A model generated the notes under the pieces. The model did no database searches and was not told the origin of the DNA. It saw only the letters and a program-made list of their open reading frames with translations. Below, one piece after another: positions 1 through 64,000 of a stretch of 64,000 nucleotides of DNA. The stretch is from contig SABY01000001.1 of the NCBI GenBank assembly GCA_009928785.1, positions 23,633 through 87,632 on the forward strand. The letters run 5' to 3'. Both the position numbers and the translations under genes were made by a program. This DNA is from Clostridia bacterium (GTDB lineage Bacteria > Bacteroidota > Bacteroidia > Bacteroidales > 4484-276). Position 1 is the first letter of the stretch, and the number at the start of each line of letters is the position of its first letter.

Positions 1-795
1 CGTTTTGAAATGGGCGCTGCGCCCAACAAAGCCTGGGGAAGCAGTGATAACGAAATTCCTGTTTCTGCAATCGAAACCCTGCTGATTACGCCGGTGCCTT
101 TTGTGACCGAAGGTACCTATGTATTTTACGATTCGCAGCAGGTGGCGCTGGGCTGTGCCGACACTACCGCCGTTATTTATTTCAGCACCGACACCGCTGG
201 TGTGATGAAGAAATACGAGATGCCTTTTAACGTAAGTGAAAATACCATCCTGCGGGCGCACGCAGAAGCACAAGGAGAAATAAAAAGTCACGAAATGATT
301 TCCGGCATGATGAAGATTGCCAAAGGGCGCACCATCACCCTCAAGTCGGCTTACGCCAACCAGTACAACGCCGGGGGTGATATGGCGCTGATCGACTTCC
401 AGCGCAGTGGCGCCGATTTCCGCACCGGACGGTGGCAAGGCTATGAGGGAGTAGATTTGGAGGCGGTTGTAGATTTGGGGAAAACACAAAACATCCAATC
501 CATTTCAATGGGTTTCCTGCAGGACATCAACGCATGGATTTTTATGCCAGAGCAAGTGGATTTCTATTCTTCAACGGATGGCAGGAGTTGGCGTTTGATA
601 GCCAAAGTAGAAACAACGGTGGAAGCCACCGAAACGGAACCACAAACCGCCGACTTTGCCGCAAAGGCCGATGGAGCAAAAGCCCGGTACATAAAAGTGG
701 TGGCGCACAACATCGGGCAATGCCCCGCGTGGCACAAAGGCGCCGGCGATCCCGCATGGATTTTCGCTGATGAGATTGTGATTGAGGCGGAGTGA
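1..795 (+). CDS. C-terminal part of a secreted glycoside hydrolase (beta-hexosaminidase-like accessory domains plus F5/8 type C/discoidin domain); 5' end is outside the window
   Basis: Frame 1 is open from position 1. The block AVIYFSTDTAGVMKKYEMPFNVSENTILRAHA resembles the chitobiase/hexosaminidase C-terminal domain. The distal part (WQGYEGVDLEAVVDLGK...WIFMPEQVDFYSSTDGRSW...ARYIKV) resembles a discoidin domain. Confidence 0.55.
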   Translation, partial: RFEMGAAPNKAWGSSDNEIPVSAIETLLITPVPFVTEGTYVFYDSQQVALGCADTTAVIYFSTDTAGVMKKYEMPFNVSENTILRAHAEAQGEIKSHEMISGMMKIAKGRTITLKSAYANQYNAGGDMALIDFQRSGADFRTGRWQGYEGVDLEAVVDLGKTQNIQSISMGFLQDINAWIFMPEQVDFYSSTDGRSWRLIAKVETTVEATETEPQTADFAAKADGAKARYIKVVAHNIGQCPAWHKGAGDPAWIFADEIVIEAE

Positions 796-886
796 TGGAT
801 TTACGGTGTACGCATAAACTTTTGACTACGTAGCCCAGGCGTTTACGCCTGGGTTTACGTGATAAAGCAAGAACGATAACTTCCAA

Positions 887-3187
887 CTATCTTTTTCCTG
901 GCTTCTTCGACATCACAAATTTTAAGGTGCCACCTGCTACCAGTTGCTGATGATGGAGTTTATGATCATCGATTTTCTGGCCGTTGAGCCACACCTCTTT
1001 TACATACACATTTTCGGGGCTTTGGTTTTCGGCAATGATTTTTAAAGTTTTCCCATCACCCACCTGCACGATAGCTTCTGTAACCAGCGGGCTGCCGATC
1101 TCATACGCGTCGGAGCCGGGACAAAGCGGATAAAAACCCAGCGCTGAGAAAATATACCAGGCCGACATCTGCCCGCAGTCGTCGTTGCCGCAGAGGCCGT
1201 CGGGAGCGTCGGCATACATGGTTTGGCAAATTATGCGCACACGCTCCTGGGTTTTCCAGGGCTGATCTGTAAAGTTGTAAAGATACGGAATGTGATGTCC
1301 CGGCTCGTTGCCATGCACATACAACCCGATGATGCCATCGCGGGTGATGTCTTCGTTGGCGGCAATGTGCGCGTCGGAAAGCTGCAGGGTGTAAAGCGAA
1401 TCGAGCATGGCGGCAAAGGCTGTGGCGCCGCCAAATTTCTGCACAAGCCATTCGGGGTTTTGCGGCACATATAGTCCGTAATTCCAGGCATTGCCTTCTA
1501 TAAAACCCTGGCCGTGGGTGTCGAGCGGATCGAAGTCGGGACGAAAGGAACCATTGGAGAGCCGTGGCCGCATAAATCGCGAAGCGCTGTCAAACGCATT
1601 TTGGTAATTCGCAGCACGCCGGCTATATTTAGCGTAAGCGTCATTATCGTCTGACGCAAGCGCCAGTTGAGCAATACACCAGTCGTCGTAGGCATATTCC
1701 AAAGTTTTGCTCACGGAGCTTCCATTTTTATCTTCGGGCACATAACCCAGTTGCATGTAATCGCCGATGCCGTCATATTTTTCGTAGGTAGCTGTGGCAA
1801 TGCAGGCCGCAAGCGCACCAGGAAGATTTTTTGTGTAAACGCCTTTGGCCACCGCGTCGGCAATTACCGAAACGCTGTGGTAACCGATCATACACCAGTT
1901 TTCGTTGGCGTAATGCGACCACACCGGAAGCATCTTGTGCGGGCTTTGCTGCTGATGTGCCAGCAGGCTGCTCACCATGTCGGCGTTTCGTGCAGGTTGT
2001 ATCAGGTTGAAGAGCGGATGCAAAGCACGGTAAGTATCCCACAACGAGAAAATAGTGTAGTTGGTAAATCCGTCAGAGGTATGCACGTTTTGATCGAGAC
2101 CACGATATTGCCCATCCACATCTTCGTAAATGATGGGCGTAAGAAAAGCATGATAGAGCGCGGTGTAAAAAACGCGCTTATCGGCTTCGGTAAGTGTTTC
2201 GACCTGAATACGCGACAGCTCCTTATTCCACAACTCCTGGCTTTGTTTTTTTGTAGCATCAAAATCCCATCCCGGAACTTCTGCCTCCATATTTGCCAAA
2301 GCTCCCCGCATGCTCACCGGTGATAGCGCTACCTTGACGAGTAGCGGCGCGCCGTCGGTCATATCAAAATCGAAATAAGCTGTGATGTCGTGGCCGGCCA
2401 TTTCGGGAAAATTATGCTCTTCGTCGAATTTGCGCCAGAAGCCGCGGTAAATGGACTTGTCGTATTTCTTGTGGCCGTATTTTATAAACTTTTTGCTGAA
2501 CGCCATCGCAAAATAAACCGTGCGGGTGCGCGCCCAGCCATTGGTTTGGCGGTAGCCGGTAATCATAGAGTCGTTTTCAACGCGCACAAAAGTCCATACA
2601 TTTTTTCCTTCATAATTATAAATGCCATGTCGCAGGTCGAGGATGATGTGTGCCTGATCAGTTTTTGGAAAAGTGTAGCGATGGAATCCTACGCGTGTGG
2701 TGGCGGTAAGTTCGGCCTGCACCTGATAGTCGTAGAGCAGGACGCTGTAAAATGCCGGTTCAGCTTTTTCGTTCAGATGCGAAAACCGGCTTCGGTAGCC
2801 CGATTCAGGATTGGCTTCGGTGCCGGGATTTAGCTGCAGGGCGCCCACGGTAGGCATCACGAGCAGGTCGCCCAAATCGGAATGCCCCGTGCCACTGAAA
2901 TGCGTATGGCTGAAGCCGACGATGGTGGAATCGTCGTACTGGTAGCCGGCGCAATATTCGTAAGCGCGGCGGTTGTACTGGCCGTTATCGTCGTATTGGA
3001 TGGTATCGGTATCGGGGCTGAGCTGCACCGCACCAAACGGAACAGCCGCGCCCGGAAAGGTGTGCCCCATGCGTTGCGTGCCCGCCATAGGATTTGCGTA
3101 TTGAATAAGATTTTGCGCCGGAAGCGACAACAGCGTGATGAAGTTGAAAAGAGTAGCCAGGAAAAAATATTTCATCTGAAAATTCAT
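887..3187 (-). CDS. GH92 family alpha-mannosidase, secreted
   Basis: GH92-type blocks GHTFPGAAVPFGAVQLSPDT and HGNEPGHHIPYLY. Signal peptide MKYFFLATLFNFITLLSLPAQ. ATG candidates lie at 3187 and 3175; the track start 3217 looks like an upstream extension. Confidence 0.85.
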   Translation of the reverse strand: MNFQMKYFFLATLFNFITLLSLPAQNLIQYANPMAGTQRMGHTFPGAAVPFGAVQLSPDTDTIQYDDNGQYNRRAYEYCAGYQYDDSTIVGFSHTHFSGTGHSDLGDLLVMPTVGALQLNPGTEANPESGYRSRFSHLNEKAEPAFYSVLLYDYQVQAELTATTRVGFHRYTFPKTDQAHIILDLRHGIYNYEGKNVWTFVRVENDSMITGYRQTNGWARTRTVYFAMAFSKKFIKYGHKKYDKSIYRGFWRKFDEEHNFPEMAGHDITAYFDFDMTDGAPLLVKVALSPVSMRGALANMEAEVPGWDFDATKKQSQELWNKELSRIQVETLTEADKRVFYTALYHAFLTPIIYEDVDGQYRGLDQNVHTSDGFTNYTIFSLWDTYRALHPLFNLIQPARNADMVSSLLAHQQQSPHKMLPVWSHYANENWCMIGYHSVSVIADAVAKGVYTKNLPGALAACIATATYEKYDGIGDYMQLGYVPEDKNGSSVSKTLEYAYDDWCIAQLALASDDNDAYAKYSRRAANYQNAFDSASRFMRPRLSNGSFRPDFDPLDTHGQGFIEGNAWNYGLYVPQNPEWLVQKFGGATAFAAMLDSLYTLQLSDAHIAANEDITRDGIIGLYVHGNEPGHHIPYLYNFTDQPWKTQERVRIICQTMYADAPDGLCGNDDCGQMSAWYIFSALGFYPLCPGSDAYEIGSPLVTEAIVQVGDGKTLKIIAENQSPENVYVKEVWLNGQKIDDHKLHHQQLVAGGTLKFVMSKKPGKR

Positions 3188-3299
3188 TTTTAAAAAAAAG
3201 ACAAAGATAATAAACACATAAGGCGTTTAGCCTCCACTTGGGTTGCGATTGTTTTTACACGGACAGCTTTTGAAAGCCGGGCTAATGAAGAAATGCGCC

Positions 3300-3307
3300 T
3301 ATCTTTG
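3300..3307 (+). promoter_or_regulatory. Bacteroidota-type -7 promoter box TATCTTTG (TAnnTTTG) upstream of ppnP
   Basis: Exact TAnnTTTG match 40 nt upstream of the ATG at 3347. Confidence 0.4.
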
Positions 3308-3346
3308 CCATCACTATTTTATTTATTAATACAAAAAAAACGAGCT

Positions 3347-3628
3347 ATGCTGAAAGTAAACGAATACTACGATGGAAAAGTAAAATCTATTGGTTTTGAA
3401 AATTCCGACGGGAAAATCACCACCGGCGTGATGGCTGCTGGCGAATATGAATTTGGTACCAACACCATCGAACACATGACCGTAACTTCGGGCGAGCTGG
3501 TGGTGCAACTGCCTGGCCAGAACGAATGGAAAACCTACAAGCCTTTCGAGACTTTTGTGGTGGAGAAAGACAAAAAATTTAAAGTGAAGGTTAGCGCACC
3601 TGCGGCCTATCGCTGTTTGTATCTTTAA
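3347..3628 (+). CDS. ppnP: Pyrimidine/purine nucleoside phosphorylase PpnP (DUF1255 cupin)
   Basis: 93 aa. MLKVNEYYDGKVKSIGF...GEYEFGT...VTSGEL pattern typical of the YaiE/PpnP family. ATG verified at 3347. Confidence 0.8.
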   Translation: MLKVNEYYDGKVKSIGFENSDGKITTGVMAAGEYEFGTNTIEHMTVTSGELVVQLPGQNEWKTYKPFETFVVEKDKKFKVKVSAPAAYRCLYL

Positions 3629-3707
3629 AGTATAAAACCAAAACCCTCCGCGAATTCACACGAATTTGGCGAATTTTCATGATAAGGGAACTAGCGATAA
3701 TTCGTTT

Positions 3708-4090
3708 AATTGGCGGAAATTCGCGGACGGCTTGTTTATCCACGAATTCACCCGAATCAGTCGAATTCACACGAAAATTAAAAGACTGATTCCTTTTGAA
3801 GTTTCTATGTCAGCCTGATAGAAAGTCGCAGCAGGGGTCTGTTTTTTTATTTTTAAAATAATTAGCGGAAATTCGCGGACGGCTTGTTTATCCACGAATT
3901 CACGCGAATCAGGCGAATTCACACGAAAATTAAAAGACTGATTCCTTTTGACGTTTCTATGTCAGCCTGATAGAAAGTCGCGGCAGGGGTCTGTTTTTTT
4001 TATTTTTAAAATAATTAGCGAAAATTAGCTGAATTGGCGGAAATTCGCGGACGGCTTGTTTATCGAATTCACACGAAAATTAAAAGACAA
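3708..4090. repeat. Tandem repeat, 152-bp unit, about 2.4 copies (unit starts 3708, 3860, 4032)
   Basis: AAT(T/A)GCGGAAATTCGCGGACGG recurs at offsets of 152 and 172. The 172 offset reflects a 20-bp internal duplication. Each full unit has two GAATTCAC words, a hairpin TTTCTAT-N9-ATAGAAA (3802-3824 in copy 1) and a T-run. Confidence 0.85.
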
Positions 4091-4135
4091 TCGGTAAATA
4101 AAAGGTGGAGAAGAAAATTTAGGAAACAGCGTGAT

Positions 4136-5278
4136 TTATTCACCATTAAAGATGTCGAGATAATCCTGAAAGGCAAATAGGCGGTTTCTGCTTTGACCGG
4201 TCATTTCTTTGAGATAATTTTTTTGTTGCATCATGGCAACCAGGTTGCCAGCAGCCTTGTAGCTAAGATTACATGCTTTACTTGCCTGCTCCACAGTAGT
4301 AAACGGATTACGAAAAAGTGTTTGCAATAATGTAATGGCTGAGTGGCTACGTCGTCCAAAAGAGGCATTGATTTCCTTTTCGACCATTTCTTTTAGTTTG
4401 ATAATCCCGATAAGTTTTACCACAGCCATTGAAGCAGTTTGCTCAATGCCGGTCAGAAAAAACTTTATCCATTGCAACATATCATTTTGTGTGCGCACGA
4501 TGCTCAATTTATCATAATACAGCAGCCTGTTTTTATCGAAAAATAAGGAGGGGTAAAGTATCGGCTTATCGAGAATTCCCTGGCTCATTAAGAATAAGGT
4601 GATGAGCAGGCGTCCAATTCGTCCATTCCCATCCAAAAATGGATGTATCGTTTCGAACTGATAGTGAATAATTGCGATACGCACCAGTGCAGGGACATGT
4701 ATCTCCTCGTTGTTGAGGAAGTTTTCCAGATCACCCATCAACTCATCAATTAAATGATGTCGGGGTGGAATAAAAACAGCATCATTCAGAGACATCCCAC
4801 CTATCCAGTTCTGACTTTTTCGATACTCACCGGGCTGTTTATGTTGACCTCGCACACTCTCCAGGAGTATTTGGTGTGTATCCCTGATCAACCGTGATGA
4901 AATGGGAAGCCGGGCTAACCCTTCAATTGCTTGATTAAGCGCCCGAATGTAATTATTCACCTCCTGCCAGTCGTGGCGTCTTTCGGGGATAATTTCCTCG
5001 ATGGGTAGCAAGGCTTCATCAATGCTGGTTTGCGTTCCTTCTATCCGGCTCGAAACCACTGCCTCTTTGGCTACATGCAGCCGGATAAACAAATCGATAT
5101 CGGGTACGAGCCGCGCATACGAATTAAGCTCTCCCAATCTAAGTGCAGCTTTTTCGATTAGTTGATTAACTATCGGTTCATTCCAGCTCCATTCATCATC
5201 TATTTTTGCTGGAACAAAATATTGATAGCCCGTGTACTTTTCATAGTGTCCTGCGACGAAATTTTCTATTTCGATCAT
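4136..5278 (-). CDS. Fic family protein (AMPylase-type, class II with N-terminal inhibitory helix, C-terminal wHTH-like region)
   Basis: Canonical Fic motif HPFLDGNGRIGRLL. Inhibitory motif (S/T)xxxE(G/N) is present as SSRIEG in a Fic_N-like N-terminus. ATG at 5278; the track start 5314 is a TTG. Confidence 0.9.
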   Translation of the reverse strand: MIEIENFVAGHYEKYTGYQYFVPAKIDDEWSWNEPIVNQLIEKAALRLGELNSYARLVPDIDLFIRLHVAKEAVVSSRIEGTQTSIDEALLPIEEIIPERRHDWQEVNNYIRALNQAIEGLARLPISSRLIRDTHQILLESVRGQHKQPGEYRKSQNWIGGMSLNDAVFIPPRHHLIDELMGDLENFLNNEEIHVPALVRIAIIHYQFETIHPFLDGNGRIGRLLITLFLMSQGILDKPILYPSLFFDKNRLLYYDKLSIVRTQNDMLQWIKFFLTGIEQTASMAVVKLIGIIKLKEMVEKEINASFGRRSHSAITLLQTLFRNPFTTVEQASKACNLSYKAAGNLVAMMQQKNYLKEMTGQSRNRLFAFQDYLDIFNGE

Positions 5279-5408
5279 GAGATAGTTTTTGGATTTTGCA
5301 TAATCGAACCTCAAATCATTTTATGGTGCGAAAGTAAAATAAAAAATCCGTTATTTTACTTTTAGCCTTTAAAGTAAAATAAGAAAAAGCGTATTGTACT
5401 TTCGTAAA

Positions 5409-5445
5409 ATAAAAAACCCGGACGCGTTGACCGGGTTTTTCTTTA
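5409..5445 (-). terminator. Rho-independent terminator downstream of the M16 peptidase gene (also hairpin plus T-run on the + strand)
   Basis: CCCGGACGCGTTGACCGGG stem-loop flanked by an A-run (5411-5416) and a T-run (5446-5450). Confidence 0.5.
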
Positions 5446-5459
5446 TCGTCATTTCTTTA

Positions 5460-8396
5460 TTAATAATTAAAAACCTCCTCCAGCGTCAGCACTTCGGGGT
5501 TGGCAATTCGCGAAAGCGCATCCCAGTCGAGGCTGTTTTTGTTGGCCAGAATCATGAAGTTGTAATGATGCCCGCTGATTAGCTTGTCGAAGAAGTCTTT
5601 TTGGAAACTGTCGATGGTTACAGTGTTGGCATAATCATACACGTCGCGGCGTATGTCGTAGTCGATGCCTTTGTCCTGGTTGCTGAGGTAAGTCCAGAAT
5701 ACACCATCTTTGATAATGCGCTCGGTATTAATTTTTTTGATGATCGATTCTTTGGCCAGCTCAAATTGTTTCTCGGCTACAGGCATTTGGTTCATCAGGT
5801 CGAGCATGGCGGTGGTGGCCATTTCGAGTTTATCGGCCTGTGTGCCCACAAAACCATATACGATGTTGTTGCGGCGCGGGTCGCTCGGAACGGAAAAGGC
5901 ACTAAAAGCGCTGTAAGCCAGGGCGCGCGATTCGCGTATTTCCTGAAAGACAATGGAGGAGAGGCCGCCGCCAAAATATTCGCCAAAAAGTTGGGAGGGG
6001 GCAATGAGGTTTTTGTCGAATGGGCTGCTCTTGCTCACCAGCACCACGTTGGCCTGTACCATGTCGTAATCCACAATGTAAACTTTGTTTTCGGTGTTGT
6101 CGGTCTGGGCATAGTTGGCTTCTTCGGGCAGGGGAGTCACCGCTTCGGGCAGCGAGTGCAGGTTTTCGAGTTCCTTGTGTGCATAGTTAAAACTGGCCGG
6201 ACCGTAATAGAAAATCTTATGCTCAAAATTGGTCATCTCAGCAATCATGTCGGTGAGTGTGGCCGGATTGATGCTCTTCAGTTCTTCGGTAGGAATTACA
6301 TTACGGAACGAAGAATTCTGGCCATAGATGCCATAGTTGAGCAAGCCGCCCCACAGGATGGCGTTTTTGTTTTTCTTGCTGTCGCTTTGCTTTTTCAGCA
6401 ATCCGTCCACATAATCAGAATAAGCCTGCTGGTCAGGTTTGGCATGTTTAAGCACATGTTCGAGCAGCTCGATGGCTTCCACGTACGATTTGCTCAGCCC
6501 GGTAATATACACATACGAACGATCGTCGCCGGTACTTACACCAAAGGAGAGTCCCAGACGGAAAAACTCGCGCTGAAGCTCTGCTGCGGTATATTTGTCC
6601 GTGCCCAGATAGGGTAGATAATTGACAGCCAAAGGGAAAAGCCGGTTGTGATTCTTGCCCATGTCGATGATGTAGTTGAGCGAAAAAATGTCATTGTTTT
6701 TATTTTTGATGTAAAACATCTCCACGCCGGGGATAAGTTCCGAATTCTCTATCTGTTTTTCAAAATCAACAAATACCGGTGCGATGTCTTCCGGCTGCTG
6801 GCTGGCGAACTCCTTGTAGAACTCCGATTGAAATTCTTTATTAATAGGAATTGGCGTAAGCGCCGGTTTTTCCACACGCGCAATGTTATCGCTGACGCCG
6901 TAGCGTTTGTACACCACCACATAATTATCGTTGTAATGGGTGTTGGCAAAATTTACAATTTCTTCTTTTGTAATTTTCTCCATCGCATCCACAAAGCGGA
7001 GGCGCTCGTCGATGCTGATGCCTTTTACATAACTATCCACGTAAGTATAAACCCTGCTAAAGTTGCTTTCGTTGCTTCTGATCTCGTTCAGGCGCATATC
7101 GTTTACAAGGGCTTCGAGCATCCAATCGTCAAATTCGCCTTTTTTTATCATGTCGAGTTGCTCCAGCATCAGGTCTTTTACTTCTTCGAGCGATTGTCCC
7201 TGGCGCGGTGAGGCAGCAAAGACGTGCATTCCGTAGTCTTTAAGAAACTGGGCGAAACTGTATGCGTTGAGCACTTTTTGCTGCTGCACCAGATTCAGGT
7301 CGATAAGTCCGGCCTGGCCATTGCTCAGCAACTGACTTATCATGGTCACTATTTTGTTATCGTAGCTGTAGTCGCCGTCGAAGCGGAAGGCAAGCATAAT
7401 GCTTTCGGCATCGGGGCCGGTCACTTCTTTTACAATAGGGCCTTCCAGCGGCACCTCTATGGGCTGCACTACTTCGGGCAGTTCTTTGGAAGGTATTTTA
7501 CCAAAAGTTTCATCAATCATTTTGATGGTGGCGTCGAAGTCGAGATCGCCGGCAAGCGCCACCGCCATATTGTTGGGCACGTACCAGGTGTGGGCAAACT
7601 CGTAAATGTTTTTCATCGACGGGTTTTTCAGGTGTTCGGGCAGACCGATTACGTCGCGGCCATACGGGTGGTTGGGGAAGAGTGCCTCCATCATCACCGC
7701 GTTGGCGCGGCTGCGGTCGCGATCCTGGTACATATTAAATTCTTCATACACCGTTTCCAGTTCGGTATGAAACAAACGCAGCACGATGTCGCTGAAACGT
7801 TCGCTCTCGAGCGAAAGCCATTTTTGTAGTTCGTTGGCCGGAATATCGTTGATGTAAACAGTATAGTCATAGCTGGTGCCGGCATTGGTATTTTTGGCGC
7901 CGATGCTCGACACCATTTTGTCGTACTCGTTGGTGGCTACAAAAGTGGCGGCTATTGCCGAAAGGCTGTCGATGCTTTTGTAAATACGTTTTTTCGCCTC
8001 GGCATCTGAAGCATTTTTATGATCTTCAAAAAGATTTTCGATCTCTTTGAGCAGTGGCTCTTCTTGTGCCCAGTTGATGGTTCCTATCTGGTTGGTGCCT
8101 TTAAACATCATGTGCTCAAAGTAGTGCGCAAGGCCGGTAGTTTCGATGGGATCGCTGGTAGAGCCGGCGCGTACACCGATGAGTGTAGAAATGCGTGGCT
8201 CGTCGGGATTGGCCGAAAGATAAACCGTTAATCCATTGTCGAGGGTGTAAACCCGTGTTTGCAGCGGATCGTCGGCCACCGTGGTGTAGGTGTAGTCGTT
8301 AGAATCGGTATGGGTGGTAACTTTGTACTTTTCGCTCTGGCAAGCGAACATCATACCCACGGCTGCAAGCAGCAGCAAAAGTTGGAATTGTTTCAT
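5460..8396 (-). CDS. M16 (pitrilysin/insulinase) family zinc peptidase, lipoprotein
   Basis: Inverted zincin motif HYFEHMMFKGT (HxxEH). Lipoprotein-type signal LLLLAAVGMMFAC. ATG verified at 8396. The track ORF extension to 8594 overlaps the next gene and was trimmed. Confidence 0.85.
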   Translation of the reverse strand: MKQFQLLLLLAAVGMMFACQSEKYKVTTHTDSNDYTYTTVADDPLQTRVYTLDNGLTVYLSANPDEPRISTLIGVRAGSTSDPIETTGLAHYFEHMMFKGTNQIGTINWAQEEPLLKEIENLFEDHKNASDAEAKKRIYKSIDSLSAIAATFVATNEYDKMVSSIGAKNTNAGTSYDYTVYINDIPANELQKWLSLESERFSDIVLRLFHTELETVYEEFNMYQDRDRSRANAVMMEALFPNHPYGRDVIGLPEHLKNPSMKNIYEFAHTWYVPNNMAVALAGDLDFDATIKMIDETFGKIPSKELPEVVQPIEVPLEGPIVKEVTGPDAESIMLAFRFDGDYSYDNKIVTMISQLLSNGQAGLIDLNLVQQQKVLNAYSFAQFLKDYGMHVFAASPRQGQSLEEVKDLMLEQLDMIKKGEFDDWMLEALVNDMRLNEIRSNESNFSRVYTYVDSYVKGISIDERLRFVDAMEKITKEEIVNFANTHYNDNYVVVYKRYGVSDNIARVEKPALTPIPINKEFQSEFYKEFASQQPEDIAPVFVDFEKQIENSELIPGVEMFYIKNKNNDIFSLNYIIDMGKNHNRLFPLAVNYLPYLGTDKYTAAELQREFFRLGLSFGVSTGDDRSYVYITGLSKSYVEAIELLEHVLKHAKPDQQAYSDYVDGLLKKQSDSKKNKNAILWGGLLNYGIYGQNSSFRNVIPTEELKSINPATLTDMIAEMTNFEHKIFYYGPASFNYAHKELENLHSLPEAVTPLPEEANYAQTDNTENKVYIVDYDMVQANVVLVSKSSPFDKNLIAPSQLFGEYFGGGLSSIVFQEIRESRALAYSAFSAFSVPSDPRRNNIVYGFVGTQADKLEMATTAMLDLMNQMPVAEKQFELAKESIIKKINTERIIKDGVFWTYLSNQDKGIDYDIRRDVYDYANTVTIDSFQKDFFDKLISGHHYNFMILANKNSLDWDALSRIANPEVLTLEEVFNY

Positions 8397-8485
8397 TGTA
8401 TTAATTTGGTTAATGATTGAAGAATAGATTTTATAAAAATGTATCAAAACGAATAGGCATTTTTTTGTTAATAAAAAATGAGTTA

Positions 8486-10069
8486 TCAGTCTATCGAAAC
8501 TATCTTCCATCCCCACGCTTCGTGTTTTTTGTTGTACGAAATTATGGCAAGTCCTGAAATAATGTCGCCATCCTGAAGATTGTACTCGTCGCAAAGCGCA
8601 GGTGTAATATACATGCTGTTAGCAAAGCCGTAGGGTTTTCCTTCGGGAATGGTAACTTCGCCTGAGAAGGTTTGCAGGATGCCGGGGATAGTTTTTTCGC
8701 GTAAGCGGCGAATATTAAAAACGTTGTAGCGCCCGGCAATCTTGGTTTCTTTCATTCTTACCAAAAAAATATCTCCCACCTCTACTTTTGTAATAAACTT
8801 CTCGTACTTGAAAAATCCGCGTGAGCGATCGCTGGCCAAGAAGTTGAGGATTTTCTTGGCTTGGTTCACGGCCTCAATCACGATTTTTCGTTGCGGTATG
8901 TCATCAAATATCAACTCTTCGGCGCCGGGGCGGTAGCTTTGATACATGCTTAGGTTGTTGTCTTTAACAAAAGCCTGCTGGTACCAGCTCTCGTCGCCCC
9001 ATTCGGTAACGCTTTGTGGTATCTCCCATTTATTCTGGAAACAGAGCTTGAGTATCATTGCTATCTCGGTCTTGGCTTCGTCGTAAAAGCCTGCTTCGAT
9101 AAGTAGCGTGGTGAGGCGTTCGCGTATGGATATCAGTTTGTCGAGTTTCACTTTGCAAAGCAGCGCAGCACTAAGGCAGGCAATCTGCTTATCGGTGTCG
9201 CCGGTGTAGGCTTCCGACAGCAGCTCCCACACCCAAAAATCGGTGGGGCGGGTGCGGGCGTAAAAAGTAAGCGTGGCAAAAACCTGTTCATAGTGTCCCA
9301 GCGCCAATAGCAGCCGCACCTTATAATAGGGCAACATGCGGAAGAATTTGTTGTACTTCATCATCTCATCGAGCACCGGCAGGTAACGCTTCATCCGGGC
9401 TTTGATTTCATCGGCACGCTCGGTGTCGGTGGCTGTGCGAAGCGCTTTTAGCAAATGCTTGGCGTAGCGGTTGCACCCTTGTTCGGCTATGGCCATGCGC
9501 ACCATATTGTCGTCGCTCTTTACTATCTTGGTGTCGTCGCGTGTAAAATACCTTATGTCCCACCACTCAACAAAATCAAGGTAGAGCGGCGAATCGCGTA
9601 AGGCTTTATGAAAAGCTTTAAAAATAAAGGAGTATCCTTTGCCGGGTCGGCTGAAATGCAGCTTCATGGTTAATGTAGCCAACATTTCCATTTTCGCAAC
9701 ATCGAAATCAGCCTCTTTGGTAAACTCAAATGCTGCGGTGCCGATAGGCCATACCAGTTGGTTGGTTACCATCTTTTCGTTCTCGCCCAGGTCCAGCTCC
9801 ACAAATTGCCGGAGGTAATCCATAAAAATGTCCAAATCGGTGGCGCTGCTATGATTTTTCATCAAATCGTGCAGCACCCATCCCATGGCGCGCTTGTTTA
9901 GCGTCAGAATGGTTTCGGGTTTCGGCGACGCATCGGGGTCGAAAGTATCGATTGCTTCATCGGGAAGTGATTCTAATTGTTGAACCTGTTGCAAGTGGCG
10001 TTGTGCCTGTTGATAAGCTTCGTCAAGTTTTCCCGATTTTCTTAGTTGTTCTACTTCGTTGTAGGGCAT
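8486..10069 (-). CDS. Uncharacterised 527-aa protein: helical (TPR-like) body plus C-terminal cold-shock/OB-fold-like domain
   Basis: Long clean ORF with an ATG start. The C-terminus GEVTIPEGKPYGFANSMYITPALCDEYNLQDGDIISGLAIISYN resembles the CSD pattern (G.V...GFGF....D.F.....L..G..V). No catalytic motif recognised. Confidence 0.55.
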   Translation of the reverse strand: MPYNEVEQLRKSGKLDEAYQQAQRHLQQVQQLESLPDEAIDTFDPDASPKPETILTLNKRAMGWVLHDLMKNHSSATDLDIFMDYLRQFVELDLGENEKMVTNQLVWPIGTAAFEFTKEADFDVAKMEMLATLTMKLHFSRPGKGYSFIFKAFHKALRDSPLYLDFVEWWDIRYFTRDDTKIVKSDDNMVRMAIAEQGCNRYAKHLLKALRTATDTERADEIKARMKRYLPVLDEMMKYNKFFRMLPYYKVRLLLALGHYEQVFATLTFYARTRPTDFWVWELLSEAYTGDTDKQIACLSAALLCKVKLDKLISIRERLTTLLIEAGFYDEAKTEIAMILKLCFQNKWEIPQSVTEWGDESWYQQAFVKDNNLSMYQSYRPGAEELIFDDIPQRKIVIEAVNQAKKILNFLASDRSRGFFKYEKFITKVEVGDIFLVRMKETKIAGRYNVFNIRRLREKTIPGILQTFSGEVTIPEGKPYGFANSMYITPALCDEYNLQDGDIISGLAIISYNKKHEAWGWKIVSID

Positions 10070-10162
10070 GGGATTATGAGTTTTTAGTTTTTAAGTACAA
10101 CAGATCAGGGTCAGATTTTAAAAGTTGGTCAAGGGTTTGGTTTTTTATTTTAAAAAAATGGT

Positions 10163-11419
10163 TCAATTACTAATTGCCGGCGTGTAGGTATTGGTTGGAT
10201 ATTGGAATACTTTCAAATCGAATTCAGGAATGATGGCCAGGATGTGATCGAAAATATCTGCCTGAATGGCTTCATATTCCGACCAGGCCTGCACTTTACT
10301 GAAAACATAAATCTCGATGGGCAGTCCTTTTTCGGTAGGTTGCAGATGGCGTATCAGGAAAGTCATCTCTTTGTGCACGTCGGGATGATTCATCAGGAAA
10401 GCGCTCAGGTAAGCCCTAAATACACCAATGTTGGTTTGTCGCCGTCCGTTTACCATAACTCTGGTGTCGATATTGCGTTCCAGATTGTATTGTTGTATTT
10501 CGACCTCTTTGCTTTGGACATACTCATTGATATAGCGAATCTGCTTGTATTTTTCCAGCATTTCCCGCGTACAAAAGCGGATGCTGTTGATGTCGATATT
10601 GATGGAGCGTTTTATGCGCCTGCCACCCGATTCTTCCATACCACGCCAGTTTTTAAAGGATTCTGTAAACAGCGAATAGGCGGGGATGGTAGAAATGGTC
10701 TTATCCCAGTTTTGAACTTTAATGGTGGTAAGTGTGATGTCGGTTACCGTGCCGTCGGTGTCGTATTTTTGCATGGTTATCCAGTCGCCGGGGCGCAGCA
10801 TATCGTTGGCGCTAAGTTGCACGCCGGCCACCAACCCCAGTATGGTATCTTTAAAAATCAGCAGAAGTATGGCCGAAAATGCGCCCAGCCCGCCAATGAG
10901 TATCAGGGGGTTTTGGCCAATAAGAACGGAAATAACCCAAATGGTGATGAAAATATAGATCAGGATTTTTCCTAACTGAATGTAGCCTTTTATCGGCTTG
11001 GAGCGGGACACGCCATAGGTAGTGTAAATGCTCAGGATTGCATCGAGGAGTGCTGTGAGCACAAGCATAACTACAACGAGGCTATAGATGCGAAGCGCCA
11101 GCAGTAGAAAACTAGACAGATCAGGATAGTCGTCGAGTGCATAAGGAATGAGCTTGTAAAGCACATAAGCAAGTACCAGATAAGCTGCGCGTGCAAATAC
11201 GCGATGCTCCATCAGTGCGTCGTCCCAGTGTGATTGGGTACGCATGACGATACGCGTAACGATGGTAAGTAGTATTTTACGTGTAATTACAAAGAGCAGG
11301 TAGCTCAATAGGAGGATGGCAATCAGCATCACCCCTGGGATAAAAATATCAGCGTAAGCCACAGGAATTCCTGTTAATTCAAACAGTTCCTGAAGCAAGC
11401 TGTCGATGGTTTTAAACAT
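10163..11419 (-). CDS. Mechanosensitive ion channel (MscS family)
   Basis: Several N-terminal TM helices, then the MscS beta-domain block LSANDMLRPGDWITMQKYDTDGTVTDITLTTIKVQNWDKTISTIPAYSL. Confidence 0.85.
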   Translation of the reverse strand: MFKTIDSLLQELFELTGIPVAYADIFIPGVMLIAILLLSYLLFVITRKILLTIVTRIVMRTQSHWDDALMEHRVFARAAYLVLAYVLYKLIPYALDDYPDLSSFLLLALRIYSLVVVMLVLTALLDAILSIYTTYGVSRSKPIKGYIQLGKILIYIFITIWVISVLIGQNPLILIGGLGAFSAILLLIFKDTILGLVAGVQLSANDMLRPGDWITMQKYDTDGTVTDITLTTIKVQNWDKTISTIPAYSLFTESFKNWRGMEESGGRRIKRSINIDINSIRFCTREMLEKYKQIRYINEYVQSKEVEIQQYNLERNIDTRVMVNGRRQTNIGVFRAYLSAFLMNHPDVHKEMTFLIRHLQPTEKGLPIEIYVFSKVQAWSEYEAIQADIFDHILAIIPEFDLKVFQYPTNTYTPAISN

Positions 11420-11533
11420 TTTATTCGATTACCGTGGTTTTGCGTCAAAAATAATAATTTTTTTGGCTTTAGCCATAATCATTATCTTAACCGGATTAGC
11501 GTTGGTTGCAGCGATGCTCAAGGTCAGACTTAA

Positions 11534-12244
11534 TTACAATACCCGCTTCAGCTCCTGCAGATAGCGATTGCGAACCAGCCTGATGTTGTCCATGTCGTTT
11601 TCTTCGCGGTAAAGCCTGATGTTGTCGATCACTCCCTTTGGTGTGAAAAAGACGCCCAAAGCAGCATCGAAATTATTATACTCATCGCTGATTTTCAGGT
11701 TGTGGGTAATGCTCTCAAAAACATCCCAGCTAACCAACGACGGAATAACAAAATAAATCATCTGTGTGGTGCGGGTGTCGTGGTACATTTCGGGTTCGAT
11801 GAGTTCCAGGGTGAAATATTTGCGGATTTTTATCAAACCATAAAACGGATCCATATTGCGCGACTTCATAAAGTCGATGCCGTTTTTGCGATACAGCCGT
11901 ATCAGCTCGTCAATTTTGTCGTAGCCGCTAATGTCTTTGACGCGGATGCAGGGGGTGAGATTATTGAATACAGTAATCTGACCGGGTACGGCATCAAAAG
12001 TATCGGTAAATTCCCGCTTTACCCCCATGGTGGCACGAATCACTTTTTCGCCGGTATATTTGCGGTCGGTAACCAAAAACAGCGAAGTGGGGTTCAGTTG
12101 GTCAGGAATGGTGGTGCCGTGATAGCCTGGGTAAGGCTTCATTGTTTCGAGAACCAGTGCTTTGTCGGTATCATGTTCGACGGTGGAAAGCACCTCCTTT
12201 TTGGTGATTGTTCCCACGGTTTCCAAAATTGTCTTGTTGTTCAT
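11534..12244 (-). CDS. Hypothetical protein (236 aa), no recognisable motif
   Basis: Clean ORF with an ATG start, a non-repetitive sequence and coding-like composition. Confidence 0.55.
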   Translation of the reverse strand: MNNKTILETVGTITKKEVLSTVEHDTDKALVLETMKPYPGYHGTTIPDQLNPTSLFLVTDRKYTGEKVIRATMGVKREFTDTFDAVPGQITVFNNLTPCIRVKDISGYDKIDELIRLYRKNGIDFMKSRNMDPFYGLIKIRKYFTLELIEPEMYHDTRTTQMIYFVIPSLVSWDVFESITHNLKISDEYNNFDAALGVFFTPKGVIDNIRLYREENDMDNIRLVRNRYLQELKRVL

Positions 12245-12371
12245 AGTGTTAATTGTGAATATTTAATGCCTGCGAAAATATGGTTTTTTTTAATTCATAA
12301 ACATTGCATCCCTATTTTTTGATGAAAAGGATCGTGAAAAAATCATTGGGCACATCTAAATCGTCATTTCA

Positions 12372-12520
12372 AGACGCACGTCCCCCGCATGGGCGGGGCA
12401 GGCTGTGCGTCTCTACAATTGAAATCCCAAATCCCAAATCCCAAATCCCAAATCCCAAATCCCAAATCCCAAATCCAATTTCTTACTTCTAACTTCTATT
12501 CTCTTCCCTCTTAATTTCGT
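12372..12520. repeat. Composite intergenic element: nested GC hairpin, CAATTGAAATCC junction, (AAATCCC)x7 and an AT-rich tail
   Basis: Outer stem AGACGCAC/GTGCGTCT (12372-12379 / 12405-12412). Inner stem CCCCGC-ATGG-GCGGGG. Seven perfect heptads at 12422-12470 plus one imperfect. Tail TTCTTACTTCTAACTTCTATTCTCTTCCCTC. Confidence 0.9.
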
Positions 12521-12551
12521 TATTTTGCACCCAAATTTATAATTTCTGCGC

Positions 12552-14426
12552 ATGAATCTGCTCACGGTCGATAATGTTACCAAATCGTTTGGCGAGAAAT
12601 TGCTTTTCGAGAACATCTCCTTTGGAATCTCATCGGGGCAAAAACTGGCGCTGATAGCACGAAATGGCACTGGTAAGACCAGCCTGCTGCGCATCCTCAC
12701 CGGCGCCGAACCGCCCGATAGCGGCCTGGTGACCGTCGGCAACGACGTGCGGATTTCCTATTTACCCCAAAATCCGGAAATGGACGAGAGCCATACCATT
12801 ATGCAATATCTCTTTGCCACCGGCAACAAGATGATGGCGCTTTTGCAGCAATACACAATGCTTTCGTCAGGCCATAATTTTGATAAAGAAACCGCTCAGC
12901 ATATCACGGGTCAGATGGACGAGCTGCATGCCTGGAATTACGAAGCGCGGATAAAAGAAATTCTGAGCAAATTCGACATTGTGGACCTGCAGCAAAGTAT
13001 CGGGCAACTTTCGGGTGGCATGCGCAAAAAGGTGGCGCTGGCCAAGGCGCTTATCGACGATGCCGATCTGGTGATACTCGACGAGCCTACCAACCACCTC
13101 GACGTAACTACCATCGAATGGATAGAAAACTACCTGAATCGCCAAAACCTGGCGCTGTTGCTGGTAACCCACGACCGCTATTTCCTGGATCAGGTTTGCA
13201 ATGAGATTTTGGAAATCGACAATCAGACTTTGTACAAATACCGCGGCAACTACACCTATTTCCTCGAAAAGCGCGAAGAGCGTTTGGCCAACGAAAAAAC
13301 CGAAATCCTAAAAGCTCGCGCCAACTACAAAATGGAGCTTGATTGGATGCGCCGAATGCCGCAAGCCCGCGCTACCAAAGCCAAAGCCCGCGAAGACAAT
13401 TTCTACCGTATCGAAGAAATAGCCAAGACGAGCCTGGGCGAGCAAACGCGCGGCTTCGACGTGGACATGCAGCGCCTGGGTGGAAAAATTTTGGAACTCA
13501 ACAACATCGAAAAAGCCTACGACACCAAGAAGTTGCTCAACGATTTTTCGTACATCTTCAAGAAAGGCGACCGCATCGGGATAATTGGTGCTAATGGCGT
13601 CGGGAAAAGTACGCTGCTGCAAATAATCATGGAAGAGGTGAAACCCGACAAAGGACGCGTGGTGAAAGGCAAAACCCTCGAAATTGGTTATTTCCGCCAG
13701 GAGGGCCTGCCCATGAAAGAAGACAAGCGTATCATCGACATTGTGAAAGATATTGCCGAGCAGGTCGAGTTTAAAAAGGGGAGCATGACGCCGACGCAGT
13801 TTCTTTCGTATTTCAATTTTAAAACCGACATCCATTACAACTATTATTCGAGCCTGAGCGGAGGAGAGCGACGCAAACTATATCTGCTCACCACGTTGCT
13901 GCGCAAGCCCAACTTTCTGATTCTCGACGAGCCTACCAACGATCTCGACATCGATACGCTGAATAAACTTGAAGAATTTCTGATGGGTTACGAGGGTTGT
14001 CTGATGATCGTGTCGCACGACCGCTATTTTATGGATCATGTGGTGGATCATATTTTTGCTTTTGAAGGCGATGGACGCATTCGCGATTACTACGGCAACT
14101 ATTCGGAGTATGCCCGTTTGAGAAGATTACATGAGAAGCAGCAGAAATCGGTTCCGCGCAACGCCGCTCCACGCACCGAAACGCGTAGCAAATCTGATTT
14201 GCAAAAGCCTACTTACAAGCAGGTAAAAGAATACGAAGCGCTCACCGAAAAAATTGATCTTCTCGAACTCGAGCGCGCGGCAATTCTCGACAACCTTAAC
14301 AGCGGCAACGGCACGCCGGATGAGCTGATCAAATGGTCGGAGGGAATTGCTGAAATTATGCGCCGGATTGACGAAGCCAGCGACCGCTGGCTCGAACTGA
14401 GCGAAATCATCGAAGCCGCCAACTGA
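12552..14426 (+). CDS. ABC-F family ATPase (two ABC cassettes, no TM domain)
   Basis: Walker A motifs GTGKTS and GVGKST. ABC signatures LSGGMRKK and LSGGERRK. Charged C-terminal coiled-coil tail. Confidence 0.9.
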   Translation: MNLLTVDNVTKSFGEKLLFENISFGISSGQKLALIARNGTGKTSLLRILTGAEPPDSGLVTVGNDVRISYLPQNPEMDESHTIMQYLFATGNKMMALLQQYTMLSSGHNFDKETAQHITGQMDELHAWNYEARIKEILSKFDIVDLQQSIGQLSGGMRKKVALAKALIDDADLVILDEPTNHLDVTTIEWIENYLNRQNLALLLVTHDRYFLDQVCNEILEIDNQTLYKYRGNYTYFLEKREERLANEKTEILKARANYKMELDWMRRMPQARATKAKAREDNFYRIEEIAKTSLGEQTRGFDVDMQRLGGKILELNNIEKAYDTKKLLNDFSYIFKKGDRIGIIGANGVGKSTLLQIIMEEVKPDKGRVVKGKTLEIGYFRQEGLPMKEDKRIIDIVKDIAEQVEFKKGSMTPTQFLSYFNFKTDIHYNYYSSLSGGERRKLYLLTTLLRKPNFLILDEPTNDLDIDTLNKLEEFLMGYEGCLMIVSHDRYFMDHVVDHIFAFEGDGRIRDYYGNYSEYARLRRLHEKQQKSVPRNAAPRTETRSKSDLQKPTYKQVKEYEALTEKIDLLELERAAILDNLNSGNGTPDELIKWSEGIAEIMRRIDEASDRWLELSEIIEAAN

Positions 14427-14441
14427 TCCAACCTTTATTAC

Positions 14442-15326
14442 ATGAAAAACCAGAAGAAGGCCATTACTTATGCGCTCATCACGGTGGTGCTATGGTCCAC
14501 TATTGGCTCGGCTTTTAAGATTACCTTGCGATACATCGCCTTTGCCGACTTACTTTTTTATGCTGTTGTCGTTTCCTTTGTCTTTTTCCTTACGGCAATG
14601 GCTGTTACCGGACGCCTCAAAAAAATGCGGTATCTACGTTGGCAAGATATACGGCTGGCGGCTATACTCGGATTCCTCAATCCCTTTTTATACTACCTTG
14701 TGTTGATTCGTGCCTACGAACTTTTGCCCGCACAGGAAGCCGGAACCCTCAACTACATCTGGCCGGTGGTGCTGGTGTTGCTTTCGGTGCCGCTGCTCCA
14801 TCAGCGCATTGGCTGGGTAAGTATGCTGGCAATCCTGATAAGCTTTGCAGGCACGCTCGTGATTGCCACCGGCGGGCGGCTGCTAAGTCTGCATTTTAGC
14901 AGTGGTATTGGTGTGTTGCTTGCCGCCGGCAGCGCCGTTTTTTGGTCGCTGTATTGGATTTTTAATGTCAGGGATAAAAAGGAAGAGATCATCAAACTCT
15001 TTCTCAACTTCAGCTTCGGATTGCTTTATGTCTTTATTTATCTACTCCTCACCAAAGGCTTCCGTTTGCCGGATGCACGCGGTTTGGCCGGCAGCGTTTA
15101 TATTGGCTTGTTTGAAATGGGAATCACCTTTGTGCTGTGGCTCAAAGCGCTTCAATATTGCAGCACTACAGCCAAAATTTCCAATCTGGTTTTTCTTTCG
15201 CCTTTCCTGTCGTTGATTTGGATACGATATGCTGTGGGCGAAACCATTATGCTTTCGACCATTGCCGGGTTGGCTCTGATAGTAGGAGGAATTTTACTGC
15301 AACGTTTTTCGGGAAGGTGGGAGTAG
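14442..15326 (+). CDS. EamA/DMT superfamily transporter
   Basis: About 10 predicted TM helices in two EamA-like halves; 294 aa. Confidence 0.8.
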   Translation: MKNQKKAITYALITVVLWSTIGSAFKITLRYIAFADLLFYAVVVSFVFFLTAMAVTGRLKKMRYLRWQDIRLAAILGFLNPFLYYLVLIRAYELLPAQEAGTLNYIWPVVLVLLSVPLLHQRIGWVSMLAILISFAGTLVIATGGRLLSLHFSSGIGVLLAAGSAVFWSLYWIFNVRDKKEEIIKLFLNFSFGLLYVFIYLLLTKGFRLPDARGLAGSVYIGLFEMGITFVLWLKALQYCSTTAKISNLVFLSPFLSLIWIRYAVGETIMLSTIAGLALIVGGILLQRFSGRWE

Positions 15327-15333
15327 CGCCCGG

Positions 15334-16461
15334 CTATAAATCGGTGTTGTATTTCACAAATTTAATTTCGATGGGAACGCGCGGAAAGTCCTCGCCCAGT
15401 GAAGTTTTGAGTGCGCTATAATAGCGCGTCATCATCTGCGCAGCTTTTTGTTGCTGAAATGCCGCTACCGAATCTGAATATTCACGCGTGAGCACCAGAT
15501 GTACCAGGGAGTTGTTTTCGACATAATAATCTTTGATGCCTGGCTGCAAAGTTTGTTTATAAGCCCAGTCGTTGATAAAAGGTATAAATTTTCGCAACAG
15601 CGGAACCGAAAGCTGCGACACAGTGCTGTAATCGCTTATTGGTTCTTTGGCGGTTGCAGGATTGTCCGCTGTGTTTGGCTTTTCTTCAGCTACCGGGATA
15701 TCCTTTTCCAGCTTAGGTTCTGGTTTGGCAAATTCCTCTTTGGGCTGGTCGGCAACTTTCGGGGCAGCTTCTATAGCAGCAGCAGATTCTGTTTCCGGCT
15801 CCGAATTTTGCGCCAGCAACTGGTTGTCCCTAATTTCATCAGGAATAATTGCTTCAGTTTCGGCAGCAGTTGCAGCGGGCACAACTTTCTTTTCGGGAAT
15901 TACGTAAAGTGGCCGATAGGAAGCCTCCCAAGTGAGATATTTCTTGTGGCTGATTACGGCAGGTGTCGGAGAAACCGCATCGGCAGAAGCGGCAGATTTC
16001 TCATCGGAAAATGGCTGGTCGGATAAATCAGTATTAGCAAGTTCAGAAGCCGTGTTCGTTTCGGCATCATCATCAATCGCAGCTATTGTGTTTTTGTCGG
16101 GCGATGGCGAGGCAGGTTTGTTTATTGATGTGTTGGTGCGATTGGTTGTGGCTGTAGTAAGCGACGAAAGATCGGTAGTGCGAAGTGCGAACAGAAGCAC
16201 AATTGTTAATGCTGCGGCTCCCACAATCATTATTGTGCCGGTAACAATATTACGTCGGGTGGTAAGGGTAGGCTGAAGCGTATCGGGATGCACATACTCA
16301 TCGTTTTCGCCATTGAAATGACGGTTGCTGAAAAACCGACTGCGCGCTTCCTGCTCCATTGCCGCGAAATATTTGCGCGGATAAACATCATGATGGGTCA
16401 GCCTATCGAGGAAATCCTGATCCGACAATGTTTTCAACTTATTTCTGAATCTTCTGAGCAT
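15334..16461 (-). CDS. Hypothetical single-pass membrane protein with a long low-complexity (T/A/P/E-rich) linker
   Basis: TM segment IVTGTIMIVGAAALTIVLLFAL, a disordered middle, and a structured C-terminal ~100 aa. ATG verified. Confidence 0.55.
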   Translation of the reverse strand: MLRRFRNKLKTLSDQDFLDRLTHHDVYPRKYFAAMEQEARSRFFSNRHFNGENDEYVHPDTLQPTLTTRRNIVTGTIMIVGAAALTIVLLFALRTTDLSSLTTATTNRTNTSINKPASPSPDKNTIAAIDDDAETNTASELANTDLSDQPFSDEKSAASADAVSPTPAVISHKKYLTWEASYRPLYVIPEKKVVPAATAAETEAIIPDEIRDNQLLAQNSEPETESAAAIEAAPKVADQPKEEFAKPEPKLEKDIPVAEEKPNTADNPATAKEPISDYSTVSQLSVPLLRKFIPFINDWAYKQTLQPGIKDYYVENNSLVHLVLTREYSDSVAAFQQQKAAQMMTRYYSALKTSLGEDFPRVPIEIKFVKYNTDL

Positions 16462-16596
16462 AGATTTTTTGGTAATGATTTATCGATTTGCTCAACAAAA
16501 TTATAACAATGAATTATAGGGAAAATCTATTTTTGCTTTTTTAACACCTGCGCAATATCTTCTAATTTTTAATAACGCCCAAATTTAAAAGTTGTT

Positions 16597-17778
16597 TTGA
16601 GAGCCTACCCACGCATTACTGATCTCATAAATGATCTCACCGGAATCGACCTAAACCTGCCCGTTCAGACGTATGGCTTTTTTGTTGCACTGGCCTTCGT
16701 AGCAGGGGGGTTTATACTTTGGCTTGAGCTGGATCGGAAAGAAAAATCCGGCCAAATAAAGTTGAAAAACAGCCAGATGGTGACCAGGAAGAAGCCTGTG
16801 GCCGTCGAGTATCTCATTTCCGGAATCTTGTATTTTATCATCGGATTCAAGCTTACGGGAATCATTTTTAATTATGACGAGTTTACTGCCAATCCCCAGG
16901 GTTTTATATTTTCCGCCAAGGGATTTTATATTGGCGGTTTGGTGGTAATGGTGCCGGTATTGTGGATGATTTACCGGAAAGGGAAAAAAGCGGAAAGTGC
17001 AAACCCGGATGATGAAAAAGAATTGCGGGCGCGCGATCTTACACCGGCCATCGTTTTGGTAGCTGCTGTAGCCGGTATTGCCGGAGCCAAAATATTTGAT
17101 GTCGTCGAGCATCTCGATCAACTCTTCCGCGACCCGCTCGGCACACTATTTTCCTTTAGTGGATTAACTTTTTATGGAGGATTGCTCGTAGCGGCTTTTG
17201 CTGTAGGCATTTATGGCGAGCGCCACAATATCCGGTGGCCGGTAATGGCCGATGCGGTGGCTCCTGCTTTGATGCTTGCTTACGGCATAGGGCGCATTGG
17301 CTGCCAACTTTCCGGCGACGGCTGCTGGGGAATCGTGAATACGCTCACCAAACCAGCGTGGCTTACCTGGTTGCCCGATTTTATGTGGAGTTCCACCTTT
17401 CCGCACAACGTCATCAAAGAAGGCCTGCCACTGATGGATTGTAATGGAACCTATTGTTATGAATTGGGGCAGCCGGTTTTTCCTACTTCCCTTTACGAAA
17501 CGTTGATCGCTATTACTTTCTTTGGGGTGCTGTGGGCGCTCCGAAAACGTTTCACTGTTGCCGGAATGTTATTTTCGCTCTATCTGGTGCTAAATGGCAT
17601 AGCACGTTTTATTATCGAATTTGTGCGTGTTAATATTCGCTATCAGGTAGCTGGCTTCGAGGTGTCGCAGGCACAGATTATTGCTGTAATGCTGATTGTG
17701 GTGGGTGGCTTCGGTTTGTTTTATTTCAGATATTTGCATCCGATGGAAAGAAATCGCAAAAAATCAAATCCCAAATGA
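16597..17778 (+). CDS. lgt: Prolipoprotein diacylglyceryl transferase family protein
   Basis: Polytopic membrane protein. Lgt-like blocks [17 protein letters not shown] and [15 protein letters not shown] start with no nearby ATG. The last codons are built from the heptad-like AAATCNN repeat. Confidence 0.7.
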
Positions 17779-18000
17779 CAAAAGACAAATCACAAATAAA
17801 TCCCAAATTCCAAATTCTCAAAACCGTCGCTGGTTGAGCTTGTCGAAATCTGGTTATTAGGATTTATTTGGAACTTGTTTATTTGGAACTTGGAATTTCC
17901 CCAAAACTTGTTTATTTGGAACTTGGAATTTCCCCAAAACTTGTTTATTTGGAACTTGGAAATTCTCCAGGGCTTGTTATTTTGGAATCTGGGATTTAGC
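17764..18000. repeat. Composite repeat: period-7 tract (NNNNCAA), a central ~35 bp, then a 33-bp unit x~3.8; the arms form a long imperfect inverted repeat
   Basis: Unit CTTGTTTATTTGGAACTTGGAATTTCCCCAAAA starts at 17874, 17907, 17940 and 17973. Left AAATCCCAAATTCCAAA is nearly the reverse complement of right TTTTGGAATCTGGGATTT. Confidence 0.85.
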
Positions 18001-18042
18001 AGTAAATTGCCAAACAGTTAATAATCCATTGAAAATATAATT

Positions 18043-18867
18043 ATGAATTTTGTTGTTAATTTTGAAAACCTGACCCACAAGACCATTGGCATCGCCCGCA
18101 AAGCCGGAGCCTACATCCGCCAGCAACGCGAGAGCTTTTCGATGCAGTCGGTTGAGACTAAAGGGCTACACGATTTCGTTTCGTACGTTGACAAAACTGC
18201 CGAAAAGATGATCGTTGAGGCATTGTCAGGCTTGCTTCCCGACGCCGGTTTTATTGCCGAAGAAAATACTGCCAGTCGTCGGGCCGACATTTACAACTGG
18301 GTGATTGACCCGCTCGACGGCACCACCAACTTTATTCATGGCGTGCCTATATTTTCGGTGAGCATTGCGCTGATGGAGCATCAGGAGGTGGTGATAGGAG
18401 TGGTGTATGAGATTAATCTCGACGAATGCTACTACGCATGGAAAGGCAGCGCCGCTTACCGCGATGGTAAAATTATCCGCGTAAGCGATGCTGCCAAAGT
18501 TGCCGACAGCCTTTTGGTTACCGGGTTTCCATACACCGATTACGGAAAGTTGCAACCCTACCTGCGGATGTTTGAACATTTTTTGCGCAATTCGCATGGT
18601 GTGCGTCGCCTGGGTTCGGCAGCCGCCGACCTGGCTTGGATGGCGTGTGGCCGGTTTGATGCTTTTTATGAATACGGCCTCAAACCCTGGGATGTTGCTG
18701 CCGGAGCGCTCATCGTGCAGCAGGCGGGAGGCAGAATCACGGATTTCGATAGCGGAAATAATTATATTTTTGGCGCCGAACTCGTGGCTTCAAATGGCAA
18801 AATTCACGAAGAGCTGATGCAGATTGTCGGGAAGTATTTTCCCGCAAAGGAGAAGGACAAAGAATAA
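18043..18867 (+). CDS. Inositol monophosphatase family protein
   Basis: Signature WVIDPLDGTTNFIHG and upstream FIAEE. Confidence 0.85.
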   Translation: MNFVVNFENLTHKTIGIARKAGAYIRQQRESFSMQSVETKGLHDFVSYVDKTAEKMIVEALSGLLPDAGFIAEENTASRRADIYNWVIDPLDGTTNFIHGVPIFSVSIALMEHQEVVIGVVYEINLDECYYAWKGSAAYRDGKIIRVSDAAKVADSLLVTGFPYTDYGKLQPYLRMFEHFLRNSHGVRRLGSAAADLAWMACGRFDAFYEYGLKPWDVAAGALIVQQAGGRITDFDSGNNYIFGAELVASNGKIHEELMQIVGKYFPAKEKDKE

Positions 18868-18923
18868 AGAATTTTTAATGGTTGCGGGAAAACCGCCGGA
18901 GAAAAACCTCTTGATACATAATA

Positions 18924-19280
18924 ATGGAAATGACAGCCAAGCGCGTAATTCAAACCAATGTTCCGGCAGACGATTCCCTGCGACAAATCAAAGACAGCCC
19001 CACGCGTAGTTTCCTCAAAGCGGTGAGCTGGCGGTTCATCGCTTCGGCTACCACATTTTTGGTAACCTTTATTATTTTTAAAAATGCTACCGACAAAACC
19101 GTCGATGAAGTGCTCGAAGCAGCCTGGTACGTAACCATGGTGGAGTTTAGTGCTAAGATATTTATCTACTATTTGCATGAGCGCATGTGGACTAACATAC
19201 GGTGGGGAAAATATTGGCAGCGCAACTACTGGATACGCCGACGTTGGAAACGCCTCTATCGCAGAATGCACCTGAATTAG
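18924..19280 (+). CDS. DUF2061-like small membrane protein
   Basis: Pattern SFLKAVSWRFIASATTFLVTF ... KIFIYYLHERMW is typical of DUF2061. Confidence 0.6.
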   Translation: MEMTAKRVIQTNVPADDSLRQIKDSPTRSFLKAVSWRFIASATTFLVTFIIFKNATDKTVDEVLEAAWYVTMVEFSAKIFIYYLHERMWTNIRWGKYWQRNYWIRRRWKRLYRRMHLN

Positions 19281-19287
19281 AAAACAA

Positions 19288-19371
19288 GAAGTTAGAGGGG
19301 AGAAGTTAGAGGGGAGAAGTTAGAGGGGAGAAGTTAGAGGGGAGAAGTTAGAGGGGAGAAGTTAGAGGGGA
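19288..19371. repeat. Perfect tandem repeat (GAAGTTAGAGGGGA)x6, 14-bp unit
   Basis: Six identical units counted from 19288 to 19371, starting 8 bp after the stop at 19280. Confidence 0.95.
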
Positions 19372-19479
19372 GAGATGAATTTAGAATTTTAGCACCAAAG
19401 GAGCGTTATTCCGATCGATCCCGGCAGGGCGACAGCAGTAAAATAGTTAAAAAAATAATCAATTTATTGTCATAAAAAA

Positions 19480-20865
19480 ATGAAAGCAAACCATAATGTC
19501 CGACTGTTGGGCGCAATCTCATTTTTGATTTTATTCTTCATTTTTCAAGGAGCATCGGTAGTTGCGCAATCGGCTGATGACACCGTCAGGCCAACGCGTG
19601 TTTACGTTTTTGAGCTTAAAGAAGAAATCGCTGAACCGGCCTGGCATCTCACGCGTAATTCATTGCAGGCCGCACACGATACTGCCGCCGACATCATCCT
19701 GATACACATGAACACCTATGGTGGTGCTCTTGCCACTGCCGATAGCATTCGCACAGCCATCCTTCAATCCAAAATACCGGTGTGGGTTTTTATCGATAAC
19801 AACGCCGCTTCTGCCGGCGCGCTGATTTCCATTGCTGCCGACAGCATTTATATGCGGCCTGGCGCCAACATCGGCGCTGCTACCGTGGTAAACCAAACCG
19901 GCGAGGCGCTGCCCGATAAGTACCAGTCGTACATGCGCTCCATGATGCGTTCTACTGCCGAAGCCAGTGGCCGTAACCCGCTGATTGCCGAAGGCATGGT
20001 CGATCCGCGCATCAGCATTCCCGGCATCTCCGACTCCGGGAAAGTGATCACTTTTACCGCTTCCGAAGCCATCAAATATGGATTTTGTGAAGGCACCGCC
20101 AACAGCGTCCCCGAAGTGCTCACCAATGCCGGCATCACCGATTATAAGATTATCCGCTACGAACTGTCGTTCACCGATCGTATTATTCGCTTCCTGGTGA
20201 ATCCAATGATTTCTGGGCTGCTCATCATGATCATTATCGGGGGTATCTATTTCGAATTGCAAACTCCTGGCATCGGTTTTCCCATCGCTGCCTCCATTTT
20301 GGCCGCGCTGCTTTATTTTGCCCCGCTTTATGTTGAAGGACTGGCGGCGCATTGGGAAATCCTGCTCTTTGTAATCGGTGTTGTTCTGATAGCGGTAGAA
20401 ATATTTGCCCTGCCGGGCTTTGGCGTCGCCGGCATTTCCGGGATAGCCCTGGTAGTAGCCGGTTTGGTGCTGAGCATGCTTGGCAACGTGGGATTCGATT
20501 TTTCGCTGCTCCATATCGACGACATCGTGGTAGCGCTCTTCACCGTGATCATTGCTACTTTTGGGGCACTGGTTGCGAGTATTTATTTTAGCCGAAAGCT
20601 CTTTACCAGCAGAATATTTGGCGGGCTGGCGCTCTCATCTACGCAGGATAAGTCAGCAGGATTTACTTCTGCGCAAAGCAGCTACACCGATATGCTCGGC
20701 CGCCAGGGCGTGGCACGCACCGTTTTGCGTCCGGCGGGCAAAGTGCTTATCGACGAACAAATATTCGACGCCACGGCAGAGTCAGGATTTATCGACAAAG
20801 ACACCCCGGTGCGCGTTACACGTTATATCAATACACAACTTTTCGTACGCAAAATTTCCTCATAA
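19480..20865 (+). CDS. NfeD family membrane-bound serine protease (ClpP-class)
   Basis: Signal peptide, ClpP-like N-domain, 4-5 TM helices and a C-terminal NfeD OB-like domain (VRVTRYINTQLFVRK). Confidence 0.75.
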   Translation: MKANHNVRLLGAISFLILFFIFQGASVVAQSADDTVRPTRVYVFELKEEIAEPAWHLTRNSLQAAHDTAADIILIHMNTYGGALATADSIRTAILQSKIPVWVFIDNNAASAGALISIAADSIYMRPGANIGAATVVNQTGEALPDKYQSYMRSMMRSTAEASGRNPLIAEGMVDPRISIPGISDSGKVITFTASEAIKYGFCEGTANSVPEVLTNAGITDYKIIRYELSFTDRIIRFLVNPMISGLLIMIIIGGIYFELQTPGIGFPIAASILAALLYFAPLYVEGLAAHWEILLFVIGVVLIAVEIFALPGFGVAGISGIALVVAGLVLSMLGNVGFDFSLLHIDDIVVALFTVIIATFGALVASIYFSRKLFTSRIFGGLALSSTQDKSAGFTSAQSSYTDMLGRQGVARTVLRPAGKVLIDEQIFDATAESGFIDKDTPVRVTRYINTQLFVRKISS

Positions 20866-20925
20866 CCAGTGCTTTTATAGTGATTTGCAATACCTTGCAG
20901 CCCATGAGCGTTGGCATAATTGTGT

Positions 20926-20933
20926 TATCTTTG
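20926..20933 (+). promoter_or_regulatory. -7 promoter box TATCTTTG upstream of prfA
   Basis: Exact TAnnTTTG match 40 nt upstream of the ATG at 20973. Confidence 0.4.
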
Positions 20934-20972
20934 CCCGCTTCATTTTAATAATAGAAAGTACCCGCAACTAAT

Positions 20973-22049
20973 ATGCTTGACAAACTGGAAGCGATCAAAA
21001 ATCGCTGGAAAGAAATAGAGAAACAGATGAATGAACCATCGGCTATGGCCGATATGAAGAAGTTTATTCAGCTCAACAAAAGTTATAAAGAACTCCAACC
21101 GGTGGTGGGGGGTTATGAAACTCTGGTGAACATTGAACGAAATATCGAATCGGCGCGCGATGTATTAAAAAACGAGAAAGACGAAGAGTTTAGGGCTATG
21201 GCCAAAGAAGAACTCAACGATTTGCTTCAACGCAGAGAAGAGCTCGAAGAAGAAGTGCGCCTGATGCTCATTCCCGCCGACCCGCAGGACGGCAAAAATG
21301 CCATCGTCGAAATACGTGCCGGCTCTGGTGGCGATGAAGCCAGCATCTTTGCCGGCGACCTTTACAGGATGTACCTCAAATTTTGTGAAAACAAAAACTG
21401 GAAACTCGAAGGCGTGGACGTGACAGAAGGCACGGTAGGTGGTTTTAAAGAGATCATCTTCAACGTAATTGGCGACAATGTGTATGGCCAGATGAAATAC
21501 GAGTCGGGCGTGCACCGGGTGCAACGTGTGCCGCAAACCGAAACCCAGGGACGCGTGCATACTTCGGCCGCTTCGGTAGTAGTGCTTCCCGAAGCCGACG
21601 AGTTCGACATCGACCTGAAACCTGCCGACATCCGCAAAGACCTTTACTGTTCTTCAGGCCCCGGCGGACAAAGCGTCAACACTACCTATTCAGCGGTACG
21701 CCTTACACACATTCCTACCGGAATAGTGGCCACGTGCCAGGATCAAAAATCGCAGATGAAGAATTATCAGAAAGCCCTATCGGTGCTGCGTTCGAGGATA
21801 TTTGAAATGGAATATCAGAAATATCTGGAGGAAATATCTTCCAAACGCAAAACAATGGTTTCTACCGGCGACCGTTCGGCAAAGATCAGAACCTACAACT
21901 ATCCGCAAGGGCGCGTTACCGACCACCGCATCAACTTCACCATGTACAACTTGCAATCTTTTGTTGATGGAAATATTCAGGAAATCATCGATCAATTGCA
22001 ACTTGCCGAAAATGCCGAACGACTCAAAGCTGAAGTGGCAGGCACCTGA
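20973..22049 (+). CDS. prfA: Peptide chain release factor 1
   Basis: GGQ motif (GPGGQSVNTT) and RF1-type anticodon-like region RVPQTETQGRVHTS. Confidence 0.95.
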   Translation: MLDKLEAIKNRWKEIEKQMNEPSAMADMKKFIQLNKSYKELQPVVGGYETLVNIERNIESARDVLKNEKDEEFRAMAKEELNDLLQRREELEEEVRLMLIPADPQDGKNAIVEIRAGSGGDEASIFAGDLYRMYLKFCENKNWKLEGVDVTEGTVGGFKEIIFNVIGDNVYGQMKYESGVHRVQRVPQTETQGRVHTSAASVVVLPEADEFDIDLKPADIRKDLYCSSGPGGQSVNTTYSAVRLTHIPTGIVATCQDQKSQMKNYQKALSVLRSRIFEMEYQKYLEEISSKRKTMVSTGDRSAKIRTYNYPQGRVTDHRINFTMYNLQSFVDGNIQEIIDQLQLAENAERLKAEVAGT

Positions 22050-22116
22050 TAGTTCATCTTAAGCGCTCGTTTATTAATAAAGAAATGCTTTTCAAAAAAA
22101 TCAATAACATACATTA

Positions 22117-22767
22117 ATGGAATACAACAGTCAACGCGAAAAAATCATCATCCCGGAATATGGACGTAATCTGCAAAAAATTGTTGAAATTGTGGTAAAA
22201 ACCGAAGACCGCGCCAAGCGCACCCAACTGGCACATGCCGTTGTGGACATTATGGCCAACATTCATTCGCAGGTAAAAGACTCGCCCGAGCTGCGGCAGC
22301 GCTTGTGGGATCATCTGTATATCGTTTCCCGTTTCAGGCTTGATGTGGACAGCCCGTATCCCATGCCCGACCGCGAAGTCCTGACCAAGTTGCCTCAAAA
22401 GCTGGACTACCCGCGCAAGAATATGCGTTTTAGTTATTATGGTAAAAATATCGAAAACATTATCACAGAGGTTGCCAAATATCCTGATGGCGACGACAAA
22501 AGCGACTTGGTAAAAAGTATTGCCAACCACCTAAAAAAATCATATCTCACCTGGAACCGCGATTCGGTGGACGATGAGTTGATTAAAAAGCATTTTGATG
22601 AATTGTCGCAAGGCAAACTACAGCTCGACAGCGATTATCATTTTACCACTACCAACGAATTACTGGGTACCAAGCCACGTAAAAAATCTACAAAGCCTTA
22701 CCAGCCACGTCCACAGCATAGTACCAGCAAGCCACAGAGGAAGCAAAACCGTCCGAAGAATTATTAA
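22117..22767 (+). CDS. DUF4290 domain protein
   Basis: N-terminus MEYNSQREKIIIPEYGRNLQKIVE. Conserved position immediately upstream of murA, as in other Bacteroidota. Basic low-complexity tail. Confidence 0.7.
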   Translation: MEYNSQREKIIIPEYGRNLQKIVEIVVKTEDRAKRTQLAHAVVDIMANIHSQVKDSPELRQRLWDHLYIVSRFRLDVDSPYPMPDREVLTKLPQKLDYPRKNMRFSYYGKNIENIITEVAKYPDGDDKSDLVKSIANHLKKSYLTWNRDSVDDELIKKHFDELSQGKLQLDSDYHFTTTNELLGTKPRKKSTKPYQPRPQHSTSKPQRKQNRPKNY

Positions 22768-22785
22768 CACCCAAAAATTATTGAT

Positions 22786-24090
22786 ATGAGTTCTTTTGAA
22801 ATTTGCGGAGGCAAAAGGCTCAGTGGACAGATTACACCCCAGGGTGCCAAAAACGAGGCGCTTCAGGTGATTTGTGCTGTTTTACTCACGAGCCAACCTG
22901 TTACCATTAGCAACATTCCGGAGATACGTGATGTGATAAAGCTAATCGACCTGCTGAAGTTGCTTGGCGTGGTGGTGGAAAAAACCGACGAGTCAACCTG
23001 GCGCTTTACCGCCTCAGATATTCATCTCGATATTTTGCTTACGGATAAGTTTCGTAAAAAAAGTGCGGAGTTGCGCGGCAGTATCATGATTATCGGTCCG
23101 CTGCTTGCACGCTTCGGTAAGGCATTTATTCCGCAGCCTGGTGGCGACAAAATAGGCCGTCGTCGGCTCGACACGCACTTTATTGGGTTACAAAAGCTGG
23201 GTGCCAAATTCGATTATAACTTTCAGAAGAACTACTACAGCGTGGTAGCGGAGCGTCTGGAAGGTACCTACATGCTCCTCGACGAAGCCTCCGTTACCGG
23301 CACCGCCAACGTACTCATGGCTGCCACCCTGGCGCATGGCACCACCACCATTTTCAACGCCGCCTGCGAGCCTTATGTGGTGCAGCTCTGTAAAATGCTC
23401 AACAGCATGGGTGCCCGAATCGAAGGTATTGGCAGCAATCTGCTGATTGTACACGGTGTAGAAGTTTTATCCGGCTGCAGCCATAAGCTCTTGCCCGACA
23501 TGATCGAGGTGGGTAGTTTTATCGGGCTGGCAGCACTCACCCAATCCAACATAAAAATTACCGGCGTCAACCCGGCCGATCTGGGCATCATCCCCGACGT
23601 TTTTGGAAGGCTCGGCATCCGTATGCAACTCAATGCCGACAGCATCGAAATTCCCGAACAGGAGAGTTACGAGATCGAAACTTTTATGGATGGCTCCATC
23701 ATGACCATCTCTGATGCTCCGTGGCCCGGCTTTACTCCCGACCTGATTAGTATTGCGCTGGTGGTGGCCATACAAGCCAAAGGCAGCGTGTTGATCCATC
23801 AGAAAATGTTTGAAAGCCGTCTGTTTTTCGTTGACAAACTCATCGACATGGGCGCTCGTATTATTTTGTGCGACCCGCACCGCGCCACCGTTATTGGCCT
23901 CGCCCGGCAATACAAGCTGCGCGCTATCCGTATGAGTTCGCCCGACATACGTGCTGGTGTAGCCTTGCTGCTCAGTGCGCTATCGGCTGAAGGCAAAAGC
24001 ATCATCGACAACATTGAGCAGATCGACCGCGGCTACCAAAACATCGATGGACGCCTGCGTGCAATTGGCGCGGAAATTGAAAGAATTTAG
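22786..24090 (+). CDS. murA: UDP-N-acetylglucosamine 1-carboxyvinyltransferase
   Basis: Full-length MurA pattern (GAKNEALQVICA...). The active-site loop PGGDKIGRRRLDTH has Asp (codon GAC at 23146-23148) where E. coli has Cys115. Confidence 0.95.
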   Translation: MSSFEICGGKRLSGQITPQGAKNEALQVICAVLLTSQPVTISNIPEIRDVIKLIDLLKLLGVVVEKTDESTWRFTASDIHLDILLTDKFRKKSAELRGSIMIIGPLLARFGKAFIPQPGGDKIGRRRLDTHFIGLQKLGAKFDYNFQKNYYSVVAERLEGTYMLLDEASVTGTANVLMAATLAHGTTTIFNAACEPYVVQLCKMLNSMGARIEGIGSNLLIVHGVEVLSGCSHKLLPDMIEVGSFIGLAALTQSNIKITGVNPADLGIIPDVFGRLGIRMQLNADSIEIPEQESYEIETFMDGSIMTISDAPWPGFTPDLISIALVVAIQAKGSVLIHQKMFESRLFFVDKLIDMGARIILCDPHRATVIGLARQYKLRAIRMSSPDIRAGVALLLSALSAEGKSIIDNIEQIDRGYQNIDGRLRAIGAEIERI

Positions 24091-24231
24091 AAGTTAGATG
24101 TCAGAAGTTAGATGTTAGAAATTAGATTTAGGATTTTTAATTAGGAAGTAGAGACGCACAGCCTGCCCCGCCCATGCGGGGGACGTGCGTAAATAATTAC
24201 GAATGAATATTGAATTTTGAATTTTGAATTG
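24090..24231. repeat. Composite element: degenerate 14-mers (GAAGTTAGATGTNA), the same GC hairpin as at 12372 (inverted), and (TGAATTT)x~4
   Basis: 24148-24190 is a perfect reverse-complement match to 12374-12416 (43 nt). 14-mers at 24090-24131; heptads at 24204-24231. Confidence 0.9.
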
Positions 24232-24306
24232 TAACCCCAACAGGACAGTAATAAAATAGGCAGGTGTTACAATGTTTTTGATGAATAAATTTTGAATTTT
24301 CTAATT

Positions 24307-24843
24307 ATGAAAAAATATTTCATAGCCACAACGATACTCATCAGCGGGCTGATCACCTTTTCATTACCTGTGCCTGCGCAAACGCAAGCAGCTACCGGAG
24401 TGGAAATTGGCAATACGTTGCCCGACATTACCCTCAATGACTTGGATGGCAATCCACGCAGCATTTCACAACTACGTGGCAACGTTGTCTTTGTCGATTT
24501 CTGGGCGTCGTGGTGCCGACCGTGTCGCCGTGAAAACCCGGTGGTGGTGCAGACATACACAGATTACCACAATAAAAAATTTAAAGATGCTACCGGTTTT
24601 AGAATTTACAGTATCTCCTTCGATAAAACCCACGACGACTGGAGCAAAGCAGTAGAAGCCGATGGCTTGTTGTGGGACGAACAGGTGAGCGACTTGCAGG
24701 GATGGCGGTCGGTGGCTGCCAAAAAATACAACGTCCGCGCCATCCCCATGAATTTCCTTATCGATCAAAACGGAGTGATCATTGCAAAAAATCTGCGCGG
24801 CGATCAATTGGCCGAGCACCTTCGAAAGCTCGTGAAGGAATAG
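24307..24843 (+). CDS. TlpA-like thiol:disulfide oxidoreductase (thioredoxin fold), secreted
   Basis: CxxC motif in FWASWCRPCRRENP. Signal peptide MKKYFIATTILISGLITFSLPVPAQ. ATG verified at 24307. Confidence 0.85.
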   Translation: MKKYFIATTILISGLITFSLPVPAQTQAATGVEIGNTLPDITLNDLDGNPRSISQLRGNVVFVDFWASWCRPCRRENPVVVQTYTDYHNKKFKDATGFRIYSISFDKTHDDWSKAVEADGLLWDEQVSDLQGWRSVAAKKYNVRAIPMNFLIDQNGVIIAKNLRGDQLAEHLRKLVKE

Positions 24844-24961
24844 TCGGTGCGCCGGTGTGACATTTTGACGTTAAGCCAGCCCGTGGCAAATTATTTGATT
24901 GGCCGGGGCTGGTTTCATTTATACATTTAGTCAAGGTATTGATTATTAATAATAAAATAAG

Positions 24962-25567
24962 ATGGACGAGAAAATAAAAAACCCCGAATACGACAACTCA
25001 CAGCCAGAAAATCTAAAGGAGCGTCAGGATGACGCCACAGATATGCCGGATGGTGATGCAAAGAGATCTACCCGCACAGCAAAGAAAAAGCAGGAGCACA
25101 CGCGGCTCGAATCGCGCATCAACGAGCTGGAAGCCAACCTCGCCGAACTCAACGACAAGTACCTGCGGCTGTTTTCCGAATTCGACAATTACCGCAAGCG
25201 TACCAGCAAAGAGCGCATCGAATTGCTCGATACAGCTTCGGGAGAATTGATCAAAGAGTTGCTGCCGGTGCTTGATGATTTCGATCGTGCCATGCAATTG
25301 CACAATGCTGATACTGACCCCGTACTTGTCAGCAGTTTCGAAGGAACGCGGCTGATTTACAATAAACTTAAAAACCTGCTGATACGCAAAGGCCTGGAGC
25401 CTATGAAAACCTTAGGCGAACCTTTCGATACTGATTTTCATGAAGCCATCACCAACATCCCCGCACCAACTCCCGAATTGGTGGGCAAAGTTGTGGATGA
25501 AATCCAAAAAGGCTATATGCTCAAAGGCAAAGTTATCCGCTATGCCCGTGTAGTGATAGGGCAATAA
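24962..25567 (+). CDS. grpE: Nucleotide exchange factor GrpE
   Basis: Coiled-coil N-terminus, then RLFSEFDNYRKRTSKE and the C-terminal beta domain GYMLKGKVIRYARV. Confidence 0.9.
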   Translation: MDEKIKNPEYDNSQPENLKERQDDATDMPDGDAKRSTRTAKKKQEHTRLESRINELEANLAELNDKYLRLFSEFDNYRKRTSKERIELLDTASGELIKELLPVLDDFDRAMQLHNADTDPVLVSSFEGTRLIYNKLKNLLIRKGLEPMKTLGEPFDTDFHEAITNIPAPTPELVGKVVDEIQKGYMLKGKVIRYARVVIGQ

Positions 25568-25609
25568 TCCGAATAATTAGCGCATTTTTTTGCAAAGAAA
25601 TACGACTTT

Positions 25610-26752
25610 ATGACAAAACGAGATTACTACGAAATACTGGAGATAACGCGCGATGCTAACGAAGGTGAGATAAAAAAGGCTTATCGCAAAATGGCTTTGC
25701 GCTATCATCCCGACAAAAACCCCGGCGACCACCAGTCAGAGGAGAAATTTAAAGAAGCTGCCGAAGCTTATGAAATTCTGAACGACAGTGATAAGCGCCA
25801 GCGCTACGACCGTTTTGGTCATGCTGGTGTGCGCGGTCAGGGAGGTGGCGGCTACGATATGTCGATGGAAGACATCTTCTCTAATTTCGGCGACATCTTT
25901 GGCAGCGCCTTTGGCGGTTTCAGCGGCGGTTTTGGCAACGGCAGCCGGCGGCGTCGTGTCAATCGGGGCAGCAATCTTAGGGTGCGCGTTAAGCTATCCC
26001 TCGAAGAGATTGCCAATGGTGTGAACAAAAAAATAAAAGTCAACAAATACAAAAAGTGTGAGGAGTGCTCCGGGAGTGGCGCCAAAGGCGGTAGCTCTTA
26101 CAGTACCTGCAGCACTTGCCATGGCTCCGGACAAGTGACGCGCGTCACGAATACTTTTCTGGGTCAGATGCAGACCGCCAGCACATGCCCGGCCTGTGGC
26201 GGCGAAGGCCAGGTAATTACCAGCAAATGTACCTCCTGCAATGGCGACGGTATTGTGCGCGGCGAAGAAGTTGTAAGTATCGACATCCCCGCCGGTGTGG
26301 CGCAGGACATGCAACTTTCGGTAAGTGGCAAGGGCAATGCCGGTGCGCGCGGCGGCATCAACGGCGACCTCATCGTGGTGATAGAAGAAGCCGAACACGA
26401 GTCGCTTATCCGCGACGGCGACAACCTCATTTACAATCATTTTATCACTTATGCCGAAGCTGCACTTGGGGCAACTGCCTATGTGCCCACCCTCGACGGA
26501 AAAGCTAAGTTGAGTATCGAAGCAGGCACCCACTCCGGAAAAGTACTCCGGCTTAAAGGAAAAGGAATCCCGCATCTGCAGCAATACGGCCGCGGCGATT
26601 TACTGGTAAACATCAGTGTGTGGACACCACAAAGCCTTAGCCGCGAAGAACGCGAGCTGCTGCAACAACTCGACAAATCCGACAACTTTAAACCCAATCC
26701 TTCCAAAAGCCAGCGCAACATTTTTAACAGGATGAAGGAATATTTTCAGTAA
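25610..26752 (+). CDS. dnaJ: Molecular chaperone DnaJ
   Basis: J-domain HPD (RYHPDKNP), a G/F-rich region and four CxxCxGxG repeats (CEECSGSG, CSTCHGSG, CPACGGEG, CTSCNGDG). Confidence 0.95.
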   Translation: MTKRDYYEILEITRDANEGEIKKAYRKMALRYHPDKNPGDHQSEEKFKEAAEAYEILNDSDKRQRYDRFGHAGVRGQGGGGYDMSMEDIFSNFGDIFGSAFGGFSGGFGNGSRRRRVNRGSNLRVRVKLSLEEIANGVNKKIKVNKYKKCEECSGSGAKGGSSYSTCSTCHGSGQVTRVTNTFLGQMQTASTCPACGGEGQVITSKCTSCNGDGIVRGEEVVSIDIPAGVAQDMQLSVSGKGNAGARGGINGDLIVVIEEAEHESLIRDGDNLIYNHFITYAEAALGATAYVPTLDGKAKLSIEAGTHSGKVLRLKGKGIPHLQQYGRGDLLVNISVWTPQSLSREERELLQQLDKSDNFKPNPSKSQRNIFNRMKEYFQ

Positions 26753-27099
26753 TGGCTAAAAAAAATAAGAATATCACCGGCGATGTTGTTTACTCCACCA
26801 ATCCCGACTTTTCGTTTGAATACCGTGAGGAGGTGCAGCAGGAAACGCTCCCCCCGGCACAGCAAAAGCTAAAAGTGTGGCTCGATCGCAAAATGCGCAA
26901 AGGCAAGATGGTAACATTGGTGAAGGGTTTTGTGGGGACAACCGATGATATGGAATCATTGGCAAAACTCCTCAAGACGCGCTGTGGCACTGGTGGCTCC
27001 GCCAAAGACGGCGAAATAATTATACAAGGTGATGTGCGCGAAAAGGTGTTGACAATCCTGAAAAATGAAGGCTACAAAGCAATTGCCGCAGGAGGATAA
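26752..27099 (+). CDS. SUI1/YciH family translation initiation factor-like protein
   Basis: 115 aa. KGKMVTLVKGF...LKTRCGTGGSAKDGEIIIQGD pattern. The start overlaps the dnaJ stop (TAATG). Confidence 0.85.
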   Translation: MAKKNKNITGDVVYSTNPDFSFEYREEVQQETLPPAQQKLKVWLDRKMRKGKMVTLVKGFVGTTDDMESLAKLLKTRCGTGGSAKDGEIIIQGDVREKVLTILKNEGYKAIAAGG

Positions 27100-27122
27100 A
27101 AGAGGAGTCATGTAGTGATGAA

Positions 27123-27275
27123 AGACCAAACCCTTCGGAGGACGTGTGTCTGGAAATGCAATTGAAATCCGAATACCGAATACCGAATACCGAATACTGA
27201 ATACCGAATACCGAATACCGAATAACGAATACCGAATAACGGATAACGAATAACGAATAACGGATAACGAATTTT
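27123..27275. repeat. Composite element: short hairpin region, CAATTGAAATCC junction and 15 heptads (GAATACC grading to GAATAAC/GGATAAC)
   Basis: AGACCAAACCCTTCGGAGGACGTGTGTCT at 27123-27151. The junction at 27159-27170 is identical to 12416-12427. Heptads counted from 27171 to 27275. Confidence 0.9.
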
Positions 27276-27337
27276 AGCCCCAACGAGCCGACATCAAAGC
27301 CAAACCAACGACAATTTGTTAACCCGACAACATTACT

Positions 27338-27910
27338 ATGGATAACGAAGAAATTTTAAAAGAACCTGTTTACTCGCCTTTTGTACTGGAGTTTCTGGCC
27401 GTGGCGCAGAAGTATTGCCTCTTTATCGAAGACATCGACAAATACAATACTACCGAAATTTTCGACTATATGCACAAAGCATTGCCGCTCCTTTATGTGC
27501 GCGGATCGGTATTACCGGAAGTGGCTCCCGACGACTACGAAGCCAACGAAAAATATGTGACCGAAGAACAATGGCAAAACATCTTTAACGCTTTGCGCGA
27601 AAAGCTGGGAAGCAACGACGAATATTGGTTTAACGAAAACGACAACCCCCTCAACGAATTGATAAAAGGCAGCCTTGCTGATGGATTTACGGATATCTAT
27701 CAGGACATGAAGGACTTCGTGTTGCTGTTTCAAAAACCACTACGCGATGCTAAAAAGGTGGCGGTGTGGGAGATGCGTGAGCTTTTTCAGGCTCATTGGG
27801 GCTTTAGGATTGTAAACTTGCTCAAGGTGCTGCATTATCATATCTATAGCGAAAACCGCCCCCGGCACCTGGCAGATGCTGATGATGTTTCATTGCGCGA
27901 AAGCGAATAA
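27338..27910 (+). CDS. DUF5063-like protein
   Basis: 190 aa; the N-terminal FVLEFLAVAQKYCLFIED block fits my recollection of DUF5063. Weak assignment. Confidence 0.5.
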   Translation: MDNEEILKEPVYSPFVLEFLAVAQKYCLFIEDIDKYNTTEIFDYMHKALPLLYVRGSVLPEVAPDDYEANEKYVTEEQWQNIFNALREKLGSNDEYWFNENDNPLNELIKGSLADGFTDIYQDMKDFVLLFQKPLRDAKKVAVWEMRELFQAHWGFRIVNLLKVLHYHIYSENRPRHLADADDVSLRESE

Positions 27911-27996
27911 GAAATAATCTCCTTTGATAAACCTCAGTGGCGAATCTCCCTCCCGACTTACATTTCTCAACAAGCCCTTACCTATAAAGGCCTCTA

Positions 27997-28140
27997 TTCT
28001 AAATAAGTATTTAGCTACCTAATTGATTGTTAATACATTATTTTAAAATATCTCCGACTTTCTAAATAAGTCATCATCAGGCTGTAATATAGCTTGGGAA
28101 TGATATTTGGGTAATTTTGCAATCTATATTTATTCTAAAT
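27997..28140 (+). promoter_or_regulatory. Three TTCTAAAT boxes upstream of feoAB; the first sits in a perfect palindrome CTAAATA-AG-TATTTAG (27999-28014). Candidate operator.
   Basis: Boxes at about 27997, 28070 and 28133; palindrome read directly. Function is not established. Confidence 0.25.
28112..28119 (+). promoter_or_regulatory. -7 promoter box TAATTTTG upstream of feoAB
   Basis: Exact TAnnTTTG match 46 nt upstream of the ATG at 28165. Confidence 0.4.
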
Positions 28141-28164
28141 TATTGGCTTCCTTCGAGGATCAAA

Positions 28165-30690
28165 ATGAACTTAAGCGAATTAAAACAGGGCGAAAAAGCT
28201 TTTATCTCAAAAGTTAAGGGACGTGGTGCTTTTCGCAAACGCATCACCGAGATGGGCTTTGTGAAAGGCAAGGAGGTGGAGGTAATCCGCAATGCGCCCC
28301 TGCGCGATCCTATCGAATACCGGCTAATGAATTATGATGTATCGTTGCGACGCAGTGAGGCACGCCTGGTGTCGGTGGTTGCTAAAGAATCGCAGGTAAA
28401 TAATGGCAACGGACTTCCTTATGAGGGAACTATCAGCGACGATGCCCTTAAACTTAAAGCTTTCGAAAAAGGCAAGACCATTGATATTGCGCTGGTTGGA
28501 AATCCCAACTCAGGAAAAACCACCATCTTTAATTATGCTTCCCGATCGCGCGAAAAAGTGGGCAACTATGGCGGCGTTACCGTCGATGCCAAAACAGCGC
28601 ATTTCAAACTCGACGGCTACACCTTTAATATCGTCGATTTGCCTGGAACCTATTCGCTTAGTGCCTACACACCCGAAGAGCTGTACGTCCGTAAGCATAT
28701 TCTGGGGCATTTCCCTGACATCGTCATCAACGTTCTCGACGCTTCCAATCTGGAGCGTAACCTCTATCTTACCACTCAGCTCATCGACATGGACATCAAG
28801 GTGGTAGTGGCGCTCAATATGTACGATGAGCTTACTAACAAAGGCGACAAATTCGATTATCGCGAGCTTGGCAAAATGCTTGGGATTCCGTTTGTGCCCA
28901 CCATTGGCTCCAAAGGCAAAGGCATCCGGACGCTCTTCCGCAAAGTTATAGATGTGTACGAAGACCGCGATCCTATCATGCGGCACATCCACATCCATTA
29001 TGGCAAGCCCATGGAACGAGGCATCCGCAGAATACAGGACGAGATTTGGAAAAATAAATCCCTTACTGATAAAGTCTCCTCGCGGTATTATGCTATTAAG
29101 CTGCTCGAAAAAGATGATTCGACGCACTTCTCACTGGGCAAGTTGCCCAACTACGCCGTCATCAGCCGCATTGCCGAGCGTGAAATAGCTGTACTTGAAA
29201 AAGATTTTCAGGACGACACAGAGTCGATGGTCACTGATGCCAAATACGGCTTTATCGCTGGCGCTTTGCGCGAAACATATCACGAAAACCGCCATCGGCG
29301 CAACACGCGCACCGAAACAGAGGTGGTGGACACCTTTCTTACGCACCGCCTTTTCGGATTCCCGATATTTTTGTTTTTCATGTGGCTGATGTTTTACAGC
29401 ACCTTCACCCTGGGCGAATATCCCATGCTTTGGATCGAGGCCGGGTTTGGCGCACTCAATCAATTTGTGAGTACCTACATGACGCCTGGCATGCTCAAGG
29501 ACTTGCTCACCGACGGCATCATCTCCGGAGTGGGCAGTGTGTTGGTATTTCTGCCCAACATTCTCATCTTGTTTTTCTTTATTTCCTTAATGGAAGATAC
29601 GGGCTACATGGCCCGCGTTGCTTTTATCATGGACAGGATCATGCACAAAATCGGCTTGCATGGGCGTTCGTTTATTCCGCTTTTGATGGGTTTTGGGTGC
29701 AATGTGCCGGCCATCATGGCCACGCGCACCATCGAATCGCGCACCGACCGCATCCTCACCATCCTCATCAATCCTTTTATGTCGTGTAGCGCGCGCCTGC
29801 CCGTTTACATTCTTATTATCGGCGCCATCTTTCCGCAATACCCCGGCACCATACTTTTTGGCATTTACGGTTTTGGCATTTTAATGGCTGCACTGGTGGC
29901 AATTATTTTTAAAAAAGTGATTTTTAAAAACAAGGAAGCGCCTTTTGTAATGGAGCTGCCGCCCTACCGTTTGCCCACGCTCAAAGCCATTGTGCGCAAC
30001 ATGTGGTACAAAGGGTCGCAATATCTGCAAAAAATGGGTGGCGTGATATTAATAGCAGTGATCCTGATATGGGCTGCCGGTTATTTCCCTCTCCACAGCG
30101 AGCGCATGGAGGCTTTCGATCAGCAGATTGCCCAGGTGCAAAATGAATACAACGATCAAATCGCCGACGTGAATCCCGCCGAAGATGCTGATCAGGTGGT
30201 GCATTTGCAGCAAACCATGCAATTAGAAACCGGTCTTTTACAACAGCAAAAAGCAACCTTTCGTTTACAAAATAGTTACATAGGCATGTTGGGTCACTGG
30301 TTTCAGCCGGTGATAGCGCCTTTGGGTTTCGATTGGAAAATGGGTGTGGCACTTATCACCGGGGCAGCAGCCAAAGAAATTGTGGTAAGCACCATGGGGG
30401 TTTTGTACCAGGATTCTGACGGAGGGACGACCAACCATACGCTTTCGCAAAAGATTCAGCACCAGCGCTACACCGCCGGCCCGCTCCAAGGCCAGCCTGT
30501 GTTTACTCCTGCCGTGGCGTTGGCGTTTTTGGTTTTTGTGCTAATATACTTCCCGTGTATAGCTGTAGTATCGGCGGTTAAAAAGGAAACAGGCGGCTGG
30601 AAATGGGCTTTGTTCCTGGCCGGCTACACCACGGTGCTGGCCTATGTGCTGGCGTTTTTCACCTATCGCATTGGGTTATTAATATTTTAA
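28165..30690 (+). CDS. feoB: Ferrous iron transporter, FeoA-FeoB fusion
   Basis: N-terminal FeoA-like SH3 domain (LSELKQGEKAFISKVKG). G-domain motifs GNPNSGKTT, DLPGTYS and NMYD, followed by a polytopic membrane domain. ATG verified at 28165. Confidence 0.9.
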   Translation: MNLSELKQGEKAFISKVKGRGAFRKRITEMGFVKGKEVEVIRNAPLRDPIEYRLMNYDVSLRRSEARLVSVVAKESQVNNGNGLPYEGTISDDALKLKAFEKGKTIDIALVGNPNSGKTTIFNYASRSREKVGNYGGVTVDAKTAHFKLDGYTFNIVDLPGTYSLSAYTPEELYVRKHILGHFPDIVINVLDASNLERNLYLTTQLIDMDIKVVVALNMYDELTNKGDKFDYRELGKMLGIPFVPTIGSKGKGIRTLFRKVIDVYEDRDPIMRHIHIHYGKPMERGIRRIQDEIWKNKSLTDKVSSRYYAIKLLEKDDSTHFSLGKLPNYAVISRIAEREIAVLEKDFQDDTESMVTDAKYGFIAGALRETYHENRHRRNTRTETEVVDTFLTHRLFGFPIFLFFMWLMFYSTFTLGEYPMLWIEAGFGALNQFVSTYMTPGMLKDLLTDGIISGVGSVLVFLPNILILFFFISLMEDTGYMARVAFIMDRIMHKIGLHGRSFIPLLMGFGCNVPAIMATRTIESRTDRILTILINPFMSCSARLPVYILIIGAIFPQYPGTILFGIYGFGILMAALVAIIFKKVIFKNKEAPFVMELPPYRLPTLKAIVRNMWYKGSQYLQKMGGVILIAVILIWAAGYFPLHSERMEAFDQQIAQVQNEYNDQIADVNPAEDADQVVHLQQTMQLETGLLQQQKATFRLQNSYIGMLGHWFQPVIAPLGFDWKMGVALITGAAAKEIVVSTMGVLYQDSDGGTTNHTLSQKIQHQRYTAGPLQGQPVFTPAVALAFLVFVLIYFPCIAVVSAVKKETGGWKWALFLAGYTTVLAYVLAFFTYRIGLLIF

Positions 30691-30701
30691 AAACATTGAC
30701 A

Positions 30702-30872
30702 ATGATGGTACAGGAATTTCTCACATATCTCATCTTAGCAGCCACCTTTATTATAATGGTGGTAAAAATGGTTCGTTTTTTTTCCCAAAAAGAGGCCTCA
30801 GCCTGCAGCAGTTGTTTTCAGGCGAAGGGAAGCTGCAAGGTGGCTCATCTCAAAAGAGTTGTCCACCATTAA
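30702..30872 (+). CDS. FeoB-associated Cys-rich small membrane protein
   Basis: 56 aa with one TM (LTYLILAATFIIMVV) and then a CSSC...C cluster, immediately after feoB. Confidence 0.6.
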   Translation: MMVQEFLTYLILAATFIIMVVKMVRFFSQKEASACSSCFQAKGSCKVAHLKRVVHH

Positions 30873-30963
30873 GCTGTTTCTGTAAAAGAAGTGCTTCCTA
30901 AAACCAACTTTTTCTGCTTTCGGATGCATAAAGCTGTATTTTTGGCAAAAAATAAAATGCGCC

Positions 30964-31356
30964 ATGTATCAATACATCAATACCAATAGCAAATACATCA
31001 GAGAGCTACAAGAGTTTAGTCCGGAAATGGTGGTCGAAATTGCTGCTATGTTTCCACACGAATACAACAAATATTTGTCGTTGGTCGAGGAGGGGATAGC
31101 TGCTGCTGATGTCGAAATGATCCTGCTCGGTGTGCATAGTCTGAAATCGAATCTTAAGATTTTTATCGACGAACAGCACGAAATCATTCAATACATGCAG
31201 CAAATAGAAGCCCAACTGCGGAGCCAAATAGAAGCCCGCAAAGATTTACATTCTGTTACTGATGCGATCGACTTTAAAGAAATACCCCTTCAGTTGGAGC
31301 AACGGCTGCGGGAGCCAATGAAGGAAATTGCCCATTTTGCCGCTCAGCCGCATTAG
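30964..31356 (+). CDS. Hypothetical protein, possible Hpt-like four-helix protein
   Basis: Block LLGVHSLKSNLKIF resembles the Hpt HxxKG motif. The domain call is weak. Confidence 0.4.
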   Translation: MYQYINTNSKYIRELQEFSPEMVVEIAAMFPHEYNKYLSLVEEGIAAADVEMILLGVHSLKSNLKIFIDEQHEIIQYMQQIEAQLRSQIEARKDLHSVTDAIDFKEIPLQLEQRLREPMKEIAHFAAQPH

Positions 31357-31365
31357 TTGCAATTA

Positions 31366-32400
31366 CTATTTCAATGTATCCAGCCTGTTTAGCGCTTCGA
31401 TAGCTTTTTGGTAATTACTTGTTTTTTCTAGTGCCGTGCTATAGTCGGTGCGCGCCATGTCGGTTCTCCCCATTTGCTCGTAACTGAAGCCACGGTTGTA
31501 ATAAGCCTCCGTGTAGTTGGGCGCCAGCATGATAACCTGCGTAAAATAATCGGCTGCGGTGGCAAATTCTTTTAGATACACCAAATGTATGTAGCCCAGA
31601 TTGTAAAGTGCCGGAACATAATCGGGGGCTATCTCCAATATGTTTTTGTAGGTAGTGATGGCGCTTTCAGTTTTTCCGTTTTCCTGAAAAAACAAACCAA
31701 GCTGATAATAGGGTTCTATCATGCCGGGGTGCAGGCCGATGGCATTGCTTAGGTAGCTTACCGCAATGGGATTTTTTTGGGTGGCAAAAATGATTCCTAA
31801 CTGAAGCTGTGCCTCAAAATATTCCTGATCCTGGTCTAAGGCTGTCTGCAGACTGCGGATGGCGGCAGTAGTATCGCCTTGTTCGAGCTGCCCGATGGCT
31901 GCTACAAAATATGCCTGCGGATTGATGCCGTCAAGGTCGAGCAGTTGCGTAAGGGTAGCGCGGCTTTTTTCGTAGTCGCGCATGATGAGGTAAAGCTGGG
32001 CTTTTTTGAGCAAAGCCTCACGGCTCTCAGGATTCAGACGAAGCGCCTTATCGAGTGCTTCCAGGCATTTGTCAGGATTGCCGGAGGTAAGATACGCATC
32101 CGACAAGGTGATGTAATGGTTGGCATTATTCTCGTCGATGCTAATGGCGATGAGAATATCGCGCAAAGCACTATCCACATTATTTATCGAAAGATAGTAG
32201 TCGGCGCGGTTGATATAAACGGCGTCGTCGTTGGCATTCGTAGCAATGGCTTTATTCAATGCCATCAAAACTGTATCGACATTTACTTTATCCGACGTGC
32301 CGGTTTGTTGGCGCGAATTTTCGGTATTGCATCCGCTTGCAGCAAAAAACAAAGCTGCGATAGCCACCATGGCTATTTTTTTTAATAAATTTTGTTTCAT
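31366..32400 (-). CDS. TPR repeat lipoprotein
   Basis: Lipoprotein signal IAALFFAASGC followed by about 8 TPR-like repeats (..AIxxxPxxAxAYxxxG..). Confidence 0.8.
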   Translation of the reverse strand: MKQNLLKKIAMVAIAALFFAASGCNTENSRQQTGTSDKVNVDTVLMALNKAIATNANDDAVYINRADYYLSINNVDSALRDILIAISIDENNANHYITLSDAYLTSGNPDKCLEALDKALRLNPESREALLKKAQLYLIMRDYEKSRATLTQLLDLDGINPQAYFVAAIGQLEQGDTTAAIRSLQTALDQDQEYFEAQLQLGIIFATQKNPIAVSYLSNAIGLHPGMIEPYYQLGLFFQENGKTESAITTYKNILEIAPDYVPALYNLGYIHLVYLKEFATAADYFTQVIMLAPNYTEAYYNRGFSYEQMGRTDMARTDYSTALEKTSNYQKAIEALNRLDTLK

Positions 32401-32527
32401 CTCTCTCTTTTAAATAAACACTTATCCCGCCATCAACGCTGACTCTGCAAAAGTCTTAAATCTGAAACCTCCTATTAGATTAGAATTTTTGGCAGTGCTG
32501 ACTTTTTGAATGACGTTAAGATCATAA

Positions 32528-32926
32528 TCAGGATACAATATCTGTTTTAAAATCGCTGTTGCAATCTGCACAATGATAGGTTTTGCTAATATTATTTATG
32601 GGAATAGTATGCAATGCTGAAATTAAAATGAAAAACATCTTTGAAAGTTTTTTGCTTCCAAGACTATATTTGATATTTGTGGAATTGCAGAACGGACAAG
32701 AAAGCGGCTCATCCTGATCAGGAAAAATGATAGAAGCAGCCTTTTCCAAATCGTTTTCATCTACCAGAACCTGAACCCCCGAACCAAGCATGTTATTAAA
32801 ATGAGGTAACAGGGTGGTGATGTTTTGATTGGTGAGGATACACGGAATCCCCTCATTTTCGAGATGCCCCTTGATAAGCGCTGCTTCTTGAATATTCTGA
32901 CACGTTGTTAGCCTGATGGTCTTCAT
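32528..32926 (-). CDS. DUF2007-like protein with C-terminal zinc-ribbon/TM segment
   Basis: N-terminus EAALIKGHLENEGIPCILTN...VQVLVDENDLEKA (DUF2007 pattern), two CxxC-like pairs (CPFC, CADC) and a hydrophobic segment. ATG verified at 32926. Confidence 0.55.
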   Translation of the reverse strand: MKTIRLTTCQNIQEAALIKGHLENEGIPCILTNQNITTLLPHFNNMLGSGVQVLVDENDLEKAASIIFPDQDEPLSCPFCNSTNIKYSLGSKKLSKMFFILISALHTIPINNISKTYHCADCNSDFKTDIVS

Positions 32927-32960
32927 ATTAAATAATTCCCAACCCAAAAAGAATTAGGTT

Positions 32961-33974
32961 CTATTTAATAGCCTCACGGATTTTTGCTTCCAGTTCGTCG
33001 GCAAGCTCGGGGTTGTCTTCGAGGAGTTTTTTCACCGCATCGCGTCCCTGTCCAAGTTTGGTATCGCCATAGCTATACCATGAGCCACTTTTTTTGATGA
33101 TATTTTGTTCGGCGCCCAGGTCGATAATTTCGCCCAGTTTGGAAATGCCTTCTCCATAGATAAGGTCGAATTCGGCGCTGCGGAAAGGCGGAGCAACTTT
33201 ATTTTTAACCACCTTCACACGAACACGGTTACCGCTAATTGTCTCGGTATCTTTAATTTGCCCGGTGCGGCGTATGTCCAGACGGACAGAAGCATAAAAC
33301 TTCAATGCGTTGCCGCCGGTGGTGGTTTCGGGGTTGCCGAACATGACACCAATTTTTTCGCGCAGTTGGTTTATAAAAATACAGATCGTACCGGTTTTGC
33401 TAATGTTGGCAGTAAGTTTACGCAGCGCCTGCGACATGAGCCTGGCCTGCAAACCCATTTTCGAGTCGCCCATTTCGCCTTCTATTTCAGCCTTTGGCGT
33501 AAGCGCTGCCACCGAGTCGATTACGATGATATCGATGGCGCCAGAGCGAATTAGGTTGTCGGTTATTTCGAGTGCCTGTTCGCCATTGTCAGGCTGTGAT
33601 ACCAGCAGGTTTTTGGTGTCCACGCCAAGTTTCTCGCTGTAAAATCTATCGAAGGCATGTTCGGCATCGATGAAAGCTGCAATGCCGCCCAGCTTTTGTG
33701 CCTCGGCCACAGCATGGATGGCCAGCGTAGTTTTTCCCGACGACTCGGGGCCATAGATTTCGATTACTCTTCCTTTGGGTAATCCGCCAACGCCCAGTGC
33801 AGCATCCAGCCCGATAGAGCCGGTAGAAATCGTCGCCATATTTTCGATGGGAGCGTCGCCCAGCTTCATAATGGCGCCTTTACCGTAGTGTTTTTCTATG
33901 TTGCCCAGCGTGAGCTGAAGTGCTTGCAGTTTGTCCGCTTTTATCTTGTCGAATTCATCTTTTTCTTTAGCCAT
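32961..33974 (-). CDS. recA: Recombinase RecA
   Basis: Full-length RecA with Walker [10 protein letters not shown] and L2-region conservation. Confidence 0.97.
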
Positions 33975-34004
33975 GATTTTGATTTTTGTGGTGTTTATAA
34001 TTTT

Positions 34005-34472
34005 TTATTCTTCCTCCATTGCCTGCAAAATCTGCGCAGCATGATCCTTTGTTTTTACCGATGTAATTACTTTTTCAATCTTACCTTGTTCATCTATCAC
34101 ATACGTGGTGCGCAGCAAGCCTTCGTAGCTTTTGCCGTACATACTTTTGGTACCCCAGGCTCCATAGGCTTTTATAACATCCATTTCGGTGTCGGCAAGT
34201 AGCGAGAATGGTAGATTGTATTTTTCAGCAAACTTATTTTGTTTTTCTATGGTGTCGGGGCTTACGCCAATAATTTTGTAACCGCGGCCAAGCAAATCGT
34301 CGTAGTTATCGCGCAGGTTGCAGCTTTCGGCGGTACAACCCGGAGTGTCAGCTTTTGGATAGAAATAGAGTATTACTTTGTGGCCGCGGAAATCTTTCAG
34401 TGCCACCATTTTACCTTCCTGATCTTTTACACTGAAATCCGGTGCTTTGTCGCCTTTATTTAAAAATGCCAT
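34005..34472 (-). CDS. bcp: Thioredoxin-dependent peroxiredoxin Bcp
   Basis: Peroxidatic Cys context YFYPKADTPGCTAESC; 155 aa. Confidence 0.9.
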   Translation of the reverse strand: MAFLNKGDKAPDFSVKDQEGKMVALKDFRGHKVILYFYPKADTPGCTAESCNLRDNYDDLLGRGYKIIGVSPDTIEKQNKFAEKYNLPFSLLADTEMDVIKAYGAWGTKSMYGKSYEGLLRTTYVIDEQGKIEKVITSVKTKDHAAQILQAMEEE

Positions 34473-34549
34473 AGTAGTTTTTATTAAAAATTTAGCAACA
34501 AAATTAATGAAATCATCCGCTTGGCTGGTGGTTTAAGTTTTATTAAGAA

Positions 34550-35194
34550 CTACTTTTTTTGTTGTTGCTGATAATGTTTGCAAATGCTGGCGAGGCCACA
34601 CTGGTCGCATTTGGGTTTGCGTGCCTGGCAGATGTATCGGCCATGCAGGATAAGCCAATGATGTGCCCGCGAAATATATTCTTGCGGAATATTCTGCACG
34701 AGTTGTTTCTCCGTGTCGAGCGGCGTTTTGCTTCGGGTGGTGAGGCCGATACGAGCCGCCACTCTGAAAACATGTGTATCGACGGCCATGGCAGGTTGGC
34801 CAAAAACTACAGAGGCAATTACATTGGCGGTTTTGCGCCCCACACCTGGCAGCTTTTGCAGTAGCTCCACATCTGGGGGCACAATGCCTTCAAACTCCTG
34901 TAGGAGCGCAGTGGCCATACCTATCAGATTTTTGGATTTGTTGTTGGGGTAGGAGCAACTCTTGATTAGCTCATACACTTCCTGGTAAGGAGCATCGGCA
35001 AGCGACGGAGCATCCGGAAACCGGTCGAAAAAAGCTGGCGTGATCATGTTAACGCGTTTGTCGGTGCATTGTGCCGAAAGTATTACAGCCACCAGGAGTT
35101 GGTAGGGCGTGTAATATTTCAGCTCGGTTTCAGGTGCTGGCTGGTGCTGCGAAAAATATTCGACAAAGTACTTGTATCTCTCTTTTTTTGTCAA
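34550..35194 (-). CDS. nth: Endonuclease III
   Basis: HhH-GPD motif LPGVGRKTANV and a 4Fe-4S cluster C-x6-C-x2-C-x5-C (CQARKPKCDQCGLASIC). Confidence 0.9.
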   Translation of the reverse strand: MTKKERYKYFVEYFSQHQPAPETELKYYTPYQLLVAVILSAQCTDKRVNMITPAFFDRFPDAPSLADAPYQEVYELIKSCSYPNNKSKNLIGMATALLQEFEGIVPPDVELLQKLPGVGRKTANVIASVVFGQPAMAVDTHVFRVAARIGLTTRSKTPLDTEKQLVQNIPQEYISRAHHWLILHGRYICQARKPKCDQCGLASICKHYQQQQKK

Positions 35195-35281
35195 TGCAAT
35201 TATTTTGTGTGCAAAAATAGAAAAGCCACCCGCTATGGGTGGCTTTTGTTGAAAAATCGTTGCTCTTTTGTTAAGAGTTCA

Positions 35282-35548
35282 TTAATTCAGCATTAGGCTG
35301 AAAGTTCCGGTCCTTTGTGTTTTTATCACAGATAAGGCTCTGGAGTAGTTCAAGATGTTGTTGATGGCACTTTGGCTTGGGCTAACTTTGAGCTTGGCGA
35401 CATATCTTTTAACACGCAGGACTGTATTGAATGTTTTGGAAAGGTTTTCATCAGCCTCAATCATGTTGCGATACTTGTTGTCGCCCGAAAAATCCGGGTC
35501 GCTGTAAGCAAAGAACATCAAATCGTTAAGAGTAAAAGGATTCTGCAT
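35282..35548 (-). CDS. Small hypothetical protein downstream of the sigma factor gene
   Basis: 88-aa ORF, co-oriented with and 80 bp downstream of the sigma gene. No motif recognised. Confidence 0.45.
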   Translation of the reverse strand: MQNPFTLNDLMFFAYSDPDFSGDNKYRNMIEADENLSKTFNTVLRVKRYVAKLKVSPSQSAINNILNYSRALSVIKTQRTGTFSLMLN

Positions 35549-35627
35549 AGGCTATTTTGTTGATGATTGACTCAGTGAACAAAATAGCAAACGAAGCGTG
35601 CGCGCGCTTTATTACATGCCTGCAGAA

Positions 35628-36215
35628 TTACTTGGTCAGTATCACATTCTTTTCTTTGATGAGCTTACGCAGATTGATCAGCGCATAGCGCATACGTCCC
35701 AAAGCAGTGTTAATGCTGACGTCGGTTTGTTCGGCAATGTCTTTAAAACTCATTTCGGAATAGTGGCGCATAAAGAGCACCTCCTTCTGTTCGGGAGGAA
35801 GATATTCGATCAGTTTACGCACATCTTCATGGATTTGGTCGGTGATCATCTTGTCTTCGACGCTGGGATCGGTAAAACGAACCGTGTCGAAAATGTCGAA
35901 ATCATCTTTATCATTTTCTACGATAGGAATGCGCTTCGACTTGCGGAAATAGTCGATGATGAGGTTGTGAGCGATACGCATCACCCACTGGATAAATTTC
36001 CCTTCCTCCTTGTAAGCGCCCGACTTGATGGTGTTGATTACTTTGATAAACGTGTCCTGAAAAATGTCATCAGCAAGCTGTTTATCTTTTACCACCATAA
36101 GAATGTAGGCAAACACCCGGTTTTGGTGGCGATGGATTAACTTTTCAAGACTGTATTGATTACCTTCCAAAAATTGACAAATTAAGTCCTTATCACTTGG
36201 AAATTGAGCTTTCAT
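35628..36215 (-). CDS. RNA polymerase sigma-70 family (ECF-type) factor
   Basis: Region 2 (ADDIFQDTFIKV...WVMRIAHNLIIDYFR) and region 4 HTH (SFKDIAEQTDVSINTALGRMRYA). Confidence 0.85.
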   Translation of the reverse strand: MKAQFPSDKDLICQFLEGNQYSLEKLIHRHQNRVFAYILMVVKDKQLADDIFQDTFIKVINTIKSGAYKEEGKFIQWVMRIAHNLIIDYFRKSKRIPIVENDKDDFDIFDTVRFTDPSVEDKMITDQIHEDVRKLIEYLPPEQKEVLFMRHYSEMSFKDIAEQTDVSINTALGRMRYALINLRKLIKEKNVILTK

Positions 36216-36368
36216 ACGTATCTCCTTTTTATGTTTGTTTCACAAGCGTAATTTTTTTTCGATAATCTCTCTCCTATTTTTGGTTAATACTGCGTTTGTC
36301 TATCAATTGTTTTTTCTTGAAAAGTTGCTGCAAATATAGACAAAAAATAACACCACCAAATTTTCTTT

Positions 36369-36376
36369 TACTTTTG
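36369..36376 (+). promoter_or_regulatory. -7 promoter box TACTTTTG upstream of uvrA
   Basis: Exact TAnnTTTG match 54 nt upstream of the start at 36430. Confidence 0.35.
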
Positions 36377-36429
36377 TTGCCTTTCAAATCGACATTTTTT
36401 ACGGGGCAAAAGCTCCCAAGAATTATGCC

Positions 36430-39282
36430 ATGACCAGTAAAATAAATTCCATGTCAATTGATCAATTCGAAACCTTAGACCCTCATAAATTCATCCTTAT
36501 CAAAGGTGCCCGTGTGCACAACCTGAAGAATATTGATGTCGCCATCAAGCGAAATCAAATGGTAGTAATTACCGGCTTGTCAGGATCGGGAAAATCGTCG
36601 CTTGCTTTCGATACTTTATATGCCGACGGGCAGCGGCGCTACGTAGAGAGCCTAAGCTCCTATGCCCGGCAGTTTCTGGGGCGAATGCAAAAACCCGAGG
36701 TCGATTACATCAAAGGAATTTCGCCCGCCATTGCCATCGAGCAAAAGGTGAATGCGCGCAATCCGCGCTCTACTGTTGGCACTTCTACCGAGATTTACGA
36801 ATATCTCAAACTTCTTTTTGCACGCATCGGGCATACTATTTCACCCGTGTCGGGGCAGGAAGTGGTGCGCCATTCGGTGACGGATGTTGTGAACTTCGTG
36901 GTGGCTTTGCCCGCCGATTCACGCTTGCTTATCACAAGTTGCATCGTCAGCGCCGGAGGCCGACAGGTGCCTGCCCAACTTACGGTGCTTTTGCAACAGG
37001 GCTTTACACGTTTGTTGGTGGATGGAGAAATTGTTAGGATAGAAGATATTATTAAAAACCCAAAACTCGCACCAACTGAGGCGGAGATTGAAGTGGTGAT
37101 CGATCGCCTGGTGGTAACCGATGAAGATGATCTGCGCTCGCGCGTGGCCGACTCAGTGCAGATTGCTTTTTACGAAGGCAATGGGCACTGCTACGTAAAA
37201 GTATATGACGGCGACCAGCTTATCTCGCATGAGTTTTCCAATAAATTTGAACTCGACGGAATTACTTTCGAGGAACCGACGGAGAATCTGTTTTCGTTTA
37301 ATAATCCTTTTGGGGCGTGTAAACGCTGCGAGGGTTTTGGCAGCGTCATTGGCATCGACGAAGATTTGGTAATTCCCAACAAAAGTCTCTCGGTATATGA
37401 AGGAGCTGTGGCCGCCTGGAAAGGTGAGAAGATGGGGCAATGGCGCGAGTGGTTCGTGATGGCTGCGCCAAAGTTCAACTTTCCGGTGCACAAGCCATAC
37501 AGCCAGCTCACACAGGAGCAGCGCAATCTACTCTGGACCGGCAACAAACATTTTGAAGGTATTGATGAGTTTTTCAGGCAGGTCGAGGAACAGACCTACA
37601 AAATTCAATATCGTGTGATGCTCTCACGGTATCGTGGTAAGACAATTTGTCCGGAATGTCGCGGTACACGATTACGCAAAGACGCGCAATATGTAATGGT
37701 GGATGGCCATTCCATTAGCGACCTGGTGCTGATGCCATTGGATAGCCTGTCGATTTTTTTTGAAAATATTCATATTTCATCTTACGAAATGGAGGTGGCG
37801 CGTCGGCTTTTGCTGGAAATAAAAAACCGGCTTGGATTTCTGTGCGATGTAGGTCTGGGCTATCTTACGCTCAACCGGCTTTCTTCGACGCTTTCGGGCG
37901 GTGAATCGCAGCGCATCAACCTGGCCACTTCGCTGGGTAGCAGTTTGGTAGGATCGATGTACATCCTCGACGAGCCAAGCATCGGGTTGCATCCCCGCGA
38001 CACGCAACGCCTTATAAAGGTGCTCAAAAAATTGAAGCATCTTGGTAATACCGTGATAGTAGTAGAGCACGATGAAGACATCATGCGCCAGGCCGATCAA
38101 ATCATCGACATTGGGCCGTTGGCCGGAGTGAATGGGGGAGAAGTTGTGTTTTCGGGGAGCCTCACCGAGCTTTTGCAAAACGATCAGGGCCTTACGGCAA
38201 AATATCTGAATGGCATGTTGCAGGTTCCCGTACCTGCCATTCGACGAAAGTCCAACGATTATATCGAAGCCACCGGCTGCCGCGAAAATAATCTCAAAGA
38301 CATTTCTGTAAAGATACCTTTGAATGTTTTTACGGTGATAACGGGCGTGAGCGGTTCAGGAAAGTCGTCGTTGGTGCGGCAGATTTTGTTTCCTGCCATC
38401 CGGCGTCATCTGGGAGGGTATTCCGAAAAAACCGGCAAATATGATGTGTTGCAAGGTGATCTGAAACGCATTGAGGCGGTGGAGTTTGTCGATCAAAATC
38501 CCATCGGGCGATCTTCACGGTCTAACCCGGCTACCTACGTAAAAGCCTACGACGAGATACGATCGCTTTACGCAAGCCAGCAACTGGCCAAGGTGCGGGG
38601 CTACAAGCCGGGTTTCTTTTCGTTTAATGTAGAAGGTGGCCGCTGCGAAGAGTGCGAAGGCGAAGGTGTGGTAAAGATTGAGATGCAGTTTATGGCCGAC
38701 ATCTACCTTACGTGCGAAGCCTGTGGTGGCAAGCGTTTTAAAGATGAGGTTTTGGATGTAAAATTTAAAAACAAAAATATCGCTGATATCCTCGACATGA
38801 CCATCAATCAGGCAGTCGATTTTTTTGGCAGCGAAAGCACGAAAACTTCGGCTACCGAAAAACGTATTATGACCCGCCTGCAGCCACTGCAGGATGTGGG
38901 TTTGGGATATTTAAAGCTGGGGCAATCGTCGAGCACGCTGTCGGGTGGCGAGGCACAGCGCATCAAGCTGGCATCTTTTCTTACCAAAGGTGCCAATGAA
39001 AGTCCGACACTTTTCTTTTTTGATGAACCCACCACCGGATTGCATTTTCACGACATCAGCAAACTGCTCGAAGCTTTTAACGCTTTGCTCGAAAATGGCC
39101 ATACCATTGTGGTGATAGAGCACAACCCTGAAATCATCAAATCGGCTGATCATATTATCGACCTGGGGCTGGAAGGTGGCGAGCAAGGCGGGCATCTCGT
39201 TTTTGAGGGGACACCTGAAGAAATTATCAAATCAGAAAATTCATATACCGGCCAGTTTTTGCGCGATAAGATAAAATCATAA
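36430..39282 (+). CDS. uvrA: Excinuclease ABC subunit A
   Basis: Two ABC modules (Walker A GLSGSGKSS and GVSGSGKSS; signatures LSGGESQR and LSGGEAQR) and zinc-finger CxxC pairs; 950 aa. Confidence 0.95.
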   Translation: MTSKINSMSIDQFETLDPHKFILIKGARVHNLKNIDVAIKRNQMVVITGLSGSGKSSLAFDTLYADGQRRYVESLSSYARQFLGRMQKPEVDYIKGISPAIAIEQKVNARNPRSTVGTSTEIYEYLKLLFARIGHTISPVSGQEVVRHSVTDVVNFVVALPADSRLLITSCIVSAGGRQVPAQLTVLLQQGFTRLLVDGEIVRIEDIIKNPKLAPTEAEIEVVIDRLVVTDEDDLRSRVADSVQIAFYEGNGHCYVKVYDGDQLISHEFSNKFELDGITFEEPTENLFSFNNPFGACKRCEGFGSVIGIDEDLVIPNKSLSVYEGAVAAWKGEKMGQWREWFVMAAPKFNFPVHKPYSQLTQEQRNLLWTGNKHFEGIDEFFRQVEEQTYKIQYRVMLSRYRGKTICPECRGTRLRKDAQYVMVDGHSISDLVLMPLDSLSIFFENIHISSYEMEVARRLLLEIKNRLGFLCDVGLGYLTLNRLSSTLSGGESQRINLATSLGSSLVGSMYILDEPSIGLHPRDTQRLIKVLKKLKHLGNTVIVVEHDEDIMRQADQIIDIGPLAGVNGGEVVFSGSLTELLQNDQGLTAKYLNGMLQVPVPAIRRKSNDYIEATGCRENNLKDISVKIPLNVFTVITGVSGSGKSSLVRQILFPAIRRHLGGYSEKTGKYDVLQGDLKRIEAVEFVDQNPIGRSSRSNPATYVKAYDEIRSLYASQQLAKVRGYKPGFFSFNVEGGRCEECEGEGVVKIEMQFMADIYLTCEACGGKRFKDEVLDVKFKNKNIADILDMTINQAVDFFGSESTKTSATEKRIMTRLQPLQDVGLGYLKLGQSSSTLSGGEAQRIKLASFLTKGANESPTLFFFDEPTTGLHFHDISKLLEAFNALLENGHTIVVIEHNPEIIKSADHIIDLGLEGGEQGGHLVFEGTPEEIIKSENSYTGQFLRDKIKS

Positions 39283-39283
39283 G

Positions 39284-39547
39284 ATGCAAATCACCACTTC
39301 ACTGTTATTGGCAAGTTTGCTCACATTTATTATAAACATTCCCTTTGGATTTTGGCGCAGCAACCGGCGCCGGTATAGTTTTTCGTGGTTTTTGGCCATC
39401 CATATTCCGGTGCCAATAATCATTTTTTTGAGATTTTATCTTGATATCGGCTTTCATTGGAGCACCTATTTTTTTTTGGTGACTGCTTTTTTTGCCGGGC
39501 AATACATGGGCACATTTATTAATAGATTAAGAAAAAAAAAGGTATGA
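39284..39547 (+). CDS. Small membrane protein (87 aa), unknown function
   Basis: Three hydrophobic segments. The start is 1 nt after the uvrA stop, suggesting translational coupling. Confidence 0.5.
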   Translation: MQITTSLLLASLLTFIINIPFGFWRSNRRRYSFSWFLAIHIPVPIIIFLRFYLDIGFHWSTYFFLVTAFFAGQYMGTFINRLRKKKV

Positions 39548-39606
39548 AATGATTGGCAAATCAGAGCTTTAGCATTTCTTAACAGCGCCCCGGCGGCGAT
39601 TCTTAC

Positions 39607-39614
39607 TACTTTTG
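39607..39614 (+). promoter_or_regulatory. -7 promoter box TACTTTTG upstream of aconitase
   Basis: Exact TAnnTTTG match 30 nt upstream of the ATG at 39644. Confidence 0.4.
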
Positions 39615-39643
39615 CAAAACGTTCCACATAAAAATTTTAAAAC

Positions 39644-41920
39644 ATGCTTTTCGATCTCGATCTAATCCAAAACGTTTACAATAAATTTCCTGCAAGAATC
39701 CAAAAGGCGCGTCAGCTTTTAAAGCGTCCGCTTACGCTCACCGAAAAAATCCTCTATGCCCATTTGTGGGATGAGGTGGGAAAAGAATATAACCGTGGCG
39801 CCGACTATGTGGATTTTGCCCCCGACCGCGTGGCCATGCAAGATGCTACCGCCCAGATGGCGCTGCTTCAATTTATGCAGGCCGGGCGCGACAAAGTGGC
39901 GGTGCCAAGCACGGTGCATTGCGATCACCTGATACAGGCGCGCGTGGGAGCCAAAGAAGATTTGAAGGTTGCTAAAGATAACAACCGGGAGGTTTTTGAT
40001 TTTCTTTCGTCGATATCCAATAAATATGGTATTGGTTTCTGGAAGCCGGGTGCCGGCATCATCCATCAGGTGGTGCTCGAAAACTATGCTTTTCCCGGCG
40101 GGATGATGATAGGAACCGATTCGCACACCGTGAATGCCGGCGGGCTTGGCATGATAGCCATTGGTGTAGGCGGCGCCGATGCTGTGGATGTAATGGCCGG
40201 CATGCCCTGGGAGCTGAAGATGCCGCGCATCATCGGTGTAAAATTAACGGGTAAACTCAGCGGATGGACATCCTCCAAAGACGTCATTCTGAAAGTTGCT
40301 GGTATCCTTACGGTAAAAGGCGGAACAGGTGCTATTGTTGAATATTTTGGCCCTGGCGCCGAGCATCTGAGCTGCACAGGCAAGGGCACGATATGTAATA
40401 TGGGCGCCGAGATTGGAGCAACCACTTCTTTATTCGGCTACGACCGGCGTATGTCGGATTACCTGCGTGCTACCGGACGTGCTCTGGTGGCCGACGCTGC
40501 CGATAAAATTGCCGGACATCTAATCGGTGATGAAGAAGTTTATAACGATCCCGGAGAATATTTCGATCAGGTTATCGAAATTGATCTTTCCCAACTGGAG
40601 CCGCACATCAACGGGCCTTTTACCCCGGATTTGGCCACGCCGGTATCGGAATTTGCGCAGGCAGCCCGCGACAACAACTGGCCACTGACGCTGGAGGTAG
40701 GCTTAATTGGTTCCTGTACCAATTCATCTTACGAAGACATTACCCGTGCTGCTTCAGTGGCGCAGCAGGCGCTCGACAACGATCTGGAAGTGAAATCGGA
40801 ATATACCGTTACGCCCGGTTCCGAGCAGGTGCGGTTTACAGTAGAACGCGACGGCTACCTCGACATCTTCGAAAAAATTGGCGGCGTGGTGCTGGCCAAT
40901 GCATGTGGCCCCTGCATCGGACAATGGGCACGCCACAATGCCGACAAGAAAGAGAAAAACTCTATCATGACGTCGTTCAATCGCAACTTTGCCAAACGCA
41001 ACGACGGCAACCCCAACACGCACGGTTTTGTGGCTTCGCCCGAAATTGTAACGGCTTTTGCCATTGCCGGCACCCTGGAGTTTAATCCGCTCACCGACAG
41101 CCTTATTAATAAAAAAGGAGAAAAAATAAAACTGAAAGAACCACAGGGAATCGAACTGCCTATTAAAGGTTTTGCTGTGGAAGACAATGGCTACCAGGAA
41201 CCTGCTCGCGATGGCAGCAACATCAGCGTTGAGGTGGCTCCCGACTCCGACCGTTTGCAGTTGCTTGCGCCTTTTGCACCCTGGGAAGGTCACGACATTA
41301 AAGGTCTAAGATTATTAATAAAAGCCAAAGGCAAATGTACCACCGACCACATTTCGATGGCCGGCCCCTGGCTGCGCTACCGTGGTCACCTGGATAATAT
41401 TTCCAACAACCTGCTTATTGGCGCCGAAAATGCCTTTACCGGAAAAACCAATCTTATCAAAAACCAGCTAAACGGTGCATATGATGCAGTGCCGGCGGTG
41501 GCAAGAGCTTACAAAGCGCAAGGCATTGGAACCATTGTGGTGGGCGACGAAAATTATGGCGAAGGCTCCTCACGCGAACATGCCGCTATGGAGCCGCGTC
41601 ATCTGGGCGTTAGAGCTGTGGTGGTGCGTAGTTTTGCACGCATACACGAAACCAACCTAAAAAAGCAAGGGATGCTCGCGCTTACCTTTGCCGACAAAAC
41701 CGATTACGGTAAAATTATGGAAGACGATACTTTCGACATCACAGGTCTCGAAACCTTTGAGCAAGGCCGTCCGCTGCAACTCATCGTTCACCACTTCGAC
41801 GGCACCACCAACAAAATGGAGATGCTGCACACCTATAGTCCGGTACAAATAGAATGGTTTAAAGCCGGCTCGGCGCTCAACCTTATCAAAAAGCAGAATG
41901 TGTTGACGGGGAGGAAGTAG
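39644..41920 (+). CDS. acnA: Aconitate hydratase (about 750-aa type)
   Basis: Aconitase family blocks including the Fe-S ligand contexts GSCTNSS and [10 protein letters not shown], plus the swivel domain. The stop TAG (41918-41920) lies inside the first GGAAGTA heptads. Confidence 0.9.
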
Positions 41921-42223
41921 GAAGTAGGAAGTAGGAAGTAGGAAGTAGGTAGCAGGAAGTAGGTAGTGGTTAGAACAAAGAAATTAGAATTTACCGTTGA
42001 GATGCCCGATCGTGTTCGTTTAATATTGTTGATGAATGAAACCTCTGCAGGCTTCCTGTCAATAATTCCCGGATTCATCAGGGATAGATGGAAGAAGAGC
42101 CAACTGCGAACTGCGAACTGTGTACTGTGGACTGTGGACTGTGAGCTGCCAACTGCGAACTGAGAACTGTGAGCTGCCAACTGAGAACTGCGAACTGTGG
42201 ACTGCGAGCTGCCAACTGCAACT
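41913..42223. repeat. Composite element: (GGAAGTA)x~8, a ~130-bp core, then 17+ heptads of the form GNNNACT
   Basis: Left array 41913-41968. Right array 42099-42223 (GCCAACT, GCGAACT, GTGGACT, GTGAGCT...), with a higher-order ~28-bp pattern. Confidence 0.9.
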
Positions 42224-42434
42224 GCCTTTTGTTGATTTTTTAACCCAAAACCTGGGTAAAGGTATCCACAAGCTATTGGGTTGATAAATTTTTGTATTTT
42301 AAACTAAATATCAGAAAACCAATGATATAGTTTTGAAATTCCTTCGATTTCCTTTTTTATCCCTTTTGGCACGATACTCTCAAGTTCCCTTTTATTGTTA
42401 TAAATAAATTGTTAAACCTAAAAAGTAATACGCC

Positions 42435-42623
42435 ATGAACAAACTACAATTAAAAGGAAACTGGAACACTGTGAAAGGAAACCTGAAACAGAAGTATGCT
42501 AATCTTACAGACGATGATCTAACGTATGCCGAAGGCAAAGAAGACGAACTGCTCGGACGCCTGCAAAAGAAAACCGGCAAAACCAAGGAGGAGCTGACTG
42601 ACGAAATCAATAAAATTAAATAG
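42435..42623 (+). CDS. CsbD family general stress protein
   Basis: 62 aa; [23 protein letters not shown]...[20 protein letters not shown] is the CsbD pattern. Confidence 0.85.
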
Positions 42624-42625
42624 TC

Positions 42626-42769
42626 ATGCGCAGCCTACTTTATATTATCGCCGTAATCCTGGTTATTGGCTGGCTGCTTGGATTCTTTGTTTACACAGCC
42701 GGCGGACTGATCCACATCCTGTTAGTATTAGCCGTAATCGCTATCCTGATTTCGCTGATCCGCGGATGA
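42626..42769 (+). CDS. Lmo0937-family small membrane protein (47 aa; not in the ORF track)
   Basis: Hand translation gives MRSLLYIIAVILVIGWLLGFFVYTAGGLIHILLVLAVIAILISLIRG. ATG at 42626 and TGA at 42767-42769, starting 2 nt after the csbD stop. Confidence 0.6.
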   Translation: MRSLLYIIAVILVIGWLLGFFVYTAGGLIHILLVLAVIAILISLIRG

Positions 42770-42835
42770 CGTCCGAATCCTTACAACAACAGTAATCTTT
42801 TCAAAGACTAAATTTCAAACTTAAAAATTAATTTT

Positions 42836-43339
42836 ATGAATATGCGAACTAAAATGTTTTCGATAGCTTTGTTGTCACTATTTTTTGTCGCCACAGCATG
42901 CAACAATGCCCAGCAGCGCGACGAATACAACGACAATACTATGGAGCAAATGAATCAGGATCGGCAACAAGACTTGGAAAATTTGCGTGCCGACATCAAT
43001 CGTCTCGAAGCCAATGTGCAGGCAACTCTGCGTGACAAACCCGACGATTTCCAGGAGCGCATGAAGGAATCATTGGACAAAATAGAAGAACGTATCGATG
43101 ATTTTGAAGATCGTATGGAAGACCGTGGAGAAGCCATCGACGACAAAACCCAGCGCGCCATCAACAATATGAAACGCGAAACCCAACAGCTCGAAGATCG
43201 TTTGGATAAATGGACCGAAAGCGATTGGGAGGAGTTTAAAGCCGACTTTAATGAAGGATGGCAAAACTTTAAAAACGATTTGCGCGATTTAACCGATGGT
43301 GACGATGATAACCGAGACCATGACAACGACAATATGTAA
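42836..43339 (+). CDS. Acidic coiled-coil lipoprotein, unknown function
   Basis: Lipoprotein signal LLSLFFVATAC followed by a D/E/R-rich helical sequence. Confidence 0.6.
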   Translation: MNMRTKMFSIALLSLFFVATACNNAQQRDEYNDNTMEQMNQDRQQDLENLRADINRLEANVQATLRDKPDDFQERMKESLDKIEERIDDFEDRMEDRGEAIDDKTQRAINNMKRETQQLEDRLDKWTESDWEEFKADFNEGWQNFKNDLRDLTDGDDDNRDHDNDNM

Positions 43340-43380
43340 AGTTAAGTTGAGTGATTGATTAGTTGATTGAGTGAATAGAG

Positions 43381-43419
43381 AATCCCGGCTGCATGTGTGC
43401 GCCGGGATTTATTTTTTTT
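43381..43419 (+). terminator. Rho-independent terminator after the acidic lipoprotein gene
   Basis: AATCCCGGCTGCATGTGTGCGCCGGGATTT stem-loop followed by ATTTTTTTT. Confidence 0.6.
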
Positions 43420-43452
43420 GGTGATTAAGATTACGTATGTACTAACTTGATT

Positions 43453-43490
43453 TAGAACAAAATCCCGGTTGCAGTTGTGCTCCGGGATTT
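43453..43490 (-). terminator. Terminator-like hairpin for the minus-strand PLP enzyme gene (paralogous to the hairpin at 43381)
   Basis: AATCCCGGTTGCAGTTGTGCTCCGGGATTT; on the minus strand it is followed by TTTTGTTC. Confidence 0.45.
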
Positions 43491-43571
43491 GTGTATTTAT
43501 CCGCACTTTATGATATTGGCAGGAATCCGGATTTTTAACTTTAACAACCCGAAAGCCTTTTATTCAGCCAG

Positions 43572-44774
43572 TTATTTGATCATTCCAGCCTGCTTCAGGC
43601 ATTTTTTGATCATGTCGAAAGTGCGGTCGATCTCGCTGTCCAATCCTACGGAAAAACGGATGAGACCTTCGGAAAGACCCATTTCTTTTTGTTTCTCTTC
43701 GGGGACTTCTGATGAGGTGCTTTTGCCTGAGTTGCTAAACAATGTTTTAAAATAGCCGAGGCTCACCGCCAGATAGCCAACCCCTTCGCTTTCCATCATC
43801 TCCATTACTTCGGCGGCTTTGTCGGCGGTGCCGGCATCGAATGAGAGCATGCCTCCAAAACCATATTTTTCGTTCATAATCGATTTCAACAAGGCGTGGC
43901 CGGAATGTTTTTTGAGGCCGGGATAGTTCACCGTAATTCCAATTTCTTCCAGCTTCTCGGCCAGATACATGGCGTTGCGGCTGTGCTGTTGCATGCGGAT
44001 ATGCAGTGTGTGCAGGTTTTTCAAAATTGACGACGAGCGAAACGGATCGAGCACAGGGCCCAAAAGCATCGCAGTGCCGCTGTTCACGTCGATGAGCGAG
44101 GCAATAAACTCTTTGCTTCCGCAGATGGCACCGGCTACGCAATCGTTTTTACCATTAACAAATTTGGTGAGGCTGTACAACACCACGTCGGCGCCCAGTT
44201 GCGCCGGGGTAATCATCATCGGGGTAAAGGTGTTATCAACCAGCAACTTTGCGTTATGCTTGTGTGCTATGTCGGCCAGACGCCGCACATCCGAAACTTC
44301 GAGCAGCGGGTTGGTAACAGTTTCGGTATAAACGATGCGCGTGTTGGGTTTGATGGCGGCTTCCACTTCTTTCAGATCGGTAATATTTACGAAAGTCACC
44401 CCGATGTTGAATTTCTCCACGTAGTTGTTCAGAAAAGCAAAAGTGCCTCCGTAGGTGGTGCGGCTTGCCACAATGTGGTCGCCGGCGTTGCAAAGTTGCA
44501 AAATTGCGGAAGTGATGGCGCCCATGCCCGATGCTGTAACCCAGGCTGCTTCGGTGCCTTCCATGGCGGCCAGCGCATCAGCCAGATATTTATTGCTGGG
44601 GTTCCAGTGGCGTGAGTAAAGGAAACACCCTTCGGCCTCGCCATGAAAAGTGTCGAGCATGGTCTTGGCCTGCATAAAAGTGAATGTTGCCGAATCGGTG
44701 ACGGATGGATTTACATCGCCATACTCGCCAAACTGTAATAAATCCTGAATTTTACTTGCCGGATCAAATTTCAT
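43572..44774 (-). CDS. Cys/Met-metabolism PLP-dependent enzyme (methionine gamma-lyase-like)
   Basis: PLP-lysine context YSLTKFVNGKND and N-terminal YSRHWNP; 400 aa, typical of the family. Exact reaction specificity was not determined. Confidence 0.8.
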   Translation of the reverse strand: MKFDPASKIQDLLQFGEYGDVNPSVTDSATFTFMQAKTMLDTFHGEAEGCFLYSRHWNPSNKYLADALAAMEGTEAAWVTASGMGAITSAILQLCNAGDHIVASRTTYGGTFAFLNNYVEKFNIGVTFVNITDLKEVEAAIKPNTRIVYTETVTNPLLEVSDVRRLADIAHKHNAKLLVDNTFTPMMITPAQLGADVVLYSLTKFVNGKNDCVAGAICGSKEFIASLIDVNSGTAMLLGPVLDPFRSSSILKNLHTLHIRMQQHSRNAMYLAEKLEEIGITVNYPGLKKHSGHALLKSIMNEKYGFGGMLSFDAGTADKAAEVMEMMESEGVGYLAVSLGYFKTLFSNSGKSTSSEVPEEKQKEMGLSEGLIRFSVGLDSEIDRTFDMIKKCLKQAGMIK

Positions 44775-44946
44775 AATTGTATATTTTTTATGATGATTAA
44801 ATTTTGAAATGTCGAAGCAAAACTATAGAAAATGCACCGGATTAAAGGTTGTTTCTCTGTTGATTTTAAAAACTGTAATCAAAAACATGAACATCATAAA
44901 AAACTGTAAGTTTGCTAATTGATTTTTAGAATGTAGATTTCAGTTT

Positions 44947-45083
44947 AAACAAACAAACACCGAACACCAAACAACAAACACCAAGCAACAAACTTGAGCG
45001 TAGCTGCCTGCCCCGACCCATCGGGGAAATCCCGAGAGCTTTGCGATTCGGGAAACAAACAACGAACAACAAACAACGAACAG
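44947..45083. repeat. Composite element: (CAAACAC/CAAACAA)x~7, two GC hairpins, then (AAACAAC/AACGAAC)x~4
   Basis: Hairpins CCCCGA-CCCA-TCGGGG (45011-45026) and CCCGA-N12-TCGGG (45031-45052). Heptad tracts at 44947-44993 and 45053-45083. Confidence 0.85.
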
Positions 45084-45087
45084 TTTT

Positions 45088-45558
45088 ATGACCGAAAATT
45101 TCAAACTCGACAGCCTCGACCGGCGCATTCTGGCGCTACTCACCGCCGACGCCCGGATGCCGTATCTCCAGGTAGCGCGCCATTGCAAAGTGTCGGGAGC
45201 AGCCATCCATCAGCGGGTGCAAAAAATGACCGAAGCCGGCGTCATCACCGGCGCGCAGGTAACCATTTCGCGCAGCGGCTTTGGCTATCTCACCTGCGCT
45301 TTCATCGGCTTACAAGTCAACCTTACTGCTACAAGCACACATGAGGAGGTTTTTCAGAAAATAAAACAAATCCCTGAAATCGTCGAGTGCCACCATATCA
45401 CCGGCAAATATTCGCTGTTGGTAAAAATTCTGGCTCGTAACAATGAGCAGCTCAAAAACATCATCGTCGAGCAAATCCAGTCCATCCCGGAGATTGTAGC
45501 CACCGAAACCTTCATCTCGCTCGAAGAGGGTTTTGTGCGCCCGCTGCCTGTGGAATAA
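45088..45558 (+). CDS. Lrp/AsnC family transcriptional regulator
   Basis: N-terminal HTH (LDRRILALLTADARMPYLQVARHCKVSGAAIHQRV) and a C-terminal RAM domain; 156 aa. Confidence 0.9.
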   Translation: MTENFKLDSLDRRILALLTADARMPYLQVARHCKVSGAAIHQRVQKMTEAGVITGAQVTISRSGFGYLTCAFIGLQVNLTATSTHEEVFQKIKQIPEIVECHHITGKYSLLVKILARNNEQLKNIIVEQIQSIPEIVATETFISLEEGFVRPLPVE

Positions 45559-45616
45559 ACAAGCTTCAAAAACTAATTTATCTTTGGCGATAGAAACAGA
45601 TAAGGTGAAGCAAATA

Positions 45617-47284
45617 ATGACTTTTCGTATTGCCATGTTAATCGTTGCTTTGGTAATTTTCGATTGCCAATTGCAGGCACAAGACACCACCAAAATCGAC
45701 TCGTTGCGTTACATAGCTTTGATGGCGCCGGGCGATTCGGCACGCGTGCACGAATATGTGGAGCTATCCAAGATGCTTATGATCTCTGATGTGCAACAGG
45801 CATTGCAAGTGGCGCAGCAGGCAATGGATATTGCAGAAAAAGCCGCTGACCAAAAACTTCTGGCACATGCCTGCCTCAATCTGGGCAATGTTTACTTCAC
45901 CAACGGCTTGCTCGAGCTTTCCACACAATATTTTTTGCGATACATCGAAATAAATAGCCGGCTTGGCAACGAAAAAGGTGTGGCCTACGGACGCATTAAT
46001 CTGGGAGCTGTGTATCTGCAATTGGAGCAATACCAGCAATCGAGAACGTATTTTGAAAAAGCGCTCATTTTTTTCGAACACCTGGCCGATTCTATGCAGT
46101 CTGCTTCGCCCCACAACGAAATGCTGATTATCTATAACAATCTGGGCATTGCTTGTCAAAACCTTCAGGAGCCTGAATTAGCCAAAAATTATTATGAAAA
46201 AGGAATTCTGATGGCTCGACAGGCTGGGAGCGATCCGGAGGTTCTGGGCATCCTGCTCAACAACCTGGGTGCACTTTTTATCGCCCAGGGTCATTCCGAT
46301 AAAAGCTACGAATATCTCATCGAATCTTTCCGTTTGCGCCAATCAGCCAACGATCTGGTAGGCATGGGACAATCGCATCGCACCCTGGCCGAATATTATA
46401 TGACCATCAACGACGAGCGTACTGCCATCGATCATCTTAATGAAGGTTACCGGTTGGCTGTTCAGGTTGGAAATATGAGTTTACTAACTGAGGTGGCGAT
46501 AAAACTTTTCGAGGTTTACCAGCGGCAGAGTAATGCCGACTCGGCGCTGAAATACTATATGGCTTACTCCGATGTAAACGAAAAGCTCAATCGGGCAGAA
46601 GCAGCCAATGCACTCACCCAGTATGAAATTACCAGCAAATACGAAGAAAGTCGCCGCCTGATGAGATTGAAACAGCAACGCAAAGAGCAGCGCTACCTTT
46701 TTATCGGGTTTATCCTGCTCTTGGTTTTGGCCATCATCAGCCTGCTCTATTTTCTTTCGCACAGCCGCAACAAACGCCTGCGACTCGAAGCCGAGAACAT
46801 CCAGTTGAACGCACAGAAAATGGAGCTTGAAAAAAATAATCTTGAAAAAGAGCTTGAAATCAAGAAAAAAGAGCTGACCACCAATGTGATGTATCAGATA
46901 CAGAAAAACGAACTTATTTACGAAATTGTACAGAAGCTGCAAAAGCAGATGGCAACGAGCCAGCGACCCGATCAGCGATGGCTGTTACAAACCATCCGCG
47001 ATCTGGAGCGTACGCACGACACTTCCGTGTGGCAGGAATTTGAGGTACGTTTCGAACAGGTGCACAATGATTTCTACCAAAAGCTCAACGAAATCGACGC
47101 CAGCCTCACACCCAACGAGCGGCGCCTGTGTGCCTTCCTAAAGCTAAATATGAGTTCCAAAGAAATTTCGCTCATCACCGGTCAGTCGCCCCGCACCATC
47201 GACGTGGCCAGAACCCGCCTGCGCAAAAAACTCAACCTCACCAACTCCGATACAGGACTTGTAGAATATCTCGCCGCGCTCTGA
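45617..47284 (+). CDS. Transmembrane one-component regulator: periplasmic TPR repeats, a TM helix, a coiled coil and a LuxR-type HTH
   Basis: Signal peptide MTFRIAMLIVALVIFDCQLQAQ, TPR-like repeats, TM YLFIGFILLLVLAIISLLYFL and a C-terminal LuxR HTH (ERRLCAFLKLNMSSKEISLITGQSPRTIDVARTRLRKKL). ATG verified at 45617. Confidence 0.8.
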   Translation: MTFRIAMLIVALVIFDCQLQAQDTTKIDSLRYIALMAPGDSARVHEYVELSKMLMISDVQQALQVAQQAMDIAEKAADQKLLAHACLNLGNVYFTNGLLELSTQYFLRYIEINSRLGNEKGVAYGRINLGAVYLQLEQYQQSRTYFEKALIFFEHLADSMQSASPHNEMLIIYNNLGIACQNLQEPELAKNYYEKGILMARQAGSDPEVLGILLNNLGALFIAQGHSDKSYEYLIESFRLRQSANDLVGMGQSHRTLAEYYMTINDERTAIDHLNEGYRLAVQVGNMSLLTEVAIKLFEVYQRQSNADSALKYYMAYSDVNEKLNRAEAANALTQYEITSKYEESRRLMRLKQQRKEQRYLFIGFILLLVLAIISLLYFLSHSRNKRLRLEAENIQLNAQKMELEKNNLEKELEIKKKELTTNVMYQIQKNELIYEIVQKLQKQMATSQRPDQRWLLQTIRDLERTHDTSVWQEFEVRFEQVHNDFYQKLNEIDASLTPNERRLCAFLKLNMSSKEISLITGQSPRTIDVARTRLRKKLNLTNSDTGLVEYLAAL

Positions 47285-47303
47285 TGAAGTCGGCAAACAA
47301 GAT

Positions 47304-47689
47304 TAACCTTTCTATCTCCTCCTTCATCGGACCGTAGAAAGTTGCTACCCCCCCCACAGACTTTCGAGCGTCCGAAGGACCTCGAAACGTCAACAAACGA
47401 AACTAACCTTTCTATCTCCTCCTTCATCGGACCGTAGAAAGTTGCTACCCCCCCCACAGACTTTCGAGCGTCCGAAGAACCTCGAAACGTCAACGAACGA
47501 ACCTAACCTTTTCTATCTCCTCCTTCATCGGACGATAGAAAGTTGCTACCCCCCCACAGACTTTCGAGCGTCCGAAGGGACCTCGAAACGTCAAACAAAC
47601 AACAAACAACAAACAACAAACAACAAACAACGAACAACAAACAACGAACAACAAACAACAAACAACGAACAACGAACAACAAACAACGA
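47304..47689. repeat. Three tandem copies of an exactly 100-bp unit (starts 47304, 47404, 47504) running into ~14 heptads (AACAAAC/AACGAAC)
   Basis: Copies 1 and 2 differ at 3 positions. Each unit has hairpin A (CTTTCTA...TAGAAAG, 47308-47341), a C7-8 run and hairpin B (TTTCGAG-C-GTCC-GAA-GGAC-CTCGAAA, 47362-47387). The heptad tract spans about 47593-47689. Confidence 0.9.
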
Positions 47690-47846
47690 CCTGTGCTTCC
47701 AAACCCTAAGGTACTCGCAGGCAGTAATGTAAGCGTATTTGTATTGTTGATGTATGGCTGGGTTTTGGGCATTGTAGCTACAAAGTGGCGATGGATTTTT
47801 TGGTGGTAAACTATGCGCGTAGTAATCTTGCAGCTCAAAATTATTC

Positions 47847-47999
47847 ATGATGGCAAACAACAAATCCAACAAGGAAACGGAGAAGGAAATCGAAGACGAA
47901 CTGAAGGCGCTTTTGGATCGGAAACAATCTGAAAGAAAAGCACTCCTGAAATTGCTGCGTCATTTCGAAAAGGATATGGATGATAAAAAGACAAAATAG
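47847..47999 (+). CDS. Possible small ORF (50 aa, charged helical); not in the ORF track
   Basis: Hand translation gives MMANNKSNKETEKEIEDELKALLDRKQSERKALLKLLRHFEKDMDDKKTK. No RBS or homology evidence. Confidence 0.25.
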   Translation: MMANNKSNKETEKEIEDELKALLDRKQSERKALLKLLRHFEKDMDDKKTK

Positions 48000-48068
48000 A
48001 AACCATTACACCTTTACTAATTTAACTAATCAAAAATTCATAATTCATAATTCAAAACAATTAAAACA

Positions 48069-51000
48069 ATGCAAACACGAACTACAATTTTCTCACAATT
48101 CAGGCTGGTCAGCCTTATGCTGTTGCTCCTGCCTATGCTGATGATTACTACGGCAAATGCACAAGGTATGCGTCTTTTCCCTGTCGAAGAAGACTTTGAA
48201 GGTGCAACCTTTCCACCCGCATCCTGGCAGGTTTTCGATATAGATGGCGACGGCGAAACTTGGATAGGCTCTGCCGATTTTAACCATAGCCCTGACGGTG
48301 CCAAAAGTGCCTATCATAACTTTGCAAATGGCGCACAAGATGGTTATTTGGTAACGCCCGCTATGGAATTTCCAGCCTCGGGTACTATCGTTTTTACTTT
48401 CTGGAATTACACAGTCGATCCAGACTATTATGGCAATAACAGCGTGCTAATAAGCACTGGTAGCGGCAACCCGGCCGACGGCGATTTTGTCGAGCTTTGG
48501 ACACCCGATCAGGTTGCCGCCGAATGGGAACAGGTATTGATCAATCTGGCTCCTTATGCCGGTCAAACGGCCTATCTGGCTTTCCGTTATCAGGGCGACT
48601 ATGCCCACGCCTGGGCTGTAGATGATGTGTATGTTGGCGACGAGTTTGATACTGCGCCACATATCGTGGTAGCTCCGACCCAGGTTAATGCCACTGGTCC
48701 CATCAATTCCATTCTTACAAAAACACTCAACATCAGCAATGGTGGCATCGACAACCTGATTTATTCTATCGATTTTTCTTATAATGGCGGCACCGAAGGT
48801 TGGCTTACCATTTACCCGCTCACCGGCGACCTGGGTACAGGTGGTGCTCTGGGACACATCCTTACCTTCGATCCCGAAGACCTTTCACTGGGTGATTACA
48901 GCGCAACAATCACCATTAGCTCCAACGATACCGAGTTTCCTGAAGTAATCGTTCCGATAAACTACACGGTTTTAGAAGCTGCAAACTACGAAGTTATCAC
49001 ACTATTAAATGATTATACTTTCCCAACTGATATCAGCGAAAATGGCGAATTTATCGTTATTACCTCTTTTGATGGCAGTGGTTTATTGTGGTCTAAAGAG
49101 TTTGGTCTGAAAGCAATAACCGGCGAGGATCAAACGGTGCAGGCTGTTGCCGAAGATGGTACCGTAGGTGGTACCAACAACAATCCTGAATACAACACGC
49201 AAATGAGCGGCTTTTGGCATTACCAGACTGAACAATGGTTGTTTCTGCCGCTCAATCCCGACGCTGGCCAACCAACGGGTTCCGACTATAATTCCTGCTG
49301 GGGAATGTCGGCTGATGGTTCTATTATGGTAGGGATGCAATATTTCCCGGGAGGATTGTACAAAGCATTTAAATGGACGGCCACGGATGGTTATGAGGAT
49401 ATTGGTGCGCTGGCGCCCGGCGGAAACCGACCCAATGGCATCAGCAACGATGGAAGCGTGGTATATGGCTGGGCTGATTTGCCTGAAGCTTCGCGCTCGC
49501 CGGTGATCTGGGTTGATGACCAACTCATTGAAATTGCTCCTGAAGAATACGGTGAAGCTTTCGCGGCTTCGTCAACAGGAGAATATGTGGTAGGTAATGC
49601 CGGCGAATCCGGATTTATCTGGAGCCAGCAAACAGGCGCAGTATTTTTCGAAAATACGCTTAATGACGGAATGATCTCCCCTGTGGCAGTAATGGATGAT
49701 GGTACTGTGTTGGGTTTTACCGCCGAAGGCTGGCCACCTTTTCCTGATATGCGTCGTGCGTTTGCAAGGTTGCCTGATGGCGAAATGGTTACCTTCAACG
49801 ACTATGCATTAAGCCGCGGAATGGCCGAAGCTTCTGATTGGTTATTCTATAGCATCAATGGCGTTACTCCCGACGGGAATAAATTCATCGGTGCAGGCAT
49901 CAATCCTGAGGGCGATTATGTAACTTTCCTCATCGACTTTGGCGCCGAGCTGCCCAACATCAGCGTTCTTCCCGAAAATATAATGGAAGCATTATTACCC
50001 GGAGCATCTTCTACCCAACTCATGGAAATCGAAAATACCGGCAACGCTCCGCTCGAATACGAAACCTATATCAATTATCTGATGGCCGGGCAGAGCAACC
50101 AACCCACCGCTGTTCCTGTTGGCAAAAGCCAGCGCAGCCGCGATCTTACTCTGCAATCTGTTCCCATCAAGGGTGATGCTGCTATGCACGACAATGCCCG
50201 CGACGACAACTTTCTGCTGCATTACGATGGCGAAAATGCCGAAGCTGTAGGACTTGTCGCAGGTGGAAGCATGTTTGCTGCGGCACGCTTTCCATCGGAT
50301 ATGGTTTATGCTTTTGCCGGCGCCACGCTGCAATCAGTGGATACATACGTTAATGATATGCCCAACGAAGCTACACTCATCATTTGGGGGCCCGGCACCA
50401 CTACCACTCCTGGCCAGGTGCTGCATGTTCAGCCTTTTGATGCAGCCCCCCTCGAGTGGAATACAATTACTCTGGATACTCCGTTGGCGCTGGAAGGTAC
50501 CGATATCTGGATCGGAATCAATTATATCCATGATGCCGGAATGTGGGTTGCAGGTCTCGACGGCGGCCCTGCCGATCCTAATGGCGACTGGGTGTCGATG
50601 GATGGCGAAACATGGGAGCATCTCTCTGATGCCGGTCTGAACGCCAACCTAAACATCCGCGGCCTGGTGCAGCTTTCTCCCGGCGAATGGCTCAGCCTCG
50701 ATCCCGCTGCTGGCACCGTTCCCGCCGAAGATATGCAGGAGGTAGCAGTTAATTTTACCACCACCACCCTGATGCAGGGAATGTATGCTGCCAATATCAT
50801 TATCGAAAGCAACGACAAAGACACGCCTTACACCGTGGTTCCGGTTACACTCGACGTAATGGTAGGTTTGGATGAAAACCCAATGCAGGCCATCCGCGTT
50901 TATCCCGTTCCCGCCACCACCCGGCTCAACATCGACCTGGTGGAAGGTATAGAAAGTGTGCGTTTGTTCAACAGCTTCGGCCAATTGGTTCGTGAAGTAA

Positions 51001-51122
51001 AAACTATTAACAGCCTAAATCAGCAACTCAACCTCGAAGGTTTAGGCACAGGCGCTTACATGCTTCAGTTTGTTGGCAATGCCGGCCTGACGCACCAGCG
51101 AGCCATCATCATTAGCAAGTAA
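48069..51122 (+). CDS. Large secreted T9SS cargo protein (N-terminal choice-of-anchor-J/MAM-like domain, HAF-like repeats, C-terminal T9SS sorting domain)
   Basis: Signal peptide. N-terminal EEDFEGATFPPASWQVFDIDGDGETW...LAFRYQGDYAHAWAVDDVYVG. Repeats such as GISNDGSVVYGWA and KAFKWTATDGYEDIG. C-terminal IRVYPVPATTRLNIDL...GAYMLQF (Por/T9SS CTD pattern). Confidence 0.85.
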   Translation: MQTRTTIFSQFRLVSLMLLLLPMLMITTANAQGMRLFPVEEDFEGATFPPASWQVFDIDGDGETWIGSADFNHSPDGAKSAYHNFANGAQDGYLVTPAMEFPASGTIVFTFWNYTVDPDYYGNNSVLISTGSGNPADGDFVELWTPDQVAAEWEQVLINLAPYAGQTAYLAFRYQGDYAHAWAVDDVYVGDEFDTAPHIVVAPTQVNATGPINSILTKTLNISNGGIDNLIYSIDFSYNGGTEGWLTIYPLTGDLGTGGALGHILTFDPEDLSLGDYSATITISSNDTEFPEVIVPINYTVLEAANYEVITLLNDYTFPTDISENGEFIVITSFDGSGLLWSKEFGLKAITGEDQTVQAVAEDGTVGGTNNNPEYNTQMSGFWHYQTEQWLFLPLNPDAGQPTGSDYNSCWGMSADGSIMVGMQYFPGGLYKAFKWTATDGYEDIGALAPGGNRPNGISNDGSVVYGWADLPEASRSPVIWVDDQLIEIAPEEYGEAFAASSTGEYVVGNAGESGFIWSQQTGAVFFENTLNDGMISPVAVMDDGTVLGFTAEGWPPFPDMRRAFARLPDGEMVTFNDYALSRGMAEASDWLFYSINGVTPDGNKFIGAGINPEGDYVTFLIDFGAELPNISVLPENIMEALLPGASSTQLMEIENTGNAPLEYETYINYLMAGQSNQPTAVPVGKSQRSRDLTLQSVPIKGDAAMHDNARDDNFLLHYDGENAEAVGLVAGGSMFAAARFPSDMVYAFAGATLQSVDTYVNDMPNEATLIIWGPGTTTTPGQVLHVQPFDAAPLEWNTITLDTPLALEGTDIWIGINYIHDAGMWVAGLDGGPADPNGDWVSMDGETWEHLSDAGLNANLNIRGLVQLSPGEWLSLDPAAGTVPAEDMQEVAVNFTTTTLMQGMYAANIIIESNDKDTPYTVVPVTLDVMVGLDENPMQAIRVYPVPATTRLNIDLVEGIESVRLFNSFGQLVREVKTINSLNQQLNLEGLGTGAYMLQFVGNAGLTHQRAIIISK

Positions 51123-51159
51123 ATCCTTTTTTTGATTTGGTTTTAATAATTAATAATAA

Positions 51160-51191
51160 GGCCGGTTCCACTGTGGAACCGGCCTTTTTTT
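51160..51191 (+). terminator. Rho-independent terminator after the T9SS cargo gene
   Basis: GGCCGGTTCCAC-TG-TGGAACCGGCC stem followed by TTTTTTT. Confidence 0.7.
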
Positions 51192-51379
51192 GTGGGGTTT
51201 CTGAAGCTCAATTAGAAGACTTAAACAATGAATCCGAAATTGAGATTTCTCCTTTTGTAGAAAGTATGTCCTCCGGAATATGTATTCCTGCCGAGTTTGA
51301 TTTCAAATCAGAGTACCTGAATCATTTGATTGAAAAAAATGGCTCTGATATAAAATTTTGTGGCCAGGCTGTTCACTAA

Positions 51380-51546
51380 CCCCGGCCTTAAGGCCGGGGT
51401 AAAAGGCAATAGTATTTCAGTAAGCTCTATCCCAAATAAAGAGCATGTTATTATGAGTTCATGGAAAGATACTGATGTAAAAGTGTTGCGGGCTAAAGCC
51501 CGTGGGTTTCTGACGGAGATGTCTGCCCCAGCCCTGAAGGGCGGGG
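51380..51546. other. Three GC-rich stem-loops with 4-nt A/T-rich loops in a non-coding gap
   Basis: CCCCGGCC-TTAA-GGCCGGGG (51380-51399), CGGGC-TAAA-GCCCG (51489-51502) and CCCCAGCCC-TGAA-GGGCGGGG (51526-51546). Confidence 0.7.
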
Positions 51547-51625
51547 TTATTGAAGATGAGCTACACACAATAAGTAATATCAAAGCCAAAAAAATAAATA
51601 AAAATGAAACTATTGAGAATTCATA

Positions 51626-53011
51626 CTAATACAAAAATGCCTTTCGGCTGATGATGCCATCATTGTAAACGGCCCTCACCAGATAAATTCCCGGAGCTAT
51701 TTGCGGAAGCCGATAGATTTTTTCTGTAGCCATTTTCCGGGTGAGCAGAAGTTGCCCGGACAGCGAGTAAACCATCAGATCGAAAGTATCGGTGGCTCCG
51801 GTGGGATCGGTAAACATAACGTTGTTTGCCATTACCTGTAGAGTCGGTTTGTGCGGATTTAGGCTCTCATAAATGGCGCTGGAGTATTCCGGAAATAGCC
51901 ACTGATAAGCTGCCGAAAACTGGGAGCGCCACAAAGCCTCGTTATGTTGGCCACCTTCCACCACCTTCAGCATCAACTGATCGGGACGAAATCCTGCCGC
52001 TACCAGCGTATCTTTCATCTTATTCAGTTGCTGCACCAGGCCGCCACTCTCGGCAGTGCCGCCCATAATGTAAAGTCGCATAGGATGCTGCGCCCCGGCG
52101 AGATAACTGAAATCATACACCGAATCGTTGAACCAATAGGAAGGTGAGAAAATCCCAGCCTTGCTAAAAACATTTTGATATTTCAGGCCGATGTAATGAG
52201 AAATAAGCCCGCCCAGCGAGCTGCCCATCACACCGGTATTGTCACGGTCGGGCAGGGTGCGGTAGTGCTGGTCGATGTAGGGTTTGAGCGTTTCGACGAT
52301 AAAATGCGCATACAAATCACCCGCTCCGCCGCCATATTGCGGATTTGCCCAGGGCGTGTATTCATCAATGCGGTAGCTGCCGCCATTGTCGATACCAACT
52401 ACTATTGGTACTTGCTTACCGTCGGCTGCTAACTGGTTTAGCGCCTCGTCCACTTCCCATTCGCCGGCAAAAGCGGTGGCTATGTCAAAAAGATTTTGGC
52501 CGTCGTGCATGTAGAGCACCGGATAGCTTTTGCCTGATGTGTCGTAGCCGGGCGGGAGGTACAGCCAGATGCGGCGGTGGCGGTTGAACTGTGGCATATA
52601 AAACTCCTCGTCCATCACCACCACATTTTCGGCAGCAGTATGCACGGTGCCACCCTGATCTTCCCAGCTCAGAATTGTAACTTCAAGCGTGTCGGCGCTT
52701 CCCATCATAAAGGTGCGGTCGGGCAGGAAGCCGCCATTTTCGTTGCCCTCTACAGTTTCCCACGAGCCACGCGTAAATTTAAAAGCGATTTGTCCGGAAG
52801 CGGAAATAATGACCTGCGGCTCTCCATTGCTGTTGGTGGCGAGTTGATAATTTGCATCACCGGGGTTCCAGCCGTTGAAGTTTCCTGCAACAAAAACTCC
52901 TTCGTCAGGAGGTGTGTCGGGTGGGAGCGACGTTACGATGATAGTGAGGTCTGCCGCTGAAGCTATAGTTGCGAAAAAGGTAATCAGGACAAGCAAAAAA
53001 TTCTTTTTCAT
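51626..53011 (-). CDS. Secreted esterase (putative-esterase/alpha-beta hydrolase) with an N-terminal E-set/CBM48-like domain and a T9SS C-terminal sorting domain
   Basis: YPVLYMHDGQNLF block, nucleophile elbow GSSLGG, N-terminal FVAGNFNGWNP and C-terminal LMVYSLSGQLL...GIYLVRAVY. ATG verified at 53011. Confidence 0.8.
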   Translation of the reverse strand: MKKNFLLVLITFFATIASAADLTIIVTSLPPDTPPDEGVFVAGNFNGWNPGDANYQLATNSNGEPQVIISASGQIAFKFTRGSWETVEGNENGGFLPDRTFMMGSADTLEVTILSWEDQGGTVHTAAENVVVMDEEFYMPQFNRHRRIWLYLPPGYDTSGKSYPVLYMHDGQNLFDIATAFAGEWEVDEALNQLAADGKQVPIVVGIDNGGSYRIDEYTPWANPQYGGGAGDLYAHFIVETLKPYIDQHYRTLPDRDNTGVMGSSLGGLISHYIGLKYQNVFSKAGIFSPSYWFNDSVYDFSYLAGAQHPMRLYIMGGTAESGGLVQQLNKMKDTLVAAGFRPDQLMLKVVEGGQHNEALWRSQFSAAYQWLFPEYSSAIYESLNPHKPTLQVMANNVMFTDPTGATDTFDLMVYSLSGQLLLTRKMATEKIYRLPQIAPGIYLVRAVYNDGIISRKAFLY

Positions 53012-53086
53012 AAAAAAGTTGTTAAAGATGAAAACGAAGCAGGGTGCGTGGCGCAAGGCGCTAATCGAGGGTTTGAGGCGCTTGGT

Positions 53087-53296
53087 TTAGTCGATGGCAA
53101 TCATCACATTGGAAGCTTTGATGAGGCCATACACCTCCAGGTCTTTTTTCAGCTCCAGATTTTGCGCTGATGTTTTGGTGATGATCGACACGATTTCCTG
53201 TCCACCGGGCAGTTGTATGGTGACTTCGGTATTAACTGCTCCATGCTCGATGTGTGTAATGGTGCCTTTGAGCACGTTGCGTGTTGAAATTTTCAT
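53087..53296 (-). CDS. Molybdopterin/molybdate-binding Mop (TOBE-fold) protein
   Basis: 69 aa; MKISTRNVLKGTITHIEHGAVNTEVTIQLPGGQEIVSIITK...LIKASNVMIA is the Mop/TOBE pattern. ATG verified at 53296. Confidence 0.8.
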   Translation of the reverse strand: MKISTRNVLKGTITHIEHGAVNTEVTIQLPGGQEIVSIITKTSAQNLELKKDLEVYGLIKASNVMIAID

Positions 53297-53494
53297 GATG
53301 TTAATGTTTGGGTTATTAATGATAAAAACTGATCCAAAAATAAATATTTCCAGCCACATGGTGCTGTTTTAGGTTTCAAGGCTGGCGTATCTTATCGTGG
53401 GGAGTTTGGCTTGACGGCTGTGCACCCAGCAGGTATTCTTTCGCAACGTTAGAAATTATCACATCCGGCACCTGCACAGGGATTGTTAATTATT

Positions 53495-53502
53495 TACTTT
53501 TG
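53495..53502 (+). promoter_or_regulatory. -7 promoter box TACTTTTG upstream of the aminotransferase gene
   Basis: Exact TAnnTTTG match 35 nt upstream of the ATG at 53537. Confidence 0.4.
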
Positions 53503-53536
53503 CCCGTCTAATTGGTGTTTTTTACAAAATATAGCT

Positions 53537-54745
53537 ATGAGTGGAAATCATTTGTCAAATCGTGTATTGTCGCTATCAGAATCGGCTACATTGGCGATGA
53601 CTCGCCGGGGGCGGGAGTTGAAAGAGGCTGGAAAAGATGTAATAAGTTTGAGTATCGGCGAGCCTGATTTTGACACGCCAATGTGCATCAAGGAGGCTGC
53701 CATTGAAGCTATTCAGAATAATATCACACATTATTCGCCGGTGGCTGGTTATAAAGAGTTGCGTGCAGCGATTGCCGCAAAATTCAAAAAAGATAACAAC
53801 ATCACCTACAAACCGGAGCAAATCATTGTTTCGGGCGGTGCCAAGCAATCTATTGCCAACGCCATTTTGTGTTTGGTAAATCCCGGTGATGAAGTGCTGA
53901 TACCGGCGCCTTACTGGGTTTCGTATCCTGAAATGGTGAAGATGGCCGATGGTGTGCCGGTGATTATCCCGTCCACGCTGGAAAATGATTTTAAAGTTAA
54001 CCCACAGGCGGTGCGCGAGAAGATAACCGACCGCACGCGCCTATTCTTGTATAGCTCTCCGTGCAATCCCTCAGGAACCATTTTTACGCGCGACGAGCTG
54101 CGTGCTTTGGCAGAAGTGCTGGCCGAAAAAAAAGACCTTTATATCATCAGCGATGAAATTTATGAAGAGATCAATTTCAGTGGCGCACACGAAAGCATGG
54201 CGCAGTTCGACTTTATAAAAGACCGTGTTATTACCATCAACGGGGTATCAAAAGGTTTTGCCATGACGGGGTGGCGTATTGGTTATGCCGGAGCGCCGCT
54301 TGATATCGCTCAGGCCATGAACACGCTGCAGGGGCAATATACTTCGGGACCTTCGTCGATATCGCAGATGGCTGCACTCATAGCCTTGAAAGAAGGTGCG
54401 TGCGCAATGGATGAGGTGTGTAAAATGAAAAAAGCATTTCGTGAGCGTCGCGATCTGGTGCTGGGTTTACTCAAAAAGATTCCCGGTGTGAAGACCAACG
54501 TGCCGGAGGGTGCTTTTTATGTATTTCCCGATGTGTCGTCTTACTACGGCAAAACCGATGGAACGCGCATTATTAATAACGGAATGGATTTGTGCATGTA
54601 TTTGCTCGACACGGTATATGTAGCGCTGGTTCCCGGCGAGGCTTTTGGCTGCGACGAGTGCATCCGTATTTCGTATGCTACTAAGACATCCGAAATCCAG
54701 CGCGCCTTTGAACGAATTGCTTCAGCGCTTGCTAAATTGCATTAG
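53537..54745 (+). CDS. Class I PLP-dependent (aspartate-type) aminotransferase
   Basis: SLSIGEPDFDTP block and PLP-lysine context NGVSKGFAMTGWRIGY. ATG verified at 53537. Confidence 0.85.
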   Translation: MSGNHLSNRVLSLSESATLAMTRRGRELKEAGKDVISLSIGEPDFDTPMCIKEAAIEAIQNNITHYSPVAGYKELRAAIAAKFKKDNNITYKPEQIIVSGGAKQSIANAILCLVNPGDEVLIPAPYWVSYPEMVKMADGVPVIIPSTLENDFKVNPQAVREKITDRTRLFLYSSPCNPSGTIFTRDELRALAEVLAEKKDLYIISDEIYEEINFSGAHESMAQFDFIKDRVITINGVSKGFAMTGWRIGYAGAPLDIAQAMNTLQGQYTSGPSSISQMAALIALKEGACAMDEVCKMKKAFRERRDLVLGLLKKIPGVKTNVPEGAFYVFPDVSSYYGKTDGTRIINNGMDLCMYLLDTVYVALVPGEAFGCDECIRISYATKTSEIQRAFERIASALAKLH

Positions 54746-54784
54746 GTCAGACAGATTTAAGATTTTTATGTTAATAAATATAGA

Positions 54785-54804
54785 GGGGCAGTTGCCCCTT
54801 TTTT
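54785..54804 (+). terminator. Rho-independent terminator after the aminotransferase gene
   Basis: GGGGCA-GT-TGCCCC followed by TTTTTTG. Confidence 0.6.
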
Positions 54805-54891
54805 GTGCTAAATAAAGAAAAAACATTGGGATTACCATTTTCTCGCTTCGATCGTTGTTTGCACTTCCGGGAGATGGAAAGGATGATCTAA

Positions 54892-55128
54892 TCAAAGTTT
54901 GTAGCTTAAATCATACAGTACTTCCGGGTCGAAATCGAGTTCGTTAGTCCACTGGATGCAATCAAAGGAAACCTTCACTGAATTAAAAAGCGACACCTCT
55001 TTTAATTCACTAAACAAGCCTGTGTTCAGGTAGGGTTTCATATCAAATGTTCTCACTTCTCCATTGCCAAAAGTCAGCTCAAGTAAATAGCCTGCTTTTG
55101 GAACGACTTTTATCACAGAAGGTTTCAT
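54892..55128 (-). CDS. DUF2442 domain protein
   Basis: 78 aa; the LLELTFGNGEVRTFDMKPYL...W.NELDFDPEVLY pattern is typical of DUF2442. Confidence 0.8.
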   Translation of the reverse strand: MKPSVIKVVPKAGYLLELTFGNGEVRTFDMKPYLNTGLFSELKEVSLFNSVKVSFDCIQWTNELDFDPEVLYDLSYKL

Positions 55129-55134
55129 AGAAGT

Positions 55135-55368
55135 TTATTTTAAAGGTTCAATGTTAAAAGGTTTTTCTCCGGCCTGGCACAGACTCCAGTTTGCAAGTAA
55201 ATCTTCTTTGTGGATTTCTGCCCATGCTTCAACAAGCCGAGCTATACTCCTCTCTCTTCAGGGGGATTTGCATTCTGGCTTACAGGTGCAACTGCTGAGA
55301 GTTGATCCTGCAATGGTGGCTTTCTCCTCCGGGGATAATTGTATGTTTGCACGCAAATTTTTAAACAT
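55135..55368 (-). pseudogene. Decayed DUF4160-like gene (in-frame TGA at 55258-55260; N-terminal half unrecognisable in any single frame)
   Basis: Minus-strand hand translation of 55138-55257 gives RERSIARLVEAWAEIHKEDLLANWSLCQAGEKPFNIEPLK, a DUF4160 C-terminal pattern. Its stop is 7 bp upstream of the DUF2442 ATG, the usual pair layout. Confidence 0.45.
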
Positions 55369-55370
55369 CA

Positions 55371-56393
55371 ATGATGAGTAGAAATGAGTTTTTAGAACTT
55401 TTCGATTCTTTTACCACCAAAACCATTATGATCATTGGCGACGTGATGATCGATTCGTATATTTTCGGGTCGGTCGATCGTATTTCGCCCGAAGCTCCGG
55501 TGCCGGTTGTGGCCGTCAGCAAGCGCTCGGTACATCTGGGTGGCGCAGCCAACGTAGCCCTTAATATCAAAGCCATGGGCGCACGTCCGGTGCTGTGTTC
55601 GGTAACGGGCCAGGATGACAAATCGCAGGAGTTTATGCACCTGATGCAGGAAAACGATCTTTTCACGGGAGCTATCCTGCGAAGCAGCAACAGAATTACC
55701 ACCACAAAATTCCGAATCATGGGCAACAATGTACAACTGCTGCGTGTGGATGAGGAGTGCACGGAGCCATTGTCGGAAAGCGACATGCAGACGTTTCTGC
55801 ATTTGGTGGAGGTGGCTATCAGCGAACAGCATGTGGATGCCATCATTTTTCAGGATTACGACAAAGGCGTTATTACTCCCGGCTTGATAGATAAAGTTGC
55901 TGCACTGGCTTCAAATCTTAGGATTCCGGTGGCTGCCGATCCCAAGCGTCGCAATTTTGATGCTTACAAAAATATTACACTTTTTAAACCCAACCTAAAA
56001 GAGCTAAATGAAGGACTTGGTATGGATGTGGCGCGCCACGACAACGTGGCGCTAAGGCTGGCAGCCCGCAAGATTCATCAGCAGCAGCAGGTCGATTTGG
56101 TGATGATAACGCTTTCGGAAGATGGCATCTTCGTCAGCCGCCGCAACGATGACGAAACCTTTACCGACCATCATTTGCCTGCCCACCGCCGTTCCATTGC
56201 CGATGTTTCAGGCGCCGGCGATACAGTGATTAGCATTGCCACGCTGGGGCTTGCAGCCGGCATGGCTGATAAAGACATTGCCGCATTGAGCAACCTGGCT
56301 GGCGGACAGGTGTGTGAGCACGTGGGCGTGGTGCCGGTGCGTAAAGAGAAACTGCTGCAAGAGTGGACGAAAATGAATGAAGCAACGTGGTAG
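55371..56393 (+). CDS. PfkB-family sugar kinase, D-glycero-beta-D-manno-heptose-7-phosphate kinase-like (RfaE domain I type)
   Basis: N-terminus IMIIGDVMIDSYIFGSVDRISPEAPVPVV (RfaE-I pattern) and C-terminal PfkB signature DVSGAGDTVIS. Confidence 0.8.
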   Translation: MMSRNEFLELFDSFTTKTIMIIGDVMIDSYIFGSVDRISPEAPVPVVAVSKRSVHLGGAANVALNIKAMGARPVLCSVTGQDDKSQEFMHLMQENDLFTGAILRSSNRITTTKFRIMGNNVQLLRVDEECTEPLSESDMQTFLHLVEVAISEQHVDAIIFQDYDKGVITPGLIDKVAALASNLRIPVAADPKRRNFDAYKNITLFKPNLKELNEGLGMDVARHDNVALRLAARKIHQQQQVDLVMITLSEDGIFVSRRNDDETFTDHHLPAHRRSIADVSGAGDTVISIATLGLAAGMADKDIAALSNLAGGQVCEHVGVVPVRKEKLLQEWTKMNEATW

Positions 56394-56394
56394 T

Positions 56395-57150
56395 ATGAAA
56401 AAAAACAACCCGACACACGCACAACCACCCTCCGACACAACGCCTGCCAAAGCCACTATTGCGCAGAAAGACCAGGTGCAGAAGATGTTTGATAATATTG
56501 CGCCAAGCTACGACCTGCTGAACCATCTGTTGTCGGCAGGCATCGACAAGCTATGGCGGCGGCGGGTGATAAATATAATACGGCACCGGCCGCACCAGCA
56601 TATACTCGATTTGGCCACCGGCACCGGCGATCTGGCCATTGCTGCTGCCGCGCTGCCCGATACACATATTACCGCTGTTGATCTCTCGGCCGAGATGCTT
56701 AAATTTCAACAGAAGAAGCTGGAGAAGAAAAACCTGCTGAAACGTATCACATTGCTTCAGGGCGATGGCGAGGCACTGCCGTTTGATGATAATACTTTTG
56801 ATGTGGTGATGATCGCCTTTGGCGTGCGCAACTTCGAAGACCTGCCCAAAGGACTGGCCGAGATGCACCGTGTGCTCAAAAGAGATGGATTGGTGGTGAT
56901 ATTGGAATTTTCTAAACCAAAGACTTTTCCGGTGAAGCAGCTCTATCAGTTTTATTTTACGCGCATCCTGCCCACTGTCGGGCGCTGGGTTTCCAAAGAC
57001 AAAAATGCCTACAGCTATCTGCCCAATTCGGTGGGCTATTTCCCGTCAGGCACCAGTTTTACGCAGTATCTCACGCAAGCAGGCTTTACCGAACCACGCA
57101 TTCGCCCCCTGACGCTGGGCATCGCTTCAATTTATTCAGCCCGAAAATAA
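56395..57150 (+). CDS. ubiE: Demethylmenaquinone/ubiquinone C-methyltransferase
   Basis: FDNIAPSYDLLNHLLSAGIDKLWRR block and SAM motif LDLATGTGD. ATG at 56395, 1 nt after the preceding stop. Confidence 0.9.
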   Translation: MKKNNPTHAQPPSDTTPAKATIAQKDQVQKMFDNIAPSYDLLNHLLSAGIDKLWRRRVINIIRHRPHQHILDLATGTGDLAIAAAALPDTHITAVDLSAEMLKFQQKKLEKKNLLKRITLLQGDGEALPFDDNTFDVVMIAFGVRNFEDLPKGLAEMHRVLKRDGLVVILEFSKPKTFPVKQLYQFYFTRILPTVGRWVSKDKNAYSYLPNSVGYFPSGTSFTQYLTQAGFTEPRIRPLTLGIASIYSARK

Positions 57151-57198
57151 AAGCACGCTACTCCCGTTTGAACACTAAATTTAAAAAAAACGCATCAT

Positions 57199-57984
57199 TT
57201 GAAGCATCATAAGGTTCTGCGGGTTTTACTAATTATTTTCGTTACCCTATTTTTTGGTGCCGGTGTGCAAGCGCAAGTCAACAAGATTCCAAACCTTAAA
57301 CTCTACGACTACGAGCAGTTGCATTTCGGATTCATCATTTCGGGCAATCAGATGGATTTTGTCGTTGATCCGGTTGACAATCTGCAACAGCTTTATTTTA
57401 AAGGTCGTGAACTGCCTGAATCGGATCTGGGCTATGGCAATGTAGATTCTGCGCAGGTGTATGGCATTTTGCCGCTTCCCAATGTGGGCTTTACGGTGGG
57501 AATTGTGGGAGATTTGCGTCTGGGCGAATATTTTAATCTTCGTTTTATCCCGTCGCTGGCTTTTGGGCGGCGCGACCTGAGTTACGATACCCGGCTTTTT
57601 CAGGACACCGATACCATACGTGTGGTGCTCATACAAAAAATACAATCAACATTTATTGAGTTTCCTTTTTTGCTCAAATACAAATCCAAGCGTATTAACA
57701 ACTTCAGAGCCTACGTTACCGGAGGCGTCAAGTTTAGTTTCGACCTGGCATCGCAGGCCAACAAAACCGAAGAAAACAACTACGAGCCTAAGCTATTCCG
57801 CACCGACACCTATGGCGTTTTGGGTGGCGGTGTCGAGTTTTATATGAACTGGTTTAAGCTGGGAGTAGAACTTACCATGTCGTATGGCGGACGCGATATG
57901 CTGCTTCGCGAAGGAAATCTTTATACCAATAGCATCGAGTCGCTACGCTCCAAAATGTTCATGTTTACCTTCACTTTTGAATAA
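57199..57984 (+). CDS. Outer-membrane beta-barrel protein, PorT/SprT-like
   Basis: Signal peptide ending GVQAQ, alternating beta-strand pattern and a terminal aromatic (FTFTFE). Its position next to ubiE matches the arrangement I recall for porT in other Bacteroidota. TTG start. The family call is tentative. Confidence 0.5.
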   Translation: MKHHKVLRVLLIIFVTLFFGAGVQAQVNKIPNLKLYDYEQLHFGFIISGNQMDFVVDPVDNLQQLYFKGRELPESDLGYGNVDSAQVYGILPLPNVGFTVGIVGDLRLGEYFNLRFIPSLAFGRRDLSYDTRLFQDTDTIRVVLIQKIQSTFIEFPFLLKYKSKRINNFRAYVTGGVKFSFDLASQANKTEENNYEPKLFRTDTYGVLGGGVEFYMNWFKLGVELTMSYGGRDMLLREGNLYTNSIESLRSKMFMFTFTFE

Positions 57985-58019
57985 TTGCTTTTATTTGTTG
58001 ATGTTTAAAAATTCAAAAC

Positions 58020-58742
58020 ATGGAACCTGACCAACTGACCTCGGATTTATTTCAAGCTATTATTGCCAAAAATACCCTCAAACAAAGTGTTTACAATAAC
58101 ACTTACCAAACGTTTGCGATTTTTAAAAGCATCATTAAGCAGTTGGCCAAAGAGTTTCAGGATTCGAAACTTTACAAAAGCAGCAACGTAACCTTTGAAT
58201 ACAAAAACAGAGGCGAGTTTGAGGTGGAGCTGAAATTTGCCGGCGACATCCTGATCTTTATGATGCACACCAACGTGTTTGAGTTCTCGCGCGACCATGA
58301 AGTGATGAAGCTGCCGTACATCAAAGAAGACTCCGATAGGAGCTATTGCGGCATTATCAACATCTATAATTTCCTGGGCGACTCGTTCAAATACAAGCGC
58401 ATCAACGATCTTGGCTATCTTATCGGGCGTGTTTTTATTAACAAAGACACCCATTATTTTATCGAAGGCAAGCGTGAGTTGGGGCAGTTGTATCGAAGTT
58501 TTGATAAAGCCCTGATGAGTGAAGAAGCTGCGCGCAACCTTATTACTTCGGCAGTGACCTACACACTCAATTTCGATTTGCTTACGCCTCCCTACGAGGA
58601 GGTGAAGCTCCTTACTGTTCAGCAGATTCAAACCACTCTCGACAATATGAAAATCCGTACCGGCAAGCGGTTGGGCTTTAAATTTCAGGCAGATCGAGAG
58701 GAAGAAGATGCGGAGAGCGATTCTATGCCGCCGGTATTATAA
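58020..58742 (+). CDS. Hypothetical protein (240 aa)
   Basis: Clean ORF with an ATG start and an acidic tail. No motif recognised. Confidence 0.55.
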   Translation: MEPDQLTSDLFQAIIAKNTLKQSVYNNTYQTFAIFKSIIKQLAKEFQDSKLYKSSNVTFEYKNRGEFEVELKFAGDILIFMMHTNVFEFSRDHEVMKLPYIKEDSDRSYCGIINIYNFLGDSFKYKRINDLGYLIGRVFINKDTHYFIEGKRELGQLYRSFDKALMSEEAARNLITSAVTYTLNFDLLTPPYEEVKLLTVQQIQTTLDNMKIRTGKRLGFKFQADREEEDAESDSMPPVL

Positions 58743-58805
58743 TTGCCAACTGTAGCTTTCCTCTAATAAGTCAACGATAATTAATTTTCAAATACTACGT
58801 CACTT

Positions 58806-60611
58806 CTAAATCAGCTCTCCGGTTGTTTGGTGCGGGTGATACATGCCGGCAATAATGGTGGCATATTGCATCTCTATGGCACGGCGCCGGGTTTTAAGTG
58901 TGCTGGTGAGAGTGTTGCTTTCGATGCTGAAAGGCTCGCTAAGCAGTGTAAATTCTCTTATCTTTTCGTAATTGGCCAATTCGCTTTGCAGCGTTTCAAT
59001 TCTTTGCAATACATGTGCACGTATTTTTTCATGCTGCAGCAGATTTTTGTGGTCGGAAAATTTTATCTCCCATTTTTGCGCAAGCGCCACCATGCGTTCC
59101 ATTACAGGTATGATGAGGGCGGTAATGTATTTGCGGTTGTCGCCAAATACCACTACCTGCTCAAACAAAGGCTCCTGATTCAGCAGCGTCTCTATCTTTT
59201 GTGGCGACACATATTTTCCGATCGAAGTCTTCATCAGGTCTTTCAGACGGTCGCGCATCACCAGGTTTCCATTGGCGGTAAAAGCCCCTTCGTCGCCGGT
59301 GTGATACCAGCCATCGGTAAGGGATTCGGCTGTAGCATCGGGTTTTTTGTAGTAACCTGAAAATACCGTGCGGCCACGAACCATTATTTCGTCTTCAGCG
59401 CCAAGTTTCACCTCTATTCCGGGCATGATGCTGCCACACGATTCAAACTCGTACCGGTCGGTTTTGAAGCAGGAAACGGAGGCTGTAGTTTCGGTGGCGC
59501 CGTAGCCGTAATTGATAAATACACCGGTGGCACTAAAAAACCTTAGCAGATGAATGGGCAGACTTGCGCCGGAGCAGGGCATAGAGCGCATGTTGCCGCC
59601 AAAAATTTGCCGCAGCTTTTTCAGAACCAGGCGGTCGGCAATTTTGTATTGAAGATTGATGATGAATGGCAGCGGTTTGTTATTTTTTTTATAGTCGATC
59701 CTCTGATTGCCTTTGGCTATCGCCCACCTAAAGATCGTGCGTTTTGTAGCCGACCAGCGGTGGTACTCATCCTGAATGCCGTCGTAGGTTTTTTCGAAAA
59801 AGCGCGGCACGGTACACATCAGCGTAGGCTGCGCCTTTGGCAGCGATTGAATAACTTCTTTTGGGTTTTGCAGATAAAAGTTAGTGCAGCCGTTGTAAAA
59901 GATCAGCAGTGTCCAGGTGCGCTCGAAGATGTGGCTGAGTGGCAGAAAGGTCATGGAAACATCTTTGTCGGTAAGGTCGAGGCGCTCGTCGTGAATCGAG
60001 AAAGAGTAAAGGAAATTGTCGTGCGAAAGCATCACACCTTTCGGCTCACCGGTGGTGCCCGAAGTGTAAATAATTGTAGCCAGGTCGGCCACAGTGGCCT
60101 GTTGCTGTTGTGCATCGAGAAGTGCCGGTGCGCACATCTTGCCGCTGGTGTATTTGCTATAACTGATACATCGCGGATCGGCGAGCGTAAGTGTATCGTT
60201 GTAAACGATTACTGTTTTTAAAGTTGCGGTATTGTCGAGCAGCCAAAGCGCTATGTCGAGTTGTTGTTGGTCGCCGGCAAAGAGCATTTGCATGCCCGTT
60301 TCGTCGATGATATATTTGCATTGCTCGCGCGAAGCAGTAGCAAAAAACGGAACCACCACGGCGCGAATATTCAGGATAGCCAGGTCGGTGATTGTCCATT
60401 CAGGACGATTTTGGCTAAAAATGCCGATATTGTCGCTTACGCTAAATCCTTGTTCGAGCAATACCTGTGAGAGTCGGGTAAATTCTTCCGTCATCTTGTT
60501 CCAGCTTTTGGATTCGATGGCGCCGGCTGTATTAAAATAGCGCATGGCGTCTCTGTTTTGGTATCGCGAGGCCTGTTGCCGGATCATGTCGGGAATACTT
60601 TTATACTCCAT
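58806..60611 (-). CDS. Long-chain fatty acid-CoA ligase (AMP-forming)
   Basis: AMP-binding motif IIYTSGTTGEPKGVML and later YGATETT and GWYHTGDEG blocks. Confidence 0.85.
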   Translation of the reverse strand: MEYKSIPDMIRQQASRYQNRDAMRYFNTAGAIESKSWNKMTEEFTRLSQVLLEQGFSVSDNIGIFSQNRPEWTITDLAILNIRAVVVPFFATASREQCKYIIDETGMQMLFAGDQQQLDIALWLLDNTATLKTVIVYNDTLTLADPRCISYSKYTSGKMCAPALLDAQQQQATVADLATIIYTSGTTGEPKGVMLSHDNFLYSFSIHDERLDLTDKDVSMTFLPLSHIFERTWTLLIFYNGCTNFYLQNPKEVIQSLPKAQPTLMCTVPRFFEKTYDGIQDEYHRWSATKRTIFRWAIAKGNQRIDYKKNNKPLPFIINLQYKIADRLVLKKLRQIFGGNMRSMPCSGASLPIHLLRFFSATGVFINYGYGATETTASVSCFKTDRYEFESCGSIMPGIEVKLGAEDEIMVRGRTVFSGYYKKPDATAESLTDGWYHTGDEGAFTANGNLVMRDRLKDLMKTSIGKYVSPQKIETLLNQEPLFEQVVVFGDNRKYITALIIPVMERMVALAQKWEIKFSDHKNLLQHEKIRAHVLQRIETLQSELANYEKIREFTLLSEPFSIESNTLTSTLKTRRRAIEMQYATIIAGMYHPHQTTGELI

Positions 60612-60732
60612 TTTGAAAATTTATTTGATGAATGAATAGGGCGCAAAGGGAAACAAAATTTATTACATACAGCTATTTAAATACGTAATTGCTCAAAGAT
60701 TTCTACGCCAGTTCGCCAACTGCGCCAGCGTG

Positions 60733-61284
60733 TTACGTTTTTTTGTAGCCATTAAATGAGTGAATATCGGCGAGTGATTTTCGTTTTTTAACAGGAGGTT
60801 CGGCACGTTCAGGATACCCTACGGCTATCAGCAAACCGATGGTTTTGTTTTTTGGAATAGCCAGCAGTTGTTTTATTTTTTTTTGATCGAACCAGCCGAG
60901 CATGCAGGTGCCCAGGCCTAGCTCGGTGGCCTGCAGGCAGAAATGTTCGGCAGCAATGCCGGTGTCGATCAGCGGGAAATCCCTTTTCTTGATCACGGCG
61001 CCAATCTGTGTGATTACTTTCGGTTTTTCTATCACCAGCGCCACGATAACCGGTGCCTGGTGTACAAATTTATTAAAAGCTACCAACGAGCTGAAGGTAG
61101 CCTTAGCCAACTGCTGCACCAGCACGGGTTCGTCGGCAATTACAAAATGCCACGGCTGCGAGTTGCTTGCCGAGGGAGCCAGGCGCGCCGCCTCAATGCA
61201 CTTCATCAGCTCCTCGCGTGCTACGAGTGCGGGTTTGAAGCGCCTCACGCTGTAGCGCTGTAATATCAGATCGTTGAATTTCAT
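60733..61284 (-). CDS. Nitroreductase family protein
   Basis: N-terminus RYSVRRFKP...APSASNSQPWHFV is typical of the nitroreductase fold. Confidence 0.85.
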   Translation of the reverse strand: MKFNDLILQRYSVRRFKPALVAREELMKCIEAARLAPSASNSQPWHFVIADEPVLVQQLAKATFSSLVAFNKFVHQAPVIVALVIEKPKVITQIGAVIKKRDFPLIDTGIAAEHFCLQATELGLGTCMLGWFDQKKIKQLLAIPKNKTIGLLIAVGYPERAEPPVKKRKSLADIHSFNGYKKT

Positions 61285-61295
61285 TAATAAATATT

Positions 61296-61991
61296 TTAAG
61301 CTTTTTCTGGTAAAAAAGAAATGTCGATATAATGTTTCTTTTTAGGACTTGCCGGGGCTATCCAGACGTTCATCAATCTGCCAGTGATATAGGATGTGGG
61401 GTCGAATGATATTTTATCGCTGGTGAAAGCGTAAATTTTAGAATCTGCCGGATTGAGCCAATCTGATATTATCACAAATTCGGTTTTGTTTTTCGAACTT
61501 CTCGATTCTACCCGCCCTGCCAGTTGAAGGAGTTTTCCGGAAGCTGGCAATTCTTTCCTAAGTTTGATTTTATTGAAGTAGTTGTAAACAGTACTGCCTC
61601 CCGCCAATAATATCACAATACCTGCCACCAGCAAAGCCATGGGCAAGCCCCATAAGCCCATCAAACTATCTTGCTTAGCCATTTGGGGATTTTCTTCAAT
61701 GTATCTTACCATTAGTTTGTCGCCCTTGGTATAGTCAAATGCGCTAGTTGTACCGGTTTCTGATAAGATAGTATAAGTATTGCCGTCCAGAGCTTGAAAT
61801 GATATCACAGGATGGTAATACGTATTGTTTTTACGTGTGCTGGATTCTACATCAACGATTGTGCCTTCCGTCTGAATGGAATTATTGAAAAATGCAACTT
61901 TATCCTTTAATAGATAGATGCCACCAACTAATAGAGCCATCCCTAAGATAAACAATACAACTCCTGTTAATGATTCTGATATTTTTTTCAT
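61296..61991 (-). CDS. DUF3592-like membrane protein
   Basis: TM helix, a beta domain (TEGTIVDVESS...YYHPVISFQ...GDKLMVRY), a second TM helix and a second beta domain. Confidence 0.6.
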   Translation of the reverse strand: MKKISESLTGVVLFILGMALLVGGIYLLKDKVAFFNNSIQTEGTIVDVESSTRKNNTYYHPVISFQALDGNTYTILSETGTTSAFDYTKGDKLMVRYIEENPQMAKQDSLMGLWGLPMALLVAGIVILLAGGSTVYNYFNKIKLRKELPASGKLLQLAGRVESRSSKNKTEFVIISDWLNPADSKIYAFTSDKISFDPTSYITGRLMNVWIAPASPKKKHYIDISFLPEKA

Positions 61992-62124
61992 TTTGCTAAT
62001 CCTAATTTAAATGTGATTGACTTATTTGAAAACTAAAAGATAAATCAATGCAGCCAATGGGCTATTGCTGAATTTAAAATCAAAAACACAGAAATATTTT
62101 ATTATGGAAATGATGAGGGCTTGA

Positions 62125-62697
62125 CTAGAAAGCCTTGGGCTTAAAATCTTTTGTATTGATGATAGAGGAGGAGTTGCCGGTAGCTCTAATGACGAAGAAA
62201 CCAATTTTTTCGGCCATCCGGTCGCTGGCACTATCGGCAGTGATGAATGCCACTCCTCCATAAATCTTTTTATCGGCATATTCGGGCATGTAGCGTTTTG
62301 CCTTCCAAACTTTTTTATGAAAATCTTCAACATCGTTAACCCGTAAGGTGGTTTTCACTTCAACAATTACAATTTCATGACTATTGATGGCGATGATATC
62401 GAATTCAAAATTTTCGCCATTGAAGTTTCCTTTTCTTCGCTGCAGCGTGCTTTCCACCCGGATGCCCCGTTGGTTTAGCAAATTCACCAAATCACCTTCT
62501 ACCAACGACTCGATGAGTTTTCCCCATTGCGAGGTGAACAGAGCTGACAACTCCTTGATTTTTTGATCTGTTTCTTTGAACTGTTTATCAGTCTCCTGGA
62601 ACTTTTTATCAGTTTCCTGAAAAAGCTGCCAGACCTGATTAAAATTGAGCGGCGGGCTGTAAGTTGCCAGCGGTTCGTTTACGCTATCGTTTTCCAT
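62125..62697 (-). CDS. PD-(D/E)XK nuclease-fold protein (DUF3782-like) with an N-terminal FQETDKxF repeat coiled coil
   Basis: Putative catalytic arrangement FEFDIIAI...IVIVEVK (D...E-x-K). N-terminal FQETDKKFQETDKQFKETDQKIKEL. Confidence 0.55.
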   Translation of the reverse strand: MENDSVNEPLATYSPPLNFNQVWQLFQETDKKFQETDKQFKETDQKIKELSALFTSQWGKLIESLVEGDLVNLLNQRGIRVESTLQRRKGNFNGENFEFDIIAINSHEIVIVEVKTTLRVNDVEDFHKKVWKAKRYMPEYADKKIYGGVAFITADSASDRMAEKIGFFVIRATGNSSSIINTKDFKPKAF

Positions 62698-62794
62698 TTT
62701 TGTAAAAGTGTTGATGGCTACAAAGATACAACAAACCGAATTTCTTATTGGTAAACTCTATCTGATAAACATAGAAATCTTAAAAAGATAGTTT

Positions 62795-62834
62795 AAAAAA
62801 AAATAACACCGCGAATAATAGCATTCGCGGTGTT
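62795..62834 (-). terminator. Terminator-like hairpin downstream of the OMP gene
   Basis: AACACCGCGAAT-AATAGC-ATTCGCGGTGTT, followed on the minus strand by T9. Confidence 0.5.
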
Positions 62835-62937
62835 ACTGATGCCGGAACAACCCAGCGCATGGGTGGGTTTTTTTTAGGGGTAGTTCTTTACAATTCTAAT
62901 TCAGTAAGCCGAACGGGGAGTCAGAAATTTGGGAAAA

Positions 62938-63444
62938 TTAAAGTTTAATTGATATGCCAAATTTGCCACCGGAAAAAGCATTACCACCACCAAATTCAAG
63001 GTTGAGGCCAACTTTGTCGGATAAATAGTACCTGCCACCAACCTGGGCACCTAATCCTATTCCTGAACTGTGATCTCCGTCGTAGTCGCCCGGAGATGAC
63101 CATACAAAAAATCCCAGATTTAGTCCTGCATAAAAATCCCAATTTTGTGGAATATTAAGCAAAGTGTTAAAGTGGTAATTTCCATTCCCCGAAAACCCCA
63201 TTACATTGTGATGGTAGTCATGGTTTTTCCAATCCTCATTGTAAGAACGATAAGAAAATTCACCGCCCAACGTAATGTCCTTATGAACACTATAATCTAA
63301 TCCAACATAAAACGGGACGCCCCAATTTGAAAAGCCAATTCCTAAATTAAGTTGAGCTTTACCAATGGGTAAAGGGCTTTGACCAAATGCAAAGCCGGAA
63401 AACATGAATAAAGCAATTGTTGTTAAAATGATCTTTGTTTTCAT
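62938..63444 (-). CDS. Small outer-membrane beta-barrel protein (OmpA-like 8-strand/porin family)
   Basis: Signal peptide ending FAFGQ, alternating G/Y-rich beta strands and a terminal F-x-I-x-I-K-L pattern. Confidence 0.7.
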   Translation of the reverse strand: MKTKIILTTIALFMFSGFAFGQSPLPIGKAQLNLGIGFSNWGVPFYVGLDYSVHKDITLGGEFSYRSYNEDWKNHDYHHNVMGFSGNGNYHFNTLLNIPQNWDFYAGLNLGFFVWSSPGDYDGDHSSGIGLGAQVGGRYYLSDKVGLNLEFGGGNAFSGGKFGISIKL

Positions 63445-63613
63445 TATATCAGTTATTATTTATTAATCCGACTCATCTGGCTTTTCGGATTCGCCCCGTT
63501 TTTTTTATTGGTATCTGGATTCCAAAATTGATCTGAAATGGTATTTATGTTTTTATCATCGTTTACTTTTGGTGTATTAATTTTGAAAAGCTAAAACGAC
63601 TTATTGCAATACG

Positions 63614-63919
63614 CTAACTAACTTCGTCATACCCGCTTTTGATGACCGTAGAAATTATTTTGAACCGCTCGTTGGCTTTGATAACATTGCGTGCATGTGC
63701 AGGAATAATGATCGATTGTCCGGTGTCGAGCAAATTGGAATTTCCATCAATGACAATCTCAGCCTTTCCATCAATCACCTGAATAAATGTATCGAAGGGC
63801 GAGGTTTTTTCGGTGAGTGCTTCCCCGGTATCGAACGATGATACGGTAACATTTCCTGTAGTTTTTTTTATGATTGTTTTAATCACAACCGAATTGGGGA
63901 CATATTCAATAATTTCCAC
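63614..63919 (-). CDS. Cupin domain protein
   Basis: 101 aa with two beta-rich cupin-like motifs (FIQVIDGKAEIVIDG...IIIPAHARNVIKA). Confidence 0.7.
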   Translation of the reverse strand: MEIIEYVPNSVVIKTIIKKTTGNVTVSSFDTGEALTEKTSPFDTFIQVIDGKAEIVIDGNSNLLDTGQSIIIPAHARNVIKANERFKIISTVIKSGYDEVS

Positions 63920-64000
63920 GATGATAAATGTTTTTGACTTTTCATGCTCTGCATTCGCTGCATTATTAATAGGATGCTTTGTCGTTTTGCCTTGTTTTCC

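Follow-up and report, generated by a model that had tools for sequence, protein, structure and literature searches.

A repeat landscape of heptanucleotide arrays and mini-hairpins in the intergenic gaps of a Bacteroidales genome

Introduction

Several gaps between genes in the 64-kb stretch of DNA analysed here (the window), from an uncultured Bacteroidales bacterium, hold tandem repeats with a 7-nt unit, some of them beside GC-rich hairpins, and this raises the question of whether they are copies of one composite element or a mixture of separate parts. A first-pass annotation had seen one architecture at eight loci, which it could match to no described family, and had offered three ideas for it: a mobile hairpin that leaves stacked 7-bp target duplications, arrays of binding sites or spacers that tune promoters, or elaborate terminators.

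Heptamer arrays that differ between strains by indels in 7-nt steps have been reported from cyanobacteria, Beggiatoaceae and a few Bacteroidetes (PMC4679880), and in the genomes of many bacteria heptamers make up the most common class of long repeats (Mrazek 2007, summarised in PMC4679880). The arrays of the window fit this known heptanucleotide repeat class (PMC4679880, PMC4692102) and are like the STRR of cyanobacteria and the heptamer long simple sequence repeats (LSSRs); one unit, TTTTGAA, is found both in Nostoc heptamer repeats and here at 24204 (bioRxiv 10.1101/2022.06.06.494920). The core hairpin fits, in all but copy number, the pattern of GTAG-tagged palindromic repeats (PMC3733652), so arrays and hairpin do have described relatives. 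We suggest, with somewhat more confidence than doubt, that the loci represent the repeat landscape of one clade, built from two types of part, slippage-driven heptanucleotide microsatellites and a few copied hairpin modules. They are not a single composite element, nor one new mobile element at eight sites.

Results and discussion

Arrays were called with Tandem Repeats Finder on the window, and orthologous pieces of about 20 kb from relatives were compared. The 7-nt periodicity is non-random: exact self-match runs in the window number 12 at lag 7, against 0.1 expected from Markov shuffles, and 8 at lag 14, with none at lags 2–6 and 8–13. The calls confirm the period-7 arrays of the first-pass annotation (Table 1), which sum to about 780 nt, or about 9% of the window's intergenic DNA (8.7 kb). 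The basic unit is 7 nt long and is overlaid by higher-order periods (14, 21 and 28), and multiples of 7 are dominant in the strong arrays of related species as well; the flagged gaps also hold 33-mer and 100-mer repeats, contrary to the claim that the period is always 7 or 14. Perfect arrays (AAATCCC x8, 14-mer x6) coexist with degenerate, higher-order ones, as expected from the life cycle of microsatellites. The arrays are not assembly artefacts, because the independent assembly L048 carries the whole 201-nt murA–resA spacer with five substitutions; its TGAATTT array, at 24204 here, has another unit order.

The arrays are hypervariable in steps of 7 nt. Among close strains, the murA array at 24082 is shorter by exactly 21 nt (three units) in L049 and L050, L049 has a 7-nt deletion within the 14-mer array at 19287, and L056 has 14 additional nt in the array at 45054 before the asnC-type gene, the flanking 200 nt being 96–100% identical in these strains. 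Such simple 7n indels are the signature of slippage. Between species, it is the position of the arrays at orthologous gaps that is conserved and not their sequence: arrays persist in five or six species, with different units and copy numbers. Those after yciH have CGATTNA-type units in widely differing numbers (species A has about 3, L064 about 45), and the TPR gene is followed by AACAAAC in one species and NNNGCAG in another, a difference that could mean either that arrays arise de novo again and again at favoured sites or that having an array there is selected for. Species C has neither the AGGAAGT (41912) nor the AACTGCG-like (42102) array in its orthologous gap, and in the neighbouring genus (79% MurA identity, same gene order) the spacers measure 47–88 nt and contain no heptads and no GTAG hairpin.

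Every array in the window either lies between genes or begins at a stop codon, the first heptads of the lgt and aconitase arrays lying already inside the final gene codons. The gap at 41913, taken at first as purely intergenic, holds two small genes, csbD-like (42435-42623) and DUF5670-like (42626-42769). Arrays occur in 8 of the 22 gaps with a + strand gene downstream and in 0 of the 15 other gaps (hypergeometric P ~0.008 by our own arithmetic), and A/C-rich heptads, with different units, reach to 5 nt before the start codon of the asnC-type gene in three lineages. This restriction and these leaders are a hint that the arrays may act at the RNA level, and they are also what one would expect if arrays were functional cis-elements in RNA or DNA, acting either as binding sites in multiple copies or as A-rich leaders and spacers without structure, by which promoter access, mRNA stability or translation would be tuned, with the hairpins as processing or stabilising sites. 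The persistence of arrays at the same gaps and the periodic core that survives in degenerate arrays (e.g. CTG every 7 nt) agree with this, and there are precedents in the (ATCTTTC)n heptamer repeat and RNase III hairpin of the Haemophilus influenzae hmw1A 5'-UTR (PMC12721329), in the Nostoc heptamer repeats reported to affect recF and recO expression (bioRxiv 10.1101/2022.06.06.494920) and in the translational role proposed for TAACTGA repeats (PMC4679880). We nevertheless regard the cis-element explanation as quite unlikely, as units, copy numbers and spacer lengths vary at orthologous gaps, the same housekeeping genes have few arrays or none beside them in species D and the sister genus, with no apparent harm, and the neighbour genes (murA, yciH, lgt, aconitase, asnC-type, ABC-F) have no functional theme. 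As to the idea of promoter tuning, spacer lengths of 65–222 nt after murA and 92–524 nt after yciH argue against exact spacing; arrays may be binding sites, and we know of no protein that binds heptad arrays.

Hairpin stability was expressed as a folding z-score against dinucleotide shuffles, and by this measure the architecture proposed for eight loci held at only half of them. Hairpins exceed shuffles at 12372 (z -4.6), 24148 (-2.1), ~44990 (-1.95; the module at 44994) and in the 47304 unit (-4.4), and none does so at 17818, 19374, 27112 and 41968 (z +0.5 to +0.8). The GC-rich centre at 17818-17866 (z +0.5) and the stretch between the arrays at 41912 and 42102 (z +0.8) are unstructured, and the 14-mer array at 19287 has no significant hairpin beside it. 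Strong hairpins are present in 4/8 array-bearing gaps versus 9/29 other intergenic gaps of the window, giving no association of arrays with hairpins per gap (Fisher p=0.41). Non-terminator GC mini-hairpins number only three in the window, each no more than about 12 nt from an array, a closeness that exceeds what the gap-level test captures. The loci had also been held to be related, and several are, by copying; their hairpins and modules, however, fall into at least four unrelated families rather than one, and no Rfam family matches any of the loci, even at E<=5.

One family is an 8-bp GTAG-tagged palindrome found behind murA and yciH in L064 as well as in species A, B and C, and conserved at these positions in at least five related species. 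Palindrome loops in species B and C are GGCC, GGTC or TGCT, with a plain 4-nt GGCC or GGTC after murA. A mini-hairpin has been inserted into this loop: the 21-nt sequence TGCCCCGCCCWWGCGGGGGAC is carried by the window, species A and L059, a distribution that an 8-gene tree shows to be non-monophyletic. On the minus strand, the extra copy at 12372..12416 reads GTAG-AGACGCAC-(25-nt interior with the 21-nt insert)-GTGCGTCT and folds at -28.3 kcal/mol; the orthologous gap of species A (L038) has a different, weak hairpin. The 43-nt perfect inverted match between 12374-12416 and 24148-24190, described earlier, was reproduced, as was the similarity outside this core: the alignment between the flanks of 12372, reverse-complemented, and those of 24090 extends well past it. 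Likewise, the shared 12-nt junction CAATTGAAATCC has exactly two copies in the window (12416 and 27159), each separating hairpin from array. The palindrome at 27112 is now unstructured (z +0.6); species A, B and C have intact orthologues of it. Nearby, TTTTAGCCCCAACGAGCCGACATCAAAG resembles, as judged by eye, the intact AAGCCCCA(A/T)CGGGGCGA(C/T)ATCA of L060.

The palindrome lies right behind the murA and yciH stop codons in sense orientation, and GTAG- and CGTC-tagged REPs are mostly downstream of genes and thought to be RNA elements (PMC3733652), all of which would suit transcription terminators or 3'-end stabilisers, the arrays being incidental. Yet the array-adjacent hairpins have no T-run and were not flagged by a terminator scan that does detect canonical T-run terminators at 35221 and 51158; two palindrome copies (those at 12372 and in L059) and the 44994 module are all upstream of genes; and decay of the hairpin at 27112, in species D and in L064 has left the arrays in place. 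Termination, the third of the earlier ideas, is thus a highly improbable explanation.

The remaining modules show dispersal to unrelated genes together with their heptads. The 60-nt module (hairpins CCCCGA-CCCA-TCGGGG and TCCCGA-12 nt-TCGGGA) is also present at three unrelated, AACRAAC-flanked loci of MAG JAAYIU01, another Bacteroidales genome, so that module and flanks have four unrelated gene neighbours in two genomes. At the site upstream of asnC, species C and L055 each carry different modules, and in species C a third module occupies two gaps, in each case with its own heptads on the flanks. The 100-nt unit folds at -26.7 kcal/mol, and L056, a close strain, has the first 40 nt of the 47304 repeat, up to the contig end. 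About 13 MAGs of low-GC Bacteroidota carry the pattern GCCTGCCCCG(N)CCCAT(N)CGGGG, at 18 loci in all, and composites with a GC-rich module between two arrays turn up repeatedly next to unrelated genes.

Modules might accordingly be thought to transpose, carrying or targeting heptads, with the arrays as insertion or excision footprints or as landing pads. In this direction point the presence or absence of the 21-nt mini-hairpin at an identical loop position in a pattern that does not follow the tree, the precise setting of the 60-nt module between AACRAAC units, its flanking 7-mers being identical at two loci (AACAAAC/AACAAAC, AACGAAC/AACGAAC) and one base off at a third, the constant flanks of the third module in species C, and the three modules that three lineages have at one site. 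Identical flanking 7-mers are, however, expected anyway within any array, and the modules, as read from the sequence, are without terminal inverted repeats. The window ORFs that were scanned and the orthologues with annotation include no transposase, RAYT or cas gene, in agreement with the earlier view that this is neither CRISPR nor IS. Copy numbers are low (three metagenome contigs for the insert-bearing hairpin, 3-5 mini-hairpin matches per 64 kb), between-strain differences are plain 7n indels, and arrays exist without modules: a long one of about 25 heptads in a spacer of L064, and those at 19287, 41912, 42102 and 48035 in the window. A composite mobile element is therefore unlikely. The earlier idea of a mobile hairpin keeps its insertion polymorphism; the stacked 7-bp target duplications are disfavoured by the hairpin-free long arrays, the lack of terminal inverted repeats and the simple 7n indels.

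Table 1. Arrays, hairpins and modules in the window (x, copy number).
Position	Strand	Feature	Context	Support
12372..12416	-	GTAG-tagged palindrome, extra inverted copy	Divergent gap upstream of ABC-F gene	
12416..12427	+	Junction CAATTGAAATCC	Between hairpin and array	
12422..12476	+	(AAATCCC) x7.9, units 100% identical; minus strand (GGGATTT)n		Tandem Repeats Finder
12480..12498	+	(TTCTAAC) x2.7, reverse complement of AGAAGTT heptad family	TCTAACT x3.4 at matching position in species A	
17757..17822	+	Degenerate A-rich heptads (CAAATCA, AAATTCC), partly complementary to 17847-17883	From last codons of lgt	
17872..17987	+	33-nt tandem repeat x3.5, T/G-rich, inner 15-nt repeat		
19287..19373	+	14-mer (AGAAGTTAGAGGGG) x6.2, perfect	After DUF2061 gene	
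24082..24127	+	(AGAAGTT/AGATGTN) heptads; 24089-24127 as AGAAGTTAGATGTC x2.8	From murA stop codon onward	Tandem Repeats Finder (24089-24127)
24148..24190	+	GTAG-tagged palindrome, loop with 21-nt mini-hairpin	After murA	z -2.1
24204..24230	+	(TGAATTT) x3.9, circular permutation of TTTTGAA		
27112..27151	+	Decayed GTAG palindrome, GTAG..AGACCAAAC..CGGAGGACGTGTGTCT	After yciH	Alignment
27169..27272	+	(CCGAATA/ACGAATA/ACGGATA) x14.9	After yciH	
27273..27300	+	Decayed mini-hairpin TTTTAGCCCCAACGAGCCGACATCAAAG		Similarity by eye
41912..41967	+	(AGGAAGT) x8	From last codons of aconitase gene	
42102..42225	+	(AACTGCG-like) x17.9, 28-nt higher-order period, core CTG conserved		
44947..44993	+	(CAAACAC/AACAAAC) heptads, left arm	Leader region of asnC-type gene	
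44994..45053	+	60-nt module, two hairpins	Exactly between heptad units	z -1.95
45054..45082	+	(AACAAAC/AACGAAC) x4.1	Stops 5 nt before asnC-type ATG	
47304..47600	+	100-nt unit x3, two stable hairpins per unit, AACRAAC-like heptad ends		
47592..47687	+	(AACAAAC/AACGAAC) x13.4		Tandem Repeats Finder (47594-47687)
48035..48054	+	(AATTCAT) x2.9, without hairpin	14 nt upstream of T9SS-substrate gene	

Conclusions

The best reading is that REP-like and SDR-like mini-hairpins, copied between loci, are intermixed with microsatellites. Heptad arrays would be born, expanded, contracted and decayed via strand slippage in a 7-nt register. The GTAG palindrome after murA and yciH probably predates the split of these species, and its loop has gained the 21-nt GC-rich mini-hairpin in this genome. 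Array-embedded modules appear to have been copied elsewhere together with flanking heptads, most likely where arrays with a shared unit allow recombination or template switching and less likely by some transposition activity, and such copying would yield the related composites at 12372, 24090 and 27123.

Any effect on expression is probably weak or modulatory, exerted through variable-length leaders and spacers, and not a dedicated function. As a whole, the repeats form a bacterial repeat landscape of a type that is already known, though little studied. Slippage accounts for the expansion of the arrays, but not for their 7-nt unit or their restriction to one clade, which implies a putative lineage-specific enzyme or repair defect behind both.

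Genomic context

The window holds chromosomal housekeeping genes, among them lgt, murA, grpE-dnaJ-yciH, feoB, recA, uvrA and the genes for an ABC-F ATPase and aconitase. T9SS sorting domains, a DUF805 RNA motif and closest proteins labelled Bacteroidales all point to a host within the Bacteroidota, and the best MurA relatives, from MAGs named 'Bacteroidales bacterium', form a graded identity series (99, 96-93 and 80%). The DUF805 RNA motif (RF03081), which scores 68.5 bits where the gathering threshold is 51.1, lies directly upstream of a minus-strand ORF and is the sole Rfam family over threshold in the window.

Several neighbouring features were also recorded. One protein combines DUF7017 with two S1/CSD-like domains of TOTE conflict systems; it adjoins an M16-type peptidase ORF, with a Fic protein nearby, and the region is a possible defence island. 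Binding of heptamer repeats was earlier proposed for S1/CSD proteins (PMC4679880); nothing ties the protein found here to the arrays. Between the convergent genes ppnP and fic lies a repeated 152-nt unit in which 10-nt repeats (AATTCGCGGA, CACGAATTCA) are nested. It also holds a hairpin, TTTCTATGTCAGCCTGATAGAAA, with a stem similar to that (CTTTCTA...TAGAAAG) of the 100-nt unit at 47304. Upstream of feoB, a block of ~150 nt (…ttctaaataagtatttagctacctaattgattgttaatacatt…ctttctaaataagtc…) is near-identical in five species (the window and loci L038, L060, L061 and L062 of other assemblies), in sharp contrast to the hypervariable spacers with arrays, and is probably a conserved regulatory leader. 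A DUF2061 membrane-protein gene, situated between the inositol-monophosphatase and nfeD genes and followed directly by a 14-mer array, is present in the window, in related species B and C and at loci L063 and L064 of other assemblies, and missing in related species A and D. Two small genes, csbD-like and DUF5670-like, lie within the gap at 41913 that the first-pass annotation had called intergenic, and a Lys/Glu-rich ORF (MMANNKSNKETEKEIEDELKALLDRKQSERK...) separates the AACAAAC array from a T9SS-substrate gene.

Features of the window and their positions
Feature	Position	Strand	Remark
152-nt unit	3707-4064		2.1 copies plus partial third copy
Fic protein	4136-5314		
M16-type peptidase ORF	5460-8594		
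DUF7017 protein	8486-10069	-	527 aa
(GGGATTT)8	12422	-	
TGAGCTTGTCGAA	~17836-17848		
DUF2061 membrane-protein gene	18924-19280	+	
TTTTGAA heptad	24204		
feoB upstream spacer	27911-28116		
csbD-like gene	42435-42623	+	62 aa
DUF5670-like gene	42626-42769	+	47 aa
60-nt double hairpin (family 2)	44994-45053		
100-nt unit (family 3)	47304		three copies
Lys/Glu-rich ORF	47847-47999	+	50 aa
ORF downstream of DUF805 RNA motif	62938-63444	-	
DUF805 RNA motif	63462-63530	-	

Heptad arrays and their turnover

The intergenic landscape is most economically described by two kinds of part, slippage-driven heptanucleotide microsatellites and a few hairpin modules, and as such it matches a class of bacterial heptamer repeats that is on record but still little understood. 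The first-pass annotation had instead proposed a single composite element, a GC-rich hairpin abutted by period-7 repeats, at eight loci. Its observation is partly confirmed and its interpretation partly supported. Tandem Repeats Finder gives arrays of period 7 or 14 at each locus named there, with up to 17.9 copies. There are 12 exact self-match runs at lag 7, eight at lag 14 and none at lags 2-6 and 8-13, compared with ~0.1 in Markov shuffles. Together the 12 arrays occupy ~780 nt, or about 9% of all intergenic sequence, and are spread over eight of 37 intergenic gaps, with coding overlap limited to first units at stop codons or last codons. They are not assembly artefacts, as an independent assembly gives the whole 201-nt murA-resA spacer with five substitutions. 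One array, (GGGATTT)8, may have G-quadruplex potential, by analogy with the GGGNATC repeats of other bacteria (PMC4692102).

Array positions are conserved across the related species, and units, copy numbers and spacer lengths vary. The spacer downstream of yciH measures 92, 112, 238, 247, 311 and 524 nt in six lineages, with ~3 heptads in species A and ~45 in the relative L064, which also has a 201-nt spacer consisting nearly entirely of ~25 heptads, without a hairpin. Orthologous places nevertheless share related units, AGARGTT or GAGCGAT (purine-rich) 5' of a palindrome described below and CGATTNA-type units 3' of it, indicating descent with turnover. Comparison with near-identical strains revealed array indels of -21, -7 and +14 nt, in contigs that are short-read assemblies and with the +14 case at a contig start. 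Such short-read contigs of close strains tend to break off within arrays, and we attribute the breaks at array gaps in this lineage to the heptad repeats themselves. The sister genus (79% MurA identity, same gene order) has spacers of only 47-88 nt with a canonical terminator, and neither heptads nor the GTAG hairpin.

Could the arrays be functional cis-elements of leaders and spacers? Arrays occur in eight of 22 gaps where a plus-strand gene follows and in none of the 15 others, and their positions are conserved; their units and lengths are not. We consider this explanation rather unlikely. A phase-variation contingency locus would have its repeat inside an ORF or core promoter of a surface or virulence gene; here the neighbours are housekeeping genes, and the arrays lie outside the putative ABC-F core promoter as judged by eye.

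The proposed coupling of arrays to hairpins was confirmed only in part. A GC-rich stem-loop, claimed for all eight loci, is present at four (12372, 24148, 44990 and the 47304 unit, with folding z-scores of -4.6, -2.1, -1.95 and -4.4) and absent at 17818, 19374, 27112 and 41968 (+0.5 to +0.8). At the level of gaps, strong hairpins occur in four of eight with arrays and nine of 29 without (Fisher test, p=0.41). The strong hairpins of array-free gaps are mostly ordinary terminators with T-runs, and it has been suggested that the array hairpins are elaborate terminators as well. They went unflagged in a terminator scan, however, and their tails read AAATAAT, CTACAAT and AAACAAA; intrinsic terminators were accordingly rejected as a class, and termination is a very improbable general explanation.

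Hairpin families

The window hairpins are several unrelated families. In family 1, GTAG-AGACGCAC-loop-GTGCGTCT, nine intact copies align with a (near-)invariant GTAG. Orthologous spacers of five related species were compared: in species A, B and C and L064 the palindrome directly follows the stop codons of murA and yciH, in sense orientation, whereas decayed versions are seen in species D, in parts of L064 and, within the window, at 27112. Its density is low: the window has two or three copies in its 64 kb, and relatives have two orthologous ones per 21 kb. At 12372 lies an extra, inverted copy confined to the window lineage; the corresponding site of species A holds a different, weak hairpin. 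The first-pass annotation rightly saw that 12372 and 24090 are related: the 43-nt perfect inverted match is exact and the flanks align well past this core. Likewise, its 12-nt junction occurs exactly twice, each time between hairpin and array, and TCTAACTTC, which it had noted in the 14-mer at 19288, is indeed within the reverse complement of that unit.

The loop of family 1 is a plain 4 nt in species B and C (GGCC, GGTC, TGCT). In the window, in species A and at the unrelated locus L059, which lies upstream of a gene of SpoIIE type, a 21-nt GC-rich insert, TGCCCCGCCCWWGCGGGGGAC, occupies the identical loop position. An eight-gene tree groups the window with species B and C, and species A with species D. 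As the insert is thus not monophyletic, at least two gains, precise loss or gene conversion are needed to account for it; presence and absence at orthologous sites point to insertion, with gene conversion between copies as an alternative.

The insert belongs to a broader mini-hairpin motif of 20-22 nt, GCCTGCCCCG(N)CCCAT(N)CGGGG, found at 18 loci in ~13 low-GC Bacteroidota MAGs of several families, where local GC is 0.37-0.57. The scan of the genome collection gave 37 matches, about half of them chance or terminator-type hairpins of high-GC phyla. Within the window a GC mini-hairpin regex gave five overlapping matches at three sites against 1.1 expected, and related loci have zero to three, so that this is not an abundant family locally. 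A metagenome scan for the family 1 palindrome found three contigs with a pattern that needed the insert-bearing 3' half, leaving plain copies uncounted. In two loci (L015, L033) of the Lentimicrobiaceae MAG CAZQIV01 the motif lies head-to-head with a related hairpin, GCCTGCCCGCCC-loop-GGCGGG, ~24 nt apart, a REPIN-like arrangement.

Family 2, a 60-nt double hairpin, is placed exactly between heptad units. In the MAG JAAYIU01, another Bacteroidales genome, the same module stands beside three unrelated genes, always with AACRAAC heptads at its flanks. Two further lineages each have a GC-rich module of their own, within a heptad array of its own, at the orthologous position in the asnC leader, and one of these modules, in species C, reappears after murA there with the same flanking units. 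Family 3 is a triplicated 100-nt unit, each copy of which ends in AACRAAC-like heptads. In a separate observation, locus L012 of JAAYIU01 (5900-6040) has CCCTGAGCTTGTCGAAGGG three times with heptads in between, directly upstream of the 60-nt module, and the window has a shorter version, TGAGCTTGTCGAA, which hints at yet another small GC-rich repeat of wide occurrence.

Dispersal of modules with their heptads speaks for a true composite mobile element. Rfam gave nothing at any of the eight loci, at the gathering score as well as at E<=5, and the plasmid and phage collections gave no BLAST match to the hairpin, the 60-nt module or the 100-nt unit. A MITE was rejected, as the module ends (TTGAGCG... 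/ ...TTCGGGA) are not inverted repeats and the flanking equal 7-mers are indistinguishable from array units. CRISPR and IS were likewise rejected, as the first-pass annotation had done, because the repeats are contiguous without spacers, and neither the scanned ORFs of the window nor the annotated orthologues include a cas gene or domain, a transposase or a RAYT. We regard a composite element as unlikely. In the two-part reading that we prefer, slippage would drive the heptanucleotide microsatellites, and small hairpin modules would occasionally be copied between loci, flanking heptads included, probably through the arrays as a source of homology.

Comparison with known repeat systems

The first-pass annotation could match its element to no described family; the arrays do match the known class of bacterial heptamer repeats, and the palindrome has the form of a GTAG-tagged REP. 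In Beggiatoaceae, cyanobacteria and some Bacteroidetes, TAACTGA and mixed heptamers show 7-nt-step indels between strains (PMC4679880), and the GGGNATC repeats of Xanthomonas and Nostoc lie near starts and stops of genes (PMC4692102). A preference for heptamers among long simple sequence repeats is attributed to Mrazek 2007 in the account given by PMC4679880. With these and the STRR, the window shares many intergenic 7-nt arrays per genome with patchy, lineage-specific spread, mixed heptamers per gap, positions just before start codons or just after stops, and 7-nt-step strain indels. In the strict sense, STRR belong to heterocystous cyanobacteria and are built from CCCCAGT, TTGGTCA and CAACAGT. 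The window arrays are STRR-like in being head-to-tail 7-nt repeats beyond chance at many mostly non-coding loci with unit-step strain variation; the Bacteroidota host and the different units rule out strict STRR. At the level of units, TTTTGAA is identical to a heptamer of Nostoc 7120, and TAACTTC (reverse complement of AGAAGTT) equals TAACTGA at five of seven positions. The window differs from the known cases in its uncultured Bacteroidales host, known from metagenome assemblies, and in having many different units in 64 kb, not one dominant unit. Its arrays also partly flank conserved or dispersed GC-rich hairpin modules, a combination not described in the heptamer-repeat literature compared.

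Leader arrays of Haemophilus influenzae offer another comparison. Like the window, hmw1A combines a heptad array, (ATCTTTC)n, whose length varies in steps of 7, with an RNA hairpin in a gene leader (PMC12721329). In this surface-adhesin contingency gene, however, the repeats pair with a G-rich arm to form the hairpin, whereas the window arrays do not pair with hairpins and adjoin housekeeping genes.

Family 1 has the form of a GTAG-tagged REP (PMC3733652), though apparently not the copy number. With REPs and REPINs (PMC3733652, PMC3116915) it shares a length of ~24-45 nt, an imperfect palindrome that leaves GTAG unpaired at one end, and an extragenic position, for the most part directly 3' of genes in sense orientation, with occasional inverted copies. 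REPs reach dozens to hundreds of copies, whereas family 1 appears to have few, at conserved orthologous positions, and no RAYT was seen among the ORFs covered. GTAG repeats have been reported in several phyla, with the Bacteroidetes represented there by CGTC repeats only (PMC3733652).

The nested 21-nt unit, for its part, resembles in general form the small dispersed repeats (SDR) of Nostoc (Elhai et al. 2008, Genome Res 18:1484). SDR-like repeats are reported from Nostocaceae only (PMC5861425). The insert is a GC-rich hairpin unit dispersed over many genomes, nested inside another repeat and present or absent at orthologous sites; it differs in its phylum and in its few copies per genome region. 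General nesting in larger hairpin loops was dropped, since only four of 21 cases (z<-2) showed it. SDR reportedly measure 21-27 nt, and the insert and motif, both with hairpin potential, fall within or close to this range.

A bolder proposal is that the ~21-nt mini-hairpins (GCCTGCCCCG-N-CCCAT-N-CGGGG and relatives) are a mobile element of very small size, the Bacteroidota equivalent of SDR, that is active throughout the phylum and inserts site-specifically in hairpin loops and between heptads, with the arrays mechanistically coupled to it in this clade. The arrays would then be landing pads or by-products of the same single-strand DNA transaction. We hold this proposal to be quite improbable.

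Significance

Ever since such repeats were described in cyanobacteria in ~1990, it has been a question why the spacers of certain bacterial lineages are full of 7-nt repeats, and this locus does not answer it; the two-part reading leaves unexplained why the period is 7 nt and why the arrays are confined to this clade. The value of the locus is its comparative series and the nested mini-hairpin, not a new system. GTAG-tagged palindromes and nested mini-hairpins are now extended to Bacteroidales, and the series is a clean one: five or six species share a gene order while their arrays differ widely, near-identical strains are set apart by 7n indels, and the sister genus is free of arrays. A comparison of gene content over this series could indicate the responsible factor and, if the mini-hairpins were indeed a mobile element, the bacterial 7-nt-repeat puzzle would be tied to a definable enzyme, one that this clade has and its array-free sister genus lacks.

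Follow-up and report, generated by a model that had tools for sequence, protein, structure and literature searches.

The window analysed here, a 64-kb stretch of DNA, contains an open reading frame for a Uup-like ABC-F ATPase with two ABC_tran domains, an ABC_tran_Xtn domain and a C-terminal ABC_tran_CTD domain (Pfam) and, upstream of it on the opposite strand, a gene for a 236-aa protein that is syntenic in the relatives L019, L023, L026 and L032. The element studied here, a nested hairpin followed by tandem units of 7 nt, sits in the divergent gap between the starts of these two genes, in which no gene ends (Table 1). To judge from a T9SS sorting domain, from TAnnTTTG promoters and from its nearest homologues, the DNA belongs to the Bacteroidota, and the "Clostridia bacterium" label of the 100%-identical protein NCA83963.1 looks wrong.

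Table 1. Features of the divergent gap, its flanking genes and related sites in the window
Feature	Position	Strand	Basis
Divergent gene, 236 aa, no Pfam family	11534..12244	-	ORF list, Pfam scan
Conserved left block of the intergenic region, with -7-like box for the 236-aa gene	12245..12365		Alignments A2 and A3; motif scan
Short inverted repeat ATTTCA (12366-12371) / TGAAAT (12420-12425), bracketing the hairpin	12366..12425	+	Fold, extra outer pairing
REP-like palindrome, long form	12372..12416	-	Sequence, recurrence, fold
Heptad lattice, AATT + 13 units of 7 nt in a single register	12417..12511	+	Unit parsing, strain alleles
Perfect array (AAATCCC)x7.9, hypervariable part, presumably recently expanded	12422..12476	+	TRF and strain comparison
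Five degenerate, presumably older heptads: AATTTCT TACTTCT AACTTCT ATTCTCT TCCCTCT	12477..12511	+	Shared with relatives
Core-promoter-like conserved block and short leader	12512..12551	+	Invariant columns in A2, TAnnTTTG positions
ABC-F ATPase, Uup-like	12552..14426	+	Pfam; homologues named uup by JGI
Second palindrome copy with flanking arrays	24082..24230	-	TRF, recurrence search, Pfam
Decayed palindrome (CCCTTCGGAGGACGTGTGTCT, 27120-27151), then CAATTGAAATCC motif and (CCGAATA)x14.9	27120..27272	+	TRF, sequence search
Variant palindrome (GTAG-CTGCCTGCCCCGACCCATCGGGG, 45000-45026) and second hairpin	44954..45082	+	TRF, sequence search

The hairpin (12372-12412) consists of an outer 8-bp stem, in which AGACGCAC (12372-12379) pairs with GTGCGTCT (12405-12412), and an inner stem formed by CCCCGC (12383-12388) and GCGGGG (12393-12398) around an ATGG loop. 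This is the nesting that a preliminary description of the sequence had proposed, and folding confirms it: the nested hairpin is the minimum free energy structure, with -29.7 kcal/mol as RNA (z = -4.0) and -18.6 kcal/mol as DNA (z = -5.1). CTAC follows directly at 12413-12416 and amounts to a GTAG tag on the minus strand, on which the palindrome reads GTAG-AGACGCAC-AGCCTG-CCCCGC-CCAT-GCGGGG-GAC-GTGCGTCT. The preliminary description had listed CTAC and then CAATTGAAATCC as separate pieces. Both are present, but CAATTGAAATCC occupies 12416-12427, and the C at 12416, which is common to the two, had been counted twice. An intrinsic terminator scan found no terminator at the hairpin, and no U-tract follows it on either strand. 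Rfam 15 gave no match at the locus, whether at the gathering threshold or at E <= 10, apart from two chance-level matches to snoRNA models (E = 5-6).

From the palindrome to the conserved promoter block, the 95 nt of the lattice span the gap exactly. Tandem Repeats Finder (TRF) scores its AAATCCC part at 110, with 7.9 copies and 100% matches, and so upholds the earlier reading of seven perfect units, which were followed there by one imperfect unit; perfect head-to-tail units to this extent are far above chance. The "pyrimidine-rich tail" that had been described next to them is also real, but it resolves into five degenerate AACTTCT-type heptads in register with the AAATCC units, and L023 and L027 have AACTTCT-type units at the same position. 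Two other readings of the array were rejected. The ORFs at 12304-12492 (+) and 12413-12742 (-) are not taken as coding; they cross the array because AAATCCC contains no stop codon in any frame. Nor is the array taken as a plant telomere or as contamination, given that GGGATTT is no rotation of TTTAGGG and that the flanking genes are bacterial and syntenic.

Both flanks of the element are conserved. The left block is identical in the strain contigs L033 and L034. At 12273-12280 of its minus strand it contains TATTTTCG, which resembles a -7 box and precedes the ATG of the 236-aa gene by 28 nt. A sigma-70 promoter scan returned nothing in the intergenic region, but its models do not cover Bacteroidetes promoters, and we therefore ran a separate scan for TAnnTTTG, the established -7 consensus of this phylum (Bayley et al. 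2000; Chen et al. 2007). Exact matches lie 14-53 nt before the ATG in 14 of the 39 window genes, where about one would be expected by chance in this zone. Upstream of the ABC-F gene, TAATTTCG (12512-19, 32 nt before the ATG) and TTATTTTG (12520-27, 24 nt before the ATG) each match TAnnTTTG with one mismatch. They belong to a block, TTAATT-C-TTATTTTGCA (12510-12529; TAATTTCG-TTATTTTGCA from 12512), that is invariant across five relatives in alignment A2, and the TTAATTTCGTTATTTTGCA promoter block is kept even in a relative of 70% identity that lacks the element.

The perfect array stops 35 nt short of the first conserved -7-like box and 75 nt short of the ABC-F ATG. Given that a conserved -7-type block lies downstream of the array, the transcription start site (TSS) of the ABC-F gene would lie downstream of the hairpin and the array alike, and the element would occupy roughly -45 to -150. 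The preliminary description had considered that changes in array length could shift promoter or leader geometry. The position of the conserved block does not support an array in the leader or within the core promoter and, as judged from conservation, the repeat appears to lie outside the promoter spacer, the 5' UTR and any coding sequence, where repeats of contingency loci or phase-variable promoters are located. A change in copy number would thus alter only the distance between the upstream DNA and the promoter. The DNA directly 5' of the invariant block is wholly different among relatives, being heptads of other sequence, a palindrome or unrelated DNA, and no conserved upstream regulatory site is evident there among the aligned relatives.

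The array does vary in length between strains, as the preliminary description had supposed that it might, so that the constant copy number named there as evidence against the idea is not observed. In the Logan contigs L035, L036 and L037 the ABC-F gene is 99.3-99.5% identical to that of the window at the nucleotide level and the hairpin is shared, while the spacer between hairpin and promoter block measures 95 nt in the window, 74 nt in L035 (an allele that may be collapsed) and 67 nt in both L036 and L037. All of these alleles are of the form 4 + n x 7 nt, that is, AATT followed by 13, 10, 9 and 9 heptads, respectively, so that close strains differ by whole units; farther away, a single unit or none is found. 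The repeated unit is CAAATCC x8 in the window and AAAATCC in the strains (x4 in L035, x3 in L036 and L037), and the strains have one AACCTCT unit more than the window. Meanwhile, the non-repetitive intergenic DNA is nearly identical among the compared strains, with one or two differences per gap. The strain alleles come from short-read assemblies, and those of Logan are built with k = 31, so that a longer array may have been collapsed into the 30-nt periodic run of L035; the 23-nt periodic runs of L036 and L037 cannot be a k-mer collapse at this k. The strain contigs L033-L037 break inside the hairpin, as is expected for a multi-copy palindrome. A 33-bp repeat that differs by one copy between L035 and the window was disregarded as a likely assembly collapse at k = 31. 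The AAATCCC array is a hypermutable heptanucleotide simple sequence repeat (SSR).

Neither the hairpin nor the heptads are confined to the ABC-F gene. The 41-nt hairpin has a second copy on the minus strand at 24152-24192 with 2 mismatches, compared with 0 matches in 100 shuffles. This copy lies just 3' of a murA-like gene (EPSP_synthase family) and is flanked by AGAAGTT x6.4 (24082-24126) and TGAATTT x3.9 (24204-24230). The variant palindrome at 45000-45026 has CAAACAC and AACAAAC heptamers on both sides, and in all the 64 kb hold 2 intact and 2 decayed or variant palindromes. Between 12 and 48 kb, TRF finds about a dozen arrays with units of 7 or 14 nt. Under a strict criterion, 18 or more matches among 21 at lag p, 7/14 is the only period represented: the window contains 8 period-7 arrays, and periods 4-6 and 8-13 yield none. 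These strict arrays are intergenic in 457 of their 470 bases, and heptamer arrays occupy 8 of the 29 intergenic gaps of at least 100 nt. Their units are diverse (AAATCCC, AACTTCT, CCGAATA, AACAAAC, AACTGCG, AGGAAGT and others) and the genes next to them are housekeeping genes without relation to one another: uup, an inositol monophosphatase-family gene, nfeD, an AhpC/TSA-like gene, DUF5063, aconitase, an Lrp/AsnC regulator and a T9SS cargo protein. The hairpin or similar heptamer arrays also flank the murA-like and dnaJ/SUI1 genes. An element devoted to the ABC-F gene does not agree with the same hairpin and similar arrays standing beside the murA-like, dnaJ/SUI1, aconitase, lrp-like and other genes. 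The element upstream of the ABC-F gene is probably not a gene-specific device.

At the orthologous gap, palindrome and heptads come and go among relatives. L032, whose ABC-F protein is 96% identical, shares with the window both the long hairpin and its site; a single AAATCC follows, and a second, short palindrome (AGACGCAC-CTCC-GTGCGTCT-CTAC) abuts the L032 promoter block. Elsewhere in L032, arrays are short or missing. In L027 (92%) we found a single AAAATC and AACTTCT heptads, and in place of the hairpin CATTTC-CAATTAAAATC, in which 9 nt of L027 flank alone are available, so that the resemblance to an unoccupied hairpin site is suggestive only. The hairpin of L023 (92%) is decayed, and this relative also has TATTTTC/TAACTTC heptads and, nested in the gap, a MITE-like insertion of ~250 bp. 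In L019 (91%), all that is left of the hairpin is a 7-nt remnant, AGACGCA, accompanied by (TAATCGTTCATTGT)x5, and the orthologous gap of L026 and L024 (70-71%) contains neither hairpin nor array.

Other gaps tell a similar story. In those 3' of the LGT, DUF2061 and EPSP genes, the relatives have arrays at the same place, made of other units in other copy numbers. The palindrome occurs at the EPSP 3' site in five lineages (the window, L019, L023, L029 and L032) with inner parts of 4 to 25 nt. Its outer stem is clearly kept in the window, L019 and L029, degenerate in L023 and decayed in L032; some copies could therefore have a function, such as mRNA 3'-end protection. At the site orthologous to 27120, in the SUI1 gap, L029 has an intact long palindrome and no long array. 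The same palindrome family is present in L019, L023, L028-L032 and L035-L037, at non-orthologous sites in L030 and L031. A scan of JGI metagenomes with the 22-nt right half added four copies, which come from two or three different loci and include loop variants and duplicated left arms. None of these four copies is followed by an array; hairpin and array are therefore separable. The window palindrome is intact and nearly identical to the copy 12 kb away, whereas the orthologous L023 copy is decayed, a pattern that fits ongoing activity or gene conversion but also selection.

The palindrome has a defined architecture and polarity. All long copies read GTAG-AGACGCAC-AGCCTG-CCCCGC-NNNN-GCGGGG-GAC-GTGCGTCT on the GTAG strand, so that the tag and the asymmetric inner part always have one relative orientation, and short copies read GTAG-AGACGCAC-N4-GTGCGTCT. 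Thus the outer stem AGACGCAC/GTGCGTCT is conserved and the inner part ranges from a 4-nt loop to a 25-nt nested hairpin. A scan of genome contigs for the inner motif returned chance matches in GC-rich genomes and five Chitinophagales metagenome-assembled genomes (MAGs), which have the core in common with the palindrome but neither its outer stem nor the arrays. This inner core, CCCCGC-NNGG-GCGGGGCAGGC, does not vary among ten copies, five of which come from these MAGs and have unrelated outer stems, and this points to sequence-specific recognition rather than to mere structure. RNAalifold on the ten hairpin copies returned only the invariant inner stem and no covariation; outer stems of different length do not align, which accounts for the lack of formal covariation evidence.

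Taken together, the locus is likely to consist of a REP-like mobile or selfish palindrome in a permissive gap between divergent promoters, next to which AAATCC was recently expanded by slippage, in 7-nt steps, over older and decayed heptads. According to this model, a dispersed GTAG-tagged palindrome, which behaves like a REP or a miniature mobile element and is presumably mobile, would have come to sit between the two promoters. The adjoining lattice would gain and lose 7 nt at a time, most likely through slipped-strand mispairing when the DNA is replicated, and the stable hairpin beside it might, speculatively, promote this slippage. The perfect (AAATCCC)8 would then represent a very recent expansion from a single AAATCC seed. 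Each unit would shift the upstream DNA relative to the ABC-F promoter by 7 nt, about 240 degrees of helical phase, and a modest effect on the strength of this promoter is possible. Any such effect on ABC-F expression, as far as sequence comparison can tell, would be a by-product, at most modulatory, and not the work of a dedicated switch.

An alternative, in line with the preliminary description, is a tunable or phase-variable promoter. With the number of heptads, the ABC-F promoter would change its distance or helical phase relative to an activating element farther upstream or to the divergent promoter, and variants in expression would coexist in the population; the 7-bp repeats before Haemophilus influenzae hmw1A/hmw2A are an example. 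The polymorphism in 7-nt steps between strains is real, the perfect units indicate recent and frequent change, the array reaches up to where a -33 element would be expected, and heptamer SSRs are known to control expression elsewhere (PMC8262952, PMC12721329). However, no element is conserved 5' of the -7 block, where AACTTCT or AATCGTC heptads, the second palindrome of L032 or the unrelated DNA of L026 are found instead, and the array leaves both the -33/-7 spacing and the leader unchanged. The same arrays stand beside many unrelated housekeeping genes, and a Uup-type housekeeping ABC-F is no typical contingency gene. We therefore regard such a promoter as unlikely. It is decidedly unlikely, too, that the lattices are not passive slippage products but are actively built by a lineage-specific process anchored at the GTAG palindromes, for example through nicks or stalls at the hairpin, caused by a RAYT-like enzyme or the replisome and followed by templated re-synthesis of 7 nt. 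This would explain why arrays lie beside palindromes at several loci, why the register runs up to the promoter block, why lattices persist at orthologous gaps despite turnover of their units and why many loci expanded simultaneously in the lineage of this strain.

A transcribed RNA element could be a small RNA, a terminator or a long 5' UTR in which the ABC-F mRNA has an attenuator or a leader that binds protein. For such an element speaks the high stability of the hairpin, and some ABC-F genes, those of the ARE type, are controlled by leader attenuation; the ABC-F here, however, is Uup-like and not of the ARE type. Heptamer repeats near start codons have also been proposed as sites of a translational regulator in Beggiatoaceae (PMC4679880). 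Against an RNA element of any of these kinds speak the promoter-like block conserved downstream of the whole element, the absence of a U-tract after the hairpin on either strand and of a terminator in the scan, the absence of gene ends in the divergent gap, the loss or decay of the hairpin at the orthologous site in L019, L023, L026 and L027, the absence of an Rfam match at the locus, and the restriction of base pairs common to all aligned copies to the invariant inner stem, without covariation. Such an RNA element is very unlikely. Protein binding, with the heptads as iterated sites for a nucleoid protein or regulator or the 20-bp palindrome AGACGCAC-N4-GTGCGTCT as the operator of a dimeric regulator, appears slightly less likely still, even though lattices stay in place at orthologous gaps despite changes in their sequence and the short palindrome is a perfect 8+4+8 inverted repeat. 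The array units have no common motif, which makes a sequence-specific binder unlikely, and the half-sites of the palindrome lie 4 to 25 nt apart among copies, which is incompatible with one operator geometry. Palindrome copies occur both 3' of genes and between promoters, and arrays were lost in the close relative L032 without compensating change. Least probable of all is a G-quadruplex or i-motif. On the minus strand, (GGGATTT)8 is a canonical G3N4 motif antisense upstream of an ORF, a pattern that is directly visible in the sequence, and that matches the positional bias described by Rehm et al. (PMC4692102). With G-quadruplex terms, the minimum free energy fold that ViennaRNA gives for the minus strand includes a quadruplex, at -19.1 kcal/mol versus -17.3 kcal/mol without these terms (RNA parameters). 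Yet the strain alleles read TGGATTT or GGATTTT and contain no G3 runs, so that the quadruplex potential is private to the window allele and a function in this form is not conserved. In addition, most other window arrays are not G-rich (CCGAATA, AACAAAC, AACTGCG, AGGAAGT), the unit does not fit GGGNATC, and the array lies 75 nt from the ORF rather than within 50 nt.

If the element is, as we favor, a palindrome joined by a slippage-prone repeat, then what looks like a hairpin-plus-repeat "leader" before a translation-factor-like gene would be a local sample of repeat dynamics that run through the whole genome. Our analysis documents, in an uncultured Bacteroidota lineage, GTAG-tagged REP-like palindromes together with strictly period-7 arrays that differ between strains of ~99.4% gene identity. 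The strict heptad register and the anchoring of arrays beside palindromes are mildly interesting features. In practical terms, heptamer arrays are useful as strain markers, and they also cause assembly breaks in metagenomes; promoters in their neighborhood may be affected by them. They could moreover serve as a natural system for asking why bacterial slippage favors 7 nt; should the active process be real after all, it would offer a mechanism by which heptamers came to prevail among prokaryotic SSRs, a bias that has long lacked an explanation.

The element belongs to two kinds that are already known, REP-like palindromes and heptamer SSRs, both of which recur across the window and are probably genome-wide. 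GTAG-tagged REPs have been defined by a stem of 5-13 bp, a loop of 2-20 nt, an unpaired GTAG at one end, an extragenic location and a number of copies per genome that ranges from tens to thousands (Di Nocera et al. 2013, PMC3733652), and they occur as singletons, dimers and clusters, often 3' of genes (PMC3733652). Like the GTAG REPs and the REPINs associated with RAYT (TnpA_REP), the window palindrome is extragenic and multi-copy, with an 8-bp stem and GTAG outside the stem; like REPs, it is found alone, duplicated or clustered (L030, L031, L032), varies in presence, absence and decay between relatives and often lies just 3' of genes. The 8-bp outer stem encloses a 4-nt loop in L019, L023 and the second L032 copy, GTAG-AGACGCAC is found at 24148-24159 and in L019, L023, L028, L029 and L031 (L030 has TTAG instead of GTAG), and every palindrome copy seen is located between ORFs. 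The long form differs in its 25-nt inner hairpin, whose core CCCCGC-NNGG-GCGGGGCAGGC is also present in the Chitinophagales MAGs, and these enclosed 25 nt, themselves folded, are slightly outside the REP loop range. No Y1 (IS200-like) transposase is found among the window proteins (Pfam) or in the Pfam families listed for the syntenic loci, and membership among the REPs is incomplete because none is encoded in the window, the part of the genome read. REPs and RAYT subclasses do occur in Bacteroidetes (PMC3733652, PMC6006769). GTAG REPs of this phylum are absent from the list of the 2013 survey (PMC3733652), and the RAYT/TnpA_REP subclasses 2.4 and 2.6 are found in Bacteroidetes with "double foot" or "atypical" structures (PMC6006769).

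As for the array, heptanucleotides are described as the commonest class of long SSRs in SSR-rich prokaryotes, with polymerase slippage as the proposed origin (Mrazek 2007, as cited in PMC4679880). Heptamer arrays have been documented in cyanobacteria (STRR), in Beggiatoaceae and a few Bacteroidetes (PMC4679880) and in Xanthomonas and Nostoc (PMC4692102); their distribution over Cyanobacteria, Beggiatoaceae and some Bacteroidetes is sporadic, and in the last of these "other heptamer direct repeats" have been noted as well (MacGregor 2015, PMC4679880). The window arrays resemble the long SSRs of 5-11 nt (Mrazek 2007), the STRR and the TAACTGA repeats in their tandem 7-nt units, their almost exclusively intergenic position, their many loci per genome and their variable copy number. 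They differ in that their units are diverse, with no single dominant heptamer, that they are often anchored beside a palindrome and that close relatives have different units at one and the same site. No TRF array in the window has TAACTGA as its consensus unit and, unlike the arrays of that type, those in the window are not concentrated within a few nucleotides of start codons, the one studied here ending 75 nt before the ATG. With the GGGNATC repeats of Xanthomonas and Nostoc (Rehm 2015, PMC4692102) the array has in common that it is a heptamer SSR with an antisense G3 tract upstream of an ORF, and the window arrays are likewise dispersed, intergenic and variable in number. However, the unit GGGATTT does not fit, the eight G3 tracts are found in the window allele only, with GG and no G3 in the sister strains, and most window arrays cannot form quadruplexes. 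The heptanucleotide SSRs of H. influenzae hmw1A/hmw2A share with our array a 7-bp unit upstream of a gene and copy-number polymorphism between close strains. Those repeats lie between promoter and coding region and grade adhesin expression at a contingency locus, whereas the window array lies upstream of the presumed core promoter of a housekeeping gene and is one of many throughout the genome.

In L032, the contig of the closest species-level relative (ABC-F protein 96% identical in amino acids), all heptamer runs across the syntenic 22 kb are short and imperfect. In the same gaps, compared over 12-24 kb of the window, our sequence carries arrays of 6-15 units. Given this difference between orthologous gaps, the sequence comparison suggests a lineage-specific burst of array expansions that would have affected many loci simultaneously.

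Some of the arrays reach into the ends of genes. The TAG stop codons of the murA-like gene (24088-24090) and of the aconitase gene (41918-41920) each lie within the first unit of a purine-rich array, of AGAAGTT and AGGAAGT units, respectively. At the murA-like site, relatives have a TAA stop followed by sequence unlike that of the window. Between aconitase and a 167-aa gene, the 28-nt super-period of the AACTGCG array consists of four variant heptads, repeated, and the surrounding 915-nt gap contains no ATG-initiated ORF of at least 90 aa.

Tandem repeats with longer units, themselves carrying hairpins, are found as well, and these are listed with the other features in the table. Each 100-bp unit holds a C8 tract and a pair of hairpins, one formed by CTTTCTA/TAGAAAG and the other, which is nested, by GACTTTCGAG-CGTCC-GAA-GGAC-CTCGAAACGTC; the repeat is directly followed by (AACAAAC)x13.4, within a 784-nt gap 5' of the gene for a T9SS-sorted protein with a Cleaved_Adhesin domain. 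The 152-bp repeat, placed between a Ppnp-like gene and a Fic gene, includes 10-mers of the AATTCGCGGA type and a TTTCTAT/ATAGAAA hairpin, which is then followed by a T-run. The AATCCCG-stem hairpins, which lie in the gap where the 167-aa gene converges with a Cys/Met PLP-enzyme gene, represent a further small repeated palindrome, possibly with a role as a bidirectional terminator.

Repeats and structured elements of the window and of relative L023
Feature	Position	Strand	Details
152-bp tandem repeat	3707-4051		x2.1, 95% identity
(AACTGCG)x17.9	42102-42225		heptamer array with 28-nt super-period
AATCCCG-stem hairpin	43381-43409 and 43461-43489		two copies, 80 nt apart
100-bp tandem repeat	47304-47687		x3, 94% identity
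DUF805 RNA motif (RF03081)	63462-63530	-	Rfam match, 68.5 bits (gathering score 51.1)
Nested MITE-like insertion	L023 7790-8005		~250 bp, orthologous gap 5' of ABC-F

The sole Rfam match across the window, the DUF805 RNA motif, is located directly 5' of a minus-strand ORF (62938-63444).

The ABC-F protein is 100% identical to NCA83963.1, which was deposited as 'MAG: Clostridia bacterium'. The window, by contrast, encodes a T9SS Por_Secre_tail protein, contains Bacteroidetes-type TAnnTTTG promoter boxes, and has nearest homologues that carry Bacteroidales labels; the deposited name probably reflects a mistake in binning or in taxonomy.

Palindromic elements also occur in other genomes. The terminal inverted repeats (GATTCTTCGCTGCGTTTAGAATGACA ... 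TGTCATTCTGAACGAAACGCAGTGGAGTGAAGAATC) of the insertion in L023, a relative syntenic at the ABC-F locus, are long and enclose a 20-bp GC-rich hairpin; the insertion is bracketed in its entirety by a second inverted repeat. The 21-nt core of the inner hairpin upstream of ABC-F, CCCCGCATGGGCGGGGCAGGC, recurs unchanged in five MAGs of Chitinophagales or Taibaiella (L002, L008, L009, L011 and L017), where no heptamers surround its copies and the outer stems differ from those of the window, yet still pair. An identical core set within other pairing-competent stems and free of heptamers suggests, at the level of sequence, that the hairpin belongs to a wider family of palindromic elements within Bacteroidota.

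Follow-up and report, generated by a model that had tools for sequence, protein, structure and literature searches.

A nested hairpin repeated after murA in an uncultured Bacteroidales genome is probably a GTAG-tagged REP element

Results

The stretch of DNA analysed here (64 kb in full length, referred to as the window) contains, between murA and a redoxin gene, the 43-nt core GTAGAGACGCACAGCCTGCCCCGCCCATGCGGGGGACGTGCGT (24148-24190, plus strand; locus 4). Its exact reverse complement is located at 12374-12416 (locus 1), in the spacer between the divergently transcribed genes of a 236-aa protein and an ABC-F protein, a gene set unrelated to that of locus 4. Even with up to three mismatches allowed, a search of the window found just these two copies, and zero were expected from shuffled sequences. 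Both the identity reported in the first-pass annotation and its view that chance does not account for it are thereby confirmed.

The core folds into a nested hairpin with an energy of -20.7 to -28.6 kcal/mol (z -2.1 to -4.5). The unit is composed of GTAG, an outer stem (AG)ACGCAC/GTGCGT(CT) and a loop that holds a nested GC hairpin, CCCCGC-CCAT-GCGGGG; in its short form it reads GTAGAGACGCAC-GGCC-GTGCGTCTCTAC. The loop CCAT is common to both window copies, and all other long copies have other loops. At locus 4 the outer stem comprises just 6 bp because the 3′ CT and the tail of the family are missing there. In total, the window holds two intact copies, one decayed copy and one partial unit, all in spacers (Table 1). 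The decayed copy, which is followed by (CCGAATA)15 at 27169-27272, has as counterparts at the SUI1 site of relatives an intact short form (loop TGCT) or a long form (loop CCTG). The partial unit lies between divergent genes, flanked by (CAAACAC)n and (AACAAAC)n arrays, and its inner stem differs from that of the core by a compensatory C:G to A:T change.

Table 1. Coordinates of the hairpin units and of the heptad arrays beside them
Feature	Position	Strand	Remarks
Degenerate heptad/14-mer array	24082-24147	+	Runs over the final murA codons, stop (TAG) included
GTAG tag, 5′ tetranucleotide of the putative REP unit	24148-24151	+	Definition: PMC3733652, PMC6006769
Putative REP hairpin, long-loop form, after murA (locus 4)	24152-24190	+	
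Locus 4: AG, then outer arm	24154-24159 (ACGCAC)	+	ACGCAC
Locus 4: bulge	24160-24165	+	AGCCTG
Locus 4: inner arm	24166-24171	+	CCCCGC
Locus 4: loop	24172-24175	+	CCAT
Locus 4: inner arm	24176-24181	+	GCGGGG
Locus 4: bulge	24182-24184	+	GAC
Locus 4: outer arm	24185-24190	+	GTGCGT
TGAATTT heptad array 3′ of the locus 4 unit	24204-24231	+	
Locus 1 copy	12358-12416	-	GTAG at 12416-12413; interior identical to locus 4
Locus 1: outer stem		-	AGACGCAC/GTGCGTCT, full 8 bp
Locus 1: 3′ tail of the family	12371-12358	-	TGAAATGACGATTT
Heptad arrays 5′ of the locus 1 copy	12422-12498	-	AGAAGTTAGAAGTAAG... then (GGGATTT)8, minus-strand reading
Decayed copy	27112-27157	+	GTAGTGATGAAAGAC...GGACGTGTGTCTGGAAAT; 3′ of the SUI1 gene
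Lone inner module	45000-45026	+	GTAG-C-TGCCTG-CCCCGA-CCCA-TCGGGG

Both window copies are bordered by period-7 repeats. The array at 24082-24147 reads AGAATTT AGAAGTT AGATGTC AGAAGTT AGATGTT AGAAATT AGATTTA GGATTTT... and includes three 14-mers (24090-24131); the TGAATTT units, of which there are about four, span 24204-24230. This is as first described, and TRF agrees (period 14 x2.8 at 24089-24127, period 7 x6.4 from 24082, and period 7 x3.9 at 24204-24230). The element had been said to begin at the murA stop (TAG, 24088-24090); the heptad array is indeed found there, but the palindromic unit begins 58 nt further downstream. Contrary to the first description, the repeats upstream of locus 4 are related to those of locus 1: both cores are preceded in the same orientation by a leader, AGAAGTTAGA.GT.AGAAATT.GATTT.GGATTT, with 30/34 identical positions. 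An array at 19287-19373 that has no core matches this leader equally well. The leader is therefore attributed to the heptad family and not to the core, and a single mobile unit made of leader heptads and core is rejected.

In relatives, the murA spacer does not have the array of 24082-24147, and the hairpin unit begins 9-15 nt past the stop; 3′ of it, GAWTNAC-type heptads are found instead of TGAATTT. The CTAACTTCTAAC part of the locus 1 array is present in the relative L026 too. Heptad arrays occupy 8 of the 41 spacers of the window, and all four REP-type units fall in those eight. At the murA site the arrays differ in every lineage compared; the flanking repeats are hypervariable heptad arrays and not mobile-element ends. 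They are probably simple repeats prone to slippage, with expansion and change proceeding separately in every lineage.

Is the hairpin a recent arrival at these sites? Relatives with a 4-fold site divergence of 0.42-0.49, close to saturation at neutral sites, have a hairpin at the same position 3′ of murA. Of five lineages other than that of the window, four keep tag and outer stem unchanged, and one has a decayed remnant. The interior at this site varies by lineage between a 4-nt loop, a medium and a long form: it is long in the window and in L024, medium in L026, short in L029 and L031, and decayed in L033. A 99% strain carries a G to A change at the hairpin that breaks the stem. At the locus 1 site, the short form is present in L037 and a leader and GTAG remnant in L026, and the unit is absent in L033. 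Judged by these orthologous spacers, the murA site is not a new insertion, and locus 1 is by the same comparison an old site as well.

The long interior is located at differing sites in different lineages, namely at murA and locus 1 in the window and at SUI1 and other sites in a 95% lineage, which has at least six distinct loci, five of them with the long form. Across our scans the long form was confined to two related lineages. Five of seven distinct loci are positioned 9-34 nt past a stop codon with co-directional genes; one copy is antisense to both adjoining genes, and in the L021 copy GTAG provides the TAG stop codon.

Sequence variation is distributed unevenly over the unit. In the long copies, the loop shows 0.43 differences per site, and both inner arms and the 5′ outer arm show 0.00. 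Pairs at the top of the stem covary among 49 short-form units (4 and 6 double changes), with 16 double-change cells observed, the shuffles giving 3.6. Among 49 family units, conservation reaches at least 90% for the 5′ GTAG but not for the 3′ CTAC. The clade also has a second GTAG-REP family, in one case arranged as an inverted doublet (L008/L023). A doublet of the main family was seen solely in the phage contig L041.

Copies of the family also occur on phage DNA. IMG/VR contigs, which are uncultured phage genomes, hold 37 distinct short-form copies, and these are many, located in short spacers, with the same type of placement as the host copies. Their loops are palindromic (GGCC, GATC, AATT, AGCT) in 26 of the 37, with CATG and TATA as further variants. 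GenBank phages and PLSDB plasmids contained no copy of the 28-mer. Matches of 41 nt in IMG/VR were taken as chance or coding, about 3 being expected by chance.

A literature search for the sequence string returned unrelated primers only from main texts; the match came from a supplement and concerns the gene ACL24330.1, whose strain code, CaggA01, we read as Chloroflexus aggregans. The 28-mer GTAGAGACGCACGGCCGTGCGTCTCTAC is catalogued as a REP flanking this gene, a RAYT of subclass 2.4 (Quentin et al. 2018, PMC6006769, supplementary file 2). Related entries of the same supplement are GTAGAGACGCAATGCATTGCGTCTCTAC, GTAGAGACGCGA....TCGCGTCTC and GTAGAGACGCAATTTATTGCGTCT (ChutA01, Cytophaga hutchinsonii), and close variants are hosted by a Chlorobium, a Calothrix and Cytophaga hutchinsonii. 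Subclass 2.4 RAYTs abound, according to PMC6006769, in Cyanobacteria and Bacteroidetes, and their REPs come in short and long forms.

We compared the unit with the published REP descriptor (PMC6006769, PMC3733652), in which GTAG or GTGG lies 0-2 nt 5′ of the hairpin; at both loci the tag is directly 5′ of the AGACGCAC arm. The basal stem is defined as fully paired over at least 7 bp (5-13 bp in PMC3733652) with at least 50% GC. Locus 1 and all relatives have the 8-bp stem AGACGCAC/GTGCGTCT with 62% GC, and the 6-bp stem of locus 4 is inside the range of 5-13 bp and under the 7-bp descriptor. The loop is defined as 2-5 nt, or as a second stem reached via a bulge of 1-3 nt. Short forms at orthologous sites have 4-nt loops and fit this definition. 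The window long form has a 6-bp second stem, and its bulges of 6 and 3 nt put it outside the strict descriptor of 1-3 nt, though PMC3733652 admits complex loops of up to 20 nt, a range that covers it. The descriptor further asks for numerous, mostly extragenic copies dispersed over one genome and for a cognate RAYT (Y1/HUH transposase) gene, as a rule with the REP on its flanks.

No RAYT (an ORF with HUH and Y..NP motifs) was found in 333 kb of host and 353 kb of phage DNA, a sample that is uninformative for whole genomes. The cognate RAYT is thus a candidate taken from the literature, as the link is made by the identical REP listed beside ACL24330.1. Neither window copy has an inverted partner within 100 nt with which it would form a REPIN. 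The REPIN model takes doublets as the mobile unit, and both window copies are singlets. As to a MITE or insertion sequence, no duplicated flanks were seen, and both sites are occupied or remnant-bearing in relatives. Target-site duplications, which had been proposed as a check, are not expected for the REP class either. Rfam contained no family at the locus at gathering score, and the sub-threshold matches in a search to E 10 were at chance level (E 0.46-3.1).

Two further assignments were rejected. The CGTC-tagged REPs reported for Bacteroidetes have stems that start with AT pairs and an unpaired tag, which does not fit the unit. An intrinsic terminator would need a T-run, which is missing: the stem is followed by AAATAATTACG or TGAAATGACG, and the core was not flagged by a terminator scan at either locus. 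Terminators made of a hairpin and a T-run are present at other places in the window.

Discussion

The tag, the outer stem, the short-form loops and the catalogued 28-mer make it likely that the core is a singlet REP of the GTAG-AGACGCAC...GTGCGTCT(-CTAC) family, the type that flanks subclass 2.4 RAYT/TnpA_REP genes. Against this assignment weigh the low number of units in 64 kb, bulges wider than the published descriptor allows, the 6-bp outer stem of locus 4, the singlet state of both copies and the empty RAYT scan of 333 kb of host and 353 kb of phage DNA. The first-pass annotation had not recognised the unit as a GTAG-tagged REP. Because the hairpin belongs to a catalogued RAYT-associated type, annotations should not present it as a novel transposon, terminator family or RNA gene; under this assignment the striking repeat has an ordinary explanation. 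With its nested-hairpin subfamily, the family would widen the range of GTAG REPs to uncultured Bacteroidales.

How did the two window copies become identical? Since both sites appear anciently occupied, the identity would reflect recent copying of the long interior, and it fits copying within one genome by gene conversion or RAYT action. The CCAT loop shared by the two copies is consistent with this part of the earlier proposal of mobility or gene conversion. Its other part, a recent arrival, is at odds with the age of the locus 4 site, and at murA and locus 1 the sites in relatives offer no clean empty-site comparison of the kind that had been suggested. We propose that the family spread and was kept uniform via copying among units inside one genome. 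In one possible route, the cognate RAYT would cleave at GTAG, with strand transfer on the single-stranded hairpin DNA; in the other, plain gene conversion would act between dispersed copies. At about the time when the 99% strain split off, or shortly earlier, two sites that were already occupied may thereby have received the same long interior. For copies dating from the L024 split, about 2.4 differences would be expected, and the probability of observing none, about 0.09, is not decisive. As to a donor of either copy, the flank similarities (a SUI1-type flank and a CCCCAAC motif for locus 4) were no better than shuffles. At species-level divergence, the orthologous spacers show a REP site that persists while its fast-changing loop module and flanks are swapped, which is direct evidence for the concerted evolution of REP singlets.

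Selection might also maintain the identity of the two 43-mers. The corresponding alternative holds that the hairpin is a cis-acting RNA element of the 3′ end (a stabiliser, a processing site or a non-canonical terminator) and that shared constraint, with no recent copying, keeps the copies alike. We regard it as rather unlikely, while granting it more weight than any other alternative. It agrees with the stable stems, with the position of five of seven distinct loci shortly past a stop codon in co-directional genes, with the like placement of the phage copies and with an outer stem that is kept at murA despite 42-49% neutral divergence. Selection on structure does not, however, explain why unrelated loci and different phyla share one stem sequence, or why the unpaired GTAG is conserved. 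Moreover, no transcript would be expected to end at locus 1 or at the unit at 45000, which both have divergent genes on either side, one copy runs antisense to each of its neighbours, the 99% strain has a broken stem, the T-run is missing, and the loop is identical in the two window copies but variable in all others. Such a role is compatible with the REP assignment as a secondary one. In a 3′ UTR, for instance after murA, the transcribed hairpin is not a canonical terminator and would probably stabilise the mRNA upstream of it by acting as a barrier at the 3′ end.

A second alternative concerns the interior. A separate small mobile GC hairpin, xGCC-TGCCCCGN-loop-NCGGGG, could insert into the loops of resident REPs and have hit the two window copies independently. 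The inner module found alone at 45000-45026, with its compensatory stem change, speaks for such an element, as does the location of the long interior at differing sites in differing lineages, and the long form can be read as the short form plus about 21 nt between the 5′ arm and the GGCC-like loop, with residual loops GGAC, GGCC and GACC. We nevertheless consider it improbable: a single stand-alone module was seen, our scans showed the long form in two related lineages only, and the element comes with no known enzyme or target rule. In addition, self-complementary complex loops beside short loops are ordinary in REP families (PMC3733652), and gene conversion among REPs gives the same pattern with fewer assumptions.

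Very unlikely is a third alternative, in which a dimeric protein (a regulator, or a nucleoid or phage-related factor) binds the perfect palindrome as double-stranded DNA and the copies are operators and not REPs. The palindromic loops of most short forms (26/37), which give full two-fold symmetry, and the many copies in short spacers of phage genomes would suit such a site. In the window copies, however, the arms are kept although a 25-nt asymmetric interior breaks the symmetry, the covariation at the stem top indicates pairing and not base-specific contacts, and the same 28-mers with palindromic loops are catalogued as RAYT-flanking REPs. Finally, a simple segmental duplication within the window, to which two identical 43-mers 12 kb apart might point and which had been named as the outcome that would undo the case for mobility, can practically be discarded, as identity stops with the core, the genes on the two flanks have no relation to each other, relatives already have these two sites occupied, and many further copies exist elsewhere, also in relatives.

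Three observations lie outside the textbook picture of REPs: the coupling of REP and period-7 repeats, the lineage-specific rebuilding of the arrays, and a dense exact REP on bona fide phage genomes. One speculative reading, which we hold to be doubtful, is that the heptad arrays arise, and the loop modules are swapped, through processing of the hairpin, be it nicking by the RAYT or stalled replication, and that phages ferry this REP between phyla. If true, it would bring together heptamer arrays and subclass 2.4 RAYTs, which share a patchy distribution in Cyanobacteria and Bacteroidetes. The occurrence of the REP in phage genomes and beside heptad arrays opens two testable lines of enquiry, one into the spread of REPs and one into the origin of heptamer arrays.

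With intrinsic terminators the unit has in common a GC-rich hairpin soon after a stop codon; unlike them, the core has no T-run, recurs at unrelated loci and is also found between divergent genes. The arrays resemble intergenic heptanucleotide tandem repeats, the long simple sequence repeats of Mrazek et al. 2007 cited in PMC4679880, among them TAACTGA arrays in Beggiatoaceae, Cyanobacteria and some Bacteroidetes. In both cases the arrays have period 7, are confined to spacers and are strain-specific in length and sequence, and the spacers of relatives are shorter and array-free. The units differ, being of GAAGTTA, GGGATTT, TGAATTT, CCGAATA and CGATTTA types here and not TAACTGA, and they cluster by REP hairpins in the window, an association that PMC4679880 does not describe.

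Pseudomonas REPINs and RAYTs (Bertels and Rainey 2011, PMC3116915; REPORTH, 10.1101/2024.10.14.618302) likewise are repeat populations that evolve within genomes, and are described as vertically inherited and traceable to orthologous extragenic spaces, which here is seen at murA, SUI1 and locus 1. In contrast to REPINs, the window copies are singlets, doublets being seen just in L041 and in the second family, and the short form on phage genomes does not fit strictly vertical inheritance.

The GTAG REP super-family, which includes E. coli REP/BIME and Pseudomonas REPs (Di Nocera et al. 2013, PMC3733652), shares with the unit a 5′ GTAG that is not needed for pairing, stems of 5-13 bp and loops of 2-20 nt, including self-complementary complex loops. 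In both, most copies are close to the upstream ORF (mostly at most 20 bp past it in the super-family) with co-directional or convergent genes, and GTAG sometimes forms a TAG stop codon. For Bacteroidetes that survey lists the CGTC type only, its GTAG repeats coming from Proteobacteria, Cyanobacteria, Chloroflexi and PVC; the window sequence is absent from its supplementary tables.

Compared with the subclass 2.4 REPs (PMC6006769), the window copies differ in their interior (25 nt, a GC stem of 6 bp, bulges of 6 and 3 nt), in the uncultured Bacteroidales host, in abutting heptad arrays and in that no RAYT was seen beside any copy here. On the other hand, tag and outer stem are identical, the orthologous copies share the 4-nt loop types, the elements are located in spacers, and short and long forms are found side by side.

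The 43-mer core and its two copies

According to the first-pass annotation, a 43-mer at 24148-24190 (+) after murA (locus 4) recurs without a mismatch, in inverted orientation, at 12374-12416 (locus 1, unit on the (-) strand). Sequence comparison bears this out, and at up to 3 mismatches the window holds these two matches only, with 0 expected by chance. The murA reading frame (22786-24090, EPSP_synthase fold family) ends, as annotated, in a TAG stop at 24088-24090, and the 14-mers and TGAATTT heptads described around the core correspond in TRF to a period-7/14 array at 24082-24127 and a TGAATTT array at 24204-24230. The core forms one hairpin nested inside another, with outer arms ACGCAC/GTGCGT, inner arms CCCCGC/GCGGGG and loop CCAT. 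With both loci aligned in the same orientation, identity continues up to the last base of GTGCGT and no further. The unit is more complete at locus 1, where the outer stem AGACGCAC/GTGCGTCT has 8 bp and the tail TGAAATGACGATTT is present; at locus 4 the final CT is missing, as is the tail, which rules out present-day locus 4 as the source of locus 1.

A heptad leader, AGAAGTTAGA.GT.AGAAATT.GATTT.GGATTT, precedes both cores (30/34 identical), with eight more GGGATTT units at locus 1 than at locus 4. We rejected it as a specific part of the core, because the core-less (AGAAGTTAGAGGGG)6 array at 19287-19373 scores alike against it (46 vs 48); the leader thus belongs to a heptad family of the genome.

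A simple segmental duplication, in which only two copies exist in paralogous surroundings, does not apply: the genes flanking the two loci are unrelated, and relatives hold more copies. The element ends show no target-site duplications. No Rfam family was found at the locus, and an intrinsic terminator was rejected, as the core has no T-run after the hairpin and was unflagged by the terminator scan. Canonical hairpin and T-run terminators lie near 35225, 51160 and 54785 (e.g. AAGGCCGGTTCCACTGTGGAACCGGCCTTTTTTT), so the organism uses ordinary intrinsic terminators. Elsewhere, a DUF805 RNA motif (RF03081) at 63462-63530 (-) scores 68.5 bits (gathering score 51.1). Among the window proteins, P0121 (11534-12244, (-)) has the sole exact database match, EOM83_00130, 'MAG: Clostridia bacterium'; this label probably reflects a mislabelled bin, the relatives all being Bacteroidales.

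Old sites with exchanged interiors

Syntenic contigs were obtained via MurA homologues at 99, 95, 94 and 93% identity; their divergence from the window at 4-fold sites is 0.055 for the 99% strain and 0.42-0.49 for the 93-95% lineages. Every lineage examined has a hairpin at the corresponding position of the post-murA spacer, decayed in one; outside the hairpin the spacer is unalignable between lineages and its tandem arrays vary (TTACGATTGACGAA, (CGATTTCCGAATAA)n, TGAATTT). A search for empty sites found a hairpin or remnant after murA in all relatives examined, and at locus 1 an absent core in L033 only, with a remnant in L026 and, in L037, a closer relative whose neighbour protein is 83% identical, a short form. 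Occupation of both sites is therefore old. The tag and outer stem are far more constant than neutral change would allow, while sites and lineages have swapped the interior.

Hairpin units and period-7 arrays in the window and in contigs of related lineages (L numbers)
Feature	Lineage or contig	Position	Form
murA site	window, L024		long; L024 with one stem-breaking G to A change
murA site	L026		medium, GTAGAGACGCACCGCCCCGGCGGGGGAGATGCGTCT
murA site	L029		GTAGAGACGCAC-GGTC-GTGCGTCT
murA site	L031		GTAGAGACGCAC-GGCC-GTGCGTCT
murA site	L033		decayed remnant
SUI1-DUF5063 spacer	95% lineage		long, loop CCTG
SUI1-DUF5063 spacer	94% lineages		short, loop TGCT
SUI1-DUF5063 spacer	window	27112-27157	decayed copy, then (CCGAATA)15
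Locus 1 site	L033		core absent
Locus 1 site	L026		leader and GTAG kept, stem missing
Locus 1 site	L037		GTAC-AGACGCAC-TGCC-GTGCGTCT-GTAC, preceded by (GATTTAC)4
Inner module of 43-mer alone	window	45000-45026	GTAGC-TGCCTG-CCCCGA-CCCA-TCGGGG
Second GTAG-REP family	window	830-853 (spacer 796-886, convergent genes)	GTAG-CCCAGGCG-TTTA-CGCCTGGG
Array spacers, period 7 (and 14, 21, 28)	window	12.2, 17.8, 19.3, 24.1, 27.1, 41.9-42.8, 44.8-45.1, 47.8-48.1 kb

A pattern keeping the stems gave four single-strand matches in the genome collection, all in one Bacteroidales MAG (AS10tlH2TH_145) and each on a separate contig, and in metagenomes seven loci from the AS10tlH2TH_145 population and one new locus. 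The full unit in these dispersed copies is GTAG-AGACGCAC-AGCCTG-CCCCGC-NNNN-GCGGGG-GAC-GTGCGTCT(-CTAC). In seven independent copies of the long form the 5' outer arm and both inner arms are invariant and the loop varies at 0.43 per site (CCAT, CCTG, CCAA, CCCA, TCAA, CCCG); only the window pair shares a loop, and with it a derived interior. Were the pair as old as the L024 split, ~2.4 differences would be expected, with P(none) ~0.09; the copying is recent, and this estimate permits no closer dating. Of the recent mobility, gene conversion or strong selection first proposed, recent copying of the shared interior, probably within the genome, fits best, at two old sites that are occupied or remnant-bearing in relatives.

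The unit with the inner module alone shows a compensatory C:G to A:T change relative to the 43-mer; its spacer is divergent, with a (CAAACAC)n array on one side of the unit and an (AACAAAC)n array on the other, and a gene starts ~60 nt further downstream. The second family forms in the 95% relative an inverted doublet (L008 1585-1719 = L023 1866-2000, ~115 nt apart) with outward tags and a compensatory G:C to A:T change, and is therefore REPIN-like.

Same-strain short-read contigs (L035 and L036, Logan assemblies of ERR15804815/6) break within the core and start at CTGCCCCGCCCATG..., consistent with assembly collapse at the core repeat and adjoining heptad array. Metagenome assemblies likely under-represent copies of such units.

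Heptad arrays and phages

Period-7 arrays occur in 8 of the 41 window spacers, and these eight hold all four REP-type units (P ~7e-4, though arrays themselves lengthen spacers). In every related lineage the orthologous REPs adjoin different arrays. Two large tandem repeats, at 3707-4051 (152 nt x2.1) and 47304-47687 (100 nt x3, then (AACAAAC)13), have units with inverted repeats of their own (e.g. TTTCTAT...ATAGAAA, TTTCGAG...CTCGAAA).

Scanning IMG/VR with GTAGAGACGCAC-N(4-30)-GTGCGTCT returned 39 loci with 37 distinct 24-nt units, whose loops are mostly palindromic (GGCC 18, GATC 4, AATT 3); many are part of a longer perfect palindrome, the 28-mer GTAGAGACGCACGGCCGTGCGTCTCTAC. The short form, often as this palindrome, is on L077 and L058 (both IMGVR_UViG_3300027852_000244), on L041 (IMGVR_UViG_3300044712_002664) and ~30 further IMG/VR loci, with at least five copies on one 15-kb uncultured phage contig and a GTAG-hairpin-14 nt-hairpin-CTAC doublet on L041. 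Two multi-copy contigs are real phages, one with large terminase and portal, the other with major tail protein and endolysin; on both, units occupy short spacers 3' of co-directional genes. The cultured-phage and plasmid collections held no copy of the short form.

Across 49 distinct short-form units, two stem-top pairs covary (4 and 6 double changes; 16 cells with a double change vs 3.6 in shuffles). Conservation of the 5' GTAG reaches at least 90% in these units, unlike that of the 3' CTAC; the stem base is invariant in part simply because the search pattern fixed AGACGC/GCGTCT.

Copies within a genome may be homogenised by a putative cognate RAYT (REP-associated tyrosine transposase) of subclass 2.4, with single-stranded hairpin DNA as its substrate and GTAG as its site of action; gene conversion between copies would be an alternative route. 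RAYT motif scans of 333 kb of host and 353 kb of phage DNA, short of a whole genome, gave no match. The transcribed hairpin after murA would probably protect the mRNA 3' end, and the heptad arrays may change through slippage.

Comparison with known GTAG REPs

The species behind the strain codes CaggA01, CchlA01, CalsA01, ChutA01 and AesuA01 we take to be those that the codes and accession prefixes indicate. The 28-mer is the REP flanking the subclass 2.4 RAYT gene ACL24330.1 of CaggA01; relatives are catalogued for CchlA01, CalsA01, ChutA01 and, at a greater distance, AesuA01 (PMC6006769, supplementary file 2). According to Quentin et al., who gave an explicit REP descriptor, Bacteroidetes have RAYTs of subclasses 2.4 and 2.6 (PMC6006769). 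Di Nocera et al., who found GTAG REPs outside Bacteroidetes, defined them by the GTAG tag together with a stem of 5-13 bp and a loop of 2-20 nt, with self-complementary complex loops alongside short ones (PMC3733652). Of seven distinct loci, five are found between co-directional genes, 9-34 nt past a stop codon; in L021 the stop codon is the TAG of the tag. One copy runs antisense to the genes on either side, and divergent-gene spacers hold the unit at 45000 as well as locus 1. Such placement matches that described for GTAG REPs (PMC3733652). The 43-mer is a member of this known kind of repeat, as a nested-hairpin long-loop subfamily, and only the coupling to heptad arrays and the occurrence of short-form units on phage genomes go beyond existing descriptions.

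Follow-up and report, generated by a model that had tools for sequence, protein, structure and literature searches.

A heptanucleotide repeat array beside a decayed REP-like palindrome: an ordinary microsatellite without support for polar addition of units

The spacer between a SUI1-type gene and a DUF5063 gene, both on the plus strand of the 64,000-nt stretch of DNA analysed here (the window), contains a tandem array of seven-nucleotide units, locus 5, in which the units at one end differ from those at the other. This raises the question of whether the order of the units records growth from one end, as proposed in the initial annotation, which placed the addition of new units next to a hairpin, or whether it arose in another way. 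The grpE and dnaJ genes lie upstream of the spacer and feoB downstream, the SUI1 gene closing a grpE-dnaJ-SUI1 run in the ORF list, with the same order in Logan and ENA contigs. Contigs reached through a protein homolog search showed that DUF5063 homologs of 84-89% identity keep the same neighbours, with the exception of L067. The array ends 63 nt before the DUF5063 start codon. A minus-strand ORF running across it, suspected from the start to be spurious, matched no Pfam family and is an artefact, opened by the lack of stop codons on the reverse strand of the array (see table).

Table. Features of the locus-5 region, paralogous copies in the window and orthologous spacers in related species
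Feature	Position	Strand	Description
SUI1/YciH-type translation factor gene	26752..27099	+	115 aa; Pfam PF01253, E 3.6e-19
Spurious ORF	27020..27283	-	FVIRYS(L/V) repeats; overlaps SUI1 3' end
SUI1-DUF5063 spacer	27097-27337		between two + strand genes
Decayed relic of GTAG-tagged REP-like palindrome (family 1)	27112..27151	+	GTAGTGATGAAAGACC...GGAGGACGTGTGTCT
Junction GGAAATGCAATTGAAATCC	27152..27170	+	holds 12-mer CAATTGAAATCC and degenerate first heptad GAAATCC
Proximal block, 7 units	27171..27219	+	GAATACC x6, GAATACT x1
Distal block, 7 units	27220..27268	+	GAATAAC x4, GGATAAC x2, one interleaved GAATACC
Right-end motif GAATTTTAGCCCCAACG	27269..27285	+	first 7 bases are the 15th unit
DUF5063 protein gene	27338..27910	+	190 aa; Pfam PF16702, E 3.8e-34
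Paralogous copy	12372..12476	+	intact family-1 hairpin (12372-12416), CAATTGAAATCC junction, AAATCCC x8
Paralogous copy	24082..24242	+	AGAAGTT/AGATGTY heptads, intact family-1 hairpin (24148-24190), heptads, right-end motif
Orthologous spacer, 89% type (L059-type), identical in six samples			hairpin intact, z -3.4; 3 heptads: GAATGAC GATTTAC GATTTTC
Orthologous spacer, 86% type (L065/L066)			hairpin truncated to outer stem, z -4.6, then GGAAATCC; 16 heterogeneous heptads
Orthologous spacer, 84% type			no hairpin; 5 unrelated heptads: GGCAGCC, GGCAGTT, ...
Orthologous spacer, 88% type, different upstream gene			no hairpin; GGCGCAT heptads

The array itself is real. TRF delimited it at 27169-27272 with a period of 7, 14.9 copies, 90% matches, 0% indels and a score of 145. 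Fifteen heptads had been claimed for 27171-27275; fourteen are full units (27171-27268), but the fifteenth, GAATTTT (27269-27275), agrees with the others at just 4 of 7 positions and is part of the conserved right-end motif. From 27171 the units read GAATACC x3, GAATACT and GAATACC x3, followed by GAATAAC, GAATACC, GAATAAC, GGATAAC, GAATAAC x2 and GGATAAC. Seven of the eight GAATACC-type units are contiguous at the junction side, the eighth being interleaved in the distal block. The order of the variants departs from randomness when set against free permutation (rank-sum 2/3003, p=0.0007), and the positional trend is significant (Spearman rho 0.71, p=0.004). To this extent the gradient described earlier, from GAATACC through GAATAAC to GGATAAC, was confirmed, but its form was not: the units make up two blocks whose members alternate at the boundary (ACC AAC ACC AAC), GGATAAC occupying positions 11 and 14, and not three successive steps. 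Higher-order periods of 14, 21 and 28 were also reported by TRF. The conserved junction proposed before was recovered: the window has two exact copies of the 12-mer CAATTGAAATCC, at 12416 and 27159, and both stand where a heptad array begins; GTCTGGAAAT of the junction is common to locus 5 and the ortholog L065. Such arrays exceed chance, seven period-7 arrays with a TRF score of at least 50 being found in the window against none in 20 first-order Markov random windows. Besides those seven, the window has arrays at multiples of 7.

The hairpin thought to stand beside the array does not fold. Folding of 27100-27172, which spans the putative hairpin at 27123-27152, gave z = -0.01 against shuffled sequences; among the other family-1 copies, z was -5.2 for 12372-12416 and -2.9 for 24148-24190, and the values for L059 and L065 are listed in the table. 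Because of this failure to fold, the locus-5 palindrome is regarded as a relic. It aligns with the copies GTAGAGACGCACAGCC...GGGGGACGTGCGTCT at 24148, at 12416 (reverse complement) and in the orthologous spacers L059 and L065, and is oriented opposite to the 12372-12416 copy. Its 5' arm has been mutated from GTAGAGACGCACAGCC to GTAGTGATGAAAGACC, a change that abolishes pairing with GGACGTGTGTCT. The palindrome is about 40 nt long, with an unpaired GTAG right before the stem, GTAG being followed by AGACGCAC...GTGCGTCT, and is represented at 12372-12416 (+), 24148-24190 (-) and in the relic. GTAG stands directly 5' of AGACGCAC in the window copies at 24148, 12416 (reverse complement) and 27112 and in L059, L065, L078 and L082; the copy in L079 has TTAG in its place. 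The three window copies are all intergenic, and further loci were found in relatives. Positions 12374-12416 and 24148-24190 are inverted copies of each other, identical at 43 of 43 positions.

Homology extends from the palindrome into its arms. The arm at 12372-12416 is homologous to that of the 24148 copy, and the junction-proximal AAATCC is the unit expanded in the arms at 12374 and 24148, with 8 units in the former vs about 2 in the latter. On the side corresponding to locus 5, five copies in the window and in other species carry (G/T)GAAAT followed by NACGA(A/T)T heptads. Such heptads follow the family-1 hairpin in L059, L065, L078 and at 24191 in the window, where the run after the 24148-24190 hairpin reads TACGAAT GAATATT GAATTTT x2. 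No array accompanies the hairpin in L079 or L082.

Attempts to find the element more widely gave few sequences. A metagenome scan with the locus-specific left flank returned 0 matches, and one with the family-1 stem returned 8 loci, of which 4 were relevant, not enough to test polarity across the genome. A scan with the hairpin core of a genome collection of species representatives, to which the genome of the window does not belong, gave 54 matches, mostly chance matches in GC-rich genomes; related family-2 elements were seen solely in the Bacteroidales MAG JAAYIU01. Rfam had no match on the hairpins or arrays, either at the gathering threshold or at E<=1, and a Pfam survey of the approximately 46 window ORFs revealed no RAYT, transposase, reverse transcriptase or cas gene.

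GTAG-tagged REPs and BIMEs, associated with RAYT transposases, are recognised by their GTAG tag (PMC3733652, PMC3479197), and GTAG-type REPs are not listed for Bacteroidetes in the 2013 survey (PMC3733652). The element described here resembles them in being a GC-rich imperfect palindrome, a stable stem-loop in the intact copies, in its terminal unpaired GTAG, and in having, within the window, three extragenic copies in both orientations. It differs in that the locus-5 copy is decayed, no RAYT gene lies within the window and the arms consist of heptads. We know of no REPs with heptad-repeat arms. These apparent REP-like GTAG palindromes with heptad-repeat arms in Bacteroidales are the sole mildly novel thread of the analysis, and it remains descriptive.

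Orthologous spacers were then compared between species. The GAATACC unit is absent from L059 and L065. In the 86% type the heptads are TACGATT, GACGATT, GACGAAT and AACGATT, with higher-order duplications of 14 and 21 nt. The spacers without a hairpin, those of L068 and L067, carry unrelated heptads. If the locus-5 units are rotated, the distal ones read AACGAAT and fit the canonical NACGAAT, and the proximal ones read ACCGAAT. The distal units are of the ancestral type, as the NACGAAT heptads of the relatives support. The earlier view that older units lie distally is upheld in this respect, but "diverged" would be the wrong word for them. ACCGAAT is absent from the outgroups, which supports it as a derived A>C variant found only in the window lineage and expanded there. 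Taken together, the hairpins and heptads of the orthologous spacers indicate that the element was inserted in an ancestor and that the content of the array was turned over in place.

The same spacers bear on whether the array, instead of growing in place, may have come in fully formed as a repeat carried inside a mobile MITE-like element. Its bounds are conserved: to the left lie the relic hairpin and the junction, to the right GAATTTTAGCMCCAAMG, which two other arrays have as well. A MITE with an internal minisatellite is known from Porphyromonas gingivalis (PMC4596501). That MITE resembles the present element as a small mobile element of the Bacteroidota with a variable tandem repeat; it differs in that its minisatellite has a longer unit and lies within defined terminal inverted repeats, the unit here being 7 nt and the element having no defined ends. 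Neither terminal inverted repeats nor target duplications were defined at locus 5, and the orthologous spacers share the insertion but hold 3, 15 and 16 units of different composition. Furthermore, two strains that are 98% identical differ in the array, so most of its content arose after insertion. We consider import of a finished array most improbable.

The strain comparison was made on assembled contigs. A Logan contig from SRR8327729 was identical to the window over the whole spacer. Contigs from ERR15804815 and ERR15804817, 98% identical to the window overall (L001/L004), matched it without change over a left flank of 74 nt, from the stop codon through the relic and the junction. After this flank the units of the 98% strain run ACC ACC AAC gAAC AAC gAAC GGCTAAC and, from unit 8 on, AAC GATTAAC GAATTCC AAC AAC AAC AAC G..., at which point the contig stops. 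A repeat could be threaded wrongly in Logan contigs, which are assembled from k-mers, though the two samples agree. Nine of the 14 units differ from those in the window, spread from unit 3 to unit 14, and the junction block has 2 GAATACC units vs 7 in the window. The two alleles can be reconciled only if the proximal block changed, a single unit was inserted or deleted internally and 8 or more units were gained or lost distally. Two or more non-proximal events are required, the sister contig ending inside the array without a distal anchor. The most diverged units of the sister allele lie mid-array, a pure run of AAC x4 is found far from the junction, and the mismatch trend is reversed (centre of mass 0.38 vs 0.78). 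Exact-protein look-ups with DUF5063, DUF2061 and AsnC gave no match, and the right end of the sister allele was not recovered. The short degenerate arrays at 24082 and 24204 were unchanged in copy number in the same strain; instability of long pure arrays and stability of short impure ones is typical SSR behaviour. In another strain, about 96.6% identical, the 42102 array differed in copy number at its hairpin-distal end, and at the distal end of the 47594 array one of about 4 visible units differed by A/G.

The window contains about 11 period-7 arrays with different units. Few long spacers between 12 and 48 kb lack one, and several of the arrays adjoin GC-rich palindromes. Their units include AAATCCC, AGAAGTT(AGAGGGG), TGAATTT, GAATACC, AGGAAGT, AACTGCG and AACAAAC. 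A gradient had been expected at other arrays if growth were polar. Within TRF boundaries eight arrays were informative, and locus 5 alone among them had a significant positional trend. Units were purest near the hairpin in three arrays (27171, 47594 and 45054); the opposite was seen at 44954 and 24204, where the units beside the hairpin are the most variant, and arguably at 41912; the arrays at 24082 and 42102 were neutral. In several arrays (12422, 27171 and 47594) the purest run abuts the hairpin or its relic. No stable hairpin stands beside the long arrays at 19287, 41912 and 42102 (z +0.4 and +0.9).

A different kind of asymmetry was seen with respect to the genes. Variant units lean to the plus-strand 3' side, towards the downstream plus-strand gene, in 5 of the 8 informative arrays, a small sample in which the lean is not significant. 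The tendency was noted with reference to the arrays at 12422, 27171, 41912, 44954, 45054 and 47594, and all window arrays stand in a plus-strand context, which leaves strand, gene and hairpin effects confounded. A general rule that arrays are pure at the plus-strand 5' end was rejected, as it applied to 5 of 8 arrays (TRF boundaries) and was not significant. Some positional bias, for instance from fork stalling at palindromes or from constraint on the promoter side, is conceivable, and the expansion of the junction-proximal AAATCC unit in the paralogous arms speaks for a local bias of some sort.

These comparisons speak against polar, hairpin-anchored addition, by which units would be added as at a CRISPR leader and the distal ones would be the oldest and most decayed. 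Such growth would account for the derived ACC block at the junction end with ancestral-type units distal to it, for the pure runs beside strong hairpins at 12422 and 47594, and for the expansion of the junction-proximal AAATCC in the paralogous arms. However, both strains have the same non-folding relic and yet their arrays differ, and the sister allele diverged in its middle. The interleaved ACC and AAC units and the positions of GGATAAC require internal multi-unit events, and at 42102 it is the hairpin-distal end at which copy number changes. The ortholog with the intact hairpin has the shortest array (3 units), two hairpin copies lack an array, three long arrays lack a stable hairpin, and two arrays are most variant where they meet one. 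No candidate enzyme was found in the window. The initial annotation had named two observations that would count against its own proposal, the absence of a positional gradient at other arrays and changes scattered along the array between strains, and both were largely made. Polar addition at the hairpin-proximal end must be regarded as very unlikely. Had ordered growth of a spacer-less array from a hairpin held, it would have implied an unknown templated DNA-addition machinery.

It is likely, instead, that locus 5 is a heptanucleotide "long SSR" which grew in place in the arm of a decayed GTAG-tagged REP-like element. The arm of this element family is naturally made of NACGA(A/T)T heptad proto-repeats. 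Misaligned strands in replication or repair would lengthen or shorten an array by one to three units (7, 14 or 21 nt), so that a new variant would be copied to its neighbours and form blocks. In the window lineage the A>C point variant would have been amplified locally in this manner, and the "gradient" would reflect the genealogy of two blocks instead of the order in which units were added. Slippage is a process that we infer from the sequences and did not observe. In a simulation of non-polar slippage, illustrative only as its parameters were arbitrary, 4 or fewer runs were seen in 27% of arrays with two (major) variants, and a block structure is therefore expected by itself. A stronger reading, in which the REP-like GTAG palindromes destabilise their own heptad arms, for example by replication stalling, and each insertion seeds a hypervariable array expanding next to the palindrome, is rather unlikely. 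If it were true, palindrome-seeded arrays would give rise to variable intergenic spacers upstream of promoters throughout the genome.

The position of the arrays relative to genes could point to a function. The window arrays end 6-210 nt upstream of plus-strand start codons and are A-rich in the sense of the gene, the unit families GAATAnn, AACTGnG and NACGATT recur in distant Bacteroidota loci, and copy number varies between strains. The heptads of locus 5, upstream of the DUF5063 promoter, might serve as binding sites or form a tunable spacer that acts as a phase-variation-like rheostat, with the number of units under selection. Against this, the unit sequence is not conserved in species at 84-89% protein identity, where the array can be nearly absent, and the genes on both sides are ordinary housekeeping genes and not of the surface or contingency type. 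The dispersed element arm accounts for the recurrence of the unit families. A selected regulatory array is unlikely in our view; most probably the array is a neutral hypervariable spacer upstream of the putative DUF5063 promoter. The last approximately 130 nt of the next spacer, between DUF5063 and feoB (about 27990-28116), are strongly conserved in L059, L065, L067 and L068, relatives with merely 84-89% protein identity, in contrast to the array-bearing spacer upstream of it, which is unconserved. This conserved end includes GGGTAATTTTGCAAT, which resembles the Bacteroidetes TAnnTTTG -7 box, and is probably the feoB promoter/operator.

Seen beside known repeats, locus 5 is a real but ordinary heptanucleotide microsatellite of a kind long known in bacteria, and polar addition is not supported. 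In many bacteria heptanucleotide SSRs are the commonest class of long SSRs (units of 5-11 nt), and their origin is ascribed to slippage of the polymerase, according to the summary of Mrazek, Guo & Shah (2007) given in PMC4679880. The same article describes mixed heptamer assemblages in Bacteroidetes intergenic regions that close relatives lack in the same spacer, and direct repeats of TAACTGA and other heptamers in Beggiatoaceae, Cyanobacteria and Bacteroidetes (MacGregor 2015, PMC4679880). The locus-5 units GAATACC, GAATAAC and GGATAAC are not TAACTGA, which solely the 42102 array (AACTGNG) resembles. Locus 5 agrees with the long SSRs, as far as they are summarised there, in its intergenic head-to-tail units of 7 nt, longer than chance, in the many arrays per genome sharing one period with different units, and in strain variation beside conserved flanks; unlike those so summarised, many arrays here lie in the arms of REP-like palindromes and have common short bounding motifs. 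An association of long SSRs with palindromes is, to our knowledge, not described in the Mrazek survey. The cyanobacterial STRR sequences, said to have been reported by Mazel et al. in 1990, are reportedly tandem heptanucleotides dispersed in non-coding DNA. They belong to a different phylum, have different units and form genome-wide families of few fixed units, in contrast to the locus-specific units found here. Locus 5 is like CRISPR in that its tandem units adjoin a conserved "leader-like" junction and the terminal unit is degenerate. Unlike CRISPR repeats, the locus-5 units abut without spacers and are 7 nt long, no cas genes are present among the window ORFs, and change between the alleles, as far as the sister allele is assembled, does not appear to be confined to the leader end.

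The arrays also have practical consequences. They break short-read assemblies: three of four contigs with the SUI1 gene stop at or inside the spacer, and the Logan contigs L001, L002, L004, L083 and L084 repeatedly end at or in heptad-array spacers. They create false ORFs, and they could serve as strain-typing markers.

Several other features of the repeats were recorded. The motif GAATTTTAGCMCCAAMG closes three heptad arrays on the plus strand (those at 19287, 24204 and 27171), at 19384-19400 (0 mismatches), 24226-24242 (3 mismatches) and 27269-27285 (0 mismatches). A resemblance of AAATCCC to plant telomeres was rejected by inspection, as it is not a rotation of CCCTAAA. The end of the aconitase gene lies within the AGGAAGT array (41912-41920), so that its final two codons and its stop codon (AGG AAG TAG) come from the repeat. 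A second hairpin element at 44947-45082 comprises the core GCCTGCCCCGACCCATCGGGG and AAATCCCGAGAGC...GCGATTCGGGA, with AACRAAC heptads on both sides. This element with its flanking AACRAAC is also present in the Bacteroidales MAG JAAYIU01 (L020, L050, L057), and its 21-nt core in Lentimicrobiaceae, Chitinophagaceae, Saprospiraceae and Cyclobacteriaceae MAGs. At 47289-47687 lie three tandem copies of a 100-nt unit, each with two strong hairpins (z -4.9) and set apart from the next by two AACRAAC heptads; the 13-unit AACAAAC array that follows opens spurious ORFs on both strands. Between the Ppnp gene and a Fic-domain gene, at 3707-4051, a 152-nt unit occurs 2.1 times at 95% identity and contains internal 10-nt subrepeats (AATTCGCGGA, CACGAATTCA). 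Degenerate AAATCCC-like heptads at 17765-17997 are followed by 3.5 copies of a 33-nt repeat (AACTTGTTTATTTGGAACTTGGAATTTCCCCAA); the two parts are partly inverted-complementary (73%), with the motif TGAGCTTGTCGAA, tandem in L020, between them. Finally, a DUF805 RNA motif (Rfam RF03081) was identified at 63462-63530 on the minus strand with 68.5 bits, above the gathering score.
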